A DNA stretch of 64,000 bases from Candidatus Doudnabacteria bacterium RIFCSPHIGHO2_01_48_18. GTDB lineage: Bacteria; Patescibacteriota; Doudnabacteria; UBA920; 2-01-FULL-46-14. Shown piece by piece: positions 1 through 64,000 of this stretch (the stretch's first letter is position 1; each line of letters opens with the position of its first letter). Where the stretch lies: positions 53,423-117,422 of the forward strand of contig MFEF01000003.1 in assembly GCA_001777515.1 (NCBI GenBank). The letters run 5' to 3'. Both the position numbers and the translations under genes were made by a program. The notes under the pieces are model-generated. The model saw only the letters and a program-made list of their open reading frames with translations, did no database searches and was not told the origin of the DNA.

Positions 1-1
1 G

Positions 2-868
2 CCAGCTCCGCCACTCCCACCGCCAACAGCGCCTGGCACGCCGCCAATGCCACCAATGCCGCCGCTACCAAGGATCACTATGGACATCGTTACAGTTCAG
101 GCAAGAAGTAACGGGTTACAGACGATTATCGCCCTCGGCTTTTCTGGCAAGACTGACATGAAGAAGCTTGCCGAAGAAATGGTCGGCAACGTTTATCTTG
201 ATACTGATCAGGACCCTGGCACTGGTGCCACTGTCCGGTATGATCAGGATAGCCTGCGCTTCGAGCCGCGCATCGGATACGAGGCCAGCATAAGCTTCTG
301 GGGATTCCCTAGATCTGGCAGAGCCGAGCTTTACAAAGTACGTGGAAATGATGCGGGTTACTATGTTCAGGTTGAGATCGTCGGCCAAATGTTGTCGATG
401 GTCATACCGAACGAAGTACTTGGCGAATTCGGCGACGGCGAAATGCATGTTGCTGTCGCAATCGCAGATTATCAGGGAGTAGTTGACGTGGCTCCAAACC
501 AAGGCTACGGCTGGATTACCAGCATCCGCAAGCTGTCAGTTTCACCGGATAGCTCCCTAATGGTAACGGCGCAGAGTTTCGACATTGGCATCACAGTTGA
601 GATGGACAGTCCCAATTCGCCGTTTCAAAAGCTGGTCATCTACGACGGCGTTGACATGACCCGCAATTTCGAATCAGCGGAGACTGTCGGCGAGATCAAA
701 CAAAGCATTATGACCCGCGGCGGCAAGAGTTTCCGCTACCGTGTGCCAGCAAATGCCATGATGCCTGGCGAGCACACTGTCGGGGTGTTCGTGATCGGAC
801 ATGACGGGATTGCTGCAAAAGAGGTGAAATACCTCGTACTGCAGACCTCTGACCCCGGTAGCAACTAA
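2..868 (+). CDS. Hypothetical protein, C-terminal part (5' partial; Pro-rich linker at window start). An internal ATG at 80 with an AAGGA RBS is an alternative start
   Basis: The open frame runs from the window edge to the stop at 866-868. There is a proline-rich N-terminal stretch, no recognisable domain, and a terminator follows. Confidence 0.5.
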   Translation, partial: PAPPLPPPTAPGTPPMPPMPPLPRITMDIVTVQARSNGLQTIIALGFSGKTDMKKLAEEMVGNVYLDTDQDPGTGATVRYDQDSLRFEPRIGYEASISFWGFPRSGRAELYKVRGNDAGYYVQVEIVGQMLSMVIPNEVLGEFGDGEMHVAVAIADYQGVVDVAPNQGYGWITSIRKLSVSPDSSLMVTAQSFDIGITVEMDSPNSPFQKLVIYDGVDMTRNFESAETVGEIKQSIMTRGGKSFRYRVPANAMMPGEHTVGVFVIGHDGIAAKEVKYLVLQTSDPGSN

Positions 869-883
869 CGAATCACTTTAAAT

Positions 884-930
884 AAAAGGCCCGCGTTACA
901 TCGAGAGATGTTTCGCGGGCCTTTTTCTTT
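884..930 (+). terminator. Rho-independent terminator (GGCCCGCG...CGCGGGCC stem plus T-run). Serves the convergent gene pair.
   Basis: An 8-bp GC stem at 888-895 pairs with 914-921 and is followed by TTTTTCTTTT. Confidence 0.6.
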
Positions 931-936
931 TGTCTG

Positions 937-2751
937 TTACTTTACTCCCATTCTTTCTTTTCGTTTCGCTTCAGCGATATTTAGCACCATTTTTCTGATG
1001 CGGACATTTTTTGGCGTCACCTCCACTAGCTCATCATCGCCGATATATTGCAGGGCGTCCTCGAGACCCATAGTACGCGGCGTGTTGAAATGTTCGGCGC
1101 CGCCCTCTCCTTTTGAGCGCATGTTGGAAAGCTGCTTGGCCTTGCAGACATTTACAGAAATATCTTCCGGACGCGCGTTCTGCCCCACCACCTGTCCTTT
1201 ATAAACCGGAACGCCTGGACCGATAAACATCACGCCTCTATCCTGCACATTGAGGAGGCCATACATGTTGGTTGTGCCTGTTTCGTGGACCACGAGCGAT
1301 CCCTGCTCTCGCTCGCGCCAATTTCCCGGGTCTTTGTCATAGATTTCAAAGGTCGAGTTGATGATGCCGAGTCCTCTGGTGTCTGTAAGAAATTCGGAAC
1401 GGTACCCGAGGAGACCTTTGGTGGGAATAATAAATTCCATAAAGGCTATGCCGTTTTCCGTGCGCATCTCTGTCATCTGGCCGTGTCTGGAGCCGAGCTT
1501 TTGAATGATCACTCCATTGTGAACCTCTGGTACTTCGATAAATACCCTTTCGTAAGGAGTCAGAATCTTTCCGTCGATTTCCTTGTTGATGACTTGGGGC
1601 CTCGAGACCTGGAACTCAAATCCTTCTCTGCGCATGCGCTCGATGAGGATCGAGAGATGGAGCTCGCCGCGCCCGGACACTGTCCATTCGTTTTGTCCTG
1701 GACCGTTTTCAACCCGAAGCGCCATGTCAGTCTCAAGCTCTTTGTAAAGTCTCTCCTGTATCTGCCGCGAGGTGCAAAAATCTCCTTCTTTTCCCGCGAG
1801 CGGAGAATCGTTTACAGAAAATGTCATCTTCACGGTTGGCTGCTCGATCTCCAGGAGAGGCAAAGCCTGCGGGTTTAATGGATCAGCAATTGTTTCTCCA
1901 ATCACCACCTCGGGAATGCCGGCGATCGCGGCAATGTCGCCAGCAACAACCTCTTTGGCATAAATACGTTCGAGGCCCTCAAAGGTCATTAGCGACACCA
2001 GTCGGTATTTTTTCATGGTTCCAGCCCTATCAATATGCATCACTTCCTGTCCAGCAGTGAGACGGCCGTTGTTGACGCGACCTGTGGCGATGCGTCCTTT
2101 GAAAGTATCACTTCCAACAGTGGTAACCAAAAGCTGCAGTGGTTTATCAGGATCTGCTGTTGGCGCTGGAATATATTTGAGTATCGCGTCAAAGGCAGGG
2201 GTAATATCTGCCATTTTCGAAAGGTCGGGCTCTAGCCCGGCTTTCCCGAGTTTCGCGGCCGCGTAAATAGTTGGAAAATCAGCTATCTCATCACTGGCGC
2301 CCAATTCCAAAAACAAATCAAGAGTTTTATCATGCACAAAATTTACCCTGGCGTCAGGCTTGTCGATCTTATTGATAACAACAATGATACGGAGGCCCAG
2401 GGCCAAAGCTTTTTTGAGGACGAACCTAGTTTGCGGCATAGGTCCTTCTTTGGCATCCACAAGGAGCAGTGCTCCATCAGCCATGCGCAAGACTCGCTCT
2501 ACTTCGCCGCCAAAATCCGCGTGTCCCGGGGTATCAATAATATTGATCTTGGTCTCGCCCCAGCGCACAGACGCGTTTTTGGAAAAAATAGTAATCCCCC
2601 GCTCCCGTTCGAGAGGGTTGGAATCCATGATAAATTCTTTTTCCGCGACGTCTTTGTGCATCTTGGTCTTTGAACCGCGCAGCAAAGTATCGACAAGCGT
2701 AGTCTTGCCGTGGTCAACGTGGGCGATGATTGCAACATTTCTGATATTCAT
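937..2751 (-). CDS. typA: Translational GTPase TypA/BipA
   Basis: 604 aa with G-domain motifs AHVDHGKTT, DTPGHADF and NKID; overall EF-G-like TypA architecture. Confidence 0.95.
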   Translation of the reverse strand: MNIRNVAIIAHVDHGKTTLVDTLLRGSKTKMHKDVAEKEFIMDSNPLERERGITIFSKNASVRWGETKINIIDTPGHADFGGEVERVLRMADGALLLVDAKEGPMPQTRFVLKKALALGLRIIVVINKIDKPDARVNFVHDKTLDLFLELGASDEIADFPTIYAAAKLGKAGLEPDLSKMADITPAFDAILKYIPAPTADPDKPLQLLVTTVGSDTFKGRIATGRVNNGRLTAGQEVMHIDRAGTMKKYRLVSLMTFEGLERIYAKEVVAGDIAAIAGIPEVVIGETIADPLNPQALPLLEIEQPTVKMTFSVNDSPLAGKEGDFCTSRQIQERLYKELETDMALRVENGPGQNEWTVSGRGELHLSILIERMRREGFEFQVSRPQVINKEIDGKILTPYERVFIEVPEVHNGVIIQKLGSRHGQMTEMRTENGIAFMEFIIPTKGLLGYRSEFLTDTRGLGIINSTFEIYDKDPGNWREREQGSLVVHETGTTNMYGLLNVQDRGVMFIGPGVPVYKGQVVGQNARPEDISVNVCKAKQLSNMRSKGEGGAEHFNTPRTMGLEDALQYIGDDELVEVTPKNVRIRKMVLNIAEAKRKERMGVK

Positions 2752-2851
2752 AATTCGGTAACAAAAAATCTGCTAACAGCAGAATCTTAATTCTACTAGT
2801 TGATCATATCACATTAATACAATCTTGTCACTCGCATTACAACCTCCGTTC

Positions 2852-2889
2852 ATTCTACATCTATATGCAATAGCATATCTTGTTAGAAT
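2852..2889. promoter_or_regulatory. 38-bp imperfect palindrome ATTCTACATCTATATGCAATAGCATATCTTGTTAGAAT. Member of a 3-copy family; sits between the regulator stop and the typA start.
   Basis: Shares the outer ATTCTA/TAGAAT and central TGCAAT-GCATAT blocks with the sites at 3588 and 36251. Confidence 0.4.
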
Positions 2890-2918
2890 ACATCAATTTC
2901 ATTAATTGGAACAAGTTG

Positions 2919-3575
2919 TTAAATCAAACCTTTCTTTCGAAAAAAATCTTCCAACAATTCATAATCGCTATGATCCAATTGCTTTATCTCCATCAATGTA
3001 ACAAACGGGTTTATATGATAATGTGTCGCTACGGATTCTATTTCTTCCCTGGGATCGAAGGGATGAATCCAAACAGTTCTCTGTAAAGGATAAAATTCCA
3101 TTTGCTTTAACTTTTTCTGAAAAGTATTGGCAGCAATCCGAAACTGCTTTGGAATATCAGCTACCACCATCCACCAATTTCCATTCCAATGTTTAGGCTT
3201 TTTAACTGATAAGTTTTTAAAATTAATCTCGCGTAACCTTTCCTGTCCCTTCTTTGTCGGATAAACCATGAGCAAACCTCCTCGCTTTTCAATATTGATA
3301 TAACCCTGCCGGCGCATGTAATAAAATGATTTTGTCAGCTGATTCTGCCGTTTGACCACAGTATTTTTTCTACTCCCATATTGTTTCTTTCCAAAAATTT
3401 TATCCAGCGCCACAAAAGCATTCGGAGCAATAGCGCTTAGAGCCACCACCCCTGCTGTCATGGCGACTGCCAAAGCAACCTCACCAGCAGTGCGAAGATG
3501 AGCTTTCTGATCTTCTGATAATTCAAATCCTGCCTTCGGGGAAGAATTTTTTATTTCATTTCGGATATCTAACAT
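2919..3575 (-). CDS. PaaX-like transcriptional regulator (winged-HTH N-terminus, PaaX C-terminal domain)
   Basis: The C-terminal motif WNGNWWMVVADIP...LQRTVWIHPF matches the PaaX family signature (WDGRW..DIP...SVWV.P). A wHTH-like segment KSFYYMRRQGYI lies upstream. Confidence 0.55.
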   Translation of the reverse strand: MLDIRNEIKNSSPKAGFELSEDQKAHLRTAGEVALAVAMTAGVVALSAIAPNAFVALDKIFGKKQYGSRKNTVVKRQNQLTKSFYYMRRQGYINIEKRGGLLMVYPTKKGQERLREINFKNLSVKKPKHWNGNWWMVVADIPKQFRIAANTFQKKLKQMEFYPLQRTVWIHPFDPREEIESVATHYHINPFVTLMEIKQLDHSDYELLEDFFRKKGLI

Positions 3576-3587
3576 AGATACGTGATC

Positions 3588-3625
3588 ATTCTACACTAAT
3601 GTGCAATTGCATATCAAGTTAGAAT
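3588..3625. promoter_or_regulatory. 38-bp palindrome-family site ATTCTACACTAATGTGCAATTGCATATCAAGTTAGAAT, 13 bp upstream of the regulator ATG. Candidate autoregulatory operator/promoter.
   Basis: The central TGCAATTGCA is a perfect palindrome. Read on the minus strand, the site contains TTGATA-18-TAGAAT, which would place the regulator's promoter inside the site. Confidence 0.45.
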
Positions 3626-3670
3626 GCAAATATCATTTACTGTTTGTGCAAACTATTTAGAACGTGGATT

Positions 3671-3979
3671 CTAGGCCCCGAAAACCACATGAAAAAAAAT
3701 ATCTTGATCTCTTATATTGGGTCCGTATTTATTTCCCTCTGTCTTGCTTCTTGCAAACAAGAAATAAATGAAGACCGTGATATTTACAACGCGAAAAAAC
3801 ATCCAAGCCGCGTACCATCCGCTCTTACCCACGTCATGGAAGCGCCTCGCAAATAAAGAATAGTAGAAAACATTTTCCACGATCCCAAATATTATAAACA
3901 GAGCTTGGGTATACGTGTTACTGTTCAATGAGGGTAGTATCCAAAAGACTATTATGAATAGGGTTCCGGCCAGAAGCAA
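3671..3979 (-). CDS. DUF805-family inner membrane protein
   Basis: 102 aa with multiple TM helices and the RFHDVGKSGWY motif typical of DUF805 (RxHDxGxSGW). Confidence 0.6.
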   Translation of the reverse strand: MLLAGTLFIIVFWILPSLNSNTYTQALFIIFGIVENVFYYSLFARRFHDVGKSGWYAAWMFFRVVNITVFIYFLFARSKTEGNKYGPNIRDQDIFFHVVFGA

Positions 3980-4061
3980 AAAACTTTGAAAAAAAATTTC
4001 GATTTAGCCTTCCAGAATAGATTTTTTTGATATATCCCAAGATAGAGTGATTGTAGCACAA

Positions 4062-5036
4062 TTAGCGTGCAAGCTGCAATTCAACGATATTCTGAACCTC
4101 TTTTACGTTTCGCGCTGCCATGAGCATCACTCGCAGTTCTTTGGCCCCGTCAAACCCGGTTACATAAGCTTTGTAGTGTTTTTTCATCAAATCGAAATTT
4201 TTTACACCCTTGAAGATCTTTTCAAAAAGAAACGTGTGCTCAAGCATTACTGCCAATTTTTCTTCGAGCGGTACGCTTTTGTAATCCCGCTTGCTTGAGA
4301 ATAGCCACGGATTGCCGAAAATCCCGCGGCCAATCATGACGCCGTCGCAGCCTGTTTCTCTGACTCTCAGCTCTGCTTCATGCCTGTCCTTCACGTCACC
4401 GTTGCCAAAAATAAGTGTTTGTGATTCTAAATCGTTGCGAATCTTGACTGCGTCAGCGATTCGGTCCCAGTGCGCGGGTACAAGCGACATTTCTTTGCGA
4501 GTGCGCGCGTGAAGCGTTATTACCGCCGGCTCAGCCTCCAAGAGCTTCGGCAGCCAGTTATCGAGCTCGTCTTTATTGTAACCCAATCTGATTTTTGCAG
4601 ACACTGGCATCCGCCCGCCGGCGGATTCTGCGCCTTCTTTTGCAGCTTGGATAAGCTCCGCGGCTAGCTTCGGGTTTTTGCAAAGCGCGGCGCCCGCGCC
4701 TTGTTTTTCCACGGCCCGGTCAGGACACCCCATATTGATATCAATCCCGTCAAACTCTAATTCACGGGCGAGCACGGCGCATTTATAAAAGTTTTCTGGC
4801 TTGCTGCCAAAAAATTGCGCCACAATCGGCCGCTCCCCTTCGGTGTATTTCAGATCAATCACCAATTTTTCTTTGCCTGCAGAAACGAGGCCGTCGCAGG
4901 ATACAAACTCGGTCCACATTACGTCGGGCTTACCGTATTTGGCAATAATAAATCGGAAAGCCGCGTCCGTGACATTCGCCAGGGGGGCCAGGACAAAGAT
5001 CGGTCTTTTGAGCATTTTCCAGAAATTAGCTTTCAT
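4062..5036 (-). CDS. dus: tRNA-dihydrouridine synthase
   Basis: 324 aa with a Dus family TIM-barrel N-terminus (LAPLANVTDAAFR and GIDINMGCP). Confidence 0.9.
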   Translation of the reverse strand: MKANFWKMLKRPIFVLAPLANVTDAAFRFIIAKYGKPDVMWTEFVSCDGLVSAGKEKLVIDLKYTEGERPIVAQFFGSKPENFYKCAVLARELEFDGIDINMGCPDRAVEKQGAGAALCKNPKLAAELIQAAKEGAESAGGRMPVSAKIRLGYNKDELDNWLPKLLEAEPAVITLHARTRKEMSLVPAHWDRIADAVKIRNDLESQTLIFGNGDVKDRHEAELRVRETGCDGVMIGRGIFGNPWLFSSKRDYKSVPLEEKLAVMLEHTFLFEKIFKGVKNFDLMKKHYKAYVTGFDGAKELRVMLMAARNVKEVQNIVELQLAR

Positions 5037-5120
5037 TCTATACTTATGAGGCTAATAACTACTAATGTAAAATTCAAAAATCAAAGTGTAAAATTACAAT
5101 GTAAATTTTAAAATTTTTAA

Positions 5121-5837
5121 TTGTCATTTTTCATTTTGATATTTACATTTTCAATTATGGAGTTTCCAATCAGAATAAATCATTACTTGGCTCTAAAACA
5201 ATACTGTTCCCGTCGCATGGCTGACAAACTGATCGCGGGCGGTAAGGTCAAAATCAATGGCAAGGTCGCGGCCATTGGCCAGAAGGTGAACGAAGCAGAC
5301 CGCGTTGAGGTTGATCTGCCTGCAGTTAAAAAAATCTCGGAAGGCCGAGTGTATTTAGCATACCACAAACCAGTGGGAATTGATACCCACGCAGTGAAGT
5401 TCAAAAACCATCCCGGCGTTTTTCCAATCGGCCGTTTGGATAAAAATTCGCATGGACTGATCTTGATGACTAATGACGGCCGTGTGACCGACCGCATGCT
5501 CAATCCCAAATACGATCACGAAAAAGAATATACGGTTACGGTTGATAAAAAACTACGCCCCGGATTTCTGGAACGCTTGCGGACGGGAATCACGATCGAT
5601 GATTATGTTACGAGACCTGCAAAGGTTACGCAGTTAAATGATCACAAATTTAAAATTGTCTTGACTGAAGGGCGGCATCACCAGATCAGGCGCATGTGCG
5701 ACACTTTTGGTTTCACGGTGCGAAGCTTGAAGCGCGAGCGGATCATGAATATTAAACTCACCGGACTAGCGCAGGGACAGCAGAAGCAGCTTGGCGGCGC
5801 AGAATTGAAACTTTTTCTAAAAAACCTCGGACTCTAA
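5121..5837 (+). CDS. Pseudouridine synthase, RsuA/RluB family (S4 domain plus catalytic domain). Alternative start at 5157.
   Basis: S4 RNA-binding region IRINHYLALKQYCSRRMADKLIAGGKVKINGK plus the catalytic motif GRLDKNSHGLILMTNDG. Confidence 0.85.
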   Translation: MSFFILIFTFSIMEFPIRINHYLALKQYCSRRMADKLIAGGKVKINGKVAAIGQKVNEADRVEVDLPAVKKISEGRVYLAYHKPVGIDTHAVKFKNHPGVFPIGRLDKNSHGLILMTNDGRVTDRMLNPKYDHEKEYTVTVDKKLRPGFLERLRTGITIDDYVTRPAKVTQLNDHKFKIVLTEGRHHQIRRMCDTFGFTVRSLKRERIMNIKLTGLAQGQQKQLGGAELKLFLKNLGL

Positions 5838-5839
5838 AC

Positions 5840-6286
5840 CTATTTGATAATTCTCACGGACGCGCGCCTGCCTGGACCTGATGACACAGCGATCGGGTTG
5901 TGACCAGCCGCGACATCAAAGCCGCCCATCCACCATGGTTCATAGGTCATTTTCGCTTTGGCTTCCGCGCCATTCTCGTCAAAAGTTCTGGTATGCGCGC
6001 CGCCGCCGCCTTTTACCACTTTGAATTCTTCCGCATCAGTAATGAACACTGACCAGCCCCAGGATGCTTCAGGATATGGAACATGCGTTATGATGCCATC
6101 TACTGCCGCGACCAATGGCTGCATTTTTTTTCCAAAAATATCATTGCCTTTGTGCGTGCGCTTGCCCCCATCCCGGGGGAAACCAAAATCGTCCACATAA
6201 TTTACCTGTCCGATCACAGGAAATACAATGTCGCGGATAGATTCACCCGAAAATACTATCAGCAGCAAAAGAGTTTTGAATTTCAT
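5840..6286 (-). CDS. Secreted M23-family peptidoglycan peptidase (LytM-like)
   Basis: Signal peptide, an HKGNDIF...AVDGII motif pair and a C-terminal His motif typical of Peptidase_M23. Confidence 0.7.
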   Translation of the reverse strand: MKFKTLLLLIVFSGESIRDIVFPVIGQVNYVDDFGFPRDGGKRTHKGNDIFGKKMQPLVAAVDGIITHVPYPEASWGWSVFITDAEEFKVVKGGGGAHTRTFDENGAEAKAKMTYEPWWMGGFDVAAGHNPIAVSSGPGRRASVRIIK

Positions 6287-6362
6287 CTGCCATTTACGAC
6301 GCAGTGCTTTGCGGTTTATTAATTGTTTTTGTTTCCTGGCACTATAGTGCTATAGTCTAAAT

Positions 6363-6821
6363 ATGATTCGCGAATCAGAAACCGGGCATTTTCGCCCGGG
6401 TGAAACAAAACCATCGCTGGAAAATTTGCAGCAACAATACGCGCAAAAGCTGCTCGAGAGGGAAACAGCAAGAATCAATTATCAGCGCGCTATCGAGGCG
6501 GGTGTGCGATTGCACAATCGCCTGCTTGATGATTTGGGATCAAAAGAAATCAAAACTGAAATGGCAAAGCTCGAGAAGGAGCGCGTAGCCGCGGCAGAAC
6601 GCCTTGGCGGCCTCAAGGCAGAGGTTAACAGTATCACTGATGAAATCACTGCTCTCGCCGGAGCCGATGCCGATGACAAAATTAATGACACTGGTTTATT
6701 TATAGTTGAAGAGTTTAAAAAACTTCTCAAAACTGATCCGGCCAAAGCCATTGAGCTTTCAGCCGGCAACGAATATTTGGAAAAATTAAGGCTCATGGCT
6801 GAAGAGCTCAACCAAAAATAA
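6363..6821 (+). CDS. Hypothetical coiled-coil protein
   Basis: 152 aa, helical/charged, no recognisable domain. Confidence 0.5.
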   Translation: MIRESETGHFRPGETKPSLENLQQQYAQKLLERETARINYQRAIEAGVRLHNRLLDDLGSKEIKTEMAKLEKERVAAAERLGGLKAEVNSITDEITALAGADADDKINDTGLFIVEEFKKLLKTDPAKAIELSAGNEYLEKLRLMAEELNQK

Positions 6822-7078
6822 AATTATTTCTTTCGGAATATATTTTTGATCGCTCCGGAATACAACTCTTCTGTGTAATCTCGCCCCTTCATCACGAGTT
6901 GCTTGATTGAAGGGATTTTTTTTGCGTGCCTCGCATCAGTTTATAAGTACCGCTGCCGCCATCGTTGCCGGCAGCGCCGAGTTTATCAGATCAGCTTGGC
7001 TGGCTTCCGAAATGCCATTTTCGTAAACTCTGATTTTTCGATCGCTGATTTCCGCCGCATTTATTGGCAAGGCAAAAA

Positions 7079-7184
7079 TAAATCCAGCACCTTCCTGTCG
7101 GGGTATTGCACCCCGCAGGAAGGCTATATTGAGCCATTCATCCCCGCAGCAAGCTGCGGGGTATTCTGGAAGGTGCTGGATAAA
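7079..7184 (+). mobile_element. MITE-like 98-bp structured element (copy 1). 13-bp TIR TCCAGCACCTTCC, flanked by TAAA on both sides.
   Basis: Identical to the copies at 9017, 15728 and 20480 (reverse). Contains internal GC hairpins (CCCCGCAGCAAGCTGCGGGG). Confidence 0.7.
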
Positions 7185-7402
7185 ATTGGCTGCGACCAAC
7201 AACATAACTAATAGGTTAGGAAAAAGTTTTTTCGCTGTCATGTATATATTGTGGCCTTCAAATCTAAAACTTCGTTACAAAAACGATTGAGGCGCTGGAA
7301 CAGCCCGGATCGCAGGTTTCTATCGAATTTTTTGACGATATCTGAAATAATTTTGGATTTTTGCACATTTAGCTTTACTGTGGACCGCGCTATACTTAGC
7401 GT

Positions 7403-7639
7403 ATGGATTCCAAGGTGAAAATCTTGATTACAGCAGTGCTGCTGATATTGCTGCCCGTGGCATCGTGGTTTATCTGGCGCGCGGTACGAGAGAAGTCGCA
7501 ACAGGCAAATCCGCCTTCTCCTTCTCCGCAGCAAGCTGTGGTACCCCAGACCACACCTGAACAAATTTTTCCTGCCTCTCCCACGCCAGCAGCTGAGCCG
7601 TCGCCGATACCCCCGCGAACCGGACGCGACAAAAATTAG
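7403..7639 (+). CDS. Small membrane-anchored Pro-rich protein (78 aa)
   Basis: An N-terminal TM helix is followed by P/S/T-rich low-complexity sequence. The overlapping antisense 150-aa ORF is Arg/Cys-rich and not protein-like. Confidence 0.3.
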   Translation: MDSKVKILITAVLLILLPVASWFIWRAVREKSQQANPPSPSPQQAVVPQTTPEQIFPASPTPAAEPSPIPPRTGRDKN

Positions 7640-7672
7640 TTTTAAAATGTTTATTTTATCAGTCCAATTCGG

Positions 7673-9019
7673 ATGTGGTATAATAAACATAGAATGATTT
7701 TGAATGTAAAAAAATATTTTTTACGCTTTATGTTGCTCGCGATTGCCGTCAGCATGATTTCTTTGTCATCTGCAAACGCACAACTCGACAAGCAGCAGGA
7801 AAAAGATCAGCTGCAGCAGCAGCTCAGAGATATTGAAAATCAGATTGCTGCATATCAAAGGGAGCTGGGTCAAATCAAAGGTCAAAAAAATACTCTGCAA
7901 AACAAAATCAACCAACTGAAAAAACAGCAGGCCGCGTTGGGACTGCAGATCAAGGCCACGACATTACAGATTGATGATTTGGATGTCCAGATTACGATGA
8001 CGCAGGAATCGATTGATCGTAACACCGCAAAAGGTGTTGAGCTTAAACAGCAGCTTGCAGAATTTATACGGCTCATCAACGAAAAAGATGGCACCCCCCT
8101 TTTGCTGGCAGTTCTTTCGCAAAACAATTTTTCCGACGTTTTAAACCAGCTGGTGTATTACTCGGAACTCAGTGAAGGCTTGCATTCGATTCTCGAAGAA
8201 ATAAAACAGACAAATGGCGCGCTCGCGCAGGACAAGCAGAAATTTGAAGATAAACAAGGCCAGGCCAGAAATTTATTATCCATTCAAAGTATTCAAAAGG
8301 AACAGCTCGTAGATACTGAGAGTGAACAAAGGGTCTTGCTCGACCAAACGCGCGGCCTGGAGAGTGAATACCAGGCGGTTCTCGGTAATACGCAAAAGAA
8401 AGCCGCCGAGATCAGAAACCGTCTTTACGAATTGACCGGCGCGACCGCCCAGGTTACTTTTGGCGAAGCTGTAGAAATTGCGAAATGGGCCAGCTCTCAC
8501 ACCGGCGTTCGCGCTGCCTTTCTGCTGGCGATTTTGACGCAGGAATCAAACCTGGGGAAAAACGTAGGAACATGCAATCGTGCCGGCGACCCGCCGGAAA
8601 AAAGCTGGCGGATGGTAATGAAACCGGACAGGGATCAGCAGCCATTTCAGCAAATTACAACAGATCTAGGGCTTGATATAGAGACTACGCCTGTATCATG
8701 CCCAATGCGCCAAAACGGCAAGCAGGTTGGCTGGGGCGGCGCGATGGGACCGGCCCAATTTATTCCTTCAACATGGATGGGTTACAAAGATAAAGTCGCG
8801 GCGATTACTGGAAAAACCGCGGACCCCTGGGATATAAAAGACGCGTTTTTGGCCTCAGCCATAAAACTGAAAGCAGGCGGAGCAGGAACAGTTCAGGGTG
8901 AATGGGCGGCAGCCATGCGTTATTTTTCTGGCGGTACCAATCCCCGATTTCGGTTCTACGGCGATAACGTGGTCGCCACCGCGAACCGCTACCAGCAAGA
9001 TATTGACGCGTTAAAATAA
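7673..9019 (+). CDS. Secreted coiled-coil protein fused to a C-terminal lytic-transglycosylase (SLT)-like domain
   Basis: Signal/TM region, a ~250-aa Q/K-rich coiled coil, then a C-terminal LTQESNLG...GPAQFIPSTW (SLT-like G-x-MQ-F-MP-STW). Confidence 0.7.
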   Translation: MWYNKHRMILNVKKYFLRFMLLAIAVSMISLSSANAQLDKQQEKDQLQQQLRDIENQIAAYQRELGQIKGQKNTLQNKINQLKKQQAALGLQIKATTLQIDDLDVQITMTQESIDRNTAKGVELKQQLAEFIRLINEKDGTPLLLAVLSQNNFSDVLNQLVYYSELSEGLHSILEEIKQTNGALAQDKQKFEDKQGQARNLLSIQSIQKEQLVDTESEQRVLLDQTRGLESEYQAVLGNTQKKAAEIRNRLYELTGATAQVTFGEAVEIAKWASSHTGVRAAFLLAILTQESNLGKNVGTCNRAGDPPEKSWRMVMKPDRDQQPFQQITTDLGLDIETTPVSCPMRQNGKQVGWGGAMGPAQFIPSTWMGYKDKVAAITGKTADPWDIKDAFLASAIKLKAGGAGTVQGEWAAAMRYFSGGTNPRFRFYGDNVVATANRYQQDIDALK

Positions 9020-9122
9020 ATCCAGCACCTTCCTGTCGGGGTATTGCACCCCGCAGGAAGGCTATATTGAGCCATTCATCCCCGCAGCAAGCTGCGGGGT
9101 ATTCTGGAAGGTGCTGGATAAA
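9017..9122 (+). mobile_element. MITE-like element (copy 2), inserted at the stop codon of the preceding gene
   Basis: 100% identical 98-bp core. The left TAAA overlaps the TAA stop at 9017-9019. Confidence 0.7.
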
Positions 9123-9137
9123 CATTGAAAGAAACTG

Positions 9138-9166
9138 TTGACTTTTTGCTATATAAAGGCTACAAT
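9138..9166 (+). promoter_or_regulatory. Sigma70-like promoter TTGACT-17-TACAAT
   Basis: Near-consensus hexamers with 17-nt spacing. It drives a ~200-nt unit that ends at the terminator at 9340. Confidence 0.45.
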
Positions 9167-9244
9167 GAACTGCTAATGTCTCATTCGAGACAATCACGAG
9201 TCATGACGGTCGGGGCACCATAACCAGGAAAGGACATCATCACC

Positions 9245-9328
9245 ATGGACGAGATTAAAAACCAGGAAGCCAAACCAGAGGAAATAAAAACTCCGGAAGC
9301 GGCTGCGGCAACAGAAGAAACTAAATAA
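9245..9328 (+). CDS. sORF, 27 aa acidic peptide (MDEIKNQEAKPEEIKTPEAAAATEETK)
   Basis: AGGAAAGGA RBS 9 nt upstream, and the ORF sits between a strong promoter and a terminator. Not in the ORF track (<60 aa). Confidence 0.3.
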   Translation: MDEIKNQEAKPEEIKTPEAAAATEETK

Positions 9329-9339
9329 TTTCTTGTTGT

Positions 9340-9372
9340 AAAAACACCCGCCTTTGGCGGGTGTTTTAATTG
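9340..9372. terminator. Bidirectional intrinsic terminator (ACACCCGCC-TTTG-GCGGGTGT with flanking A/T runs)
   Basis: A perfect 9-bp GC stem. It terminates both the sORF unit and the convergent ABC operon. Confidence 0.65.
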
Positions 9373-9374
9373 TG

Positions 9375-10052
9375 TCATGCCACCTTCGAATCTTCAATAA
9401 TTTGTCCGTCCTTCAGGTTAATAACTCGCTGCGCGTATTTCGCGTAGTCATCCTCATGAGTAATCATGACAATAGTCTGGCCGTTTTTATGCAAATCAAG
9501 AAAGGCTTGCATCACGACATGACCGTTGGTCGAATCGAGGTTGGCCGTCGGTTCGTCAGCGAAAAGAATGGTTGGGTGATGAGCGATTGCTCTGGCGATC
9601 GAAACTCTCTGCTGTTGTCCACCGGATAACTGACTCGGCAGGTTGTGCATTCTGTCCGAGAGTCCAACCCTGGCCAGGGCACCTTCAGCCTGTTTATACG
9701 CAGCTTCTCTTGAATGTCCCTGCATTAGCATTAACAAAGCTACATTCTCGAGCGCTGTTAATTCAGGTAGAAGTGCGTAATCCTGAAAAACGTAACCAAG
9801 CATGTTAAGCCTCATGGCAGTCTTTTGCACTTGGGACAGTTCAGAAGTCTTAATACTATCCAGAAATACTTCGCCAGACGAAGGTTCGTCAAGAAGCGAG
9901 AGCTGATAAAGCAGGGTTGATTTCCCCGCGCCGGACGGACCAGTAACAGCTACGAACTCGCCGGAATCGATTTTTAGATCGATACTTCTCAAGACCTTGA
10001 CCTCGAGTTCTCCTGATCCATATGTTTTTGTAAGATTTTGCACTTCGATCAT
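9375..10052 (-). CDS. ABC transporter ATP-binding protein (MacB/LolD/FtsE-like)
   Basis: Walker A GPSGAGKST, signature LSGGQQQR, Walker B ILFADEPT. Confidence 0.9.
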   Translation of the reverse strand: MIEVQNLTKTYGSGELEVKVLRSIDLKIDSGEFVAVTGPSGAGKSTLLYQLSLLDEPSSGEVFLDSIKTSELSQVQKTAMRLNMLGYVFQDYALLPELTALENVALLMLMQGHSREAAYKQAEGALARVGLSDRMHNLPSQLSGGQQQRVSIARAIAHHPTILFADEPTANLDSTNGHVVMQAFLDLHKNGQTIVMITHEDDYAKYAQRVINLKDGQIIEDSKVA

Positions 10053-10053
10053 T

Positions 10054-11355
10054 TTATCTCCCTAATATAGAGTCAAGTGTATTTTTTCGAACAATGAGCT
10101 TGGCCGGCAGATATCCGGCAATGATAGTTACAAAAATCAAAATCGCCACTCGAATCGCTGCGCCTGCTGGCGTAACCACCAGAATACCGTCGGAAAAAGG
10201 AAAATCTATCGGGTTATTTTTAAAATACGGCTCCAAAACTCCAAAGGTCAAAAGCAGGCCAACGAGCGATCCAGATAGCCCGTAAAATATCGCCTGGATC
10301 AAATAAGAAAACTGCACTGCTGCGGGACTAATACCTACACCCTTCATGATGCCAATGAGCTTTCGTTTGGTGACTGCGTTGATGTAAATCACGATAAAGA
10401 TCGTAATCGAGGCCACAACCAACGCTATCGAGGACAATGCGTTTCCTAGTACACCCATTGTGCTCTCGATATCACGCAGGAACTGCGGGATTGCGTCAAG
10501 GCTCGTTTGTGTGCGCGCGGCGCTGGACCCCATGAACCCGTTAATATCAGCCACGAGCGCCTCCGCGTACGACGGCTCTGTCCGGATCGCGATTTCCTGA
10601 AAATGTTCTTTGTTTATGGAAAGCAGGGATTTCAAATCCGCGCCGGTGACAAAAACTCTTGTCGAGATTTCATCGACTTTGCTTTTGACAATGCCTTTTA
10701 CAATAAATTCTTTGACAATCAGCGTTCCTCCGCCTTTTGAGGTGACAGTAACGCGGACTCTGCTGCCGACGTCTACGTCAGCCAAAAGATCAAGTCCGGG
10801 AATATTTGCGTCAGCGAAAGATGAGTATTTTTTTAACAGATTTGCCCCGATTAGCATATAGCCAGATTCATCGCCATCCAGCATGCCGCCTTGCGTGACC
10901 GAAGAAGCAAAATTGGTGACCAATGCTTCTTTCTCCGGATCCAGTCCTTTTATGGCAGCCCCCATTTGGTTTGGGCGTTCATTGCTGCGCGGCAGGCTCG
11001 TAAGGGTGCCGAGTATCGTCCCGCTTGTCTGGTAACGGGGTGAAAAAGCTTTTACCTGACTGTGGCTCTCCAAGAACGAAACTAATCCCGGTGAATTTTC
11101 TATATAGTCCCTGCCTGGCGCGGAGGTTACGATGACCTCGCCTGAATGGCTTTCGCGGAATTGTTCAAATGATCCACTGATGAGGCCTAAAAGTAGCCCT
11201 GAAACTACTACCAGATTAAGGAAAGTTAAAACCATGATAAAAATGATGAGCGCTGTCGTCCATTTGCTTGAACGGCGGATCTGCCGGACAGCCAAAAACC
11301 ACCCGACTCGGAAGCCAAACACATACTCCTTCAGGAGCTTGGGCAGGGATTTCAT
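10054..11355 (-). CDS. ABC transporter permease, FtsX/MacB-like
   Basis: 433 aa with an N-terminal TM helix, a large periplasmic domain and a C-terminal FtsX 3-TM bundle. Confidence 0.85.
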   Translation of the reverse strand: MKSLPKLLKEYVFGFRVGWFLAVRQIRRSSKWTTALIIFIMVLTFLNLVVVSGLLLGLISGSFEQFRESHSGEVIVTSAPGRDYIENSPGLVSFLESHSQVKAFSPRYQTSGTILGTLTSLPRSNERPNQMGAAIKGLDPEKEALVTNFASSVTQGGMLDGDESGYMLIGANLLKKYSSFADANIPGLDLLADVDVGSRVRVTVTSKGGGTLIVKEFIVKGIVKSKVDEISTRVFVTGADLKSLLSINKEHFQEIAIRTEPSYAEALVADINGFMGSSAARTQTSLDAIPQFLRDIESTMGVLGNALSSIALVVASITIFIVIYINAVTKRKLIGIMKGVGISPAAVQFSYLIQAIFYGLSGSLVGLLLTFGVLEPYFKNNPIDFPFSDGILVVTPAGAAIRVAILIFVTIIAGYLPAKLIVRKNTLDSILGR

Positions 11356-11363
11356 GTCAATAT

Positions 11364-12938
11364 TTATTTGGTATCAGCATTAGTGAGGATCTCTCCGCCC
11401 TCCTCGAGACCGGAAAGGATTTCAGCGAGGCCGCCGTCGGACACCATGCCAACAGTTATTTCTCTATCCTCGGATGTTCGTTTAATCGGATCAGTAATAA
11501 CTGAAGCATACCTGCGACCGTCCCGGGCAAACACCGCTCTGTTCGGAATCGAGAGCGCGTTTGGCCGATGTTCAACCATTATCACCATGTTGGCGGTCAT
11601 GCCAGGTTTGATGTCTAAATTCTTTTCGATCAAAACCTTGATTTTGTAATTCACCACTCCGGAGACAATCGTGGAGGCTGGGTCGATAAACTGTACCGTT
11701 CCATTGTATATTTTTTCATGAAGAGCATCAAAATCGATCTTAACGTTCTGGCCAATCCGCAGTTTGGAGATATCAGCCTCGCTGATGTTCGATTCAAGAT
11801 AAAGATTGCCTACATCTTGCAAAGCAATCGCTGCGCCTAACGCTGCTCCCTGCTCCCCGGCATGAATATCGACTGAAGTGATTGTGCCTGACACCGGTGA
11901 TCTTATCACTGTATTTTCCAAAGCGGTCGTAGCCGATTGCACTTGGGCCTCGGCTGACAAAATAGCGGCTCTGGCTGCTTCGATCTCTGATGGACGCGCA
12001 GTTGCTTTCTTGAGGTTGAGGTCTGCGTTTTTTTGGTCAACCGCAGCTTTAGCAGACGCCACTTTGTTTTCTGCCGCACTTTTTGAAGTCCTTTGGGTCT
12101 CCAAGGCGGCAAGATAAGCATTGTAGTTAGCAACATAACTTGATGAAGTTTTGTTTGGCAACCGGATCACCCATTCGTCAATCTGCGAAAAATTTCCAGT
12201 TAAACTAAATGTGGCATACAAGCCTTTGGTGCCTATCGCGAGCGGCACGCCTCGCGTTATGATTTTTTGGTCGTTTTCCAATCCTTGAACTTGCAAATAA
12301 AATGAACTGTGTCCCGTTCCCTGGAGCTTGACGCGGTATTCCCCTTCTTCTTGCCCTGCGTATGTTCCAGTTACGGTCAATGTTGCGCTTGTGTCAAAAT
12401 GAGTAATAGCGATCGGTTCAGTATCAGTATTCAACAATTTTCTATATGCATTTTCTACAAGAACTTTTTGCTCTGTTATGGTATCTTCCAAATCAATCTC
12501 CGCGTTCTTGAGCGAAATTTGCGCTGTGCGCAGCTCAGCTTCGACAATCGCTACCTCTTCCGTACGAGCTCCTTCCAAAACTTTTTGATAGTTAGCTTTA
12601 GCCTGAGCCAGAGCTCCTTGAGCGCTTTTTAGAGCAGCCAGTTCGCTTCCCTGATCGAGCTGCGCCAAAATCTGGCCCGGTCCGACCTGGCTGCCTACCG
12701 TAACATTTACGCCTCGGACAAAGCCGCTCGATTTAAATCCCAGCTTCAAATCAACAGCGCTAACGACTTTGCCGGTGGCTAAAACTGTCTGTGTTAAGTC
12801 CCGTCTTTGGACCTTTTCCGTTACTTCCTCGGATTTTCCATTGTGGCCGCCTTGCGACGCAAAAACGCCGCCGGCAATGAGCAACAGCAGAACAGCTGAA
12901 ATAATATATCGCTTTCGCAATAATGCTTTAAATCTCAT
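11364..12938 (-). CDS. HlyD/MacA-family periplasmic adaptor. The likely start is 12938 (MRFKALL...), because the longer ORF-track start at 12977 lies inside the upstream terminator hairpin.
   Basis: Signal anchor, long coiled-coil/lipoyl-like region, and C-terminal beta-barrel motifs of membrane-fusion proteins. Confidence 0.8.
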   Translation of the reverse strand: MRFKALLRKRYIISAVLLLLIAGGVFASQGGHNGKSEEVTEKVQRRDLTQTVLATGKVVSAVDLKLGFKSSGFVRGVNVTVGSQVGPGQILAQLDQGSELAALKSAQGALAQAKANYQKVLEGARTEEVAIVEAELRTAQISLKNAEIDLEDTITEQKVLVENAYRKLLNTDTEPIAITHFDTSATLTVTGTYAGQEEGEYRVKLQGTGHSSFYLQVQGLENDQKIITRGVPLAIGTKGLYATFSLTGNFSQIDEWVIRLPNKTSSSYVANYNAYLAALETQRTSKSAAENKVASAKAAVDQKNADLNLKKATARPSEIEAARAAILSAEAQVQSATTALENTVIRSPVSGTITSVDIHAGEQGAALGAAIALQDVGNLYLESNISEADISKLRIGQNVKIDFDALHEKIYNGTVQFIDPASTIVSGVVNYKIKVLIEKNLDIKPGMTANMVIMVEHRPNALSIPNRAVFARDGRRYASVITDPIKRTSEDREITVGMVSDGGLAEILSGLEEGGEILTNADTK

Positions 12939-12953
12939 AGGACAGTAATAATA

Positions 12954-12990
12954 ACAAAAAAACCGCCTTTTTATCAAGGCAGGCGGTTTT
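12954..12990 (-). terminator. Intrinsic terminator after gene 12992-14044 (AACCGCCT...AGGCGGTT stem, T-run on the minus strand)
   Basis: 8-bp stem with a 12-nt loop; the A-run at 12954-12960 is a T-run on the minus strand. Confidence 0.45.
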
Positions 12991-12991
12991 G

Positions 12992-14044
12992 CTACTGATA
13001 CTGTATATAAACTGGAATAGGAACGAGCTTTAGCAGGTCAGCCGGCAAAAGCAAGGTGCTTCCCGGCCTGCGGAGATCGTTTTTATAAAATAGCTTGAAA
13101 CCCGTAAACTGCACCGGCTCTTTGGAAATAAACTGCTTGTAAGTGTTGATTTTGTTTGGCTGGCCGCCAAAGCCGTCCATATTTATGACAATCTGCGCCT
13201 CAGGTAAAGGATTAACATTTCGGTAATTGGTCAGCATCTTTTGCGTAAAACGGTGAACTACAATGATTTTTGGGGGTAAATTATTTTTTCTCACTATTTC
13301 AGCAAGGTAGTTCGCAGCAAAATTGATATCAGTCGCGTCCAAGGATCCGATCGCTGTGCCAGGCGCAGCTCCGTTTTTCATGGCAAATTCAGGATCAACG
13401 CCTAAATGCACATGGGGAAGCTTTAAGTATTTTTCTAACCGAGGTAACTCAATCTGTAAATTACTAAGCCCGGCTTGAATATCCAAAAATACGATACCCT
13501 GAATTTTCTCCGCCATCTTGAGCACCTTATCTATTTCTTTGTCTGGCATTCGTGCGCGGTATTTGCCGTCGGCTCTGGGACCAGCTTGCGCCACCACGGC
13601 AATATAATGAAGCGCGGGAACAACAGGCGTGGCCGGGTCTGCGGTCTCCCATTTTTTTGCTTCTGCCTGCAGCATGTCAAGCATTTGATGCTCAGGGTAT
13701 TCACCGAGTACCCCCATGCCTTTCGAGTAAAGATTGCCATAATACGCGACGATACGGTTGAAAGGAAGTATTGCTCCCGCCTTGGGATAAACCGTTTTCA
13801 CGGGCCAGAGTGCGGGCGGCGTAGATGACGGACTTCCCGCGATTTCGTATAGCTTTTTGTCATAAGCATCAAAATCAAGTTTTGGATGTTGGTCTGCCGA
13901 CGTCTCCGGCACTGCCACAGTTGGGGCAATTTTTATCGAACGAAAATAGAGGCTAGCCAAAAATAACGCCATCAAAAAAAACAACAGCGCCAAAACTCCG
14001 CTTTTCGCCACGTATCTTGGTTGAATTTTTAAATTGTGTTTCAT
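12992..14044 (-). CDS. Hypothetical membrane-anchored extracytoplasmic protein (possible TIM-barrel hydrolase-like)
   Basis: 350 aa with an N-terminal TM helix and alternating beta/alpha patterns (IVFLDIQ, HLGVDPEF, IIVVHRF). No confident family assignment. Confidence 0.45.
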   Translation of the reverse strand: MKHNLKIQPRYVAKSGVLALLFFLMALFLASLYFRSIKIAPTVAVPETSADQHPKLDFDAYDKKLYEIAGSPSSTPPALWPVKTVYPKAGAILPFNRIVAYYGNLYSKGMGVLGEYPEHQMLDMLQAEAKKWETADPATPVVPALHYIAVVAQAGPRADGKYRARMPDKEIDKVLKMAEKIQGIVFLDIQAGLSNLQIELPRLEKYLKLPHVHLGVDPEFAMKNGAAPGTAIGSLDATDINFAANYLAEIVRKNNLPPKIIVVHRFTQKMLTNYRNVNPLPEAQIVINMDGFGGQPNKINTYKQFISKEPVQFTGFKLFYKNDLRRPGSTLLLPADLLKLVPIPVYIQYQ

Positions 14045-14334
14045 TGCGTTTTATTGCAACTCCACTATAACCTCTTTTCACAAAAACAACTAAAATTTGC
14101 CAGTCCCCACGATCTTGATTTCCTTGCCCAAAATCAGAGCTTCGGAAACCTTTTTGTATGCTGAGGTGAGGATCGGTTGAAAAGTACTTGCGGCCGCGGT
14201 TTGATCGAGATTTTTCAAATTTTTTAAGCGCAAAGCCTCGGCTTCTTCAGCCGTAATCTCGACACAGCGCCGAGGAAACCGAGGCCATAGAGGCCGCTGG
14301 AAGCACCGTGTGATTTCATAATTTAATTAATTTA

Positions 14335-14541
14335 TTACGAGCTCTTGTATTCCAAAACATCGCCAGGCTGACAATCTAAAGCTTTGCAAATCGCTTCCAG
14401 GGTTGAAAGCCTTATCGCTTTGGCTTTGCCATTTTTCAATATGGAAATATTTGCCATTGTGATGCCAACCTTTTCCGCAAGGTCAGTGACACTCATTTTC
14501 CTTTTGGCCAGCATCACATCAATGTTGATTACTATCGGCAT
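14335..14541 (-). CDS. XRE-family HTH transcriptional regulator (YozG-like)
   Basis: 68 aa with the HTH motif MSVTDLAEKVGITMANISILKNG. Confidence 0.8.
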   Translation of the reverse strand: MPIVINIDVMLAKRKMSVTDLAEKVGITMANISILKNGKAKAIRLSTLEAICKALDCQPGDVLEYKSS

Positions 14542-14551
14542 ATTATTCTGT

Positions 14552-15043
14552 TTAGACCGTTAAATCGTTTTCAGATTTTATATCTACGGCGCTTTGTAAA
14601 AGTTTTTCAAAAACAGCTGCCGCGGTGGCAATTACGACAGAAATAAAAGTAGCTACAAGAGCCACGGCAATAAAACCAGCCGGATCATCATCTGTAACTG
14701 ATTTAACTGAAAATGATAGCCTTATATATATTGCTGCCATCACAATTAGGATGCTCAGTGCGATTGCGCAATATTTAATAGTCCTTAAAGCTTTCACAGA
14801 ATTCAGCGAGAATACTTTATTTTGCCCGATGTATCCGAGTAATTTGAACGCTTGATATAGCGCAACAAAAAATGGGATAGATGCCAGGTACCCATACACG
14901 ATGAACGGATCAGAGTAAATACTGAACAGGTCTAAATTTACGGCTCTCCCCTCGGTCAGGGGAAACCGAATCATGACCGCAAGTGTCACGATTCCGATCA
15001 GTACAATTACAACCTTTAGAAAAATTGTTGAACCCCGTTTCAT
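14552..15043 (-). CDS. DUF2975-like 4-TM membrane protein (partner of YozG-type regulators)
   Basis: 163 aa with four TM helices. Its position directly upstream of the XRE gene mirrors the yozG-yoaS arrangement. Confidence 0.5.
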   Translation of the reverse strand: MKRGSTIFLKVVIVLIGIVTLAVMIRFPLTEGRAVNLDLFSIYSDPFIVYGYLASIPFFVALYQAFKLLGYIGQNKVFSLNSVKALRTIKYCAIALSILIVMAAIYIRLSFSVKSVTDDDPAGFIAVALVATFISVVIATAAAVFEKLLQSAVDIKSENDLTV

Positions 15044-15157
15044 AATAGAAGCTTAATGATTATGGACAACACAATATTAAACCACTATTTATCGTTTGTC
15101 AATATATTGTTATCGTTATTTAATATTTTTCCACAAGGTATTTATATAGCGCTTTCG

Positions 15158-15184
15158 CAAAATTTAAACCGCCTTTCGGCGGCT
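15158..15184 (-). terminator. Intrinsic terminator after the small gene 15213-15452 (CCGCC-GAAA-GGCGG plus T-run on the minus strand)
   Basis: GNRA-looped 5-bp GC hairpin followed by TTTAAATTTT on the minus strand. Confidence 0.4.
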
Positions 15185-15212
15185 AGTTGAATACAATACT
15201 CTTGATACTAAC

Positions 15213-15452
15213 CTAAAAATCGAGTTTTATCCCAACCTTTTGAGCAATTTTCTGAAGTGCTTCTTCGTGACGTTTTAGTGCATGTCTCATGGCAGACATT
15301 TCTTGAAAATAAGTATCGGCTTTCTTAGCGTAGGCATCAACCGAAGACTGCAAATTTGAAAACATCTGTTCAATCCGCGCGAAATCTTCTTTGGTAGTAA
15401 AAACTTCTCGTTCAGCTTCTATTAATTTTTGAATATCTTCAGTGGTCAACAT
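15213..15452 (-). CDS. Small coiled-coil protein, paralog family member P1 (79 aa)
   Basis: Homologous to 16670-16879 (ML-T-EDI-KL ... FS-LQ--VDAYA) and more distantly to 17184-17417. Confidence 0.55.
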   Translation of the reverse strand: MLTTEDIQKLIEAEREVFTTKEDFARIEQMFSNLQSSVDAYAKKADTYFQEMSAMRHALKRHEEALQKIAQKVGIKLDF

Positions 15453-15586
15453 AGTATCTCCATTATAAATCTTGGTTTGAAAGTGTCAATTATACCCAAT
15501 TCTAATAACACTTTCTAAGGGCGATTTTCTAATTCAATGCCCCGGGTGAACAATTTAGCCGCAACTATAAACGGCGATTGAGCCAT

Positions 15587-15628
15587 TTCACCCACTGTAC
15601 AATTCTACCGAATTGTACAGTGGGTGAA
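15587..15628. other. Perfect 19-bp-stem hairpin (TTCACCCACTGTACAATTC-TACC-GAATTGTACAGTGGGTGAA)
   Basis: Exact inverted repeat with a 4-nt loop, intergenic, not followed by a T-run. Confidence 0.5.
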
Positions 15629-15727
15629 ACTCATGCTTCGCTAATGTCCTTTGATTAGGGTCGCATAATTCGCAGTATTGGCACTGAGGAAGCGATAATA
15701 ATTTATATCTCGATTTTTGAAAAGAAA

Positions 15728-15833
15728 TAAATCCAGCACCTTCCTGTCGGGGTATTGCACCCCGCAGGAAGGCTATATTGAGCCATTCATCCCCGCAGCA
15801 AGCTGCGGGGTATTCTGGAAGGTGCTGGATAAA
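15728..15833 (+). mobile_element. MITE-like element (copy 3)
   Basis: 100% identical 98-bp core flanked by TAAA. Confidence 0.7.
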
Positions 15834-16013
15834 TTCCAACCAATAGAAACACAACGGTTGTGGAACAAGATCTTTGAATTTCCGCGTCAGATTTTTAACT
15901 TCTATAATGTTCGTTTTGTTTCTCAATTATTTTTGTAATTCTGGCATTGTGCGAAGTGTAACAAAGCCGCTCGTTAGGCGAAAGCTCAGAGTCTTCGACC
16001 TTTCGGCGGCTAG

Positions 16014-16316
16014 TTATTTATTCTTCCGAGCGAGTAGGGCAAAGTGATTGAAGTACTTTTGCAATCCTTCGGGAAAACCCTTACAACTTATTTCTCGCAA
16101 ACGCAGCAATTCACGTTTCCGCCCCAAATCCCAACGTTCATCATTGATCGTGAGGTCGAGTAGTTCTAAAAATCTGGAGAGTGCCCCCTGAAACCTCGCT
16201 TCATCCTGGCGCCTTCTACTGCTCAAAATGCGACTGTATTCACTACCAACGTTTCCCAGCTGATCGGCAATGGACATTTGCTGCCACCTGCCAGTGGCAA
16301 GTTTTGAGTGCATCAT
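16014..16316 (-). CDS. Hypothetical basic (Arg-rich) all-alpha protein. Downstream member of an overlapping two-gene module.
   Basis: 100 aa. Its start overlaps the stop of 16313-16660 by 4 bp. Confidence 0.5.
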   Translation of the reverse strand: MMHSKLATGRWQQMSIADQLGNVGSEYSRILSSRRRQDEARFQGALSRFLELLDLTINDERWDLGRKRELLRLREISCKGFPEGLQKYFNHFALLARKNK

Positions 16317-16660
16317 TTGACAAGAGAGTTAACTATTTCTTTGAGTTTTTTCTGAATGTCAGGATCTTCTACTGTATTGGAAAGATTGCCATGCGCTGGC
16401 CGCAGATTAATCATTGAGTCAAACTCAATCCATGAATCGCGCGGCTCATTGACATAAATGTTTATGCCCCACAGATTTTCCTGCTTACTGCCGTCGTGAA
16501 GCAGCACTGCTTCCTCGTCAGCATGCAGCTCTCCCGCGAGCGCCATTATTTTGCGCTCAATATCAACGACAGCTTTGACCATATCGCCGAAGCCCTCTTT
16601 GGCCGATTCTTTTAGCCTATCAATCGATACTGAATCTGTGATTATTTCAATCTTATCCAT
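16313..16660 (-). CDS. Hypothetical acidic protein (115 aa). Upstream member of the two-gene module.
   Basis: Good coding periodicity; ATGA overlap with the downstream gene. Confidence 0.5.
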   Translation of the reverse strand: MDKIEIITDSVSIDRLKESAKEGFGDMVKAVVDIERKIMALAGELHADEEAVLLHDGSKQENLWGINIYVNEPRDSWIEFDSMINLRPAHGNLSNTVEDPDIQKKLKEIVNSLVK

Positions 16661-16669
16661 CTAGCTAAT

Positions 16670-16879
16670 TTAATTCGTATGGGTCGCATTGTGCGGGATG
16701 TTGAAACTATTTTTACGAATAGGTCTTGCATACGCGTCTACGGCCGCCTGCAAATCCGAAAACGACTCGTGCATCGCATCGAATTTTGTATCAAGCTCCA
16801 CTCGGGTTGCAAATACTTCTGTTAGTTTTTTTATATCTTCGTCTGTGAGCATGGATTCATTAAAACCTACCTTAAACAA
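16670..16879 (-). CDS. Small protein, paralog family member P2 (69 aa, C-terminally divergent/truncated)
   Basis: The N-terminal 45 aa align with P1. It starts 31 bp downstream of the tRNA-His 3' end. Confidence 0.45.
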   Translation of the reverse strand: MFKVGFNESMLTDEDIKKLTEVFATRVELDTKFDAMHESFSDLQAAVDAYARPIRKNSFNIPHNATHTN

Positions 16880-16909
16880 ATACAGTCAATGTAGCCTCAA
16901 ACCCATTTT

Positions 16910-16986
16910 TGGGGTGGGTGACGGGTTTTGAACCCGCTGCCTCCGCTGCCACAGAGCGGCGCTCTACCGATTGAGCTACACCCACC
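16910..16986 (-). tRNA. tRNA-His (GTG), with G-1 and encoded CCA
   Basis: Manual fold: 8-bp acceptor stem including G-1:C73, D-arm GCTC/GAGC, anticodon loop CTGTGGC, T-loop TTCAAAA. Confidence 0.9.
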
Positions 16987-17183
16987 ATATTAGAAATAAA
17001 AAACTCTTACACAGCTATTGTAAGAGGATGCGGCACCTGCTGTGTCAGGTAAGGTTCATTGTAAACCTAAAGTAATTCTAGCTCTTTTTCGCGGAAATGT
17101 CAACCTCGCCATTTGTTAACATAAGCCAAAAAATAAAAAATGGCTTGCTTTAGCCATTGTAAAAACGCTTGTTTATTGGGCTT

Positions 17184-17417
17184 TTAAGGCTGCTTAACTT
17201 TCGCTATTCCCGTGTGCTTTTCCAAAACTGCAACACGCTTTTCTAGTGCCTGCATTTCAAAGCGATAAGCAGCTTGATCCAAGCGGAGTTTAATATCTTC
17301 CTGGCCTGTTTCGAGCTTATCAAGCCGTTCGTCTACCTCATTAAATCTTTCATCAATACCATCAAAGCCTTTTTTCATCATCACGGCCAAATCTTCATTT
17401 GTAATTTTCTTTTCCAT
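17184..17417 (-). CDS. Small coiled-coil protein, paralog family member P3 (77 aa)
   Basis: Shares the N-terminal EDL/EDI motif; charged coiled coil. It lies ~210 bp downstream of tRNA-Arg. Confidence 0.5.
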   Translation of the reverse strand: MEKKITNEDLAVMMKKGFDGIDERFNEVDERLDKLETGQEDIKLRLDQAAYRFEMQALEKRVAVLEKHTGIAKVKQP

Positions 17418-17627
17418 ATTCTCAAGTTAATCTAAATGTTTTGAAATGTCAATTATCTTTCAAGCTGTTTGCAATTGAAAAGCCTAATCTGCTTCCACAT
17501 AGGATATCTCGAATAGTGCTTCACGTAAAACATCTGTTTGTTTTTAATGCTGTCCTGCTTCGCTAAAGCTTCGCAGGACACTTCTCCGCGTACCGTGCAC
17601 TTCGTAGCTCCATAAGGAGCGGAGAAG

Positions 17628-17702
17628 TGGTATCCCCGGTAGGAATCGAACCTACATATCCGGCTTAGAAGGCCAGTGTTCTATCCATTGAACTACGGGG
17701 AC
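17628..17702 (-). tRNA. tRNA-Arg (TCT), CCA encoded
   Basis: Manual fold: acceptor GTCCCCG/CGGGGAT, anticodon loop CTTCTAA, T-loop TTCGATT. Confidence 0.9.
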
Positions 17703-17916
17703 CTATATCAAATCTATAACACTTTACCATTTTTCACAAAGAATTTCAAGCGTTTGCAATCTTCAATTGGTACTGTTCTACAAAAAGCGGGCATTTCCAA
17801 AAAACAAAAAATTATGTTCCTAATAATTGTTCATTTGCCTATCAGCGGAAACAAAACCGCTGAGCATACTAGTAAAGCATTATTCATACTTAATCATCGG
17901 GGGAGGTGAAAAAATT

Positions 17917-17976
17917 ATGGAAAGAGAAGGTCAAAAAGGCCAGGGCCAGCAAGGCGGCCAGAGCGACAATCAGTAA
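17917..17976 (+). CDS. sORF, 19 aa Gly/Gln-rich peptide (MEREGQKGQGQQGGQSDNQ)
   Basis: Strong RBS GGGGGAGGTG 6-8 nt upstream; terminator hairpin 45 nt downstream. Confidence 0.25.
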   Translation: MEREGQKGQGQQGGQSDNQ

Positions 17977-18020
17977 TCTCGAATTTCAAACCTAGAGTTT
18001 GGGAACGGAAGAGTTCAAAT

Positions 18021-18056
18021 CAAAACCCCTAGGGGACACCCCAGGGGTTTTGATTT
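18021..18056. terminator. Intrinsic terminator (AAAACCCCT...AGGGGTTTT stem plus TTTTGATTT)
   Basis: A 9-bp outer stem with a nested GGGG/CCCC hairpin, flanked by an A-run and a T-run (bidirectional). Confidence 0.55.
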
Positions 18057-18090
18057 GGCGCAATAGCACAAATCCTTGTATAATTGCTGC

Positions 18091-19530
18091 ATGAAACAAA
18101 GTGCAAAAGAACTCCTTGATCCGACAAATTTGGTTATATTTGGAGCGACCGGAGATCTGTCGCGGGGACGGCTCATCCCGGCACTGTACCGTCTGCACGA
18201 GAGGAAATTGTTGCCCCGGTCATTCCATATCATAGGATTCGCGCGCAGTGAATTTTCCCATGAAGAATTTCGCAGTCAGGTCAAAATTTCTTCCGAAGAA
18301 TGGCAGGCATTCGCAAAAAAAATCTTCTACTCACCGGGTAATTTCGGAAACGACCGTGATTTCACAAAACTCGCGAATTTTCTGACCAAGCTTGAATCAA
18401 AAAAACATAACTGCGCAAACCGTTTATTTTATTTCGCCACGCTACCGAGCCACTATCCCACGATTTCCCATGCCCTGGATAAATCAGGTCTGCTGAAGGG
18501 CTGCGCTATCCACAAAAGGCAGACCAGAGTTGTTTTGGAAAAGCCGTTTGGCGCAGATCTACCGTCCGCGCGCAAACTCGATAAAACCCTGAATAGCTAT
18601 TTTTCCGAAGACCAGATATACCGCATTGACCATTATCTTGGCAAAGAAACTGTGCAAAACCTTTTGACTGTCCGCTTTGCCAACAGTATTTTTGAACCGC
18701 TGTGGAACAAAAACTTCATTGATCATATTCAGATTTCGGCCCTGGAGGAGCGTGGCATCGACAGACGGGGCGCATTTTATGAACAGACCGGAGCAATACG
18801 CGATTTCATGCAAAACCATCTGATGCAGCTTTTGGCCCATATTGCCATGGAGCCGCCGCAGGATCTCTCCACGGAATCGATTCGGGACGAGCGAGCCAAA
18901 GTAATAAAAGCTATAAAAATGCCTACGGCCGCCGATCTCAAAGAAGCACTGGCGATCGGACAGTTTGAAGGGTACCGCAAAGAGCCAGATGTCCATCCTC
19001 GGTCGCGTACAGAGACCTATGCCGCAGTCAAACTATTTGTTGATAACGAACGCTGGATGGGTGTTCCCTTTTATTTGCGCACCGGGAAAAAACTTAAATC
19101 CAAATTTACCGAGGTTTCGATCCATTTCAAAAAAAGCTCGCCAGATATTTTCCAAATGAATTCGGAAATTCCCAATGTTCTTTCGTTTGAGATCCATCCG
19201 AACGAAGGAATTTTTTTGAATATCTCGGCCAAAGATCCCGGTTTTGGCATCAGGCTGCATCCAGTGACCATGGAACTTGGATATCATTCCGCTTTCCAAG
19301 GCGAGTTTCCCGAGGCTTATGAACGGTTGCTCCTCGATTTCATCGAAGGTGACCAGCGTTTGTTCACGCGGGGCGACGAGATTGAACATTCCTGGAAATA
19401 TATCGACGAAGTTGAAAAATATATCACTAAGACAATGCCCCGGGTTGAAATTTATAGACCTGGTAGCTGGGGACCGAATACCGCAGAACAATTAATGAAA
19501 AAGGATAAAAAACAATGGCACATCGCCTGA
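18091..19530 (+). CDS. zwf: Glucose-6-phosphate 1-dehydrogenase. The ORF track starts at TTG 18076; the ATG at 18091 is preferred and probably leaderless, behind TGTATAAT.
   Basis: NAD(P)-binding VIFGATGDLSRG; G6PD signature RIDHYLGKE. Confidence 0.9.
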   Translation: MKQSAKELLDPTNLVIFGATGDLSRGRLIPALYRLHERKLLPRSFHIIGFARSEFSHEEFRSQVKISSEEWQAFAKKIFYSPGNFGNDRDFTKLANFLTKLESKKHNCANRLFYFATLPSHYPTISHALDKSGLLKGCAIHKRQTRVVLEKPFGADLPSARKLDKTLNSYFSEDQIYRIDHYLGKETVQNLLTVRFANSIFEPLWNKNFIDHIQISALEERGIDRRGAFYEQTGAIRDFMQNHLMQLLAHIAMEPPQDLSTESIRDERAKVIKAIKMPTAADLKEALAIGQFEGYRKEPDVHPRSRTETYAAVKLFVDNERWMGVPFYLRTGKKLKSKFTEVSIHFKKSSPDIFQMNSEIPNVLSFEIHPNEGIFLNISAKDPGFGIRLHPVTMELGYHSAFQGEFPEAYERLLLDFIEGDQRLFTRGDEIEHSWKYIDEVEKYITKTMPRVEIYRPGSWGPNTAEQLMKKDKKQWHIA

Positions 19531-20450
19531 GCGTCGGCATACTCGGCCTCGGCCGCATGGGCGCGCAAATAGCCCGCAGACTGCACAAAAACAATATCAA
19601 TGTTATTGCCTGGAACCGGAGCCCCGGTCCCAGAGAAGAATTCTCCGCCATAGGCGGACTGACGGCCGAAAGCCCGACTGAATTGATAGAGAAGTTGTCG
19701 GCCGCCGGCAGCCCAAAGATTGTGTGGCTGATGCTCCCGGCAGGTGGCCTGGTTGATGAATTTCTATTCGGGCCGAAGGCCCTAAGCTTGTCGAAAGGCG
19801 ACGTTGTCATTGACGGCGGTAATTCTTTTTACCGCGATTCGCAGCGACGCGCCAAAAAACTGGCAGAGAACGGCATCCATTTCTTTGACAGCGGCACTTC
19901 TGGCGGAGTCTGGGGAGAGAAAAACGGCTTTTCTATCATGGTTGGCGGTCCAGCACCAGTTTTCCCTGTCATCGAACCGATTTTCAAAGTTCTCGCAGCA
20001 GGCAATGGCAACAGTTACGGTTTAGTTGGAAAAACTGGTGCTGGACATTTCGTGAAAATGGTCCACAACGCAATCGAGTACGGCATGATGGAAGCAATTG
20101 CTGAAGGCTTTGGAGTACTCAGGGCATCAGAGTTCAAAGACCTCGATTTCTCGCAGATCGCCCACATCTGGAGCAAAGGTTCAGTGGTGTCCTCCTGGCT
20201 CGTGGATCTGGCCAAAAATATTTTTGATACGGAAAACCTCGACAATGTCGTCGGCTATATCCATCACACGGGAGAAGGCAAATGGACTATCGATGAGGCA
20301 AAACGACTCGGCGTCAGCGTCCCAGTCATGGAAGATTCCTTCCGCGTTCGCATGGAATCGGAAAAGCCCGAAAATCAGGAAATTTTTTCCAACAAAATAG
20401 TTGCCTTGCTGCGAAAGCAGTTTGGCGGTCATGAAGTAAAATACAAATGA
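19515..20450 (+). CDS. gnd: 6-phosphogluconate dehydrogenase-like, short form (YqeC/Gnd-like, NAD(P)-binding)
   Basis: 311 aa with an N-terminal Rossmann fold ILGLGRMGAQIARRL; overlaps the zwf stop by 16 nt (operon). Confidence 0.8.
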   Translation: MAHRLSVGILGLGRMGAQIARRLHKNNINVIAWNRSPGPREEFSAIGGLTAESPTELIEKLSAAGSPKIVWLMLPAGGLVDEFLFGPKALSLSKGDVVIDGGNSFYRDSQRRAKKLAENGIHFFDSGTSGGVWGEKNGFSIMVGGPAPVFPVIEPIFKVLAAGNGNSYGLVGKTGAGHFVKMVHNAIEYGMMEAIAEGFGVLRASEFKDLDFSQIAHIWSKGSVVSSWLVDLAKNIFDTENLDNVVGYIHHTGEGKWTIDEAKRLGVSVPVMEDSFRVRMESEKPENQEIFSNKIVALLRKQFGGHEVKYK

Positions 20451-20479
20451 CTGACCATGAAAAATCCCAAATCTGACGC

Positions 20480-20585
20480 TTTATCCAGCACCTTCCAGAA
20501 TACCCCGCAGCTTGCTGCGGGGATGAATGGCTCAATATAGCCTTCCTGCGGGGTGCAATACCCCGACAGGAAGGTGCTGGATTTA
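20480..20585 (-). mobile_element. MITE-like element (copy 4, reverse orientation)
   Basis: Reverse complement is 100% identical to copies 1-3; flanked by TTTA/TAAA. Confidence 0.7.
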
Positions 20586-20752
20586 TTTTTCGATTATGGC
20601 TGTCAACGCCGTGGGGACTTTATTATATGTGGCGGCGCACAAATTGGCCCAGACGAACAAAAATTTATTTGACTTTTTGGCAGGTCTGACCTACTTTACT
20701 CCTTCTCCTCGTTCTACTCTTCCTAAAATTTTTCTGAATTAATTGGATCTAA

Positions 20753-21364
20753 CTATCTCCAAAGTACCGCACGAGCAGGGGACCCATCCCCTGCTTTGAT
20801 TTTGAGGGGGAGAACAGCGAGATTGTAACTGCCTGGCTTTATTTTGGACAAATCCAAACCTTCGACATTGACGATTCCGGCGGAAAGCAGGGTTTTATGA
20901 ACCGGGTGTCCTGGCGCGCTTTTGGCTTCTATCCCGAGATAATCCGTGCCGACCAAAGCGATTTTCTTTCGTGCCAAGTGCCTAGCGCCATCAAGCGACA
21001 AAGAAACGTAGTCAGCGGTAAATTTGCCTTTCTTGTAAAGCCCTGAGTTGCGGGTCTTAAACAGGATGCGCTCGCCTTTTTGAATTTTAAGTTTTTCTAG
21101 GTCACTGGAAGTAATCAGATTTTTCGCGTTTATTTCCACAATCCTTGCTGGTCCCACGAGTTTTGTCAGGGCGATTTTATCCACTCCTGATTTGTTAAAT
21201 AAAAAGTGCTTTGGCGCGTCAACATGCGTTCCAGTGTGCGTGGACATTATGAGCTGAGAAACAATCCCCGAACCTTTCTTTTCCAAACGGATGAATTTCG
21301 TGTCTCCCGGCCAGGGAAACGTCGAGTTATCGAGGCTCAGGCTAATATCAAAAAATTTCGGCAC
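20753..21364 (-). CDS. Cyclase-family protein (kynurenine formamidase-like)
   Basis: Metal-binding motif HTGTHVDAPKHF typical of the putative cyclase/arylformamidase family. Confidence 0.8.
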   Translation of the reverse strand: MPKFFDISLSLDNSTFPWPGDTKFIRLEKKGSGIVSQLIMSTHTGTHVDAPKHFLFNKSGVDKIALTKLVGPARIVEINAKNLITSSDLEKLKIQKGERILFKTRNSGLYKKGKFTADYVSLSLDGARHLARKKIALVGTDYLGIEAKSAPGHPVHKTLLSAGIVNVEGLDLSKIKPGSYNLAVLPLKIKAGDGSPARAVLWR

Positions 21365-21365
21365 T

Positions 21366-22142
21366 CTAGTGGCTTCCTTCCAGATAATATCTTAGCACAC
21401 CAACGGCGAAAATCCCCAAAACAATGAGAACAAACACGTGACTGGTTTTATCACGGCGGTGATACATGGAAATCTCGGGGATAAGGTCAGCCGCGGCAAT
21501 ATAGATAAAAATCCCCGAGGTTAGGGCCAATAGATATGGCAAGCGAGGCTCGAGATAGTTGCTGGCAAAAAAAGCGAGAAACGCCCCGGCAATATTGGAA
21601 AGTGAAGAAACGATATTCGCTATGAGAACCTTGGCTCTGCTCCAGCCGTGGTGCAGCATCACGGAAAAATCGCCAATCTCCTGGGGCAGTTCATGGGCGG
21701 CTACCGCAAGCGAGGTAACAATCCCGAGCGGCACATTGGTCAAGAACGCCCCGGCGATAACAACGCCATCGATGAAATTATGGAACGTATCGCCGATGAA
21801 CAGCAGTTTTGGCGTCGCGTGATGGTGAAACTCGTCCTCGTCTTCATGGTGATGCGGATGAAATTTCAGGATAAGGCTCTCGAGCAAGAAGAACCCGATC
21901 ATTCCCCCCATGACCACCATGAGCAAAGCCTCGAGCCCAACACCTCTCTCTTCGCCATGCTCAAAGGCTTCGGGGAGCAAATCCAAAAACGCGGTTGCGA
22001 GAAGAGCGCCCACCGCAAACGACACCAAATGCGTGGAAAATTTCCTGACCCATTCGGCCTTGATCAGCAGTATCGCTCCGCCAGCAAGCGAGAGAACGCC
22101 GGAAATCAAACAACCAAGCAGAATCCAAAATAAAATTGACAT
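21366..22142 (-). CDS. ZIP-family divalent metal transporter (ZupT-like)
   Basis: 8 TM helices, a His-rich loop HHHEDEDEFHHH, and the HELPQEIGDF motif. Confidence 0.85.
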   Translation of the reverse strand: MSILFWILLGCLISGVLSLAGGAILLIKAEWVRKFSTHLVSFAVGALLATAFLDLLPEAFEHGEERGVGLEALLMVVMGGMIGFFLLESLILKFHPHHHEDEDEFHHHATPKLLFIGDTFHNFIDGVVIAGAFLTNVPLGIVTSLAVAAHELPQEIGDFSVMLHHGWSRAKVLIANIVSSLSNIAGAFLAFFASNYLEPRLPYLLALTSGIFIYIAAADLIPEISMYHRRDKTSHVFVLIVLGIFAVGVLRYYLEGSH

Positions 22143-22145
22143 ATT

Positions 22146-23114
22146 TTAAGCTTTAGCTTTTTGTAAAAACAAACTCAATAGTAATTTAGGCGGTTCTTCT
22201 GAGCTTTTGAGGCGCAGATCAAGCGCGCGCAGATCTTTTAGCAAGGCAATTAATTTTTCCTTAGTGAATTTTTTTGCCAGCTTGCTGTTTATCCAGACTC
22301 TCCCCTCTTTCCAACCGAGAACGGAGGCGATTTTGGCCGGGCTTTCAGCCTCAATGTCTTTGACCAGAAGCAACGATCTTATCTGCGAAGCCAAACCGCC
22401 GATGATTTGTATGGTTTGCGACTTGAGATCAGCAGCCGGCCCCTCCGCCATCATTTTCTCCAAAAGACTCATCGCTTCCCTGCCTTTCCCCTCCGCGAAC
22501 ATGTTGGTCAACGCGAAAATGTTCTGAGAAATATTTGGCCTTACCAGTTCCTGAATATCTGCCGCAACGATCCGTTTTTCCCGGTCCTTTAGCAGCATCA
22601 ATTTTTCAAGATTCTGAGTAACCTGCCATAAATCATACAGGCTCTCCTGCTCAGCATTGCCGAGCCTTGTCATCAGCAGGCCCAGCGCGCTGCTTTCTAT
22701 TTCAAATCCAAAATCCGAAAGATAGTTTTTTATCCAAGCTTCCAGATCTTTGCCGGAAGGAATCTTGAACTCTGTGGCATTGGTTTCTTTTTGTAAAAAT
22801 TTGAAAAATTTCAGGCGTTTATCGGGATCCTCGCCCTCGGCAAAAATCAAGGTTACGTCAGCGGGAGGCGCTTTTACAACTCTGGCCAGATACTGCTCGC
22901 ATTCCGAGTAATCTTTTACGAGCTTCAAAAAATTTCTCACGATTACTGTTTTTTGCGTCGCAAACAAACTTTGTCCTGCCAGAAGGTCAGTGAAGCGGCT
23001 ACGCAAATCTTTATCAGATAAATCCTTGGTCGCGCTGAGGGTTTCTGCGCTGCCTTTTTTTTTCAGCTCTCTGGAGATTGAAAAATTGTCATCTCCATAA
23101 AAAAAATAAACCAT
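22146..23114 (-). CDS. holA: DNA polymerase III delta subunit
   Basis: 322 aa with a delta-subunit-like AAA+ lid and C-terminal helical domains. Start overlaps the upstream HTH gene's stop. Confidence 0.75.
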   Translation of the reverse strand: MVYFFYGDDNFSISRELKKKGSAETLSATKDLSDKDLRSRFTDLLAGQSLFATQKTVIVRNFLKLVKDYSECEQYLARVVKAPPADVTLIFAEGEDPDKRLKFFKFLQKETNATEFKIPSGKDLEAWIKNYLSDFGFEIESSALGLLMTRLGNAEQESLYDLWQVTQNLEKLMLLKDREKRIVAADIQELVRPNISQNIFALTNMFAEGKGREAMSLLEKMMAEGPAADLKSQTIQIIGGLASQIRSLLLVKDIEAESPAKIASVLGWKEGRVWINSKLAKKFTKEKLIALLKDLRALDLRLKSSEEPPKLLLSLFLQKAKA

Positions 23115-23341
23115 TAGAATAAAGTTTCGCCTTTCTGTTTTTTAGTCTGGACTTTGCCTGTGATAAGCCGGTTGAGATCTGATACGCGGACCTTCCATTC
23201 TTTGCCGATTTTGAAACCTGGCAGCCGTCCTTTTTTACACCATTCCCAAATAGTTTTTTCGCTCACCGCGAAAAACTTCGCCAACTCTCGCGTGCTATAT
23301 ATCTTTTCTCTCATACTTTTAAAGCTGTTACTCTGTTTCAA
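23114..23341 (-). CDS. Excisionase/MerR-family HTH DNA-binding protein (75 aa)
   Basis: Motif YSTRELAKFFAVSEKTIWEWCKKGRLPGFKIG (HTH_17/excisionase type). Immediately downstream of tRNA-Lys. Confidence 0.7.
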   Translation of the reverse strand: MKQSNSFKSMREKIYSTRELAKFFAVSEKTIWEWCKKGRLPGFKIGKEWKVRVSDLNRLITGKVQTKKQKGETLF

Positions 23342-23351
23342 ACCTCGGCCA

Positions 23352-23427
23352 TGGTGCCCTGTGCTGGATTCGAACCAGCGACCGTTTGCTTAAGAGGCAA
23401 CTGCTCTACCAACTGAGCTAACAGGGC
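23352..23427 (-). tRNA. tRNA-Lys (CTT), CCA encoded
   Basis: Manual fold: acceptor GCCCTGT/ACAGGGC, anticodon loop CTCTTAA, T-loop TTCGAAT. Confidence 0.9.
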
Positions 23428-23449
23428 TTGTCGCAGAAGGAACACAAAA

Positions 23450-23521
23450 TGCCCTTGGAGGGAATCGAACCCCCATTCCTAGTTCCGAAGACTAGTGCTC
23501 TATCCATTGAGCTACAAGGGC
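23450..23521 (-). tRNA. tRNA-Arg (TCG), no encoded CCA
   Basis: Manual fold: acceptor GCCCTTG/CAAGGGC, anticodon loop CTTCGGA (G37), T-loop TTCGATT. Confidence 0.85.
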
Positions 23522-23597
23522 TCACAACTGCCTGTCCGCAAGGCTTTAGCGAAGGCGGAAGCTAGGGCGCACAGGAATAGAAGCCTTAATATTATAA

Positions 23598-23628
23598 TGA
23601 AAAGCGCTCCGGTTTTCCAGAGCGCTTA
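23598..23628 (-). terminator. Putative terminator of the pilus operon (AAGCGCTC...GAGCGCTT hairpin)
   Basis: 7-8-bp stem overlapping the stop of 23626-23922, followed by a T-rich tract on the minus strand. Confidence 0.35.
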
Positions 23629-23922
23629 GAACTCGGCCAGCGGATCGTCCTTACCGCCTGTCAGGCTTTGGAGTTGATAGCCCGGCACTTGGTAAAGCTG
23701 GCTTTGATCCATAGAATCGCGAACTTTTTCAAATGCTTTAAAATTCAAAACCTGCGCCGAGGAGGTCCCTGTTGTATCAGATTTTTTTGTCACACTCAGA
23801 TACCCGTATTTATAAAGGGCAAACAGTTCCGCTAAAATCGCGATCACGGAAAGCGCAGACAGCACAATAGGAAGCGGCGGCGGTTTTATTCTTTTCAAAA
23901 ATCTAAATTTCGGCTTTTTCAT
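23626..23922 (-). CDS. Small membrane protein, last gene of the pilus operon
   Basis: 98 aa with an N-terminal TM helix; 4-bp overlap with the upstream gene. Confidence 0.45.
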   Translation of the reverse strand: MKKPKFRFLKRIKPPPLPIVLSALSVIAILAELFALYKYGYLSVTKKSDTTGTSSAQVLNFKAFEKVRDSMDQSQLYQVPGYQLQSLTGGKDDPLAEF

Positions 23923-24551
23923 GGTTTTTGAATAAATAACAATCCATCAACCTGGGTAAACGCGTTTCCAGTATTGCGCGTGTCCCCTCCCGGTTCAGAT
24001 GATTGCACGGATTCGGCGGCCAAGGATAGCTTCCCTACGCGGGTGATGAATGGCAGATTTTCCAAGTACAATAGGAAATTTACGGTTTGCCTGTAACTGC
24101 CGAAATAGTCGAGCTGATAGGGAATCTCTTCTGCGCCGGTTAACTCTTTTATAACAGCCTGTCTGGCAGGGGGTTTGCTGCTCGCGCTGACTGCGGCTTG
24201 TTCTTCATGGTCAGTCAGAACCAAAGTGTGGGAACCAGCTGATCTGGCAACAGCGCCTTCCAGGCCTTCAATCAAGGTCAACACGTTTTCCCGCTTGGAA
24301 AAAATTTCGGGCATGGTGTCGCTTCCGGTAAGCTTCTTGAGGTTTGCTTGCACCTCTTGGTAACTTTGTATCTCCGATCGCACCTGCGCTATCCGTTGTT
24401 GTTTCTGATCGATCTCAGATTTGATGCTGCTCACCGCATCAGTTTGCGGAAGCAAGCCGAAAAAGACGAGGAGCGCGGACGCGACGATGATAGCTCCTAT
24501 TGTGAGAGCTATCCGAGCTTGATGAAAGGAATTGAGAGGAGAAAGCGTCAT
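23919..24551 (-). CDS. PilO-like pilus assembly protein (bitopic, coiled coil)
   Basis: 210 aa with an N-terminal TM helix, a coiled coil and a C-terminal domain. Position after PilM-PilN is the canonical order. Confidence 0.5.
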   Translation of the reverse strand: MTLSPLNSFHQARIALTIGAIIVASALLVFFGLLPQTDAVSSIKSEIDQKQQRIAQVRSEIQSYQEVQANLKKLTGSDTMPEIFSKRENVLTLIEGLEGAVARSAGSHTLVLTDHEEQAAVSASSKPPARQAVIKELTGAEEIPYQLDYFGSYRQTVNFLLYLENLPFITRVGKLSLAAESVQSSEPGGDTRNTGNAFTQVDGLLFIQKP

Positions 24552-24552
24552 G

Positions 24553-25095
24553 CTATTTCACAAAAAATCTATACTGCCAAGCCACATTGCTTGGTTTTTC
24601 CAGATTAGCTAAAGGAAAATTTATATTTTTGAAACGCTCGGAGGCAATGAGCGCTTGCCTAAACGATAAAACTGAATTGCGGTTTGAGGCACGACCAGCG
24701 ATCTCGATCCTGCCAGTTGATTGATCTACCGTAAGACGATCCAGCGTGAGATCGGCAGGCATTTTCTGAGCGATCTCTGTCAGTATCCCAGACAGCTTTC
24801 CCTGTTTCTTTTCTAATATTTCAAAATTTGCCAGCTCCGCGTTGAACCGCTCTACCTCTTTGCGAAACGCTGAAGTCTCAAGGCTGTTCAGCAATCCAGT
24901 CTCCCTGGCCAGTTCTTCCCGGGTTTGCTTCACCTCGATGTTCAGATAAAACCTAATCGCCAAAAAAATAGCTATTAACACCGCGAGAGAAATCAGCAGT
25001 CTAATCCCAAAATCACGAATCTGCTGATTGACCTGCATGATTCGCAGTTCCTGCTGTTCAACTGGAGGCAGTAAATTTATGTACCTTTTGATCAT
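24553..25095 (-). CDS. pilN: Type IV pilus assembly protein PilN
   Basis: N-terminal INLLP motif then a TM helix; 180 aa. Confidence 0.7.
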   Translation of the reverse strand: MIKRYINLLPPVEQQELRIMQVNQQIRDFGIRLLISLAVLIAIFLAIRFYLNIEVKQTREELARETGLLNSLETSAFRKEVERFNAELANFEILEKKQGKLSGILTEIAQKMPADLTLDRLTVDQSTGRIEIAGRASNRNSVLSFRQALIASERFKNINFPLANLEKPSNVAWQYRFFVK

Positions 25096-26240
25096 CTATC
25101 TTCCTCCCGAAGCGCTAGGCCAATGGCTGTTGCGTATGAAAGTGAATCTTCGCGAGACAATGGTGGAACCTGCCGCTTTTTCAAAACCTTGACCCACGGG
25201 TTGCCAAGCTCAACTTTTATTCCAGGCAGTGAGCGTAATGGATGATCGCCCCCGGTGTCTTGAGCGAGCTTTTCTGCCAAAAACGATGGCAAATGTTTTA
25301 GCTTGCTTGATCCTCCGGACAGTAGAATCCGCGACACTTTACTAGTCGCGGTAGAATGTTCCTCATAGAATCGGATGATATTTTTAACCTCTGATACGAG
25401 ATTGTTGAAAACAGGAGACAGAGCCCGCTTGACCGCCCCATTGTCCTTACTTTCGTCCAATCCGTTTTTCCTTTTTATTTTTTCCGCCTCGTCCGAATTT
25501 ATGCCTAGAGCTTTCGCAACACTTTCCGTGAACACGTTTCCGGCAATCGGGATGGAGCTGGTGAATTGCAGCGTGTCCTCATCATAAACAATAAAGCTCG
25601 TACGCAGGGTGTTGATGTCCAAAATGAGTACTGTTTCTTCCAGCCTGGAAACCAGGCTGCGCGCCGTGGCCTGCGATTCGATTTCAAGGGCGATCGGCTG
25701 CAGCTGCGCTTCCTTTAAAATGCGGGTAAAATCGTCAACATAATCTTTTGGAGCGGCCGTGATCAGCACGGTCATTTTATCCTGCTGACCAAGAGCTCCA
25801 GGAACAGAGTGCGAAGGTAAAACCACCCAATCGAGATATACCTGTCCGATTGGCATTGGAATATAGGCCTCTGCTTCCCATGGGATAGCTTCCTTTGCTT
25901 CATCCATTGAAACCGCAGGCATCTGGATAACTCGCACGAAACATTTTGTTTCAGGAATAGACGCGACAACATAAGGCGTTGTCACCTTGCCGAACTTCGG
26001 CATGGAGATCGCTTTTTTGATGAGCCGAGTCAGCCCTTTGGGATCTTTTATCGAATCAGCTGAGATAAGCTCCTTGGGTATGATTTCGTCGGAATACGCC
26101 TGCACGCGAAAATTACTCTGATTTTTTTCAAATTCGAAAAGTTTCAAAGACACATCGCTGATGTCCAAACCCAAAGCATTTTTCTTTTTGCCGCCAAAAC
26201 TAAACATCAATTTATTTTTGCTGTTTATTTCAAAAATCAA
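25092..26240 (-). CDS. pilM: Type IV pilus assembly ATPase-like protein PilM (actin-like)
   Basis: ALGLDISDVSLKL N-terminus and actin/FtsA-like fold signatures; 382 aa. Confidence 0.8.
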   Translation of the reverse strand: MIFEINSKNKLMFSFGGKKKNALGLDISDVSLKLFEFEKNQSNFRVQAYSDEIIPKELISADSIKDPKGLTRLIKKAISMPKFGKVTTPYVVASIPETKCFVRVIQMPAVSMDEAKEAIPWEAEAYIPMPIGQVYLDWVVLPSHSVPGALGQQDKMTVLITAAPKDYVDDFTRILKEAQLQPIALEIESQATARSLVSRLEETVLILDINTLRTSFIVYDEDTLQFTSSIPIAGNVFTESVAKALGINSDEAEKIKRKNGLDESKDNGAVKRALSPVFNNLVSEVKNIIRFYEEHSTATSKVSRILLSGGSSKLKHLPSFLAEKLAQDTGGDHPLRSLPGIKVELGNPWVKVLKKRQVPPLSREDSLSYATAIGLALREEDR

Positions 26241-26281
26241 ACTTCAGTGACTAATATTATAGCACAAATTCATTTTTTTGT

Positions 26282-27631
26282 CTAATTTATCTCTCGCCAT
26301 GTGCCACGCAATATTTCCCAAGAGCCGCCAGGACCAGAATCAAGCTGTAAATTCGCCAGACCAGTCTCATAAATCACGCGGGCTGTGTTGTTTATATTAA
26401 GACGGTACGCTGTGACTTCTCTTATCGTTACGTTGTTGGAAATATTGACTTCTCCGTTTGGAGCATAAGCAATCAAAGTATTGGCACTATTATTGATGCT
26501 AAATGCTCCCCCTGTCGGTAAAGCAACCATCATAATATAGCTATCAGGACCGGCTTTTTGAAACTGAACAGAATTGCTAGTGCTCACGCTTCCGTCTGAG
26601 ACGATCACTTCACTAAGATTACCATAAGAGCTGTCCAGGGCAATGGTAGCCGAGTTTGACAAACTGACAGTTCCGGTAACCCACAGTGGGCCTGTCAAAG
26701 TGATTTTTGCGGAATTCGATAGAGACAAATTGCCCACGATCTTTTTGGGACCCAATGTCATTTGTGTGGTTCCTGAAAGAGATAATCCTCCACTAATCAC
26801 ACCTCCCGCTTCCGCCTGATTCTTCCAGTCAGTAATTTGCGCATCCGGGATCGGAAAAGGCTGTATTGCAGGATCCGCTTCACCGGCGTACGGTGTGGTC
26901 ACGCTTCCACCAACTGTGCATCCGGTCCGTGAAGCATAAAACGCATCGCCTGCTATCGTACAACTGGAAATTGTATTCATAAATGCACTTCCGTTAACCG
27001 TGGCCCCGCTAAGAGTGTGTCCAAACGCGCTTCCCCCCACAATATTGTTACGCACACTGTGCGCATAGGCAGCTCCATTCACATCAACGCCGTCGATCAG
27101 ACCGGCTCCCCCCGCAGAATAAGCGTCACCTGTAACATACGGCGAATTACTTCCGGTTATGGGTCCGTTGGAATAAACATTTCCTTCAATACTGGCAGTG
27201 TTGCTCATCTGCAAACCTCCTGCGCCGACTTGGACACCATAATTAAAACTGACAGTGGCCGTACCAATACTTGCCTGGGCTTTGACCTGTTTGGTAAGCT
27301 GGGGAGCGGCCTTGTTCGGTATATAAGCTGTCACGGTAATGTCTTTTACATTACCGGAAACATTAGTGACACTGACGTCAAACTCTCCGCTTCCGAGCAC
27401 TGTTCCGGTCTCCCCGGTGTAGGACCCTGCAGTGGCATTGAGTTGATGCAAGGCTCTGTCTATTCCCGCGTCAGCGATTTGAATGGCCTGTTCGTTAGCC
27501 ACAGCGATCCGCGACGCGCGCGAGTTTTGAGAGACATATTGCATGAGGCTCGCGACCAAAACCAGAATAATCGTGAAAAATATAACGGCGATGATTAGGA
27601 CCTGTCCGTCTTGTTTTGTTTTTATGTTCAT
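26282..27631 (-). CDS. PilX-like minor pilin/pilus-associated protein with a G/S/T/N-rich beta-repeat region
   Basis: The N-terminus GQVLIIAVIFFTIILVLVASLMQYVSQNSRASRIAVANEQAIQIADAGIDRAL matches the PilX_N pattern. A long low-complexity beta-rich region follows. Confidence 0.55.
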   Translation of the reverse strand: MNIKTKQDGQVLIIAVIFFTIILVLVASLMQYVSQNSRASRIAVANEQAIQIADAGIDRALHQLNATAGSYTGETGTVLGSGEFDVSVTNVSGNVKDITVTAYIPNKAAPQLTKQVKAQASIGTATVSFNYGVQVGAGGLQMSNTASIEGNVYSNGPITGSNSPYVTGDAYSAGGAGLIDGVDVNGAAYAHSVRNNIVGGSAFGHTLSGATVNGSAFMNTISSCTIAGDAFYASRTGCTVGGSVTTPYAGEADPAIQPFPIPDAQITDWKNQAEAGGVISGGLSLSGTTQMTLGPKKIVGNLSLSNSAKITLTGPLWVTGTVSLSNSATIALDSSYGNLSEVIVSDGSVSTSNSVQFQKAGPDSYIMMVALPTGGAFSINNSANTLIAYAPNGEVNISNNVTIREVTAYRLNINNTARVIYETGLANLQLDSGPGGSWEILRGTWREIN

Positions 27632-28188
27632 TTGTTTCTGAGGGTGACCCGGCCTTCGACGGTTTCCGCCGCCCCCGAAGGTCCGCCCATATTAATTTGA
27701 ATAGAATAATTAACAGCGTCAGCGCTGGCCGCGTTCGGGTCATATGTAAACAAGACATCACCCAATTTATTCGTGAGTTCCACGTTTCTTGGGACGCGGG
27801 CACTCGCGGCGTCAGGAACCAGAAACAAGAGCAGCCGCAGCGGGTTTACAGAGTCTTTCGTGATGATAACATAATCGTATGTGGTCAATACCTGACCCGC
27901 GCTGTTTATACTCGGGATTTGAAAAATAACCGTGGTAGCTCCTGAGCTATAATCAACCGTGTTATAGGTATAGCTGGAAGCCACGGAAACCGCGAGTCGT
28001 CCGTATTCCAGAATCCGATCTGCGATTTGACGCGTTCCGGAAATCGCCGTAATCTCCCCGGTTTGATTGTTAAAAAAACGGTTGTTGGCAATCATTATCC
28101 CCACCACAAAAATCGCCATGAGCGCGATCAGCCCAATCACCACGACCACCTCCAGCAGAGTAAATGCGGTGTTTTTTCGGCTATTCAT
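27628..28188 (-). CDS. Type IV prepilin/pseudopilin
   Basis: Class III signal KNTAFTLLEVVVVIGLI (prepilin cleavage motif with E+5). Confidence 0.75.
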   Translation of the reverse strand: MNSRKNTAFTLLEVVVVIGLIALMAIFVVGIMIANNRFFNNQTGEITAISGTRQIADRILEYGRLAVSVASSYTYNTVDYSSGATTVIFQIPSINSAGQVLTTYDYVIITKDSVNPLRLLLFLVPDAASARVPRNVELTNKLGDVLFTYDPNAASADAVNYSIQINMGGPSGAAETVEGRVTLRNK

Positions 28189-28564
28189 TTAATCCAGAGT
28201 TACTGATCAGGGTGTCGAGCCGGACACTTTGTGTGCCTGAATTTTCAAACCACGAAACCACTACTATTGCCTGTTTTATTTCACTGTCGCCGAGATAATT
28301 TGAAACCGTGAGCTGGGCCGTAGAACTGGCAAGAGAACTCAATATCGGATAACTGAAACTGCCAGATCCGGGCAGAGACGCGAACGGCGTGTTTCTAAGC
28401 TCCTCGATTTTTTGCGCGGCCGCATGATAAGCAATGTTCCGATTTCGCGTTCCCTTAATAACCGGGAGGCTTGAAACCGCAACTCCAAACAGCAAAATCG
28501 CGACCATAACCACGGCAAGCGCGACGATCAATTCTACGAGAGAAAATCCGAAGTACCTGTTCAT
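28181..28564 (-). CDS. Type IV prepilin/pseudopilin
   Basis: Class III signal GFSLVELIVALAVV with E+5. Confidence 0.75.
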   Translation of the reverse strand: MNRYFGFSLVELIVALAVVMVAILLFGVAVSSLPVIKGTRNRNIAYHAAAQKIEELRNTPFASLPGSGSFSYPILSSLASSTAQLTVSNYLGDSEIKQAIVVVSWFENSGTQSVRLDTLISNSGLNE

Positions 28565-28566
28565 GT

Positions 28567-29778
28567 TTAAATATTTTGCGAAATGTTGTAAATAGGAAGA
28601 ATGAGACCCACGGCAAGAACACCGACCACTGCGCCAATCACCATGACTAAAATCGGTTCAATGATCGATGAAAGATTTTTTACAGTATCGTCAATTTCCG
28701 CCTCATAAAAATCCGCGACCTCTTCCAAAACCGTTTCCATCGTGCCTGACTCTTCCCCGACCTGGATCATTTGCGTGACCATCGGAGTAAACAAATGAGG
28801 ATAACGCTCGAGCGACGAAACAAGATCAACTCCAATTTTGACTTTTTCGGAAGCGTCAGCCAAAGCCTGCTGGTAATAAATATTGCTCATAGTATTACTG
28901 GTGATAGACAGCGCCTCGACAATAGGCATGCCACTCTTCAATAGACCAGTAAAGATGATTGTAAAGCGGGCTAGGTTGATTTTTTTAACCAAGGTCTTAA
29001 ACATTGGCAGCATTAAGACCAACCGGTGGAGCACTATGTGACCGCTTTGTGTTTTGCGCCAAAACAAAAAGCCCGCTATCAAACCTCCAAGACCAATTCC
29101 CACCAAGATTGAATACCTCGAAAATATATCTACCGTGGTTATTATAACTCTGGTCAAAATCGGCAAGTCAGTATCAAACTCAGCAAAAGAAGCGGTGAGT
29201 TTTGGCAACACGAACGTAAACATTAAATACCCAATGATTAGCAGGGCTACCACGACAACGGCCGGGTATGTCATTGCACCCTTGGTGCGGCGGATGAGGT
29301 TGTAATCGCGGCCTATTTGTTTCGCCAAGTACTGTAAGGTATCATCCAACTCGCCGCTTGTTTCTCCAACCTTTACCATGTTGACAAAAATCGGTGAAAA
29401 TATGCGGGGATACGCGCCAAGACTTTCCGACAAAGTTTTTCCTGATTCGACATTATGCGCGATGTCAGCAATGACGCGGCTGAAATAAGGGTTGGACATC
29501 TGCTTGGTTACCACAACCAGCGCGCGCGACACAGGCAAGCCGGCCTTCAGAGTTACAGCGAGATTTTTGGCGAAAGTCAGCTTCTCAAGGAGCGAAACGC
29601 GGCCAAGCATTGAAAAAATAGAGCCGAATTCGCGTTTGGCGCGTTTTTCTTCGATCTGCGTAGGCAGTAATCCCTGACCGCGCAGAATCTGTCCCATTGC
29701 TTCGCGCGATTCTGCCTCGCCGCTATCATTGATCGTCTGGCCCTCGCGATTTTTCGCTGTGTATGTATATTGCGGCAT
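28567..29778 (-). CDS. pilC: Type IV pilus platform protein PilC (GspF family)
   Basis: Two T2SSF repeats and 3 TM helices; 403 aa. Confidence 0.9.
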   Translation of the reverse strand: MPQYTYTAKNREGQTINDSGEAESREAMGQILRGQGLLPTQIEEKRAKREFGSIFSMLGRVSLLEKLTFAKNLAVTLKAGLPVSRALVVVTKQMSNPYFSRVIADIAHNVESGKTLSESLGAYPRIFSPIFVNMVKVGETSGELDDTLQYLAKQIGRDYNLIRRTKGAMTYPAVVVVALLIIGYLMFTFVLPKLTASFAEFDTDLPILTRVIITTVDIFSRYSILVGIGLGGLIAGFLFWRKTQSGHIVLHRLVLMLPMFKTLVKKINLARFTIIFTGLLKSGMPIVEALSITSNTMSNIYYQQALADASEKVKIGVDLVSSLERYPHLFTPMVTQMIQVGEESGTMETVLEEVADFYEAEIDDTVKNLSSIIEPILVMVIGAVVGVLAVGLILPIYNISQNI

Positions 29779-29779
29779 G

Positions 29780-31519
29780 CTATTCTTTTGTCACTCTCAA
29801 GACTTCGTTAATTGTTGTCAATCCCTGATGCGCTTTGATAAAACCGTCCTGCCACATGAGCACCATTGATTCTTGAACCGCCTGCGATTGAATCTGATTG
29901 GTGGTTGCCTGCGATACGATCAATTTTTGAACGGGCTCAGAGACGTTCAGTACCTCGTATATACCCATGCGGCCTTTGTAACCGGTATGATTGCATTTTT
30001 CACAACCTTTACCCTCATAAAAATCAAGGTCCGTAACCCGTTTGACTTTTTCTACTCCCTCGCGCTTCATAACCTCCACGAGGGAATCGAGGTCAAAATC
30101 TCGCGAAAGGCTTTCCGCGGTTTTATCATCGATCTTTTTTATCTCTTTGCAGTCCTGGCAAATTTTTCTTACCAAACGCTGGCCCACAACCGTATTCAAT
30201 GTTGAGGCTATAAGATACGGCTCGACCCCGATGTCCAAAAGACGCGGAATCGCGCCGGCCGCGTTGTTGGTATGAAGAGTCGAAAGCACGATGTGCCCGG
30301 TCATGGCCGCGTGCACTGCTTCCTCTGCGGTTTCTTTATCGCGGATTTCACCGATCATGATGATGTTTGGATCTTGCCTGAGAAGCGCCCTCAGGCCCAT
30401 GGCAAACGATAAACTGATCTTGGGGTTGACCTGCATTTGGTTGACGCCAAAAATCCGATACTCAACGGGGTCCTCAATAGTGCTGATGTTCACGCCCTTG
30501 GTATTGAGCATAGAAAGAACAGTGTACAAGGTGGTGGATTTACCTGAACCGGTGGGACCGGTGATGAGTGTCATGCCATGCGAACGGGAAAGATTACCTT
30601 TGATGATATCCAAAGCCGATCTGGCAAATCCGAGTTCCTCGAAGGTAACAGCCTTGGCCCCCTCATCCAAAAGGCGCAGCACGACTTTTTCACCGTCAAA
30701 AATCGGGATAGTGGAAACGCGGAATGATATATTGTATTGATCTGTTTGAATCTTGAACCGCCCATCCTGCGGCAGCCGATGCTCATCGATCTTGAGGTTT
30801 GATAAAACCTTGATGCGGGCCACGAGCGCCGGCTGAATCACCTTTGGCAAAGTCATCACGTCGTGCAAAATGCCGTCAATGCGATAACGAACCGTGACCT
30901 CCTTTTCCTGCGGCTCAATGTGAATGTCAGACGCTCCTTCAAAAATCGCGTATTCAAGCAAAGTATCCACAACGCGCACCACAGGGATCTCTTGCGCCAT
31001 TTTTACCAGCTGGCTCCCCTCTTCCTTGTCGTCCATTTTGACGTCGTTCTTTTTAGACGTCAAAATTTTCTCAAACTCAGCCTTCAGATTGGAGTGATAT
31101 TGGGTCAAGGCCGCCTCCAGGCCGGAATCAGTGGCTAGGAACGGTTTGATGACGAAGCCAGTTTTCTTTTTTACGAATTCCCTCGTCTGCAGGTCTTCGG
31201 GATCTGTCATCGCGAGGTCCAGCTCGTTGTTTTTCTTGCGGAACGCGATTACCTGATGCCGCCTGGCGATCGGTTCGGGAATGATCTTCAGCACATCCTG
31301 AGGAATTTTTTCAGCGGTCAGATCCACCACCGGCACCTTCAAAAAATCACTCACGAGCTTGGTCAGTTTGTCTTCCGGAATAATTTTCTTCGTGACCAGA
31401 TAGCCAGACAGGGTTTGTTTTTTTTCCTTAGCATCCTGCTCTAGCTTGTCAAGATCTTTTTCTTCGACTATTTTATTGGTGACCAGAATCTTTTTCAGGT
31501 CAGTGGAGGCAAATGCCAT
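29780..31519 (-). CDS. pilB: Type IV pilus assembly ATPase PilB (GspE family)
   Basis: N-terminal T2SSE_N domain, Walker A GPTGSGKST, Asp/His boxes, tetracysteine CQDC...CEKC. Confidence 0.95.
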   Translation of the reverse strand: MAFASTDLKKILVTNKIVEEKDLDKLEQDAKEKKQTLSGYLVTKKIIPEDKLTKLVSDFLKVPVVDLTAEKIPQDVLKIIPEPIARRHQVIAFRKKNNELDLAMTDPEDLQTREFVKKKTGFVIKPFLATDSGLEAALTQYHSNLKAEFEKILTSKKNDVKMDDKEEGSQLVKMAQEIPVVRVVDTLLEYAIFEGASDIHIEPQEKEVTVRYRIDGILHDVMTLPKVIQPALVARIKVLSNLKIDEHRLPQDGRFKIQTDQYNISFRVSTIPIFDGEKVVLRLLDEGAKAVTFEELGFARSALDIIKGNLSRSHGMTLITGPTGSGKSTTLYTVLSMLNTKGVNISTIEDPVEYRIFGVNQMQVNPKISLSFAMGLRALLRQDPNIIMIGEIRDKETAEEAVHAAMTGHIVLSTLHTNNAAGAIPRLLDIGVEPYLIASTLNTVVGQRLVRKICQDCKEIKKIDDKTAESLSRDFDLDSLVEVMKREGVEKVKRVTDLDFYEGKGCEKCNHTGYKGRMGIYEVLNVSEPVQKLIVSQATTNQIQSQAVQESMVLMWQDGFIKAHQGLTTINEVLRVTKE

Positions 31520-31523
31520 ATCG

Positions 31524-33692
31524 CTATTTATTTTGTGTTAAACATTTTTTTTCAAGCTCGGCGATGAAATTCTGTCCTTGGACTTTGTATTTCGACTCCA
31601 GAGAAACAGCGGTTTGGATTTGCGCGCGCGCGGCGCTGACGTCGCAGACCTGCCCATATATGTTAGCAATCAGCCCATGATCTTCAGCGGTCAAGGTATG
31701 TCCGAGCTGGCGTAAATTATTAAACTCCTCATTTACGATATCCGCTCGTTTGGAAAGCACGGCGGCTAAAATATAGTTGAGATGCGATTCTTTTGGCTGC
31801 GGGTTCAGATCCACCGCTTTTTTGAAATATTCCAGGCCAAGATCCTGGCGGCCTTTGAGAAACGCGGCCTGTCCCAGCTCTGTGTAGATCTGCGGCCGGG
31901 TCGGCGAAAGCTTGAGAGCTTGCTCTCCAAGCTCAAAAACCCGGTCGACGTTGCCGATCTCAGCCGCGGAGATATTGAAAACGTTCATTAGATAAAGATA
32001 ATTTTTAACGTCATGGGGGGCTTGCGCGATATTTTTTTCAAATTCAGAAACGACAAAATTGTAGAGATCTTTTTTTTCCTGCGGGCTGAGCGCTCCGCTT
32101 GCAGAAGATTCCGCAGCGTAATCAAACAGCCTCTGGCGGATTTCTTCATCCATATAGGTTCCATACGAAAGGGCTTTTTTGAAATTGCCGTGCACTGAGC
32201 GGTATTGCTTTAGTTTCGCGGATTTGATGCCCTCGGTCGTAAAATAGTTGGCTGACGCTGGCTGCAGATTGATAAAATAGATGCTCATGATTGCCATTAC
32301 AATCACAACCACAGTAGGCATGTACCCAAGGTTATAAACTTTTGGGGTCGAAGCAACAGGGTCCCCATAACCGATGGTCAGATAAGCGAGAAATCCGAGT
32401 ACTAAAAAGAACAACAAATACGTGGCGTGCGTATCGAAAACAAACAAATTCTGAATGAAATAAGCAAAAAGCAGGGCAGTGAGGACAACCGTTTGCACGG
32501 GCGAGATAACAGTTCTGCGCCAAGCTTTAAGTAAAGCAAAAAACGCCATGGCAAAAATTCCCAGGTAGGCTGCAATCCCAAACACTCCAGTAGTTACCGC
32601 TATGTCGAGCACTGTGTTATGCGCTCTGTCAAACCAGATTTGACTGCCCTGATTTTTGAATATGGATGGCGGAAAATATTTGTTAAACGCGACATTATAA
32701 TTTTCGTAGCCATAGCCGAGAATAAAGCGATCCCGCCAGCCTTTCCACGAGGCCTCCCAGGTTTCCAGACGATTTTGAGTTGTCGTGTCTGTTTTGAAGA
32801 TTCTGCTCAAACGTTTTACAACCACAATGTTTTCAATCGGATCTGGCAAGGATGCTGGTTTCAAAAACAAAATAAACGGACCTAATACCATGAATATGGC
32901 CACGACGCTGCTGGCGATTTTGACTGATCTTTTTTGTCCTCTAAAAATCAAAAACAAAATCACCAAAAAAACACTGAAGTATAAAGCAACTGCACCGCCG
33001 CGGGTTTGAGTTTGTATGACTATGAAAGCATTGAAAAACCCCGCCACGAAAAACAACCGCTTTGCCAATTTATTGCTGATCTCCGCTGCCATAAACCAAG
33101 ACAAAAAAGCGCCGAATAGCATGACCGCCGCGTAAAAAGCAGCGTTGCCGATCGTCGCAGAAATACGCGTGCCTTGCATTGGCGGAGCAAATCGGCAAAA
33201 CCCTTCTTTCTCTAAACCGCATGACAGCTGTACGAGACCGATTAATCCCAAAAAAGTTACAACAATCACCACTGCCGTAAGATATTTTTGCCAGTCACGC
33301 CGCGTACGCAGCACCGTCGGTAGCATTGTAAAATAAGCGGCAAAATGCAGCATGGTGATGATCCCCTCCCCTCTTTCGATCGTTCCCCAAAGGCTTTTCG
33401 AAAAATTTACGCCAAAAATCGCAGTCACAAACATGATGAGCATATATATCCAAACCACGCCAGTGAGCCAGTTCCTTTTTGGCCGAAGAGAAGGATGCAG
33501 CAGAGTAAGAGGAATATATATCGCAAGCGCGATCTCTATGAGAAGCCGAAAATAAATTACTTTGCTCGTGATAAAAGGAAATAAAAAAGCACTCCAGAGC
33601 CAGATCGGAGTGAGTAAAATAGCATACAAAATAATTTTTAGTATTTTGTAGGAAATTTTTGTTTCTAAGGCTGAATCAATTGCATCCGCCAT
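31524..33692 (-). CDS. O-antigen ligase-family (Wzy_C) polytopic membrane protein with C-terminal TPR repeats. Candidate PglL/PilO-type O-oligosaccharyltransferase.
   Basis: ~12 TM helices with a large periplasmic loop resembling Wzy_C (QTQTRGG...); the C-terminal ~250 aa are TPR-like. Confidence 0.65.
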   Translation of the reverse strand: MADAIDSALETKISYKILKIILYAILLTPIWLWSAFLFPFITSKVIYFRLLIEIALAIYIPLTLLHPSLRPKRNWLTGVVWIYMLIMFVTAIFGVNFSKSLWGTIERGEGIITMLHFAAYFTMLPTVLRTRRDWQKYLTAVVIVVTFLGLIGLVQLSCGLEKEGFCRFAPPMQGTRISATIGNAAFYAAVMLFGAFLSWFMAAEISNKLAKRLFFVAGFFNAFIVIQTQTRGGAVALYFSVFLVILFLIFRGQKRSVKIASSVVAIFMVLGPFILFLKPASLPDPIENIVVVKRLSRIFKTDTTTQNRLETWEASWKGWRDRFILGYGYENYNVAFNKYFPPSIFKNQGSQIWFDRAHNTVLDIAVTTGVFGIAAYLGIFAMAFFALLKAWRRTVISPVQTVVLTALLFAYFIQNLFVFDTHATYLLFFLVLGFLAYLTIGYGDPVASTPKVYNLGYMPTVVVIVMAIMSIYFINLQPASANYFTTEGIKSAKLKQYRSVHGNFKKALSYGTYMDEEIRQRLFDYAAESSASGALSPQEKKDLYNFVVSEFEKNIAQAPHDVKNYLYLMNVFNISAAEIGNVDRVFELGEQALKLSPTRPQIYTELGQAAFLKGRQDLGLEYFKKAVDLNPQPKESHLNYILAAVLSKRADIVNEEFNNLRQLGHTLTAEDHGLIANIYGQVCDVSAARAQIQTAVSLESKYKVQGQNFIAELEKKCLTQNK

Positions 33693-33799
33693 AAATTTAT
33701 TATACGACCTTTTAACATTTGCGTCAAAACCATTTTCTCATCCCGGGCCAATCTGTGCGATTATACAACAGTAACTGGCTCTGCTATAATTAGCAAAAT

Positions 33800-35173
33800 A
33801 TGTTAGGAAATTTGAAAAAAACCATCTTGTTTTTTGGGGATTTGCTGGTTATGTATATGTCCCTTTATTTGACGCTACTTTTGCGTTATCGGGAGATACC
33901 AACACAAAATATCTGGGAAATGCATTTTCTGCCATTCACTGTTTTGTTTCTCGTTTGGTGCGCAGTTTACTACATCAATGGTCTGTATGATATCGCGGCA
34001 ACGAAAAATGATGTCGAGTTCTATAACAGCGTGCTCCGTAATCTGTTGGTGAGTTTTGCGATGGCAGCCGCGTATTTTTATCTTCTCACGGACAATCTCT
34101 TTCATATCAAACCGCAGCTGGTGTTCTTCATCATGATCGGTGTTCATTCGATCCAATTTTCTCTCTGGAGATTTTGGTACAACGCCTTTGTGCAGCGGCC
34201 AGAGTTTCTCAAAAATATTCTGGTGATCGGCATGAAAGATGAAGCCAGAGAGCTTGTTGACGAAATTTTCAAAAAACCACAGCTTGGCTACCGCATCGCG
34301 GCCATCATCAACGGTCAAAAAATGGCTTCCGAGTTTCCCGGAGTCGCGATTTACGATGCCACCGCTGACATAAAAAAAATCATCCGCGACCATGGCATCA
34401 GTACGGTAATAACTGCCGTTGACCCGAGAACTATTCCAGAGCTTGTGCAAAATCTTTTCTCCAGTTTATCAATGCGCATACAATTTTATGATTTGCCGGA
34501 TTTTTATGAAAAGCTTACTGGGAAAATCCCAGTGACCGGCATTGGCCACATCTGGTTTTTGCAAAACATCGCGAAAGGGCAAAACGGCATCTATGAATTT
34601 CTGAAAAGATCCACGGATTTGCTGCTGGCCACAGTCGGCCTAATAGTTTCCCTCCCTTTTTGGCCGATCATTGCCGTCGCGATCAAGCTTGATTCTTCGG
34701 GACCGATCTTCTTTAAACAAAACCGCGTGGGGTTTCTGGGCCGGCATTTTACCGCGGTAAAATTTCGCAGCATGCGGGTAGGCGCTGAAGCAGAAGGCGG
34801 GCCGCAGTGGGCCTCAAAAAACGATCCGCGAGTAACACGCCTCGGAAGATTCATGAGAAAGGTCCGTTTGGACGAAATCCCGCAGTTTATCAATATCATC
34901 AAAGGCGAGATGTCGCTCATCGGCCCGCGGCCTGAGCGTCCCGAATTCGTCAAAACCCTGGAGCGTGATATCCCCTTTTACAACGAACGTCATCTCGTAA
35001 AACCCGGGCTAACTGGCTGGGCCCAGATAAATTTTCAATACGGCGAATCTACCCGGGATGCTTTCAAAAAACTCCAGTATGATTTGTTTTATGTAAAAAA
35101 TCGCTCCATCCCTCTTGATCTTGGCATCGTGCTTAAAACCATCAATATCATGCTCAGCGGTAAAGGGCAGTAG
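33800..35173 (+). CDS. Undecaprenyl-phosphate sugar phosphotransferase (WbaP/PglC-type initiating PGT)
   Basis: N-terminal TM bundle, a CoA-binding-like linker, and the C-terminal bacterial sugar transferase domain (PGLTGWAQINFQYGE, DL..V). Confidence 0.9.
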   Translation: MLGNLKKTILFFGDLLVMYMSLYLTLLLRYREIPTQNIWEMHFLPFTVLFLVWCAVYYINGLYDIAATKNDVEFYNSVLRNLLVSFAMAAAYFYLLTDNLFHIKPQLVFFIMIGVHSIQFSLWRFWYNAFVQRPEFLKNILVIGMKDEARELVDEIFKKPQLGYRIAAIINGQKMASEFPGVAIYDATADIKKIIRDHGISTVITAVDPRTIPELVQNLFSSLSMRIQFYDLPDFYEKLTGKIPVTGIGHIWFLQNIAKGQNGIYEFLKRSTDLLLATVGLIVSLPFWPIIAVAIKLDSSGPIFFKQNRVGFLGRHFTAVKFRSMRVGAEAEGGPQWASKNDPRVTRLGRFMRKVRLDEIPQFINIIKGEMSLIGPRPERPEFVKTLERDIPFYNERHLVKPGLTGWAQINFQYGESTRDAFKKLQYDLFYVKNRSIPLDLGIVLKTINIMLSGKGQ

Positions 35174-35204
35174 CTTTTGGCTAACTGTAGCCAAAGATGG
35201 CGAC

Positions 35205-35232
35205 AAAAATGGCTTATTCAAGCCATTTTTTT
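35205..35232 (+). terminator. Intrinsic terminator (AAAAATGGCTT-ATTC-AAGCCATTTTT)
   Basis: Perfect 11-bp stem including the A/T extension, followed by a T-run. Confidence 0.6.
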
Positions 35233-35243
35233 GGTTGAAAGTC

Positions 35244-35272
35244 TTGACAATATTGCCAAAAAGGAGTAAGAT
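35244..35272 (+). promoter_or_regulatory. Sigma70-like promoter TTGACA-17-TAAGAT
   Basis: Consensus -35 and 17-nt spacer; would drive the structured leader plus gene 35582-35941. Confidence 0.4.
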
Positions 35273-35279
35273 ATATGGT

Positions 35280-35581
35280 TAAAATGATTGTAAGATCATT
35301 CCCGCGCCATTCGGCGGGAATCCAGTTTTAACACCGCACATTTATTCCCTTATATAAAACACCCGTTAAAAGAGAGCGAGCCACATCTGTCACCTTGTCA
35401 TTCCGGACTTGATCCGGAATCCATGCTCTCTTTGCCGAGAGCTTTTATTTTTCACAAGATGAGCAATTTGGATGTAACTATTATTCCCAAGATGCTCATC
35501 TGGTGACTGGCAATAAGGCTGGTGTACCCGAGTGAGTCGAGGGTCTAGACGGGTCTAGACATATTTGTAACTGGAGGATGT
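35280..35581 (+). promoter_or_regulatory. ~300-nt structured 5' leader / candidate cis-regulatory RNA
   Basis: Several stable hairpins (TTCCCGCGCC/GGCGGGAA; ATTCCGGA-CTTGA-TCCGGAAT; tandem GGGTCTAGAC x2). No ORF >20 aa. Ends at a GGAGGA RBS. Confidence 0.3.
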
Positions 35582-35941
35582 ATGTTAAAGTCCGTTGTTA
35601 ACACGGTGGGATTGGCAGATCAGGCCGTTCAAAATTTTCGTACCAGTTTAGCGGACAGAGTTGAACGGTTATCGATGCACTGCTGGGGATCGAATGTTAA
35701 CACTCAACTGGGCGTAATCAATACGTTGATTACATCAGTGAATGCGATCACTGCCCCTCATCGCCAGCAGTTCGAAGCCGTCGAGCCATTTGATGACGAG
35801 GAAATCAAACAACTCACGGTGATTCTCGCTCCGCTCCGCGAACTGAATATGGCCGACAAGGTGAGAGAATTCCTCGTGGCCGCCTTGACTGAAAAAGGAT
35901 TCGATCCTGAAATTTTCAAGGCAAAGGCTCATCAGCGGTAA
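35582..35941 (+). CDS. Hypothetical protein (119 aa)
   Basis: Strong RBS GGAGGATGT-ATG, good coding statistics, no recognisable domain. Confidence 0.5.
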   Translation: MLKSVVNTVGLADQAVQNFRTSLADRVERLSMHCWGSNVNTQLGVINTLITSVNAITAPHRQQFEAVEPFDDEEIKQLTVILAPLRELNMADKVREFLVAALTEKGFDPEIFKAKAHQR

Positions 35942-36173
35942 ATTTTCCGAAGGAAGTGGTTCGCCGCTTCCTTCAACTCCCAAGCTCTGGACTAACTCAA
36001 GAGTTTAGGAGTTCTGGAAACAACTTTGGGTACTAATGAACAGGACATTAGTATTTCACTAGCCTGAATACTCTAGTACCCAAAATCGTTTCTGGAATTT
36101 GACATCCCGATGTCGAGACAATTTCAGCTGCTACCTTTCGGGAAAGGGAGCAAACAATTCTTTGGAGGATACA

Positions 36174-36242
36174 ATGAGAAAAGCTTTGGCTTTGATGGCG
36201 ATCGGGATCCTGCGCTCGATGATTTTTTTCTTCAAGTTGTAA
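36174..36242 (+). CDS. sORF, 22-aa hydrophobic peptide (MRKALALMAIGILRSMIFFFKL)
   Basis: GGAGGA RBS 5 nt upstream; ends 9 bp before the perfect palindrome. Not in the ORF track. Confidence 0.25.
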   Translation: MRKALALMAIGILRSMIFFFKL

Positions 36243-36250
36243 CTCAAATC

Positions 36251-36288
36251 ATTCTACATCTATATGCAATTGCATATAGATGTAGAAT
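36251..36288. promoter_or_regulatory. Perfect 38-bp palindrome ATTCTACATCTATATGCAATTGCATATAGATGTAGAAT. Palindrome-family site 3, at the 3' end of the glycan cluster.
   Basis: Exact inverted repeat (18-bp arms). Its left half is identical to site 2852-2889. Confidence 0.5.
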
Positions 36289-36313
36289 AAATACCAAGCT
36301 TGCTCTTGAGTAA

Positions 36314-38515
36314 TTAATCTATCTCGTAAACATAAATCGCTTCGCCCAAATTTTTCAGGCGGTAATAATCAAAATCAAAATAAAGACCGAGTTTGTTGTC
36401 CATGCTGAAATGCTCGCCAGGGGCGGCTGATCCAAAAATTTGCTTGGCGTGCGTTGGCCGCGGTTCATTGGTAAAAAGGTAATACTGCGCCGGCAGGTCA
36501 AAATCTTCTCTTTTTCGGCGCGCATCCACCACCAACGACGCAAAGTCAGCGCCGAGATTGCGCTCAATGGTTTGTCTGCACCTTGTCGAGCAAAATCGCT
36601 CTTCGAGAAGCGCGGCAGATTTTGCGTTCAGCGGAAACTGCAGGCGCGACACGTCATTGACTATAATCACCCGTTCCGAATTTAGACTCTCTGCGGCCCA
36701 ATCGGCGGCCAGGTTGTAGGTGGTCGGCCGCGCAAGATAACAAAGCGTCAGCGCGTAAACCAGAAACGATAGCGCTGCGCTCACTGCTAGGATTTTATTC
36801 CAGCGAAATTCGAGACTCGCCAAAATGAGTCCCAGGAAAAACGCCACCGGCACGAGGTAGCGCAAAAACGGATCAACCGAGCTGACCCAGGGCGCCACTA
36901 TGCTGATGGCGGCCAAATAAACAGCGAGGTACAGAAGGGAGAGCCAGAACAGCACGCGATCGCGGATACCGCGCGTAAACAAAAGCGGCATAAGCAAAAA
37001 CGGGAACATCAGGACCGTCCGTTTTAAATACAGCCAAAACGAAGCCAGCGTGCCGCCGAGATCAATACCGCCGGCTGCCGGACTCGATAAGATCGTGGCG
37101 ACCTGGTCGAGAATATTTTGCCAATTCATGGCCGTAACCGCAGCTACAACCGCAGTCCCGGCAAGCGCAGATTTGAATATTACGCCATAAAATTGCCGTT
37201 CACGGCGAAACACGAACAGCAGCACTGCCACCGCTAAACCGACGGCATAAAAATTGAACGGAAAATTGGCCAGCGACAACGCGGCAAACAATATGGACCA
37301 AAAGATCGCTCGCCGCGATTTGGCGGTAATCGCCGCGTAGAGATAATAAAGCGAGGCAAGCGTGAGCACTGTCGTCAACACCCAGACCTTGGTGGTGCGA
37401 AACATTGCAGTGACAATGATGCTCGTCATCACGAGCACGGTGATACTCGCGCGCCGCGAAAATTTATACAGCAGAGCCGCGGCTATGATTGCAAGAACAG
37501 CGCTTGAGCCGCGCGTAACGAGATAAACCGACGAGAGATTATCCACTACCTGTTCTTTGAGCGCGGCTAGATCAAATCCAAAAAACGGCCAGGCCAGTGC
37601 CAGATATGCCGCGACAAACACATAGCTGAGCAAATAGGTCACGGTCGCGTACGGCACATCCCCCACTGCCGGCAAAACAGTTTTGTTCTCAAGCGCGCGC
37701 AGCACCCCGCCCACATTGGGTGATTCGTCAGAAATGACGTTTGTCAAAGGCAGCGCGTGCGCGAGCCCCACAAAAAAACTCAAGGACAGCAGAACAAGCA
37801 CAAGAAGCTCGAGCCATTTACCGGCAAACCTGACCTTGACTACAGACAGAAACGCTTCCTTGATTTCTTTGAGGGAAAAATTGGACACGCCGCGCGCCCG
37901 ATTCACAAAAACAATCGGCACCTCGGCAAATTCTGCTCCCACTTTGGATAGCGCAAACGACAACTCAGAAAGCACAATGTATCCTTTGGCGCGAATCGCA
38001 TTCAAATCAAGCTTGCGGACCAGCGCTGCCGGGTACACTCGATAGCCATTTGTGTAGTCGCTGTACCCAAGCCCAAGCACTACGCTCGCGTAAAAATTGG
38101 CAAATTTGCTAAAGATGCGGCGTGAAAGCGGCCAGCCGACGATCTTGCTGCCGCGCATGTACCGCGAACCGATTACTACCGTATCAGGGGCGGCTTTGGC
38201 AAGCAGCTCCCCGAGCGCCTGGGGATCATGGGAAAAATCCGCATCCATCTCCACCAGGAAGTCATAGTTTTTTTCAAGCCCGTATTTGAGCCCCTCGATG
38301 ACCGCTGAACCGCGCCCGCCCTTGCCAGAGCGGTGAATCAAAAATAAATTCTCGCGGGTTTTTTGCAATTCCAAAATAAGCTGGTCTGTACCATCGTTCC
38401 CGTCATCAACAACCAAGATATCAAGGCCAAGGTTTTGCCCTGTTACTGATTCAACGAGCTTGGCTATATTTTCCCGCTCGTTATAGGTTGGGATGATCAC
38501 CAGCGTCTTAGCCAT
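36314..38515 (-). CDS. Bifunctional GT2 (Dpm1/ArnC-like polyprenyl-phosphate glycosyltransferase) fused to a polytopic GT-C-like membrane domain
   Basis: N-terminal VIIPTYNERENI...VVDDGNDGTD (GT2), followed by ~13 TM helices and a C-terminal soluble domain. Confidence 0.8.
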   Translation of the reverse strand: MAKTLVIIPTYNERENIAKLVESVTGQNLGLDILVVDDGNDGTDQLILELQKTRENLFLIHRSGKGGRGSAVIEGLKYGLEKNYDFLVEMDADFSHDPQALGELLAKAAPDTVVIGSRYMRGSKIVGWPLSRRIFSKFANFYASVVLGLGYSDYTNGYRVYPAALVRKLDLNAIRAKGYIVLSELSFALSKVGAEFAEVPIVFVNRARGVSNFSLKEIKEAFLSVVKVRFAGKWLELLVLVLLSLSFFVGLAHALPLTNVISDESPNVGGVLRALENKTVLPAVGDVPYATVTYLLSYVFVAAYLALAWPFFGFDLAALKEQVVDNLSSVYLVTRGSSAVLAIIAAALLYKFSRRASITVLVMTSIIVTAMFRTTKVWVLTTVLTLASLYYLYAAITAKSRRAIFWSILFAALSLANFPFNFYAVGLAVAVLLFVFRRERQFYGVIFKSALAGTAVVAAVTAMNWQNILDQVATILSSPAAGGIDLGGTLASFWLYLKRTVLMFPFLLMPLLFTRGIRDRVLFWLSLLYLAVYLAAISIVAPWVSSVDPFLRYLVPVAFFLGLILASLEFRWNKILAVSAALSFLVYALTLCYLARPTTYNLAADWAAESLNSERVIIVNDVSRLQFPLNAKSAALLEERFCSTRCRQTIERNLGADFASLVVDARRKREDFDLPAQYYLFTNEPRPTHAKQIFGSAAPGEHFSMDNKLGLYFDFDYYRLKNLGEAIYVYEID

Positions 38516-39371
38516 GATAGTATTTTATAGTTTCAGCTAGCCCCTTTGCCAGGGAAAACTTGGGCCTGACAATATTTTGGAATTTACTCAGCTTGGTCGG
38601 TTTATCATCTTCCTTAAAATTGTTTTTTATCGCGATTTTTTTTCCAGATAGCTTGATTATCATCCTCACGATTTCATTTACGCTAAAATTTTCGTTGTTT
38701 CCTATTGTAAAAAAACCCTCGTTGGCTTTTTCCGCTGCAATCAGATTGGCCGTGAGATCATCAATATAGATGAATTGCAGCTTGCGCTTGCCTTGCCCCC
38801 AAACCTCGACTTTGTTTTTCGCTTTGGCCACCTTGATGATGGTTGCGGGGATAAAATTGGCAGTCTCCGGGTCAAAATTGTCGCCCGGGCCATAAATCGG
38901 CGCGGAGCGAATGACTTTTACATCCATTTTGAACTCACGACTAAAAACGGCGAGCAGTAACTCATTTATTTTTTTTCCCAACACATACCCGTCCGCAATA
39001 TTGTCTTCCGCATATTCTACAATGGTTGAACTAAGGTATATAATTTTTTTTGCCTTTGATTTCCCGAGAGCATTTAAAAAAGTTGCGAAGGGTAAGACAT
39101 TATCAGAGGCGAACCGGAATGGATGAGCGGTATGAAAACGCAGATTCTTCTTGGCACCAGCTACATAGTAGACAGTATCAATGCCTGTTAAAACTTTTTT
39201 ACAAAACCGGGGGTCGGCAAGATCTCCATCTTTGCGGGTGACAGCAACAATTTTTCGTCCGCTTTTTTTTAACACAGAAGAAAGCCGGCGGCCGACAAAA
39301 CCACCAGCGCCAACGACTAAAATTTTATTTGTCGATGAGGATGTTGTCATCGCCTTTTTGGTAGCGCTCAA
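38508..39371 (-). CDS. NAD-dependent epimerase/dehydratase family protein (possible GDP-4-keto-6-deoxymannose reductase/epimerase)
   Basis: Rossmann motif [12 protein letters not shown]. Overlaps gmd, consistent with a GDP-sugar pathway. Confidence 0.75.
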
Positions 39372-40389
39372 GGTCGTACTTGGCCATAATCCTCACTAGA
39401 TCCTTAAACTTCACTCTTGGTTCCCAGCCTAAAATCCGTTTGGCTTTAGCAGCATCGCCTTGCAGAATATTTATTTCCGTTGGCCGCAGGAAATGCGGGT
39501 TGAGCTCCACGATCAATTTGCCGGTTTTGGGATCAATCCCTTTTTCCTCGGCGCCCTCCCCTCTCCATTCCAGAGGAATATCCAAAACGTTGCAGGTTTC
39601 CTCAACGAATTCTCGCACGGTGTGTGCTTCACTGGTCGCGATAACAAAATCTTCCGGTTTGTCCTGCTGCAGCATCAGCCACATAGCCTCCACATATTCT
39701 TTGGCGTATCCCCAGTCACGCTTGGCGTCCAGGTTTCCGAGGACCAGTTTTTCCTGCAGTCCCAATTTGTAGCGCGCAAGGCTTTGCGTGATCTTTTTGC
39801 TGACAAAATTTTCACCGCGTCGCGGCGATTCGTGGTTAAATAAAACGCCATTCACCAAAAACATGCCATATGATTCACGGTAAGTATAAACAATCCAATA
39901 CCCATAAAGTTTTGCCACGCCGTAAGGATTGCGCGGCAAAAACGGCGTGGTTTCGTTTTGCGGAACCTGCGTAGTGTTGCCGTAAAGCTCGCTGGTCGAT
40001 GCCTGGTAAAATTTGGTTTTTTTCTCAAAACCAAGGATGCGCAAAGCCTCAATCATGCGCAGCGTGCCAAGCGCGTCTATGTGCGCGGTGTATTCCGGGG
40101 TTTCAAACGAGACCTGGACATGAGACTGCGCGCCAAGGTTATAGATTTCGTCAGGTTCAACTTTTTTAATGATCCGGATAATGTTCGAGGAATCGGTCAG
40201 GTCGCCGTATTCGAGGTGAAAATACGGGTGCCGGTCAAACAAATGGTGGTGGAGATGGTCAATGCGCCAGCGGTTAAACGTGGAAGCGCGCCGCACCACG
40301 CCATGGACTTCATAACCCTTGGCCAGCAGGAACTCTGCCAAATACGACCCATCCTGGCCGTTTATTCCAGTAATTAAAGCTCTTTTCAT
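39325..40389 (-). CDS. gmd: GDP-mannose 4,6-dehydratase
   Basis: [27 protein letters not shown] and the full GMD SDR signature; 354 aa. Confidence 0.95.
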
Positions 40390-40390
40390 A

Positions 40391-41581
40391 CTATTTAAAG
40401 AAATTATAGAGGTTTTTCACAATATAATCGAGCTCAGCTCTCCCCATGAGCTGGTGGCAGCCGACATAGAAGCCAGAGTTATTGATCCAATCCGCGACCG
40501 GGTAGTTTTTGGCTTTTAGCTTATAGCGCTTTTGCAAATATGGCTGGTTGATCAAGGGCAGCATGTCCCTTGTTTCAATGCCGCGATTTTCCAGAAAATT
40601 TACCAGCTCTTTCTTTTTTATTCCGGCGTTTTTTCGAATCACCAGCGGAAACATCATGAAGGCGTGTTCGGATTCCGGGTTCTCAAACGGCAGCTGCAAA
40701 TACTTTTCTAATCCCTTCAATTTGCTCTTGAGATACTGCGCGTTCTGCCGGCGTTTTTTGATAACGCGGGGAAGCTCTGGCAGCTGCGCGCAGCCCAAAG
40801 CCCCCTCAAGCTCAGTCGCTCGAAAGCTATAGCCCGGGCGGATAAACCGAAAGCGCTTGGCAATGATTTCTTCGCGCGCCTTGCCTTTTTTGCCTTTGTC
40901 ATCATCAATACTGATGTAAATGCCGTCTCGGCCGTGGTTAGCAAGCGACCGCAAAACTTCGGCGTATTTTTTGTTACTGGTTAAAGCCAAACCGCCCGCG
41001 CCCGTAACGATCAGGTGCGCCGCATACGTGGAAAAACAAGAGATATCGCTCATGCTGCCCACTTTCTTGCCGCGATAAGTTACATACATGCTTTCACAGG
41101 AATCCTCAATAACCTTGAGCTTATGTTTTTCTGCCAATTTCATGATTGGCTGCATGTCCGCGCTCTGTCCAAACAGATGCACGGGGATGATCGCTTTGGT
41201 GCGGCGGGTAATTTTTTTCTCGATTAACGCTGGATCAATATTGTAGGTGTGGGGGTCAACATCAACAAACACCGGCTTGAGGTTCTGCATGAGCACCACG
41301 TTAGCGGTCGCAACAAAGGTCAGCGCCGGGACGATGACCTCATCGCGATCCTGCCAGTTTCCAAGCTCCTTGAGGGCAGCCACAGCGATGCGCAGTGCCG
41401 AGGTGCCGCTATTGACCATGACTGCGAACTGGCTGTCGTGGGCAGAAGCAAATTCTCTCTCAAATCTCTTGATAAACGGGCCATAAGAAAGGCGCCTGTT
41501 TTTCAGGGCCTGGTTTACGTATTTTACGGCTGCCGGGCTGATTTCTACGCAGCCGACCCCGAGATTCTCTTTGTTCACCAT
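40391..41581 (-). CDS. DegT/DnrJ/EryC1/StrS-family PLP aminotransferase (perosamine-synthase-like)
   Basis: 396 aa aspartate-aminotransferase fold, next to gmd. Confidence 0.85.
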
Positions 41582-41611
41582 GCCGCAATTTTATCAAAAT
41601 TTGCGGCTTTA

Positions 41612-42589
41612 TTAAAGCGGTTTTGGCCTTAACCCTTTCACGACTAAATAGACAAGCCCTCCCAATAAAATAAGAGGCAACCCGACAGCCGCAAACATGC
41701 CCTGCTCATTGTTTAGATTATTTCCGGCCAGCCATTTCAAAAACGGCAAGCGGTCTTCCAGCAGATCAAACATTTTGGTATATTTGATCGTTGTGTCGTC
41801 CTCGAGATAATTAAAATGATCCTTCAAGTCTCTTATCATCGTATCCTGCAGCTCCTGCATTTTTAGCCGTGTTGCGTCATCAGCGCCAGTGTACGCCATC
41901 TCATTGAGCTCTACTTCCATTTGCGAAAAAGAGGCGCTTCTCGTCCAAAGTTGTGACTGGGCATCATCAACAGAGAAAGAAATAAAAGTCGCATTATTCA
42001 ATCCATGAGTTGCGTCGTTCCTATTTATATACACTCGCCTGCGACGCTGCTGTATCGTTAAAATCGGACGAAGATCGCTATAATCAACACCGAGTGTGGT
42101 TAAATGCAACTTTAGTTCATCAGTTTGCCCTGCAGTCAATCTTGTTAGTGACGGCTGTCCCGCACTGCCTTCAGGCATTTCAAATTTAATCTCATTGCGA
42201 CTGTCAACATTGCCGGTGTCGGCCAGCTTATCATCGCCACTCAATTTGAGCTGAACTAATTCTTTGTGCGCTCGTGAATCAAGACGATCAGAACGGACGC
42301 GGTAACGGAGTCCTCCTTTTCTCTGATATAGATCAAGATTCCTTGTATCAAAATACGTGTCTGTAAAATCCTCATCTCCGTAAGAGCTTGAAAAATCAAG
42401 ACCTAGATTCCGAACTTCGCGATTATCATCTACATATCTACTCTTCAGATAATTGAAAATTTCATCGCTATTTCCTTCCGGATAAGCCAGGTTGAAATCA
42501 TCCTCAATGCGCACGTCGTCCTGAGCTGAGACAACAAACGCCTGAAAGACGAATAAAAATGCGAAAAATAATACGAGCGCTTTTTTCAT
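41612..42589 (-). CDS. Hypothetical secreted protein with a C-terminal membrane anchor
   Basis: Signal peptide plus a C-terminal TM helix; 325 aa. Confidence 0.5.
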   Translation of the reverse strand: MKKALVLFFAFLFVFQAFVVSAQDDVRIEDDFNLAYPEGNSDEIFNYLKSRYVDDNREVRNLGLDFSSSYGDEDFTDTYFDTRNLDLYQRKGGLRYRVRSDRLDSRAHKELVQLKLSGDDKLADTGNVDSRNEIKFEMPEGSAGQPSLTRLTAGQTDELKLHLTTLGVDYSDLRPILTIQQRRRRVYINRNDATHGLNNATFISFSVDDAQSQLWTRSASFSQMEVELNEMAYTGADDATRLKMQELQDTMIRDLKDHFNYLEDDTTIKYTKMFDLLEDRLPFLKWLAGNNLNNEQGMFAAVGLPLILLGGLVYLVVKGLRPKPL

Positions 42590-42624
42590 GGTAAGGAGAA
42601 TTTTAGCTTTTTACGCGAGTGTGG

Positions 42625-43707
42625 TCAATCGGCAAGATTTTTCATAATTTCCTGGGCGATGTTGCGGCTTCCTTCGTCAGTGAGATGAACACTGTCCAGA
42701 AAAATATCCTCGCGATCAGACAGCCAGGATAGATCAACGAGTTTCATTTCCGCCGCTTTGTGCTCTCCTGCTTTGGACCGAAAAAAATTCAAAAATTCTT
42801 TACGCTGCGGATAATCAGTTATTCGAGCTGGCTGAAAAAAAGCGACGAATCCAGCCCCGCGTTTTTCTGATAAATCTTTTATAAGGGCTAAATTTTCCAA
42901 ATAGGCTTTGGCCGCGTCCGAAGCTTGGCTCTGCATTGAGGGCGGCAACTCAGCAACAACCTGACCGTTATCGCTGCTTCCGCTAAAAAGTTTTTTTATC
43001 TTTTGACGGACGCGAAAAAACAGGTATTTGGAAAGTCGCGATTTATTTATCGTTACCAGCTTCTGTTCTCGAATATTATCAAACCGCTGAGCAAGGCCTT
43101 CATATGATTCATTGGTTCCAGGCGGGTAAGGCAGGTTGTGAACCGCAAAACCATGCGCTGTAACAGCGTCGTTGAATCCATCAAGGGCGATAATCAAATC
43201 AGGGCGATAATCAAGCAGCTCCGTTGCAACGCGCGTAAATTCCTGGCTCGAAACAAATGACGGGACACCGGCATTAACAAAAAGGTATTCATCCTGCTGC
43301 TTGTTGAGATAACCCGATATGGTCGTGTCGTTACTTGACGCGCCGTGCCCAAACGCAGTGGAGCCGCCGATAATAAATGCTAATTTTTTATCACCTCGAT
43401 CTTCAGGAAGGGCGCCTCGAAAACCGCGGCCGTCAATCGAGACCACCGAGTTATTGATCGCAGCGATTTGTGCTTCGTCCCGAGGAAAAAAGAAAAAATA
43501 AAACGGGTGCAAATACTGTTTGGTAAATTCACGGTAAGGCAGCATTTGCGGCAGCGTCGCTGGAGGTTTTGGAGCGACAATCGCAAGCAGCAGCTCCGCA
43601 CCTACTGCCGCGATCAAAACAAAAATGCCGGCAACAAAGAATCTAAATACCCAGCGCATGCTAGAAAAGACTGTAGATAAATGGGGATAGCGCTGAAGAT
43701 TGACCAA
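42625..43707 (-). CDS. Membrane-anchored SGNH/GDSL-like hydrolase (possible glycan O-acyl esterase/transferase)
   Basis: N-terminal TM helix, a GGSTAFGHG block and a DxxH-like C-terminal motif. Confidence 0.45.
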   Translation of the reverse strand: MVNLQRYPHLSTVFSSMRWVFRFFVAGIFVLIAAVGAELLLAIVAPKPPATLPQMLPYREFTKQYLHPFYFFFFPRDEAQIAAINNSVVSIDGRGFRGALPEDRGDKKLAFIIGGSTAFGHGASSNDTTISGYLNKQQDEYLFVNAGVPSFVSSQEFTRVATELLDYRPDLIIALDGFNDAVTAHGFAVHNLPYPPGTNESYEGLAQRFDNIREQKLVTINKSRLSKYLFFRVRQKIKKLFSGSSDNGQVVAELPPSMQSQASDAAKAYLENLALIKDLSEKRGAGFVAFFQPARITDYPQRKEFLNFFRSKAGEHKAAEMKLVDLSWLSDREDIFLDSVHLTDEGSRNIAQEIMKNLAD

Positions 43708-43867
43708 GCATGATGAGCGCGCCGACGAGCAGGAATAAAATCAAAATTGGCGCGAGCCACCATTTCTTGCGTTCTTTCAGAAACTGCCAGAACTCGAAAA
43801 CAAGGCCTCGATTTTTTGGTTCATTATCATTAATCATGTGCGTATTGTTCAGAATCCCACATATCAT
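43661..43867 (-). CDS. Small membrane protein (68 aa)
   Basis: Single TM helix; small membrane proteins of this kind often accompany carbamoyltransferases. Confidence 0.35.
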   Translation of the reverse strand: MICGILNNTHMINDNEPKNRGLVFEFWQFLKERKKWWLAPILILFLLVGALIMLGQSSALSPFIYSLF

Positions 43868-45572
43868 TGGGGTTATCTGCGCGAGCGATGAGAAACTTAT
43901 CCATCAGCAAATAATCAATCCCAGTCCCCATCATGCAGCGGTAAGCATCCCGCGGTGTGCAGACGATGGGCTCGCCGCGGATATTAAAAGAAGTATTAAT
44001 CAATATTGGATACCCGCTCAGTTCCCCGAAGGCTTTAATCATATCATAATAACGCGGATTTTGCTTCCGTCGCACTGTTTGCAACCGGCCAGTTCCGTCG
44101 ACATGCGTTACGGCTGGAATCTTATCTCTATGATCGGGTCTTACGGGGTAAACCATAAGCATGAAGTCTGCGGGCATAGGGACGACCTCATCTCCTTGAA
44201 AATATTCGTTCGCTTTTTCCGCTGTCACCGCAGGCGCAAACGGTCGAAACGGTTCGCGGTGTTTTACTTTGACGTTGAGGATTTCCTGCATCTTGGGATT
44301 GGTTGGATTCGAGAGGATGCTTCTGGCGCCCAAGGCCCGCGGCCCCCATTCCATGCGGCCCTGCAGCCAGCCGATCACAAAGCTGTCTTTGATGAGCTTG
44401 GCCACGCCGGCAAGCAGCGAATTTTCATCCGCATATTCCTTATATTTGATCCCGCTGTCATCCAAAAACTGCTTCATTTCCGCTCTGGTATACTGCGGTC
44501 CCCAGTAAGCATGCTCCATAACAAACGAGCGCGGCTGATCAAAAACGGCATGATAAGCGTAAAATGCCGCGCCAAGACAGCCGCCCCCGTCCCCTGCTTC
44601 CGGCTGGATGTAAATTTCCTTAAAAGGCGTATGCTTGAACAGCTTGCCATTCAATAAACTATTCAGGGCGACACCGCCGGCGAAACATAGTTTATCAACT
44701 TTTGTAATCTCGTAGAGGTGGCGGCATATTTTAAAGATTATTTCCTCCAGAAGAACCTGCATGGACGCAGCCATGTCCTGATGATCCTGGCTGATTTCTG
44801 TTTCTGGTTTGCGGGCTGGACCAAATTCCTCTTCAAATTTTTTTGAGAACATGCGCATTCCATAATGAAAACTAAAATATTCAAGATTGAGGGCGAAGCT
44901 GCCATCATCTTTAACGTCAATAACTTTGCGCAGCTTCTCAAGATAGCGGGGTTTCCCGTAGCCAGCTAAACCCATGACTTTGTATTCATCATTGTTTACC
45001 TTAAATCCCAGGTATGCCGTGACAGCGCTGTATAACAGGCCCAGCGAATGCGGAAAATTGATTTCCGCCAGCTGCTGCAGCTGCTGGCCGCGGCCAATGC
45101 CCAGGGTTGAGGTCTGCCATTCGCCAGCGCCATCCAGTGTCAAAACCGCGGCTTCCTCAAACGGCGAAACATAAAAAGCGCTGGCCGCGTGCGACAAATG
45201 ATGAGGAATGTACAGCACATTTTTACGGTAACCGATTTTCTTTCTGAGGATGTGGCGCAAACGAAGCTTTTCATTGAACCACGAGGGCAGCGCCAAAAAA
45301 AACGGCAAGAAACTCCGCGGAAACATCTCTAGGTGCTGCGAAAGAATCCGGTCAAATTTCAACACCGGCTTCTCGTAAAAAGCAACATGGTCCACCGCGG
45401 ATATATCAATGCCCGCTTCTTCCAGACAAAAAGCAATGGCCGCGTGCGGAAAGGAAAAATCGTGTTTTTTTCTGGAAAATCGTTCTTCCAGGGCCGCCGC
45501 GACAAGCTGCCCATCTTTGATGAGACAAGCGCCGGAATCGTGATAAAAACAAGAGATACCTAGAATATACAT
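43830..45572 (-). CDS. Carbamoyltransferase (NodU/CmcH family)
   Basis: N-terminal Kae1/YgjD-like domain MYILGISCFYHDSGACL and a C-terminal carbamoyltransferase domain; 580 aa. Confidence 0.9.
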   Translation of the reverse strand: MYILGISCFYHDSGACLIKDGQLVAAALEERFSRKKHDFSFPHAAIAFCLEEAGIDISAVDHVAFYEKPVLKFDRILSQHLEMFPRSFLPFFLALPSWFNEKLRLRHILRKKIGYRKNVLYIPHHLSHAASAFYVSPFEEAAVLTLDGAGEWQTSTLGIGRGQQLQQLAEINFPHSLGLLYSAVTAYLGFKVNNDEYKVMGLAGYGKPRYLEKLRKVIDVKDDGSFALNLEYFSFHYGMRMFSKKFEEEFGPARKPETEISQDHQDMAASMQVLLEEIIFKICRHLYEITKVDKLCFAGGVALNSLLNGKLFKHTPFKEIYIQPEAGDGGGCLGAAFYAYHAVFDQPRSFVMEHAYWGPQYTRAEMKQFLDDSGIKYKEYADENSLLAGVAKLIKDSFVIGWLQGRMEWGPRALGARSILSNPTNPKMQEILNVKVKHREPFRPFAPAVTAEKANEYFQGDEVVPMPADFMLMVYPVRPDHRDKIPAVTHVDGTGRLQTVRRKQNPRYYDMIKAFGELSGYPILINTSFNIRGEPIVCTPRDAYRCMMGTGIDYLLMDKFLIARADNPNDMWDSEQYAHD

Positions 45573-45817
45573 TAGAACATCCGATAAAAACTATTTCGCT
45601 CTGGCCGTTTTTCGATTTTCTGCCAATAGCTTTGGCGTGATTGCCGGCCAATATCCAAAAAGTGCTTGCCTGATAGTTTTGCGACAATGCTTACGAGGCC
45701 AATGCCGACAAAATACACCGCAAGCAATAACAGCAAATTTACGCTGTCTGCCACCATGTCGGCAAACTGCTTCATGCCTTCTCTCAAGCTTTTGAGGAAT
45801 TCCTTTACCATACCCAT
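45572..45817 (-). CDS. Small membrane protein (81 aa)
   Basis: TM helix LLLLLAVYFVGIGLVSIVA; sits downstream of the carbamoyltransferase. Confidence 0.4.
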   Translation of the reverse strand: MGMVKEFLKSLREGMKQFADMVADSVNLLLLLAVYFVGIGLVSIVAKLSGKHFLDIGRQSRQSYWQKIEKRPERNSFYRMF

Positions 45818-46020
45818 TTTTTATGGCGACGGTTGATGAGAAATACGATAAAAAAAATCAAAACCGCAAAACCGCTTAAGCCAAGACCGCGCCCATAGCC
45901 GCCTGAGAAATAATGCGACATAGTGTTTAGAATCGTGAAAAATATGGTCGCCGCTAGAAAAAACCCCGTTTTTCGCCCGGCTTTCCGGCCTGGCGCGATT
46001 TCGTTTTGGATATTAAGCAT
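45805..46020 (-). CDS. Small 2-TM membrane protein (71 aa)
   Basis: Two hydrophobic helices; overlaps neighbours, suggesting coupling. Confidence 0.4.
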   Translation of the reverse strand: MLNIQNEIAPGRKAGRKTGFFLAATIFFTILNTMSHYFSGGYGRGLGLSGFAVLIFFIVFLINRRHKKWVW

Positions 46021-46029
46021 AAACCAATA

Positions 46030-47397
46030 TTAACATTTCAGCTGCTTAATGCGCGAATCAATAAACCCGTTGAGTGATTCATCATTGACCCCAATCTGGT
46101 CTCGTATATTTTTTACAGCTGTATTATCAAAAGCAAGATTTGTGTCTTTTCCGTAAAATCTTTTGTCAGACAGAAGCGCATCGCAAACAATACTGGCTAA
46201 AAGCGCGTTACCTTTGGGATTTAGGTGGATCTTATCAATGAATAAATCCCGGCGCGACTGGCCGCGCTGCTTGCTCATTTCCGTTTCCACATCGATACAA
46301 GGGATAATCGCGTGTGCTGCGAGCAGAGTCTCGCGCAGCCGTTGCCTGGAGGCTGCCTGGTAATCCGCATAAATCTCGGTGAGCTTCGTAGATTTGATAT
46401 ATAGCTGGCGTTCTGCCGGGGAATCTTCCATACTCACGAGACCCGGGGCGTTAACCGTATAGAGTTTAATGTTGTTTGACTGCGCTCTTTGCGCAAAATT
46501 TATCATGTTGTCGAACCAGTTTTGTAAATACTCCGTTCTTTTCAAACATTGCCAGCGATCTGGGTTGTTGAAATCCATGTTTTTTTTGAAACGATGGTCA
46601 TAATAATAGCTGGCCGCTAAAAAGTGCAGAAACAGCGAAGCGGTACTAGAAAGAATGCTCCCCACCCTCGCATACATGGTTTTCATTTCCACTGCACCCA
46701 GCAGCTGTTTTGGCTGCCAGTTCCGCCCCAAATTTTGCGCACTAAACCAAAACTCCTCATTCCAGCCCTGATTGAGCAAGACGATGTCTGGTTGGTAATT
46801 TATAATTTCTCTTTCAAAGCGCAGCCACTCTTGATACGAAGACCATGCGCCAACGCCGGCATTGATAACCTCCGCGTTGACGCCTCGTCCGCGAAGCTCT
46901 TTTTCTAAAACCGCAGGCCAGGCCTCGTCATTGCCGACCATCGCGCAAGCCGTTGTAGAATCTCCGCTAGCAAAAATGCGGATCATATTTGGGTCTTTTT
47001 TTTGCAGAGAAAATTCTGGGCCGCGGAAACCTAACGAGTTGATATCAAAATCCACACGGCCAGCGATATTTTCTTTTAAATCCACGCTCGGCTCAACGCC
47101 GGCACGAAACGCAAATTTATCGAAAATCGGAAATGGAATTTTTTTGCTTTCTGAGTTTTTCCGAAACGCAAACCCATACACTGGATGATCGACCATTAGA
47201 TAATTGAAAATCGCATATCTGTAGTATTTGCCGAACTTTTTCCGCATCCATAACCGGAGACCTGTTTCATAGACTCCCAAAGGAATAAAGAAATAGAGCA
47301 GGCCCCAGCCGCGCGGCTGAAAAACCGCAGCCAAAAAAACTGCGTACCCAGCGTACAAAACCAGAGTCAGAATCATCAGCCGCGGCCGATTTTTCAT
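46030..47397 (-). CDS. Membrane-anchored SGNH/GDSL hydrolase-family protein
   Basis: GDSL block ASGDSTTAC and N-terminal TM helices; 455 aa. Confidence 0.6.
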   Translation of the reverse strand: MKNRPRLMILTLVLYAGYAVFLAAVFQPRGWGLLYFFIPLGVYETGLRLWMRKKFGKYYRYAIFNYLMVDHPVYGFAFRKNSESKKIPFPIFDKFAFRAGVEPSVDLKENIAGRVDFDINSLGFRGPEFSLQKKDPNMIRIFASGDSTTACAMVGNDEAWPAVLEKELRGRGVNAEVINAGVGAWSSYQEWLRFEREIINYQPDIVLLNQGWNEEFWFSAQNLGRNWQPKQLLGAVEMKTMYARVGSILSSTASLFLHFLAASYYYDHRFKKNMDFNNPDRWQCLKRTEYLQNWFDNMINFAQRAQSNNIKLYTVNAPGLVSMEDSPAERQLYIKSTKLTEIYADYQAASRQRLRETLLAAHAIIPCIDVETEMSKQRGQSRRDLFIDKIHLNPKGNALLASIVCDALLSDKRFYGKDTNLAFDNTAVKNIRDQIGVNDESLNGFIDSRIKQLKC

Positions 47398-48263
47398 TTC
47401 CTTCGCAGTTTTTTCTTAACTGGAATCTCACTTTCAAAAACCCGTTTGACTCCATCGCCCTTAGCCTTCTCCCAAACGCGAATATCACGCACCAGCAGCT
47501 GAAGACCCTTTGGCTCCATACTCGCGGCATGGTCCGAGCCCCACATCGCGCGATCTAGAGTAATGTGCCTTTCGACGATGGCCGCGCCAAGCACTACAGA
47601 CATAACCGAGGTGGCGAGCGCGATCTCGTGTCCGCTATAGCCCACTGGTACGTCCGGATATTTTTCCTTCAGCGTTTTGATCATTAAAAGATTCAGCTCC
47701 TTTATATCCGAAGGATAAGTAGAGTTTGTGTGCATAAGGATCAAATTGTCCTGCCCCAAAACTTCCACTGCGTGTTCCACCTCTTGCATAGTGCTCATGC
47801 CCGTCGAAAGGATAACCGGTTTCCCTTTAGACCTCGTGTGTCTCAAAAGTCCGTCATCTGTGAGACTGGCTGACGCGATTTTATAACACGGCGGGTTGAA
47901 AGCATCGATAAAATCCACACTTCCTTCATCCCAGCATGACGCAAACCACATGATCCCCTTCTCTTTACAATAGCGGTCAATTTCTTGGTAGTCTTTTTGC
48001 CCAAATTCCAATCCGCGCTTGAGATCGCCATTGGTTGGCCCAAAAGGATTCTCACGCGGTTTGGCAAGCTCTTCGACTGTATAAACCACATCCACGGTGC
48101 GTTTCTGAAATTTGACCGCGTCCGCGCCGGCTTCGACTGAAGCGTCGATCAATTTCTTTGCGATTTCCATATCGCCGTTATGATTAATGCCGATTTCCGC
48201 AACAACGAAAACGGGTTGCTCGTCGCCAATCAATTTATTTCCAATTTTTACTGTTTTTGACAT
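47394..48263 (-). CDS. NeuB-family ulosonic/nonulosonic acid synthase (TIM-barrel only, no SAF domain)
   Basis: PVFVVAEIGINHNGDMEIAKKLIDASVEAGADAVKFQ signature. Confidence 0.85.
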   Translation of the reverse strand: MSKTVKIGNKLIGDEQPVFVVAEIGINHNGDMEIAKKLIDASVEAGADAVKFQKRTVDVVYTVEELAKPRENPFGPTNGDLKRGLEFGQKDYQEIDRYCKEKGIMWFASCWDEGSVDFIDAFNPPCYKIASASLTDDGLLRHTRSKGKPVILSTGMSTMQEVEHAVEVLGQDNLILMHTNSTYPSDIKELNLLMIKTLKEKYPDVPVGYSGHEIALATSVMSVVLGAAIVERHITLDRAMWGSDHAASMEPKGLQLLVRDIRVWEKAKGDGVKRVFESEIPVKKKLRRK

Positions 48264-48273
48264 AATAATCTAT

Positions 48274-48828
48274 TTAATTGTTAGTCTTTAGTAATTCCCA
48301 GATGCAATGCAATATCACCATATGTACCTCCTGCACTCGCTGGGTACTATCTGAAGGGACGCTAAAATATAAATCACTGTTTTTTACTGTTTCATTAACA
48401 GAGCTACCGACCAGCGCGATTATTTTCATTTTCTTTTGTCTGGCCTCATCAATTGCCGCCAAAATGTTCGGAGATTTGCCGCTCGTGGAAATCGCCACCA
48501 AAATATCACCTTCCCGCCCTAGTCCCTCGATCTGGCCGGCGAATACGGATTCAAAACTATAGTCATTTGAGAGTGCGGTAACCACAGATGTGTCAGAATT
48601 CAAAGCTATAGCCGGCAGTGCGGGCTGTCCCGCATTGTGACGAGCGACAAATTCGGCCACAAAATGCTGAGCATCGGCCGCGCTCCCGCCATTGCCGCAA
48701 GCTAGGATCTTCCCCCCTGCCTTGAAGCTTTCCGCAATCAAATTTGCGGCAGTAATAATCTTTTCAGTTTCAGTTTCGGCAAGCTTTGCCAATATTCCGC
48801 TCGTCTCAAGAAAATTATCTTTGGTCAT
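48274..48828 (-). CDS. SIS-domain sugar-phosphate isomerase (GmhA/KpsF-like)
   Basis: 184 aa with the SIS motif ILACGNGGSAADAQH. Confidence 0.85.
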   Translation of the reverse strand: MTKDNFLETSGILAKLAETETEKIITAANLIAESFKAGGKILACGNGGSAADAQHFVAEFVARHNAGQPALPAIALNSDTSVVTALSNDYSFESVFAGQIEGLGREGDILVAISTSGKSPNILAAIDEARQKKMKIIALVGSSVNETVKNSDLYFSVPSDSTQRVQEVHMVILHCIWELLKTNN

Positions 48829-50002
48829 GATGTTTGAGGATTAATTCACAAATTTCTCTAACGGCGCCGTGGCCGCCAGTGCGACGTAAAACATAGTCAG
48901 CTTGTTTTAAAACTTCCGGGTGCGAATCAGCGGGCGCAGCTGCAAAACCCACTAACCGAAAGCATTCCAAATCATTTACATCATTTCCAACATATACAAC
49001 ATTTTTCGGGTCAATTCGTTGCTTTTTCAAATATTTTTCCAAATACTCTTTTTTGTCGCCGACACCCTGATGGCAGTCTAGCTTGAGTTTTTTGCACCTT
49101 GCAGCGACGACAGGGTGAGCCTCAGTTGATAGAACCATTGCCGGGATCCTGGCTTTGCGCAGCATGCTCAGTCCCAGGCTGTCAGTGCGGTCATTTGAGA
49201 CAAACTCGTTACCGCGCGCGTCACTTTTGACTTTGTTGTCAGTAAATACTCCATCGAAATCAAAAACTGTCAGTTTCACGTTATTTGGCAACCGCGACTG
49301 GTCCTCGGGCTTGGTCAAAGCCATAACTGCTTCAACAAGTTTGATGTCATCTTTTTCATCAATCTGGAACGAATGAAAAATATCCATTTCATAAATCGCG
49401 ATCTTTCCGCCAAGACGGTTGTTATACTTGCGAAGTATCTCAGGCTTAACAACATAAATCGACCCGTTTTCACGGTATTGCAACCCCATATCCTGTTCCC
49501 GCTTCCGAGTGCGGTAATCGTAATTGCCGGAGTGGATTTGTTTGCCATTTACTATCCACATCAGCCCTTTATCGCGGCAAACTGAAAACAATGAATCAGC
49601 TTTCTCACGAATGAGTGTTTCGATTGCCTGATCGATATCATTTTTTTTACGCAAAGGTGATGTGGCCTGCAAAAAAACAACCAGATCGGGATCGCTTTGT
49701 TTGTTCCCGCGCAAAAAATCCAGAACGTGAAGCAATGCTGATTCGCTCGTTGCTTTGTCGCTTGCCAAACTCTTTGGACGCTTCACCACCTCCGCGCCGT
49801 AAGCCTTGGCAACTCTGGCAATCTTCGCATCCTCAGTGGAAACAAACACCCGATTAACGTATTGGGAATTTCTAGCTTGGAGTACGCTGTGCGCGAGTAA
49901 AGGCAATCCCCCCAGCTCCGTAATATTTTTTCCAAAAATTCTTTTTGAGCCGCCGCGCGCCGGAATGATGGCAATGATATTTTTTACTTTTGTCTTTACC
50001 AT
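48815..50002 (-). CDS. Bifunctional CMP-ulosonic-acid cytidylyltransferase (NeuA/KdsB-like) fused to a KdsC-like HAD phosphatase
   Basis: N-terminal IIAIIPARGGSKRIFGKN; C-terminal HAD motifs FDFDGVFTD and GND. Confidence 0.8.
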   Translation of the reverse strand: MVKTKVKNIIAIIPARGGSKRIFGKNITELGGLPLLAHSVLQARNSQYVNRVFVSTEDAKIARVAKAYGAEVVKRPKSLASDKATSESALLHVLDFLRGNKQSDPDLVVFLQATSPLRKKNDIDQAIETLIREKADSLFSVCRDKGLMWIVNGKQIHSGNYDYRTRKREQDMGLQYRENGSIYVVKPEILRKYNNRLGGKIAIYEMDIFHSFQIDEKDDIKLVEAVMALTKPEDQSRLPNNVKLTVFDFDGVFTDNKVKSDARGNEFVSNDRTDSLGLSMLRKARIPAMVLSTEAHPVVAARCKKLKLDCHQGVGDKKEYLEKYLKKQRIDPKNVVYVGNDVNDLECFRLVGFAAAPADSHPEVLKQADYVLRRTGGHGAVREICELILKHHDQR

Positions 50003-50835
50003 ATTGTTCGCCCTCCATCGACAACAAGGTTTGCGCCGGTCATGTACTCTGACGCATCCGACGACAGAAAGGCTATCGCGGCTTTATATTCATCCGTATG
50101 AGCCATGCGATGAAGCGGAACATGCCTTGCCAATTTCTTAACAAAATCTCGCGGCTGATTGGTATATACTCCTCCGGGACTGATCGCGTTAACCCGCACC
50201 CCAGACTCTGCCCAATAGCTGGCCAAGTACTTTGTGAGGCCAAGCATTCCGTGTTTGATCACCGAATAGGTCACCGGCTTCACCGGCTGCTGTTCTGGCG
50301 GCAGTCCCTCTTTGCGATAAATCCGCTGATCAGGAGCGATAATGCCCAAATCAGAAGCAATGTTTACAATCACGCCTTTTTTTTGCGTGGCCATTTGACT
50401 GCCAAACACCTGCGACGCCAGAAAAGCGCCGGTTAAACCAACCGCAACATCGTCCTCCCACGCGGACAGAGGAAAATTCTCCAAGCGCGACCAGTTCTGG
50501 GAAAATCCACCCGCGCTCACTGCCGGATTGTTAGCTGCGTTATTGACCAGCACATCAATGTGTCCAAATTTTTTCAAAATGATTTTCAAGGTTTTTTCCA
50601 GCTCAGATTTTTGGGTAATATCACATTTTAGACCGATGGCCTTTACTTTATATTTTCTTGCAATCGCCGCAGCGATTTTTTGGACCGCAGGTTTTCTATC
50701 AAGCAAAACAATATTGGCCCCGAACTCCGCAAGGCTTTCTGCGTGCTTTGGTCCCAGCAGCCCGGCCGCGCCAGTGATCACCGCAACCCGGCCTTTCATA
50801 TCAAACATTTTGCTGACAAGCGTGCTTTTTTTCAT
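49996..50835 (-). CDS. Short-chain dehydrogenase/reductase (SDR)
   Basis: TGAAGLLG Rossmann fold and a YxxxK catalytic pair. Confidence 0.85.
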   Translation of the reverse strand: MKKSTLVSKMFDMKGRVAVITGAAGLLGPKHAESLAEFGANIVLLDRKPAVQKIAAAIARKYKVKAIGLKCDITQKSELEKTLKIILKKFGHIDVLVNNAANNPAVSAGGFSQNWSRLENFPLSAWEDDVAVGLTGAFLASQVFGSQMATQKKGVIVNIASDLGIIAPDQRIYRKEGLPPEQQPVKPVTYSVIKHGMLGLTKYLASYWAESGVRVNAISPGGVYTNQPRDFVKKLARHVPLHRMAHTDEYKAAIAFLSSDASEYMTGANLVVDGGRTIW

Positions 50836-51662
50836 AAATATTTTTTCAAAAAATCGAGATGTGATCGAGTTGTCTCAAGCTCTCTGCCTCTCTCTCCGCG
50901 TGCTATCTGCAAAGTGTAAGGTCCAGTATAGCCTGCCTGTTTCAGCGCAGAAAAAGTTTCACCAAATTTGGCATTGCCGGTGCCGAGAGGGACTGTACTG
51001 CCGCCCAAACTGCGGTCTTTGACATGGACATTGCTCAAATATTTTCCAATCATGCTAATTTCTTCGGTGGTATTATAACCTAAGGAGGCGCTATTGCCGA
51101 TGTCGTAAACAACCCTGGCATTCGGATGATCGAGCTTGCGCATAAATTCTACAAATCTCTCCGGCTCAAGCGAAGTTTCAAAAGCAAGGACGAGGTTATT
51201 TTCTGCTGCCACAGGCAGCGCATCTTTCATTATCTTAATTACCGCTTGCATTTCTTCTTCTGTTTCAATGCGGGAGTTGTCAAGCAGCGGGATTTCGATG
51301 CTGTTTGCCCCAATCTCCGCTGAGTGTAAAATAAGTTGCTTTAGTATAGAGACACTCTGTTCGCATTCTTCGTCCGGAACGCGAAAAAAAGGATGTTCCA
51401 TAAAATAATCCGCGCAAACCTGATCAACGCGAATCCTGCTTTGTTCCGCGAGCCGTCGGATATGAGCGCGCCCTTCTGCTGTCCAAAGAGGATTTTTTTC
51501 AATCGGATCCTCAAAAATCCATTCAATCGCCGTCAGACCAAGGGTACTGGCCGATTCAAATTCCTTTTCCCAAGCTTCCTTTGGAAAAGCTTGGATACGG
51601 TCGCCGACCGGCTCAGATAGCCGGCCTTGGATTATCCCAATAGCTGTCATATAACTGTCCAT
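50832..51662 (-). CDS. Xylose-isomerase-like TIM-barrel sugar-phosphate isomerase/epimerase
   Basis: 276 aa with AP-endo2/XI-like TIM-barrel metal-binding pattern. Confidence 0.65.
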   Translation of the reverse strand: MDSYMTAIGIIQGRLSEPVGDRIQAFPKEAWEKEFESASTLGLTAIEWIFEDPIEKNPLWTAEGRAHIRRLAEQSRIRVDQVCADYFMEHPFFRVPDEECEQSVSILKQLILHSAEIGANSIEIPLLDNSRIETEEEMQAVIKIMKDALPVAAENNLVLAFETSLEPERFVEFMRKLDHPNARVVYDIGNSASLGYNTTEEISMIGKYLSNVHVKDRSLGGSTVPLGTGNAKFGETFSALKQAGYTGPYTLQIARGERGRELETTRSHLDFLKKYL

Positions 51663-52495
51663 CCTCCATCGATCATAATAGTTTGTCCGGTCATATAGCT
51701 TGATGCGTCAGATGCTAAAAACAGCATGGCGCCGATTAAATCGCGGGGGTGCCCGGTACGTCCGAGCAAAGTTTTTTCTCGGATACGGTTTAAAAAAGGA
51801 TCGTCAGCCTGTACGCTGTTTGCGGTAACTGTTTCGAGGTTGGAAAAGGCGCCGGGGCTGATGCTGTTGCACCTCACACCCTCTTCTGCCCAAAACGCTG
51901 CTGTATATCTAGTAAGTGCTTGAATGCCCGCTTTGAAAACACTGTAGGTCGGCGGATTAAATTTGGCTGTACCCCTATATAGGTCCGGATTGGGCGAAAC
52001 ATGCCCATACATGGAACAGATATTGATAATGCTTCCTGTTTTGCGTTTTCGCATCTGCTGACCGACAATTTGCGTGGCCGCGACTGCCCAGTAAATTCCC
52101 GATTCAAACGCAGCTTGCCACTGCTCAAAGGTTGAGCTTTCAAATCTTCCGCTCGGCGTATTGAATCCGGTTTTGGAACTGAAATCAAAAGCATTGTTGA
52201 CGAGCGCGTCTATTTTGAACTGTTTAACTGCGTTTTTGAGCGCTCCTATCAATTTTTTGCGGTCATAAAAATCAACGCGGAAAGCGTGCACGCGGTTTTT
52301 ACCGTATTTTTTTTGCAAATCGCGTGCCTGCTCTTTGAGCTTTTCAGAACGACCCATGAGCACAACTTTTTTGGCGCCAGCTTCCAAAAACCCTTCTGTA
52401 ATGTAACGTCCGAAAAAACCAGTTGCCCCGGTAATCAGAATCGTCTTCCCCTCGACATTCATTTTTTGCGTAACGCTAGACATATTTTTTATCAT
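51647..52495 (-). CDS. Short-chain dehydrogenase/reductase (SDR)
   Basis: TGATGFFG motif plus catalytic YxxxK. Confidence 0.85.
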   Translation of the reverse strand: MIKNMSSVTQKMNVEGKTILITGATGFFGRYITEGFLEAGAKKVVLMGRSEKLKEQARDLQKKYGKNRVHAFRVDFYDRKKLIGALKNAVKQFKIDALVNNAFDFSSKTGFNTPSGRFESSTFEQWQAAFESGIYWAVAATQIVGQQMRKRKTGSIINICSMYGHVSPNPDLYRGTAKFNPPTYSVFKAGIQALTRYTAAFWAEEGVRCNSISPGAFSNLETVTANSVQADDPFLNRIREKTLLGRTGHPRDLIGAMLFLASDASSYMTGQTIMIDGGWTVI

Positions 52496-53756
52496 GAATG
52501 ATCCCGATGATCTCCTGCTCCGCCCTGCTGCTGGCGGTTCCGCTGCTGTCTCCGATCAATGTAATCAAAAATCTTTCGCGGGCCGCAGGGTTCGCGATCG
52601 GCTTGTTCGCTAATAAAACCTGTTCCAAGTCCTCCTCTGTTTTAACATAATTTATCAATTCCTCAAAGCCATTCATGAAATCCCAGGATTGGTCAATAGC
52701 CAGTTCCCGGAAATCTGGCCTGATAATTGGCCTCCCCGCTGCGATCGCCTCTATTAGAACTGTTGAATCAAAACCGATAACCGCGTCTGAATCCACGATG
52801 AGGTCGGCGGTGCTGGCAAATTTGGTAATCAAAAGATTAGATAAGGAGCTCGGATATTTTTCGCGGTAAATATTATAGACATAGTCGAAATAGTGCTGTG
52901 CTGCCTTAGTTTTGAAAATAATACTAAATTCCTTATGTTTGGCCGCGAAATCCATTACGTAGCCGTGGAATGACTCGTAAAATTTCTTAATCTCTGTGAT
53001 TTTTTTCTCATCTTTAATGGTTACCAAAAATTTATCCTGAGGGAAAAAACAAAAGAAAGCGATTTGTTTGGATTTCGGCGCTCTCTTGTTTAAAAAATAA
53101 AAATCAAGCCGCGGCACGCCGACCACCGCAGTTTTTTCGATACCGAGACCGCTAATTCGTTTTACGAGTTCGTCTCTGATTTTTTGGTTGTAAAATAATA
53201 TTTTTGTTCCTTGAAATTTATAATTACGGTATGTGTCTAAAATGCCGCCATAGACATCCAGGGCCTCCTTATGAAGCACGATGAATGGTATATGCGACTT
53301 TTCAGCAGCGGTAATGATTTCCTGCTGGACTACATAGCTCAAGTGCCCGGACATGATCGCCTGAATACCCAGCCTGGCTTGGAGTTTTGGCAAAAGCCTC
53401 GTCAAAAAATCATAATATCGCCCCCGACCTTCTTTTCCTTCACTGGTGGTGAGATAGTTGGCCTCGGTGATCAGTTTTCGCTGCAGCGGCGGAACAAAAT
53501 AACTTAATATAGACTCAAAATACTGCAAATGAATGACTAAATATTGGATTTTTCCGGAATATTTCGCCATTGCTTTAACGTCATCCACAAAAATAGTGCG
53601 GCCGAGGCACAGCACTCGAAACTCGCCTTGGCCGATACGCCACGCTACGAATGACATGGCCGCCGCGGCAAGGTCCGCATTGTTAATCAGCAGCGCGAAT
53701 CGCAACAAGCTAAAACCAAAAGCTGTTTTGAATTTAGAGATAATTTTTTTGATCAT
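52476..53756 (-). CDS. GT-B-fold transferase-like protein (TagF/KpsS-like; capsule/teichoic-type polyol- or Kdo-transferase family)
   Basis: The C-terminal ADLIVDSDAVIGFDSTVLIEAIAAGRPII resembles the TagF/Capsule_synth C-terminal half. Assignment is tentative. Confidence 0.4.
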   Translation of the reverse strand: MIKKIISKFKTAFGFSLLRFALLINNADLAAAAMSFVAWRIGQGEFRVLCLGRTIFVDDVKAMAKYSGKIQYLVIHLQYFESILSYFVPPLQRKLITEANYLTTSEGKEGRGRYYDFLTRLLPKLQARLGIQAIMSGHLSYVVQQEIITAAEKSHIPFIVLHKEALDVYGGILDTYRNYKFQGTKILFYNQKIRDELVKRISGLGIEKTAVVGVPRLDFYFLNKRAPKSKQIAFFCFFPQDKFLVTIKDEKKITEIKKFYESFHGYVMDFAAKHKEFSIIFKTKAAQHYFDYVYNIYREKYPSSLSNLLITKFASTADLIVDSDAVIGFDSTVLIEAIAAGRPIIRPDFRELAIDQSWDFMNGFEELINYVKTEEDLEQVLLANKPIANPAARERFLITLIGDSSGTASSRAEQEIIGIIHDKKYV

Positions 53757-54448
53757 AGAGTAATGATCCTTGTACCTGGCGGTGCAGATAAATTAAAAAT
53801 GCTTGAATGCTTCTCTGTTTTCTCGCTCGCTTTGATAAAAGCACGGCGGTTCAAACTGCGGATATTGCAAGTCAGGTATTCTATCCTGCTCAGCGCCCAT
53901 GCCAGCAGCCGAAAAAGGCGCATCCCCGCGATCGGATGCGACCCCAGATTACCATTTCTTTCAAAAATCCACTCATAGATTCGGCTCAAAGGATTGCGAT
54001 AATAAATAACATCGATGGCGGAAAAATGCGCTTTAATAATAGCAAGCAGCGTATCAAACCCTGGGTCGAGGATCAACTCGCACAAAAATCTACCGTCTGG
54101 TCTGCAGATTCGAATCAATTCAGACAGCGCCCGGGACCTGCGATCCGGCGGTAGCTGATACAGAGTATTGGTTGAAACTACGATGTCGATGCTACCATCA
54201 GCAACACCCTTTAGATTCGCCATATCGGCTTGAATGCCAAAAGTATTTGGGTCCTGGTATTTAGCGAGTCCCTGCTTTAGCAATTCCAAATCATAGTCCA
54301 GCCCATAATAATACTTTGTTTTAAACATTTTGCGGTTCTTGAAATTGGCAGAGGCCGCGTCCAGGCCAATCTCGCCGCTCGCCAAAGACAGCTCTTTTTC
54401 CAAGAGGTCATAGAGAAATGTTTTCGATGGCCTGACCATGAGGTTCAT
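53753..54448 (-). CDS. Class I SAM-dependent methyltransferase. Start set at 54448 (MNLMVRP), giving a 4-bp overlap with the upstream GT2.
   Basis: Methyltransferase type 11-like motifs; the longer ORF-track start would overlap the GT2 gene by 97 nt. Confidence 0.7.
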   Translation of the reverse strand: MNLMVRPSKTFLYDLLEKELSLASGEIGLDAASANFKNRKMFKTKYYYGLDYDLELLKQGLAKYQDPNTFGIQADMANLKGVADGSIDIVVSTNTLYQLPPDRRSRALSELIRICRPDGRFLCELILDPGFDTLLAIIKAHFSAIDVIYYRNPLSRIYEWIFERNGNLGSHPIAGMRLFRLLAWALSRIEYLTCNIRSLNRRAFIKASEKTEKHSSIFNLSAPPGTRIITL

Positions 54449-55230
54449 GAGATTATTCTGTGGAGTACTTTTAATACTGCCAAGGGAAATACTGCGCTCT
54501 TGTTGCCGCTTTTCTTGCGATAGTGGTAAATCTTGAGCCAATTCTTTATTTTTTGTTTAAATGACATGCGTGATGAATATTTTCTGACGAATTGATAAAT
54601 TCCTTCCGCCATTTTCGCATGATTGGTCAAACGCACCCCGCTATGGTCCCGCCATAAAACTTGATTGTCTGGAAGCGTTCCAACCGGAATAGCCGCCAAT
54701 AAAAGCTCCAGCACCAGGCTCTTGTCCTCTGAGGGCGGCAGTTTCGGATCAAAGCCTTTGGCTTCAAAAAAAATCTTTTTGGCAATGACAATATTTGATC
54801 CGGTAATGCCCGGGTTGAAAGCCAGTAGATTTTCCACAGTAAGCTTGCTGTCGGGATTTTTGAACTGTTCAATTTTTTCTCCGCGCAGCGCATCGAGCCT
54901 GGAAAGCACGCACACTGCTCCCCTGTCACACAGCTCACCGGCATTTGCTAGATAATCCCTGTTCCACAGATCATCATCATCCAGAAACGCCAGATAATCC
55001 CCGGCCGCTACCGCCGCGCCAAAATTTCTGGCTTGCGCTGCGCCAGCGTACGGCACAATGTCATAAACAGTAACCCGGCTCGCGAATTCTGATTCTAACT
55101 TTAGAGGCAGTTTGCCGTTATTTACAACGATGACCTCATCCGGCTTTCTGCTCTGCGCAAACACAGACCGCAGGGTTTCCGGCAGATATTCTGGCCTGTC
55201 ACAGGTTGGAATAATCACGCTGATTTTCAT
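54445..55230 (-). CDS. Family 2 glycosyltransferase
   Basis: ISVIIPTCDRPEYLPETLRSV and DDDD motifs. Confidence 0.85.
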   Translation of the reverse strand: MKISVIIPTCDRPEYLPETLRSVFAQSRKPDEVIVVNNGKLPLKLESEFASRVTVYDIVPYAGAAQARNFGAAVAAGDYLAFLDDDDLWNRDYLANAGELCDRGAVCVLSRLDALRGEKIEQFKNPDSKLTVENLLAFNPGITGSNIVIAKKIFFEAKGFDPKLPPSEDKSLVLELLLAAIPVGTLPDNQVLWRDHSGVRLTNHAKMAEGIYQFVRKYSSRMSFKQKIKNWLKIYHYRKKSGNKSAVFPLAVLKVLHRIIS

Positions 55231-56741
55231 ACGAGCCTTTCCAATTGTTTTTGATAAGCTGCCCAGAGCTTTTCCATGTTATCCTTTTCCGAACGCTCCC
55301 AGACACCCCAGTAATTAAAATCAAATCCTTCGTCAAACGCCGCGGCGACATAGTTCTCCAAGCGCTGTTCATATTCCTGCGTTTTCAGGTTTAGTCTCAG
55401 CAGTTCTTTGATTCTGGGAGCCAGAACGGTCATATCCGAATGCTTAAACGTGTTGGGCAGCATGAGAGTAGTGCCAAGATTCCCCAACTGAACTGCGGGC
55501 TTATGATAAAAAGCCGCTTCCGCGAGCGTTGTGCAGCTTGGGCCAACGACAGCAGCCGCGCCACGCAGCACTTTTTCGCTAGGGATCCGCCAATCAATGA
55601 GCTTCACGTTTGGAGTCCTGGCAATCTTTTCAATGTACGACGGTGGCCGCTTGCCAATCATCCACGGATGCTCTTTGACAACCAGCGTATAGTCATCTGG
55701 CAGTGACATCGCGACCAGTCTTGCTGTTTCAATCTGGTTTGCAAAAAACGGAGCGCGCACGTCAATCGTAGTTTCCGGCTGAGACTGCAACGGGAAATAG
55801 ATATATTTATCGAGCTTCTCCAGCGGATAAAAAACGAAGTTTTTCATAAATTTCGTGTAGCGTTTGCGGGCGTAATGATCGCGCAGTTTTATCCAGGGCG
55901 GCCTATAATCAATCGTCGGGCCAAGGTTTGGCAGATAATCAATTTTTCGTTTCGGATCAAGCAGCCAGCGGAGAGAATAATAATAAGGAGAAAGCTCTTG
56001 TTTGATCCTCGCAAGCCACGAGTGTTTTTTGTACAGGTGATCGGAATACACGGGACGTTTAAATTTTTCCCGAAACTCGGCAATATACTGCCTGGCGCGT
56101 TCTTGATTTTTGCTTACGACTTTCCCGGTGTTGAGCTCGGCTAAGCGCTCAAAAAATGTGCCGGTGTCTTCCTGCTGATTGTGCACGAAGATGCCGATAC
56201 CGTGAACCTTGCTATCAGAAACTGCGAGCATCTTGATGCCATGCTTTACCGCATAACGGTCAAACATCAGATGCGGCAAAGACACAAAATTGGGCAGAAC
56301 CACGATGTCTGGCTTGAATTCATTATGGATTGTTGCGATGAGTTTGTATAAGGCTTTCACGTAAGCAATAATTTCTTCATCACTGACATTCTGTTTGAAG
56401 CTATAGTAATATTTTTCGCCGTATGTGCGTATATGATGGCGCAGGGACATTACCATGGGCCAGATAGAATCAACTCCCAACGCCTCACAAATCTCCTCCA
56501 GCGTGAACTCTGTCCCATCAAGGTAGCCGCGTGGATTGCCCCGCACCTCGTCAATGCTGTATATTTTTTCATAACGAATATCTTTTTGTTTCAGCAAGAA
56601 ATCGTGAGCGCTGCGCTTTTGCGTCAGCGCGGCTAGCACCGCATTTTCGTCCTGAAGCTTGCGCGCCAGAAAATTGCCGATGCGCTTGCTCCATCCGCGT
56701 TGTTGGAAGATTAAAATTTTCTTGCCGGAAAATTTGCTCAT
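55227..56741 (-). CDS. Capsule-polysaccharide-biosynthesis-family protein (KpsC/KpsS-like beta-Kdo-transferase family)
   Basis: 504 aa with a VVKEHPW ... GPSCTTLAEAAFYHKPAV C-terminal pattern resembling Capsule_synth. Tentative. Confidence 0.4.
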   Translation of the reverse strand: MSKFSGKKILIFQQRGWSKRIGNFLARKLQDENAVLAALTQKRSAHDFLLKQKDIRYEKIYSIDEVRGNPRGYLDGTEFTLEEICEALGVDSIWPMVMSLRHHIRTYGEKYYYSFKQNVSDEEIIAYVKALYKLIATIHNEFKPDIVVLPNFVSLPHLMFDRYAVKHGIKMLAVSDSKVHGIGIFVHNQQEDTGTFFERLAELNTGKVVSKNQERARQYIAEFREKFKRPVYSDHLYKKHSWLARIKQELSPYYYSLRWLLDPKRKIDYLPNLGPTIDYRPPWIKLRDHYARKRYTKFMKNFVFYPLEKLDKYIYFPLQSQPETTIDVRAPFFANQIETARLVAMSLPDDYTLVVKEHPWMIGKRPPSYIEKIARTPNVKLIDWRIPSEKVLRGAAAVVGPSCTTLAEAAFYHKPAVQLGNLGTTLMLPNTFKHSDMTVLAPRIKELLRLNLKTQEYEQRLENYVAAAFDEGFDFNYWGVWERSEKDNMEKLWAAYQKQLERLV

Positions 56742-58024
56742 CTGACTTTGAAAACGTCGCTGATAGGCTTACCGGCGAGGTTTTGGCGAAGCTGCTTAGT
56801 GATTAAAAGGCGCTTGAGCTTTGTAAAGACTTTTTTGTAAGCCGCAAGTATCCCATCGAGGTCTTCTTTGCTATGCGCATAGGACATATTGTGTGAGCCG
56901 CTCCACAAGAAACCCGCTTGCAGTATTTCCTGCTGAATGTAGGTTTTGATCTCCAGGGGTTTATAGCCATAGCCTTCAGAAAACAAGAACAGCTGCCACG
57001 ATGGATGCCCAGTGAGCCTGATAACATCGCCAAGGCCTGTATCTGCGATAAGTCTGCGGGTATGCTCCTGCAGATACTCGCCTTTCCTGCGAACCTTTTC
57101 GATCACGCCTTTGCGCTCGATTTCCTTGATGGTGGCAATCGCAGCGGCCAGCGAGAGAGTCTCGCCGAGATATGAACCGGAAAAGAAGATATCATTGACC
57201 TTCTCCATGTATTTCTTTTTTCCCACGAGGACCGAGAGGGGCATCCCGTTAGCAATAGATTTGCCGAAACATGCCAGATCCGGGATGACCCCAAACAATT
57301 TCTGGGCGCCACCAAGGTCAAAGCGAAAGCCAGTGATCATTTCGTCAAAAATCAGAAGAGCCCCGTGTTTATGCGCAAGATTTTTTACTTTCTGCAGGTA
57401 ATTGTCAGCTGGAAAATCAGTGTTCATTGGCTCGAGGATCACGGCCGCGACCTCATTTTTATGCTGCTTAAATATTTTCTCTAGGGATGAGATGTCATTG
57501 TAAGCAAATTTGTGGGTCAGTTTCCTTACGGCCTCAGGCACTCCAAGATATCTAGTTGTGGAACCAATATACCAATCATGCCAGCCATGATAGCCGCCGA
57601 CTGCAACATGTTCGCGGCCAGTGACCGCGCGCGCAAGACGCACCGCCGCTGAGGTCACGTCAGAGCCGGTTTTGCCGAAACGAACCATTTCCGCTCCAGG
57701 GATATGCTTGGTAATCAGCTGGGCAAGCTCGTATTCGAGAGGCGAGGGCAGCGAAAAAACAATGCCTTTGTCGAGCTGTTTTTTGATAGCATTGTCCACG
57801 GCCGGGTATTGATACCCTAAAATGATCGGCAGCAGACCATTGATCATATCCACGTATTCATGGCCGTCAATGTCCCAGACATGAGAGCCTTTCGCGTGTG
57901 TAATGAACATTGGCGCAGCACCATCAACATACACCAGATGGCTTTTGCTGAATGTTTGGGAAGCAAGCGGGATAACCTCTTTTACTTTACGGAGGAATTT
58001 GTTGCTTTTTGTGAATTTGCGCAT
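56738..58024 (-). CDS. Class-III (GSA-aminomutase-like) PLP aminotransferase
   Basis: 428 aa with AT-III fold motifs (DEMITGFR and a lysine region). Confidence 0.85.
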   Translation of the reverse strand: MRKFTKSNKFLRKVKEVIPLASQTFSKSHLVYVDGAAPMFITHAKGSHVWDIDGHEYVDMINGLLPIILGYQYPAVDNAIKKQLDKGIVFSLPSPLEYELAQLITKHIPGAEMVRFGKTGSDVTSAAVRLARAVTGREHVAVGGYHGWHDWYIGSTTRYLGVPEAVRKLTHKFAYNDISSLEKIFKQHKNEVAAVILEPMNTDFPADNYLQKVKNLAHKHGALLIFDEMITGFRFDLGGAQKLFGVIPDLACFGKSIANGMPLSVLVGKKKYMEKVNDIFFSGSYLGETLSLAAAIATIKEIERKGVIEKVRRKGEYLQEHTRRLIADTGLGDVIRLTGHPSWQLFLFSEGYGYKPLEIKTYIQQEILQAGFLWSGSHNMSYAHSKEDLDGILAAYKKVFTKLKRLLITKQLRQNLAGKPISDVFKVR

Positions 58025-58035
58025 GATTGCTAAAA

Positions 58036-58815
58036 TTAATTATTTAAAAATTTTTTATCTTCATCTAAAGCTGATTGCCAGCCCGCGTTCTGCTTGTTTT
58101 CAGAGTTGATTTGGGCGATATCAGGATTTGCCTCCAGAAATTCTACGATCTCCTGCCACCGGACAGTTCGGGCCTTATCTCCAAAATGATCGCGGATCTT
58201 TGAGAGCAGCTTATAGTCCTGAGGATAATCAAGAGTCAATCTGTATTGAGTCAATTTTCTCTCATTCTGGCAGTAATAAACCTTAAACATTTCCGGGTTT
58301 TGCCAGAAATAAAATGTCACGTGTTCCCGGTGGCTAGGAAGCTTTGCCTCTTGCCAGGCTCTTTTCAGATTTTTAAAAGAAAATACCTCAATGTCCAGAC
58401 CGTCAGGAAAGCTGTATGGCTCAAGGCTGTTGGAGACAAAATCATAATCCTTATCAAGGTAAGTCTTGATTACCTGATCGAGAAGTCGTGGATCAGAAAA
58501 TGGACAATCGCCCGTGAGCCTGACCACGACATCATCATCACCTAGGGACATACTCGCGGCGGCCTGGTAATACCGATCGAGCACATCTGTCTCGCTGCCT
58601 GCGTAATATTTTTGACCAATACTCAGTAAATAATTCACAAGGCTCTGGTCGTCTGGATTTGTAGTTGTGGCGACGAGTACGTTATCTATTAATGTCGCCT
58701 GCTTCACGCGGTCCAGCATGAAACTCAATACCGTATGCCCTTTGCCAAATGGCAGGAGGACTTTCTTGGGAAGCCTGGTGGAGCCGAGCCTGGCTTGTAT
58801 GATAACTAAAACCAT
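58036..58815 (-). CDS. Cytidylyltransferase (SpsF/PseF/NeuA-like CMP-sugar synthetase family)
   Basis: LVIIQARLGSTRLPKKVL N-terminal motif. Confidence 0.8.
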   Translation of the reverse strand: MVLVIIQARLGSTRLPKKVLLPFGKGHTVLSFMLDRVKQATLIDNVLVATTTNPDDQSLVNYLLSIGQKYYAGSETDVLDRYYQAAASMSLGDDDVVVRLTGDCPFSDPRLLDQVIKTYLDKDYDFVSNSLEPYSFPDGLDIEVFSFKNLKRAWQEAKLPSHREHVTFYFWQNPEMFKVYYCQNERKLTQYRLTLDYPQDYKLLSKIRDHFGDKARTVRWQEIVEFLEANPDIAQINSENKQNAGWQSALDEDKKFLNN

Positions 58816-59534
58816 TTGTGATAATCTATTGCGCTCGCAGTGATTCTAAATCCCGCTCCCTGATAGAGCCGCTGCGAAACAATATTTCTCCCTTCGGTTA
58901 CTACTTCGAATTTATCAAAACCTTGTTTGCGCATTTCATTCAAAAACTCTGTGAGCATAATCTTACCGATCCCCTGTCCCTGAAACTTGCGATTTACCCC
59001 AATCAATGTCAGGCTGATACCTGCGGCTGTTTGTTTGTAGCCGATGTATCCTGCAATTTTTTTCTTGTCAGCCAAAACATAAATGCCATGATCTTTTTTA
59101 CCTGACCCGAGATTTTTCATCCACTGGATATAAAGCTGATCACATGCTTTTCTGGAAAAATGCTTATCAAAATAAAACCTGCTTGCGGTATAGAGATTTT
59201 TTGAAATACGGGAAAGTTCCGGTAAATCCATTTTCCGGCATTGACGCAAGATAAAATTTGCTTTGCCAATTTTTGCTGGTCTATAACCCATATCTGTCTC
59301 AAGCATATAGGTCACCCGAAAATTGGAGAAATGAAAACCGTACTGCTCCGCCAAGTCGACAATTTTGCCATCATCAGCTGGTGCCCGGTAAAATAAACAT
59401 CTGATTTTGTTCTTTTTGCAAAATTGCAATACACGCTTCATGTCAGCGTCAGTGATACGCGAGCGGTTCAAGCGGGCAATATTGAACCCAAAAAAATCAC
59501 TGTCCCAATTAAGTTTTTCAACTAAGGCTGTCAT
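58806..59534 (-). CDS. GNAT-family N-acetyltransferase (PseH-like position)
   Basis: FQGQGIGKIMLTEFL acetyl-CoA binding motif. Confidence 0.75.
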   Translation of the reverse strand: MTALVEKLNWDSDFFGFNIARLNRSRITDADMKRVLQFCKKNKIRCLFYRAPADDGKIVDLAEQYGFHFSNFRVTYMLETDMGYRPAKIGKANFILRQCRKMDLPELSRISKNLYTASRFYFDKHFSRKACDQLYIQWMKNLGSGKKDHGIYVLADKKKIAGYIGYKQTAAGISLTLIGVNRKFQGQGIGKIMLTEFLNEMRKQGFDKFEVVTEGRNIVSQRLYQGAGFRITASAIDYHKWF

Positions 59535-60301
59535 GCTAATATTTCCTTTAATTTTTTCAGCATCAAGATGAGCTTCTTATCATCTTTGTAGTACTCCAGT
59601 GTCATATACTGCAAATTGGGACACCGTGACACAAGCTTTCTAACCATGTCCCAATCGTCGTCCTCAAGCGATTCATGGATGTCCTTGGCGAGTGTTTCAT
59701 TTTTGTCGGGGCGGCTGATGTGCATCTGTATGGCGCGGTCCAGGTTTAATCTTCCTAAATAATCCTCCAGTGCGATCTTTTTGTTAATGGCAGTGATTTG
59801 CGCGTGCGCCATATCCAGTAAGAATTTCATATCAAATTCAGACATCAGTTTATTTAGAAACTCAGGTGTGGTGACGATCTCATATGCCCCTGTTGGGTAA
59901 TAGTTGGTATTTTCTACGCCTTTTTGAAATTTGCGCCCAACTGCCGTCTCTAATTTTTCTAGATTTCTGCGGGCATTCCCTATGAGTTCTGATTCCGCAA
60001 GCTTTTCGCCCGAGGGCACGAACATGTCATCCTCAATCGGCGGCTTGAAGTAGCAAGAGTTAACATGAAAAGTCACCAGCTGCGGATTGTTACTGCGAAT
60101 TATATTGGCAATTTTTTCGACTTCTTCCGCAGACCACACATCCACAACACTCCAGTCACAGTGATATATGCGCGGCAAATCGCTCTCGATCGGGTTTGAG
60201 TATTCTCTCAGCTCCACAACGTCTGATAGCTCCAAAATCTCTTTCTGCAATGAAGAGTTGTTAAAGAGTTTTGAGATGGGAGTAGCAATCTTTGGCTTCA
60301 T
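59531..60301 (-). CDS. Hypothetical protein, possibly a xylose-isomerase-like TIM barrel
   Basis: 256 aa with weak VEN.../LLDMAHA motifs. No confident assignment. Confidence 0.35.
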   Translation of the reverse strand: MKPKIATPISKLFNNSSLQKEILELSDVVELREYSNPIESDLPRIYHCDWSVVDVWSAEEVEKIANIIRSNNPQLVTFHVNSCYFKPPIEDDMFVPSGEKLAESELIGNARRNLEKLETAVGRKFQKGVENTNYYPTGAYEIVTTPEFLNKLMSEFDMKFLLDMAHAQITAINKKIALEDYLGRLNLDRAIQMHISRPDKNETLAKDIHESLEDDDWDMVRKLVSRCPNLQYMTLEYYKDDKKLILMLKKLKEILA

Positions 60302-60317
60302 AATCCTTGCTAGATAT

Positions 60318-61151
60318 TTACGTTTCCCGGCGATAAATCCTGATCGGTTCCTCCACTGGGAGGGATTTGATTTCGCCGTTTCCCAGCATGGTTTCCAGCT
60401 GGCGGATTTTCTCTACTAACTCCTTTATATCTCCGCCGTCAGCCGACATGCTGTGGTCAGCTCCGCTTCTCGTTTTGTCAGTAGTAAAATGCTTTTCAAT
60501 GATCCTAGCACCAAGCGCTACCGCGTACACGCACGCCTCAGCGCCTAGCGTATGGTCCGAATATCCGACTGGGCAGGAATAATTTTGCAGCAGAGAATTG
60601 ATAATGTTCAGGTTGACCTCTTCTTTTGGCGCCGGGTACGACGACACACAGTGGAGAATCGCGTACTCGGTCCCGTATTTTTCAAAAATCTTCACTGCCG
60701 TGTCAATCTCCTCGCGGCTTGCCATGCCCCGCGAGATGATCGTTGGTGTGCCGGTTTTGGCCACAGCCTCGAGAAGCACCTTGTTAACGATATCAAACGA
60801 GGCAATCTTCATCAGCGGCACCTCAAGGCTCTGTAAAAACTCTGCCGCCTCAGGATCAAATGGCGTGGAAAAAAACATTAAGCCTTTTTGGTCTGCGTAC
60901 TCTTTGATTTTTCGCTGCTGGTCATAAGAAAGCTCGCGCTGTTTCAGACCCGCAAAAATCGGAGAATCAGCTTTGGCCCGCTTTTCCGCGGTATAGGTTT
61001 GAAATTTGATCGCGCTTGAGCCAGCCGCTTTCGCTGTGTCCACCATTTTGAAGGCGAGATCAAGATCGCCATCATGGTTAATGCCAGCTTCCGCAATAAT
61101 AAATGTTGGCTTGTTCCGGCCGATATTCAATTCTATAAATTTTTTTGACAT
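60318..61151 (-). CDS. NeuB-family ulosonic/nonulosonic acid synthase (second copy; PseI/LegI/NeuB-like)
   Basis: PTFIIAEAGINHDGDLDLAFKMVDTAKAAGSSAIKFQ signature. Confidence 0.85.
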   Translation of the reverse strand: MSKKFIELNIGRNKPTFIIAEAGINHDGDLDLAFKMVDTAKAAGSSAIKFQTYTAEKRAKADSPIFAGLKQRELSYDQQRKIKEYADQKGLMFFSTPFDPEAAEFLQSLEVPLMKIASFDIVNKVLLEAVAKTGTPTIISRGMASREEIDTAVKIFEKYGTEYAILHCVSSYPAPKEEVNLNIINSLLQNYSCPVGYSDHTLGAEACVYAVALGARIIEKHFTTDKTRSGADHSMSADGGDIKELVEKIRQLETMLGNGEIKSLPVEEPIRIYRRET

Positions 61152-61190
61152 ATGCTTAATTAATCGTTTTGAGACAAGAAATTGGCAAAA

Positions 61191-61958
61191 TTATTGATTA
61201 AGTGTGAAGCCGCCGTCGATAACAATATTTTGCCCTGTAATATAGCCTGAATCGTCTGAGGCCAAAAAACAGACTGTGCCAACCAGGTCATCAGTATAAG
61301 TCATGCGCTTCATCGGCGTTTTTTCCAGAAAATTATCTATGAATACTTGTTTCTGGTTATTAAACACTCCGCCCGGACTAATCGCGTTGACAGTAATGTT
61401 ATGCTCGCCGAGATAAGCGGCTAGATATCTAGTCAGCTGAATAATCCCAGCTTTGGTAGCCGCATAAATATCAGAGCTGTTGCGGCCGGAATCCCCATAG
61501 ATCTTTTTGTCAGCAGGCACAACTCCATACATTGAAGCAGTATTGATGATTTTGCCGCTCTTGATTTTGATCATTTTGCGGGAGAAGATTTTCGAACAAA
61601 GAATCGTGCCTTTGATGTTGACCTTCATCACATTGTCTATTTCCTCTTCAGTACGCTGCTCGAACGGCGTGAAAACCGCGATACCGGCATTGTTGATGAG
61701 GACACCCACATCGCTAGCCTCGGCAGCGCATGCTTCGACCGATTTTTCGCTCGTTACATCGAGTTTTATGTATTTATAATCTGCAAGTCCTTTGTCAGCT
61801 AGCGCTTTGGCAAAATCGTTATTTATTTCGTCCTGAATGTCAGTGATGTAAACAAATGCTTTACTCTCCAGCAAAGCCGTCACGAACGCCTGACCAAGCT
61901 GGCCATTGGCTCCAGTAACAAGAATTTTCTTACCTTTTAGATCGTATTGGTTCTTCAT
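61191..61958 (-). CDS. Short-chain dehydrogenase/reductase (SDR)
   Basis: TGANGQLG motif plus YAATK. Confidence 0.85.
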   Translation of the reverse strand: MKNQYDLKGKKILVTGANGQLGQAFVTALLESKAFVYITDIQDEINNDFAKALADKGLADYKYIKLDVTSEKSVEACAAEASDVGVLINNAGIAVFTPFEQRTEEEIDNVMKVNIKGTILCSKIFSRKMIKIKSGKIINTASMYGVVPADKKIYGDSGRNSSDIYAATKAGIIQLTRYLAAYLGEHNITVNAISPGGVFNNQKQVFIDNFLEKTPMKRMTYTDDLVGTVCFLASDDSGYITGQNIVIDGGFTLNQ

Positions 61959-61963
61959 GGTGG

Positions 61964-62497
61964 TTATGAATTAGGATTAAATTTTGCTAACCGAACTTCA
62001 TCCATAAAACCATCCCTGCTCCGACTATGTTCTTTTAAAACCGCTTCTTCATGAAAACCGTTTTTCAAAAAAGCTTTGATTGACCCCTGGTTCGCGCTAT
62101 AAGCTCCGGCAATGATCTTGTGAAGCCCCAATTTTTCAAAACCATAATCACTGATGAGTCGGATGGCTTCCGTGGCAAAACCCTGACCCCACGAATCTTT
62201 GTCTCCGATCATGATGCCAATCTCGCCGCGGCTGTGACCAGCATGCACTGGTCCGAGTTTGATAGTACCTATCATTTTATCGCTATCTTTTCTGACAATC
62301 GCAAAAAAATATGTGTTTGACTCAGCATTGCGGTCCGCAATATATTGCTTAACGCTCTCCATGGTGTGCGTTTGAAAACGGCTTTCCATGTACTGGTTGA
62401 CCTCAGGGTTGTTTAACCAGACGGGGTACTCTGCTGTAGCATCATCATCAGTCAGCGGCCACAATTTTATTTTTTCACCGTCCAGGGTCACGTTCAT
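61964..62497 (-). CDS. GNAT-family N-acetyltransferase (RimL-like)
   Basis: 177 aa with a GNAT core and WGQGFATEA motif. Confidence 0.8.
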   Translation of the reverse strand: MNVTLDGEKIKLWPLTDDDATAEYPVWLNNPEVNQYMESRFQTHTMESVKQYIADRNAESNTYFFAIVRKDSDKMIGTIKLGPVHAGHSRGEIGIMIGDKDSWGQGFATEAIRLISDYGFEKLGLHKIIAGAYSANQGSIKAFLKNGFHEEAVLKEHSRSRDGFMDEVRLAKFNPNS

Positions 62498-62499
62498 AA

Positions 62500-64000
62500 T
62501 TAATTATTCTGAATAATATTATACGTTCTAAAAAAATAGGAATTCTTGTCCGCCAGCAGCGCTTTTGGTTCTCCCTGCTCGACCAGTTTGCCGTTTTCCA
62601 GAACTAAAAGTTTATCCGAATCCATAACCGTTGATAAACGGTGCGCGATAGCCAGAACTGTTATCCTGCCTTTGAGGTTTTTGATAACCTTTTGAATCTG
62701 CGCCTCGGATTCGTTATCAAGCGAGCTGGTCGCTTCATCGAGAATCAATATCTCTGGTTTGCGGGCAAGGACGCGCGCAAGCACAACGCGCTGCCGTTCT
62801 CCACCGGACAAACGAACACCGCGTTCGCCAATCACGGTGTCGTACCCTTGCGGCAAACTAAGAACAAAATCGTGGATATTGGCCATGAGAGCTGCTTTTT
62901 CTATTTCTGTCTTAGAAATATTTTTATTGTAAAATCTGATATTATTTTCGATTGTGTCGTTGATGAGGAAAATATCCTGGGAAACGTAGCCAATTTTCTT
63001 GCGCCACTCCGCAAGCGAAATCTCGGAAATATTTCGCCCATCGAGCAATATTGCGCCGCTTGTAGGCTCAAACAAGCGCAGAAGCAAATCAACAAGAGTT
63101 GTCTTTCCCGCGCCGGAAGGACCAATCAGTCCGATAAGCGATCCTCGCTGGATAACCAAGTCTACGTTAGACAAGACGTAAGCGCTGCCGTCATGAGCAA
63201 ACGAAACATCATCAAATCTCAATTCCCTAGCAAACTCAAATCCGCCTCGTCCGCTGTCTATTTCTGGATTGGTATTGGCTTTAGTCTCATAATGCAGGAC
63301 ACTCTGCACGTGCGGTGAAAAATCGCTTACGGCGTGAGCGATGCGTTGAACCTGCTGAGAATAAACGAACATGCGCTGCACAAGGTAAACAATGGCGATC
63401 AATACCGCGAGATTGAAATCGGGGCGCTGATACGTAGTCGCAAAAATCAAGGACACAAATATAACAGCAATCGGTTCAGTAACCGCGTTGGTTATGCTTT
63501 TTAGAAACGGGACTTGCAGTGTTGAGAAACGAAGCTTACGAAAAATGCCGCGGCCTTTACTCGCGACTTCGGCTGCCACATACATAGTTTTTACAGTTTT
63601 GACGCCAAAGATGTTTTCTGATACATGGTGCGCGCTTTCTTTCATGTGCCTGTTGCGCTCGATCGCCAGAGTATTGATGCGTTTCAAAAATGGCCGGAAC
63701 ACAAAAAACAACAAAGTTCCCAAACCTAAGGTCATGAGGGTTATCGGCGCTGAAATGTTAAAAGCAAAAAATACATAAATCAGCAGTCCCGTGATCACCA
63801 TAATTCCGCCAGCAATTTGCTCCAAGAACTTCGCGCTAGTCGGAACATCGATCGCAAGAATAGTCTCCAAAACTCCGAGTTTTTGTCGCATGAGGTGAGT
63901 CCAGCTAGAGTTAAGAACCTTTTCAAACAGCCGGGCCCTCGTCTGCTCTTCATAATCTGTGGTAATGCGGATCTTCAAATAGTCAATCAAAATCGTCAGC
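62500..64000 (-). CDS. ABC exporter, fused TMD-NBD (MsbA/PglK-like flippase-type). The N-terminus lies beyond the window edge.
   Basis: TM helices followed by Walker A GPSGAGKTT, signature LSGGERQR and Walker B ILILDEAT. Confidence 0.85.
   Translation of the reverse strand, partial: LTILIDYLKIRITTDYEEQTRARLFEKVLNSSWTHLMRQKLGVLETILAIDVPTSAKFLEQIAGGIMVITGLLIYVFFAFNISAPITLMTLGLGTLLFFVFRPFLKRINTLAIERNRHMKESAHHVSENIFGVKTVKTMYVAAEVASKGRGIFRKLRFSTLQVPFLKSITNAVTEPIAVIFVSLIFATTYQRPDFNLAVLIAIVYLVQRMFVYSQQVQRIAHAVSDFSPHVQSVLHYETKANTNPEIDSGRGGFEFARELRFDDVSFAHDGSAYVLSNVDLVIQRGSLIGLIGPSGAGKTTLVDLLLRLFEPTSGAILLDGRNISEISLAEWRKKIGYVSQDIFLINDTIENNIRFYNKNISKTEIEKAALMANIHDFVLSLPQGYDTVIGERGVRLSGGERQRVVLARVLARKPEILILDEATSSLDNESEAQIQKVIKNLKGRITVLAIAHRLSTVMDSDKLLVLENGKLVEQGEPKALLADKNSYFFRTYNIIQNN

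What the first reader, a model, noticed from the sequence alone, without database searches (positions are those of the whole stretch)
36314..62497. Unusually rich ulosonic-acid glycan cluster: two NeuB synthases, two cytidylyltransferases (one fused to a KdsC-like phosphatase), plus carbamoyl-, methyl- and acetyl-transferases and a GDP-perosamine branch
On a single strand the cluster carries the following.
- GDP-mannose 4,6-dehydratase, an NAD-epimerase and a DegT aminotransferase, i.e. a GDP-4-amino-4,6-dideoxymannose (perosamine)-type branch.
- Two NeuB-family synthases (47394-48263 and 60318-61151), both lacking the C-terminal SAF domain.
- A SIS isomerase.
- A cytidylyltransferase fused to a KdsC-like HAD phosphatase (48815-50002), and a second SpsF/PseF-like cytidylyltransferase (58036-58815).
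- Two GNATs, a class-III aminotransferase, three SDRs and two xylose-isomerase-like TIM barrels.
- A NodU/CmcH carbamoyltransferase with three tiny membrane proteins, a SAM methyltransferase, and two membrane SGNH hydrolases (O-acetyl handling).
- GT2 and two KpsC/KpsS-like (Kdo-transferase-family) GT-B proteins, and a GT2/GT-C fusion (36314-38515).
This predicts two different CMP-activated ulosonic acids (pseudaminic/legionaminic-like and/or Kdo-like) that are N-acylated, O-carbamoylated, methylated and acetylated.
No single known pathway uses this set. The cytidylyltransferase-phosphatase fusion and the SAF-less NeuB paralogs are uncommon.
Basis: partly seen in the sequence, partly recalled or inferred. 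Interest (0 to 1): 0.6.

Follow-up and report, generated by a model that had tools for sequence, protein, structure and literature searches.

The report
Two-ulosonic-acid surface glycan locus, CPR bacterium
A tiny uncultured groundwater bacterium (Candidatus Doudnabacteria) devotes more than 30 kb, next to its type IV pilus genes, to a surface glycan. The locus contains two separate gene cassettes for sialic-acid-like acidic sugars; both cassettes recur in many other uncultured bacteria, and I found no biochemical characterisation of either.

Summary
The gene content is real. All genes from 36314 to the window end lie on the minus strand. They include two SAF-less NeuB synthases (35% identical), a cytidylyltransferase fused to a KdsC-type phosphatase, and a second SpsF-like cytidylyltransferase.

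The rarity claims fail. The fusion occurs in at least 272 species across many phyla, and about 30% of NulO synthases lack SAF.

The "perosamine" aminotransferase has His where the catalytic Lys should be, as in ColD. That branch is more likely colitose-type.

Each synthase belongs to its own conserved cassette.
- **Cassette A:** NeuB-1, a GmhA-type isomerase, the fusion protein, SDR, TIM barrel, SDR. It follows Kdo/Kdn logic through phosphorylated intermediates. The cytidylyltransferase carries the Arg gatekeeper of Kdn-specific enzymes. The true GmhA-like isomerase allows a C10 acid made from heptose-7-P.
- **Cassette B:** SDR, NeuB-2, a DUF692/MNIO-like barrel, GNATs, a cytidylyltransferase and a class-III aminotransferase. 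It recurs in 23 of 23 testable metagenome loci and matches no characterised pathway.

One transferase (55227-56741) models as a KpsC/WbbB-type Kdo transferase.

The locus is flanked by an initiating transferase, a Wzy_C/TPR ligase-like protein and type IV pilus genes.

Verdict: a new variant of a known kind. All products are inferred.

The parts
31524..33692 (-). Wzy_C (O-antigen ligase / PglL-TfpO family) protein with TPR repeats. Candidate en-bloc glycan ligase or polymerase. It sits between the pilus genes and the glycan genes.
   Evidence: Pfam Wzy_C 76.7 bits plus TPR. The neighbouring genes are PilB, PilC, a pilin, PilM and PilN.
33800..35173 (+). Bac_transf initiating polyprenyl-phosphate sugar-phosphate transferase.
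   Evidence: Pfam Bac_transf 220 bits.
36314..38515 (-). GT2 (polyprenyl-phosphate glycosyltransferase-like: AglJ, PpgS, ArnC) fused to a membrane domain of about 9 TM segments that matches no family.
   Evidence: TM scan. No Pfam hit for residues 241-733 at E<=5.
38508..39350 (-). GDP-4-keto-6-deoxymannose epimerase/reductase-like SDR (Fcl/ColC-like; weak match).
   Evidence: NCBIfam GDP-L-fucose synthase 90.8 bits, cutoff 500. The top PDB hits are GDP-fucose synthetases at 58 bits. The public gene call gives 280 aa.
39325..40389 (-). GDP-mannose 4,6-dehydratase (Gmd).
   Evidence: TIGR01472 535 bits, above the 415 cutoff.
40391..41581 (-). DegT-family PMP enzyme with His189 in place of the catalytic Lys. 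Probably a ColD-like NDP-4-keto-6-deoxyhexose 3-dehydratase.
   Evidence: In the alignment '[16 protein letters not shown]', the His aligns with ColD His188 (the residue is N in the 3B8X entry) and with the Lys of aminotransferase 7B0M.
41612..42589 (-). CYTH-like domain protein with an N-terminal signal/TM segment and a C-terminal TM anchor. Extracytoplasmic; role unknown.
   Evidence: Pfam CYTH 27.8 bits. TM scan.
42625..43707 (-). Membrane-anchored SGNH/GDSL hydrolase 1 (O-acyl handling on the outer face).
   Evidence: Lipase_GDSL_2 32.2 bits, just under the 32.9 cutoff. One N-terminal TM segment.
43830..45572 (-). NodU/CmcH-type carbamoyltransferase.
   Evidence: Carbam_trans_N 291 bits and Carbam_trans_C 239 bits.
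45572..46020 (-). Two small single-TM ORFs of 81 aa (45572-45817) and 71 aa (45805-46020), next to the carbamoyltransferase.
   Evidence: ORF list, TM scan, no family hit.
46030..47397 (-). Membrane-anchored SGNH/GDSL hydrolase 2.
   Evidence: Lipase_GDSL_2 50.7 bits. N-terminal TM segment.
47394..48263 (-). NeuB-1. SAF-less ulosonate(-phosphate) synthase of the clade that is genomically coupled to the cytidylyltransferase-HAD fusion (cassette A).
   Evidence: Pfam NeuB 261 bits. Below the NeuB and PseI equivalog cutoffs. An orthologue lies beside the fusion in 55 of 61 loci. Clade placement.
48274..48828 (-). GmhA-type sedoheptulose-7-phosphate isomerase (cassette A).
   Evidence: 47-48% identical to the GmhA enzymes of C. 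jejuni and B. pseudomallei, with the H/E/Q/H and phosphate-binding motifs conserved. NCBIfam 208 bits, cutoff 276.
48815..50002 (-). CMP-ulosonate synthetase (CMAS type) fused to a KdsC/Kdn-9-P-phosphatase-type HAD domain (cassette A).
   Evidence: Arg196 aligns with the Kdn gatekeeper Arg196 of PpNeuA and is invariant in 20 fusion proteins.
49996..50835 (-). SDR (like gluconate-5-dehydrogenase / KduD); cassette A tailoring.
   Evidence: Orthologues at 53-59% identity in full cassette A loci.
50832..51662 (-). AP_endonuc_2 TIM barrel related to UlaE (L-ribulose-5-P 3-epimerase); cassette A tailoring.
   Evidence: Orthologues at 31-45% identity in 8 non-redundant loci.
51647..52495 (-). Second SDR of cassette A.
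   Evidence: Orthologues at 46-51% identity.
52476..53756 (-). Soluble 426-aa putative GT-B ulosonic-acid transferase.
   Evidence: No Pfam hit. NCBIfam BFO_1060 family (the Tannerella Pse/Leg transferase family) 48 bits, cutoff 200. A 48%-identical orthologue follows a methyltransferase in a Parcubacteria locus.
53753..54448 (-). SAM methyltransferase (Methyltransf_11).
   Evidence: The public gene call gives 231 aa.
54445..55230 (-). GT2 glycosyltransferase.
55227..56741 (-). 504-aa GT-B transferase with the KpsC/WbbB (beta-Kdo transferase) fold. Candidate transferase for the cassette B sugar.
56738..58024 (-). Class-III (GSA-aminomutase-like) aminotransferase, cassette B.
   Evidence: Present in 18 of 23 cassette B loci.
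58036..58815 (-). SpsF-like cytidylyltransferase, cassette B.
   Evidence: Present in 20 of 23 loci.
58806..59534 (-). GNAT N-acyltransferase (WecD-like), cassette B.
   Evidence: Present in 12 of 23 loci; replaced by a formyltransferase in L089.
59531..60301 (-). DUF692/MNIO-family TIM barrel with a conserved His/Asp/Glu metal-ligand set. Signature gene of cassette B.
   Evidence: PF05114 51.4 bits, cutoff 25. Invariant E130, D163, H166, D207, H209, E236. AF2 pLDDT 95.5; the top fold matches are TglH and MbnB.
60318..61151 (-). NeuB-2. SAF-less synthase of the cassette B clade; closest solved relative is 6NCS.
   Evidence: Present in 22 of 23 loci.
61191..61958 (-). SDR of cassette B.
   Evidence: Present in 21 of 23 loci.
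61964..62497 (-). GNAT (Acetyltransf_3; weakly PseH-like).
62500..64000 (-). ABC exporter of the HepA/MsbA/PglK type. It is 593 aa on the full contig and is cut by the window end.

Best explanation
The region is the core of a surface-glycan assembly locus of at least 35 kb in a Candidatus Doudnabacteria (CPR/Patescibacteria) bacterium.

**Proposed assembly route (inferred from gene content).** The glycan is probably started on a polyprenyl phosphate by the Bac_transf enzyme. It is extended by GT2 and GT-B transferases and exported by the MsbA/PglK-like ABC protein. A Wzy_C/TPR ligase-like protein would then hand it on. That protein lies directly beside the type IV pilus operon, so pilin or other surface proteins are a plausible acceptor.

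**Three activated-sugar branches feed the glycan.**

1. *GDP-sugar branch.* Gmd, a ColD-like PMP-dependent 3-dehydratase and an Fcl/ColC-like reductase would give a GDP-3,6-dideoxyhexose of the colitose type, not perosamine.

2. *Cassette A follows the Kdo/Kdn logic through phosphorylated intermediates.*
   - A GmhA-type isomerase makes an aldose phosphate.
   - NeuB-1 condenses it with PEP.
   - The fused KdsC-type HAD domain removes the phosphate.
   - The fused CMAS-type domain makes the CMP-sugar. It carries the Arg that gates for a 5-hydroxy (Kdn-type) substrate.
   - SDR, a UlaE-like TIM barrel and a second SDR re-set stereochemistry by oxidation, epimerisation and reduction.
   - My preferred reading (about 0.4) takes the isomerase at face value: sedoheptulose-7-P is converted to glycero-manno-heptose-7-P, and the product is a 10-carbon 3-deoxy-ulosonic acid.
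   - Plain or epimerised Kdn from mannose-6-P is about equally likely.

3. *Cassette B is a separate, conserved and uncharacterised route to an N-acylated amino-ulosonic acid.*
   - It comprises an SDR, NeuB-2, a DUF692/MNIO-like metal barrel, two GNATs, an SpsF-like cytidylyltransferase and a class-III aminotransferase, with a DegT protein just beyond the window end.
   - Amination is probably by oxidation followed by transamination.

**Transfer and decoration.** The KpsC/WbbB-fold protein (55227-56741) and the BFO_1060-like protein (52476-53756) would transfer the two CMP-sugars. The carbamoyltransferase, the methyltransferase and the two outward-facing SGNH proteins would decorate the glycan.

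**Shown versus inferred.** Domain identities, motifs, folds and cassette conservation are shown. All substrates, products and the acceptor are inferred.
For: **Organism.** A 100% identical protein comes from a Candidatus Doudnabacteria MAG.

**Gene content.**

**Cassette A**
- A NeuB-1 orthologue (median 55% identity) lies next to the fusion in 55 of 61 loci of at least 12 kb.
- The full set (NeuB-1 at 52-72% identity, the fusion, both SDRs and the TIM barrel, with or without the SIS protein) occurs in Peregrinibacteria, Nitrospiraceae, Alphaproteobacteria and other Proteobacteria.
- The SIS gene is enriched in loci that have the TIM barrel: 5 of 8 against 5 of 73, Fisher p = 5e-4.
- The SIS protein is 47-48% identical to crystallised GmhA enzymes, with catalytic and Zn ligands conserved. 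Cassette SIS proteins resemble true GmhA (35-54% identity) about as much as they resemble each other (30-83%).
- The HAD catalytic motifs are intact.
- Arg196 aligns with the Kdn gatekeeper Arg196 of PpNeuA and is invariant in 20 fusion proteins.
- I saw no heptose kinase or heptose nucleotidyltransferase in the precomputed Pfam lists (1-41500, 52000-64000) or my own family scans (36314-63990; 41500-52000 rests on these alone).

**Cassette B**
- Within 6 kb of the DUF692-like gene, in 23 metagenome loci with at least 5 kb on each side, I find NeuB-2 type in 22, SDR in 21, DegT in 21, the cytidylyltransferase in 20, the class-III aminotransferase in 18 and the GNAT in 12.
- Gene order is the same in L088-L090.

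**Transferases.**

**ColD-like histidine.**

**Export, ligase and pilus context.**

**Precedents**
- The phosphorylated Kdn route in B. thetaiotaomicron and P. parvum (PMC6200933).
- A CMP-activated ulosonic acid with a longer-than-C9 backbone, reported in Magnetospirillum (bioRxiv 10.64898/2026.04.20.719630).
Against: - No product has been measured for any member of either cassette.
- Most NeuB-1/fusion loci (about 70 of 81) have no SIS gene nearby. The core pair can therefore run on a ubiquitous aldose phosphate such as mannose-6-P, which favours Kdn.
- The SIS protein and every other key enzyme score below the NCBIfam equivalog cutoffs.
- The cytidylyltransferase keeps the Lys after GGS that Kdn-specific enzymes are reported to lack.
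- The DUF692-like protein is only marginally closer in fold to MNIO oxidases than to ketose 3-epimerases, so its chemistry is open.
- Adjacency to the pilus genes does not prove that pilin is the acceptor.
- The Wzy_C protein could be a polymerase or a ligase for a cell-wall polymer.
- The genes could serve more than one glycan.
- The co-occurrence statistics are not corrected for phylogeny and rest on tblastn hits.
Confidence: 0.6

Rival explanations
1. Cassette A is simply the bacterial CMP-Kdn pathway: mannose-6-P plus PEP gives Kdn-9-P, then Kdn, then CMP-Kdn. On this view the GmhA-like protein only supplies mannose-6-P from fructose-6-P, or is there for another reason. The SDRs and the TIM barrel make a Kdn epimer or act elsewhere.
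For: - The enzyme triad is the same as in the characterised B. thetaiotaomicron / P. parvum route.
- The HAD domain scores equally well on the KdsC and Kdn-9-P phosphatase models.
- The Kdn gatekeeper Arg is present and invariant.
- Most loci with the NeuB-1/fusion pair lack any SIS gene.
- The locus also needs mannose-6-P for GDP-mannose, the Gmd substrate.
Against: - The SIS protein is a typical GmhA with its substrate- and metal-binding motifs unchanged. It is as close to real GmhA enzymes as those cassette proteins are to each other.
- I know of no GmhA that makes mannose-6-P (own knowledge).
- The SIS gene also occurs in Peregrinibacteria cassettes that have no Gmd.
Confidence: 0.35
2. 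One reading: the two cassettes make canonical pseudaminic, legionaminic or neuraminic acids. These would be 5,7-diacylamido or 5-acylamido nonulosonic acids made from UDP- or GDP-GlcNAc.
For: - Cassette B has two aminotransferase types and two N-acyltransferases.
- One GNAT is weakly PseH-like and the other weakly WecD-like.
- Other CPR loci that carry a homologue of the same GT-B transferase have NeuB+SAF, DegT and Epimerase_2 cassettes of the ordinary kind.
Against: - None of the PseB, PseC, PseH, PseI, PseF, LegB or LegC models reaches its cutoff.
- The window has no PseG/LegG-type hydrolase or 2-epimerase.
- A homologue of the upstream NAD epimerase/dehydratase (L086 5947-6915) accompanies cassette B in only 7 of 23 loci; other dehydratases were not queried.
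- Both synthases lack SAF and fall outside the SAF-containing group.
- Cassette A has a sugar-phosphate phosphatase and a gatekeeper Arg. In PpNeuA that Arg clashes with a 5-N-acetyl group.
Confidence: 0.12
3. The region is not one pathway. It is a mosaic of independent islands that happen to be adjacent and co-oriented, for example a cell-wall teichulosonic-type polymer, a protein glycan and a separate deoxyhexose polysaccharide.
For: - Cassettes A and B each occur alone in other genomes, in different neighbourhoods.
- Double-NulO clusters with varying partners are common in Chloroflexota and CPR.
- More glycan genes (GT4, CotH, VTC) continue beyond the window.
Against: - About 28 consecutive genes lie on one strand. 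Many have overlapping stop and start codons, and there are no intervening housekeeping genes.
- The window shows only one initiating transferase, one exporter and one ligase-like gene.
- Base composition is uniform.
Confidence: 0.25

Closest known systems
CMP-Kdn pathway of Bacteroides thetaiotaomicron (Kdn-9-P synthase BT1714, Kdn-9-P phosphatase BT1713) and Prymnesium parvum (Kdn-9-P synthetase, CMP-Kdn synthetase PpNeuA)
   Same: - A NeuB-family synthase is combined with a KdsC-type HAD phosphatase and a CMAS-type cytidylyltransferase.
- The route runs through a phosphorylated ulosonate.
- The gatekeeper Arg of Kdn-specific synthetases is present.
   Different: - The phosphatase and synthetase are fused into one polypeptide.
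- The synthase has no SAF domain.
- A GmhA-type isomerase, two SDRs and a UlaE-like barrel are added.
- The Lys after GGS is retained.
- The product is not known to be Kdn.
Kdo pathway: KdsD, KdsA, KdsC, KdsB
   Same: The four-step logic is the same: a SIS-domain ketose-P/aldose-P isomerase, PEP condensation, a KdsC-family phosphatase, then a CTP_transf_3 cytidylyltransferase.
   Different: - The isomerase is of the GmhA type, not KdsD.
- The synthase belongs to the NeuB family, not the KdsA/DAHP-synthase family.
- The cytidylyltransferase is closer to CMAS/PseF than to KdsB.
Vertebrate CMP-sialic acid synthetase (CMAS), which has a C-terminal KdsC-like domain
   Same: The two-domain order is the same. 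Both mouse domains appear among the PDB hits (1QWJ and 3EWI).
   Different: - Here the HAD catalytic motifs are intact.
- The gene sits next to a synthase and a sugar-phosphate isomerase, which suggests a working phosphatase.
- The vertebrate C-domain's function is described as unknown (PMC8636478 abstract).
GDP-L-colitose pathway: Gmd, ColD, ColC (for example E. coli O55)
   Same: - Gmd is present.
- A DegT-fold enzyme has His at the ColD His188 position.
- An Fcl-like reductase follows; all three genes are adjacent.
   Different: - The identities are low: 190 bits to ColD and 58 bits to Fcl.
- The best PDB match overall is an aminotransferase (7B0M).
- The product was not tested.
KpsC / WbbB / KrKA Kdo transferases (GT-B fold; CMP-Kdo donors)
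   Same: - An invariant HP motif is present.
- About a quarter of the close homologues carry a Pfam Capsule_synth hit.
   Different: - The window protein itself has no Pfam hit.
- Sequence identity is 11-15%.
- The protein has about 505 aa and extra helical insertions.
- The named members of this family come almost only from CPR bacteria.
Tannerella forsythia Pse/Leg-derivative transferases (Tanf_01245 / TFUB4_00887 / BFO_1060 family)
   Same: Both unassigned transferases give weak hits to the NCBIfam BFO_1060 family, at 48 and 31 bits. This family has genetic evidence for nonulosonic-acid transfer (PMC5420450).
   Different: The scores are far below the 200-bit cutoff, so membership is not established.
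Legionaminic and pseudaminic acid pathways (C. jejuni, H. pylori, B. subtilis sps)
   Same: Cassette B combines a NeuB-family synthase, an SpsF-type cytidylyltransferase, aminotransferases and N-acetyltransferases.
   Different: - There is no PseB/LegB-type dehydratase model hit above cutoff.
- There is no PseG/LegG.
- The synthase has no SAF domain.
- A class-III aminotransferase and a DUF692/MNIO-like barrel are present. I do not know these as components of the Pse or Leg pathways (own knowledge); neither appears in the C. jejuni Leg enzyme table read.
PglL / TfpO O-oligosaccharyltransferase systems for pilin glycosylation (Neisseria, Pseudomonas, Acinetobacter)
   Same: A Wzy_C-family membrane protein lies next to type IV pilus genes and next to a lipid-linked glycan assembly locus that has an ABC flippase-type exporter.
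   Different: - The Wzy_C protein carries TPR repeats and was not compared with PglL or TfpO.
- No glycosylated pilin has been shown in any CPR bacterium. It has only been predicted by software in Saccharibacteria (PMC12206443).

Membership tests
CMP-Kdn pathway (BT1713/BT1714/CMP-Kdn synthetase type) | KdsC-type HAD phosphatase with catalytic DxD and GDxxxD motifs | tested here: met
   The motifs DFDGVFTD and GNDVND are present. 107.6 bits to KdsC and 106.4 bits to the Kdn-9-P phosphatase model, both below cutoff.
CMP-Kdn pathway (BT1713/BT1714/CMP-Kdn synthetase type) | Arg at the PpNeuA Arg196 gatekeeper position of the cytidylyltransferase (selects 5-OH over 5-NHAc) | tested here: met
   The query's Arg196 in NNRLGGK aligns with Arg196 in KCRLGEK of 9T4Z. 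It is invariant in 20 fusion proteins. V. cholerae CMAS has Phe at this position.
CMP-Kdn pathway (BT1713/BT1714/CMP-Kdn synthetase type) | Loss of the Lys after the GGS motif, reported for Kdn-specific synthetases (Val23 in PpNeuA) | tested here: not met
   The query has ARGGSKR, so the Lys is retained.
CMP-Kdn pathway (BT1713/BT1714/CMP-Kdn synthetase type) | The synthase condenses mannose-6-P with PEP to give Kdn-9-P | not testable with these tools
   Only NeuB-family membership is shown. Substrate is not predictable from sequence here.
GmhA (sedoheptulose-7-P isomerase) | Catalytic and Zn ligands (His, Glu, Gln, His) and the phosphate-binding S/T-T-S-G-x-S motif | tested here: met
   All are conserved in alignments to 1TK9 and 2XBL, at 47-48% identity.
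GmhA (sedoheptulose-7-P isomerase) | Score above the curated equivalog cutoff | tested here: not met
   PRK13936 scores 207.9 against a cutoff of 276. TIGR00441 scores 186.6 against 209.45.
Pseudaminic / legionaminic acid pathways | PseI/LegI-type synthase (NeuB plus SAF) scoring above the equivalog cutoff | tested here: not met
   The PseI model scores 203 and 254 against a cutoff of 340. NeuB_NnaB scores 255 and 297 against 399.65. Neither protein has a SAF domain.
Pseudaminic / legionaminic acid pathways | PseB/LegB dehydratase, PseC/LegC aminotransferase, and PseG/LegG hydrolase or 2-epimerase | tested here: not met
   All scores are below cutoff. The window has no Epimerase_2 or PseG-like protein.
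GDP-perosamine branch | PLP aminotransferase with a Schiff-base Lys acting after Gmd | tested here: not met
   His189 replaces the Lys.
GDP-colitose-type 3,6-dideoxyhexose branch | Gmd plus a PMP-dependent 3-dehydratase with His at the ColD His188 position | tested here: met
   Gmd scores above cutoff. The His is aligned with ColD His188.
GDP-colitose-type 3,6-dideoxyhexose branch | ColC-type epimerase/reductase | tested here: inconclusive
   The match is only Fcl-like: 90.8 bits against a cutoff of 500, and 58 bits to the PDB GDP-fucose synthetase.
KpsC/WbbB-type Kdo transferases | GT-B variant fold of the beta-Kdo transferases | tested here: met
   [not shown]
KpsC/WbbB-type Kdo transferases | Pfam Capsule_synth (PF05159) match | tested here: not met
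   The window protein has no hit at E<=5. About a quarter of homologues at 54-58% identity have one in the precomputed data.
KpsC/WbbB-type Kdo transferases | The same fold for the second transferase, 52476-53756 | not tested
There is only a weak BFO_1060-family hit.
MNIO / DUF692 (MbnB, TglH, ChrH) | Pfam PF05114 match above the gathering score, plus TIM-barrel fold similarity | tested here: met
   51.4 bits against a cutoff of 25. The top Foldseek hits are TglH and MbnB with TM 0.65-0.71.
MNIO / DUF692 (MbnB, TglH, ChrH) | A conserved multinuclear iron ligand set | tested here: inconclusive
   E130, D163, H166, D207, H209 and E236 are invariant, and H47 and H194 nearly so. They were not mapped residue by residue onto the MbnB or TglH iron sites.
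MNIO / DUF692 (MbnB, TglH, ChrH) | An adjacent partner protein and a RiPP precursor peptide | tested here: not met
   In the window and in L088-L090 the neighbours are sugar-pathway enzymes. Short precursor ORFs were not searched exhaustively.

The most novel reading that the evidence does not exclude
At least one of the two cassettes makes a CMP-activated ulosonic acid of a type not yet described.

- **Cassette A:** it could build a 10-carbon 3-deoxy-ulosonic acid from sedoheptulose-7-P, through a GmhA-type isomerase and a NeuB-type synthase.
- **Cassette B:** it could build an amino-ulosonic acid by a route in which a DUF692/MNIO-family metalloenzyme acts on a carbohydrate rather than on a peptide.

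In this CPR bacterium the product would decorate type IV pili or other surface proteins that contact the host cell.
Probability: 0.4. Interest if true: 0.75.

Novelty: new variant of a known kind. Interest (0 to 1): 0.5.

Why it matters
**Why the organism makes it interesting.** CPR/Patescibacteria are ultrasmall episymbionts with reduced genomes, and type IV pili are implicated in how cultivated members tether to their hosts (PMC12206443). A locus of more than 30 kb that makes two acidic sialic-acid-like sugars, placed beside the pilus operon and a PglL-type ligase-like gene, turns "are CPR pili or surfaces glycosylated, and with what?" into a testable question. I found no paper that links nonulosonic acids with CPR.

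**Why the cassettes matter beyond this genome.**
- The NeuB-1 plus cytidylyltransferase-phosphatase pair occurs in at least 272 species.
- The DUF692-linked cassette has at least 201 metagenomic relatives.
- I found no report of an experimentally known product for either.
- Solving one representative of each would annotate hundreds of loci.
- It could also add a C10 ulosonic acid, or a carbohydrate-acting MNIO-type enzyme, to known biochemistry.

Tried and rejected
- **PtmF as a SIS protein.** I first recalled Campylobacter PtmF as a SIS protein that makes GlcN-6-P, which would have explained the SIS gene. The literature shows PtmF is a 326-aa oxidoreductase, so I dropped the idea.
- **CYTH protein as the missing hydrolase.** I considered the CYTH protein as the missing NDP-sugar hydrolase. 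It has a signal/TM segment at the N-terminus and a TM anchor at the C-terminus, so it is extracytoplasmic. Rejected.
- **Pfam at E<=5.** It found nothing for either unassigned transferase, for the membrane half of the GT2 fusion, or for the tiny ORFs.
- **Schoenhofen 2009 legionaminic acid paper.** It is not held in the library.
- **HAD specificity.** The HAD domain scores do not separate KdsC from Kdn-9-P phosphatase (107.6 against 106.4 bits), so they could not settle the chain length.
- **Reference tree.** A full tree with characterised PseI, LegI, NeuB and Kdn-9-P synthase sequences could not be built because those sequences were not retrievable. The NJ tree uses only two PDB fragments typed in from alignments.
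- **Horizontal transfer.** The composition profile shows no sign of it.

Full report
**Source and layout**

The cytidylyltransferase-phosphatase protein is 100% identical to a protein of a Candidatus Doudnabacteria MAG (RIFCSPHIGHO2_02_FULL), a member of the CPR/Patescibacteria. The same genes are found on NCBI contig MFFJ01000015.1. From 36314 to the window end every long ORF is on the minus strand, and many stops and starts overlap. Base composition is uniform.

**Checking the observation**

Pfam and NCBIfam confirm nearly every domain call at the stated coordinates:
- Gmd, above its equivalog cutoff.
- An NAD epimerase and a DegT-family protein.
- Two NeuB-domain proteins of 289 and 277 aa without SAF.
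- A SIS_2 protein.
- CTP_transf_3 fused to a KdsC-type HAD domain, and a second CTP_transf_3.
- Two GNATs, a class-III aminotransferase and three SDRs.
- A carbamoyltransferase and a methyltransferase.
- Two SGNH proteins with single N-terminal TM segments.
- A GT2, and a GT2 followed by about 9 TM segments.

The corrections are these:
- One "xylose-isomerase-like barrel" is a DUF692/MNIO-family protein (PF05114, 51 bits, cutoff 25).
- Only two tiny TM ORFs are credible.
- The GT-C label has no support.
- The ABC exporter is cut by the window end and is 593 aa on the contig.
- The locus continues on both sides. Upstream lie an HTH protein, a second DegT (ArnB/PseC-like) and an NAD epimerase. 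Downstream lie Bac_transf and a Wzy_C/TPR protein, followed by PilB, PilC, a pilin, PilM and PilN.

**The rarity claims**

- The fusion architecture is common. About 8000 hits were scored, and the top 120 are full-length two-domain proteins at 52-58% identity. Sources name them N-acylneuraminate cytidylyltransferase or YrbI phosphatase.
They span Nitrospirota, Proteobacteria, Chloroflexota, Planctomycetota, Verrucomicrobiota, Acidobacteriota, Actinobacteria, Peregrinibacteria and even a Methanoperedens MAG.
- SAF-less NeuB proteins make up about 30% of 13,941 UniProt NulO synthases (PMC8208679). The closest solved structure to both paralogues is a 290-aa SAF-less enzyme, 6NCS.

On its own refutation criterion, the finding therefore loses the novelty it claimed. 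I found no report of an experimentally determined product for the bacterial fusions.

**The deoxyhexose branch**

The DegT-family protein reads ...[17 protein letters not shown].... In the PDB alignments its His189 lines up with His188 of the GDP-4-keto-6-deoxymannose 3-dehydratase ColD. That position is N in the 3B8X entry and Lys in the aminotransferase 7B0M. Replacement of the Schiff-base Lys by His is the hallmark of the PMP-dependent 3-dehydratases (ColD, E1); this is established knowledge from the ColD structural work. The protein has Gmd on one side, and next to Gmd lies an Fcl-like reductase. The branch is therefore better read as a colitose-type GDP-3,6-dideoxyhexose than as perosamine.

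**Two cassettes, not duplicates**

NeuB-1 and NeuB-2 are 35% identical and the two cytidylyltransferases 20% identical. In an NJ tree:
- NeuB-1 sits inside a large clade made of synthases encoded next to the fusion.
- NeuB-2 groups with the synthases of DUF692-containing loci and with 6NCS.
- SAF-containing enzymes form a third group.

**Cassette A**

- In 61 loci of at least 12 kb, a NeuB-1 orthologue (median 55% identity) lies beside the fusion in 55, and an SDR in 30.
- The full set seen here is NeuB-1 (52-72% identity), the fusion (45-56%), both SDRs and the TIM barrel. It recurs in Peregrinibacteria, Nitrospiraceae, Alphaproteobacteria and other Proteobacteria, with a SIS gene in five of eight such loci. 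The SIS-TIM association has p = 5e-4 (uncorrected for phylogeny).
- The logic parallels the Kdo pathway (KdsD-KdsA-KdsC-KdsB) and the characterised Kdn route, in which mannose-6-P plus PEP gives Kdn-9-P, then Kdn, then CMP-Kdn (PMC6200933).
- The HAD motifs are intact.
- The cytidylyltransferase has Arg at the position of PpNeuA Arg196. That residue gates for the 5-hydroxyl of Kdn and clashes with a 5-N-acetyl group (PMC12934254). The Arg is invariant in 20 fusion proteins. The Lys after GGS, reported as lost in Kdn-specific enzymes, is retained here.
- Together this places the product in the 5-hydroxy, Kdn-like class.

Chain length is open:
- The SIS protein is an ordinary GmhA by every test available. 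It is 47-48% identical to two crystallised GmhA enzymes, all catalytic, zinc and phosphate motifs are present, and there is no sign of a separate subfamily.
- Neither the precomputed Pfam lists (which cover 1-41500 and 52000-64000) nor my own family scans of 36314-63990 show a heptose kinase, a GmhB or a heptose nucleotidyltransferase.
- Taken at face value, heptose-7-P is the aldose that NeuB-1 condenses, which gives a C10 acid.
- Against this, most loci with the core pair have no SIS gene.
- A CMP-activated ulosonic acid with a longer-than-C9 backbone has just been reported in Magnetospirillum (bioRxiv 10.64898/2026.04.20.719630). Such sugars therefore exist, although that one is a diacetamido type.
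- I put C10 at about 0.4 and Kdn or a Kdn epimer at about 0.35-0.4.

The two SDRs are KduD/gluconate-5-dehydrogenase-like. With the UlaE-like barrel they fit an oxidise-epimerise-reduce sequence. This is inferred.

**Cassette B**

- The DUF692-like protein is its signature. Word-indexed search found 35 homologues, and a metagenome scan found 201 relatives.
- In 23 loci with at least 5 kb on each side, within 6 kb of that gene, I find a NeuB-2-type synthase in 22, a DegT in 21, an SDR in 21, an SpsF-like cytidylyltransferase in 20, a class-III aminotransferase in 18 and a GNAT in 12.
- The usual gene order is DegT, DUF692, SDR, NeuB, acyltransferase, cytidylyltransferase, class-III aminotransferase. 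The acyltransferase is sometimes a formyltransferase.
- Two kinds of aminotransferase plus interchangeable N-acyltransferases point to an N-acylated amino- or diamino-ulosonic acid.
- The absence of PseB/LegB and PseG/LegG-type enzymes points to a non-canonical route, possibly amination after oxidation, as in Kdo8N.
- The DUF692-like protein keeps an invariant Glu/Asp/His set and models with pLDDT 95.5. Its best fold matches are the MNIO oxidases TglH and MbnB (TM 0.65-0.71), only slightly ahead of ketose 3-epimerase-like barrels. Whether it is an oxidase or an epimerase is unresolved.
- No paper in the library combines DUF692 or UPF0276 with NeuB or nonulosonic acids.

**Transferases**

- The 504-aa protein after the class-III aminotransferase is 56% identical to the protein in the same position in L089.
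- It has more than 438 homologues, and the named ones are almost all from CPR bacteria.
- It has an invariant HP motif and models well (pLDDT 88.6).
- In other CPR genomes, homologues sit beside ordinary NeuB+SAF nonulosonic-acid cassettes. Ulosonic-acid glycans therefore seem widespread in CPR.
- The 426-aa protein has a 48%-identical orthologue that again follows a methyltransferase in a Parcubacteria locus. It has only a weak hit to the Tannerella Pse/Leg transferase family. Its fold was not tested.

**Overall model and verdict**

The proposed sequence is:
1. Bac_transf initiates.
2. The glycan is extended with a dideoxyhexose and two CMP-ulosonic acids.
3. It is decorated by carbamoyl, methyl and O-acyl handling enzymes.
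4. It is exported by the MsbA/PglK-like ABC protein.
5. It is transferred by the Wzy_C/TPR protein next to the pilus operon.

The acceptor is inferred from adjacency only.

What remains interesting is different:
- Both cassettes are conserved, widespread and, as far as I could find, uncharacterised.
- One may make a C10 acid.
- The other contains an MNIO-family enzyme in a sugar context.
- The locus sits beside the pili of a CPR bacterium.

I rate it a new variant of a known kind, interest 0.5.

Noticed in passing
window 24553-31519 (minus strand): A type IV pilus operon lies directly downstream of the glycan locus. It comprises PilB-like (29780-31519), PilC (28567-29778), a 127-aa pilin with a faint N_methyl hit (about 28181-28564), two proteins of unknown function, PilM (25092-26240) and PilN (24553-25095). 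The Wzy_C/TPR protein (31524-33692) is the gene next to PilB.
   Followed up: partly
L086 1-9998 (contig MFFJ01000015.1, beyond the window end): The locus continues past the window. In order come the rest of the 593-aa ABC exporter, an HTH_17 protein, a 355-aa DegT (ArnB/PseC-like, below cutoffs), a 322-aa NAD epimerase (GalE/ArnA-like), two unknown proteins, DUF4956, a VTC-domain protein, a CotH kinase-like protein and a GT4.
   Followed up: partly
window 59531-60301; loci L088-L090 and L094-L173: A DUF692/MNIO-family subfamily is embedded in sugar-nucleotide cassettes rather than RiPP clusters. Many members come from marine metagenomes (TARA and deep-sea assemblies). No partner protein or precursor peptide is evident next to it.
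   Followed up: partly
L039, L040, L043, L044, L047, L051, L055, L081 (Chloroflexota, including Bellilinea caldifistulae GOMI-1): These loci also carry two NeuB synthases and two or three cytidylyltransferases, including the fusion, within 20 kb. Frequent neighbours are a PtmF-like Gfo/Idh/MocA oxidoreductase, a 2-hydroxyacid dehydrogenase and unassigned proteins of about 480-540 aa.
   Followed up: partly
L091 and L092 (Patescibacteria / Parcubacteria contigs): Other CPR bacteria have large nonulosonic-acid clusters next to homologues of the KpsC-fold transferase. They contain NeuB+SAF, DegT, Epimerase_2, radical SAM enzymes, a pyruvyl transferase and Glyphos_transf. L092 also ends with an SDR and a SIS_2 gene.
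   Followed up: no
window 41612-42589: A CYTH-like domain protein with a signal/TM segment at the N-terminus and a TM anchor at the C-terminus sits in the middle of the glycan operon. An extracytoplasmic CYTH domain is unexpected, and I have no role for it.
   Followed up: no
window 18076-20450 (plus strand): Glucose-6-phosphate dehydrogenase and 6-phosphogluconate dehydrogenase genes (oxidative pentose phosphate pathway) lie in the same window. This pathway is a possible route towards the sedoheptulose-7-P pool.
   Followed up: no
window 58036-58815 and 60318-61151: The closest solved structures to both the cassette B cytidylyltransferase (6OEW, 149 bits) and NeuB-2 (6NCS, 226 bits) carry only generic depositor names. 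From memory, not checked here, I believe both come from Leptospira. If so, a related pair may exist there.
   Followed up: no
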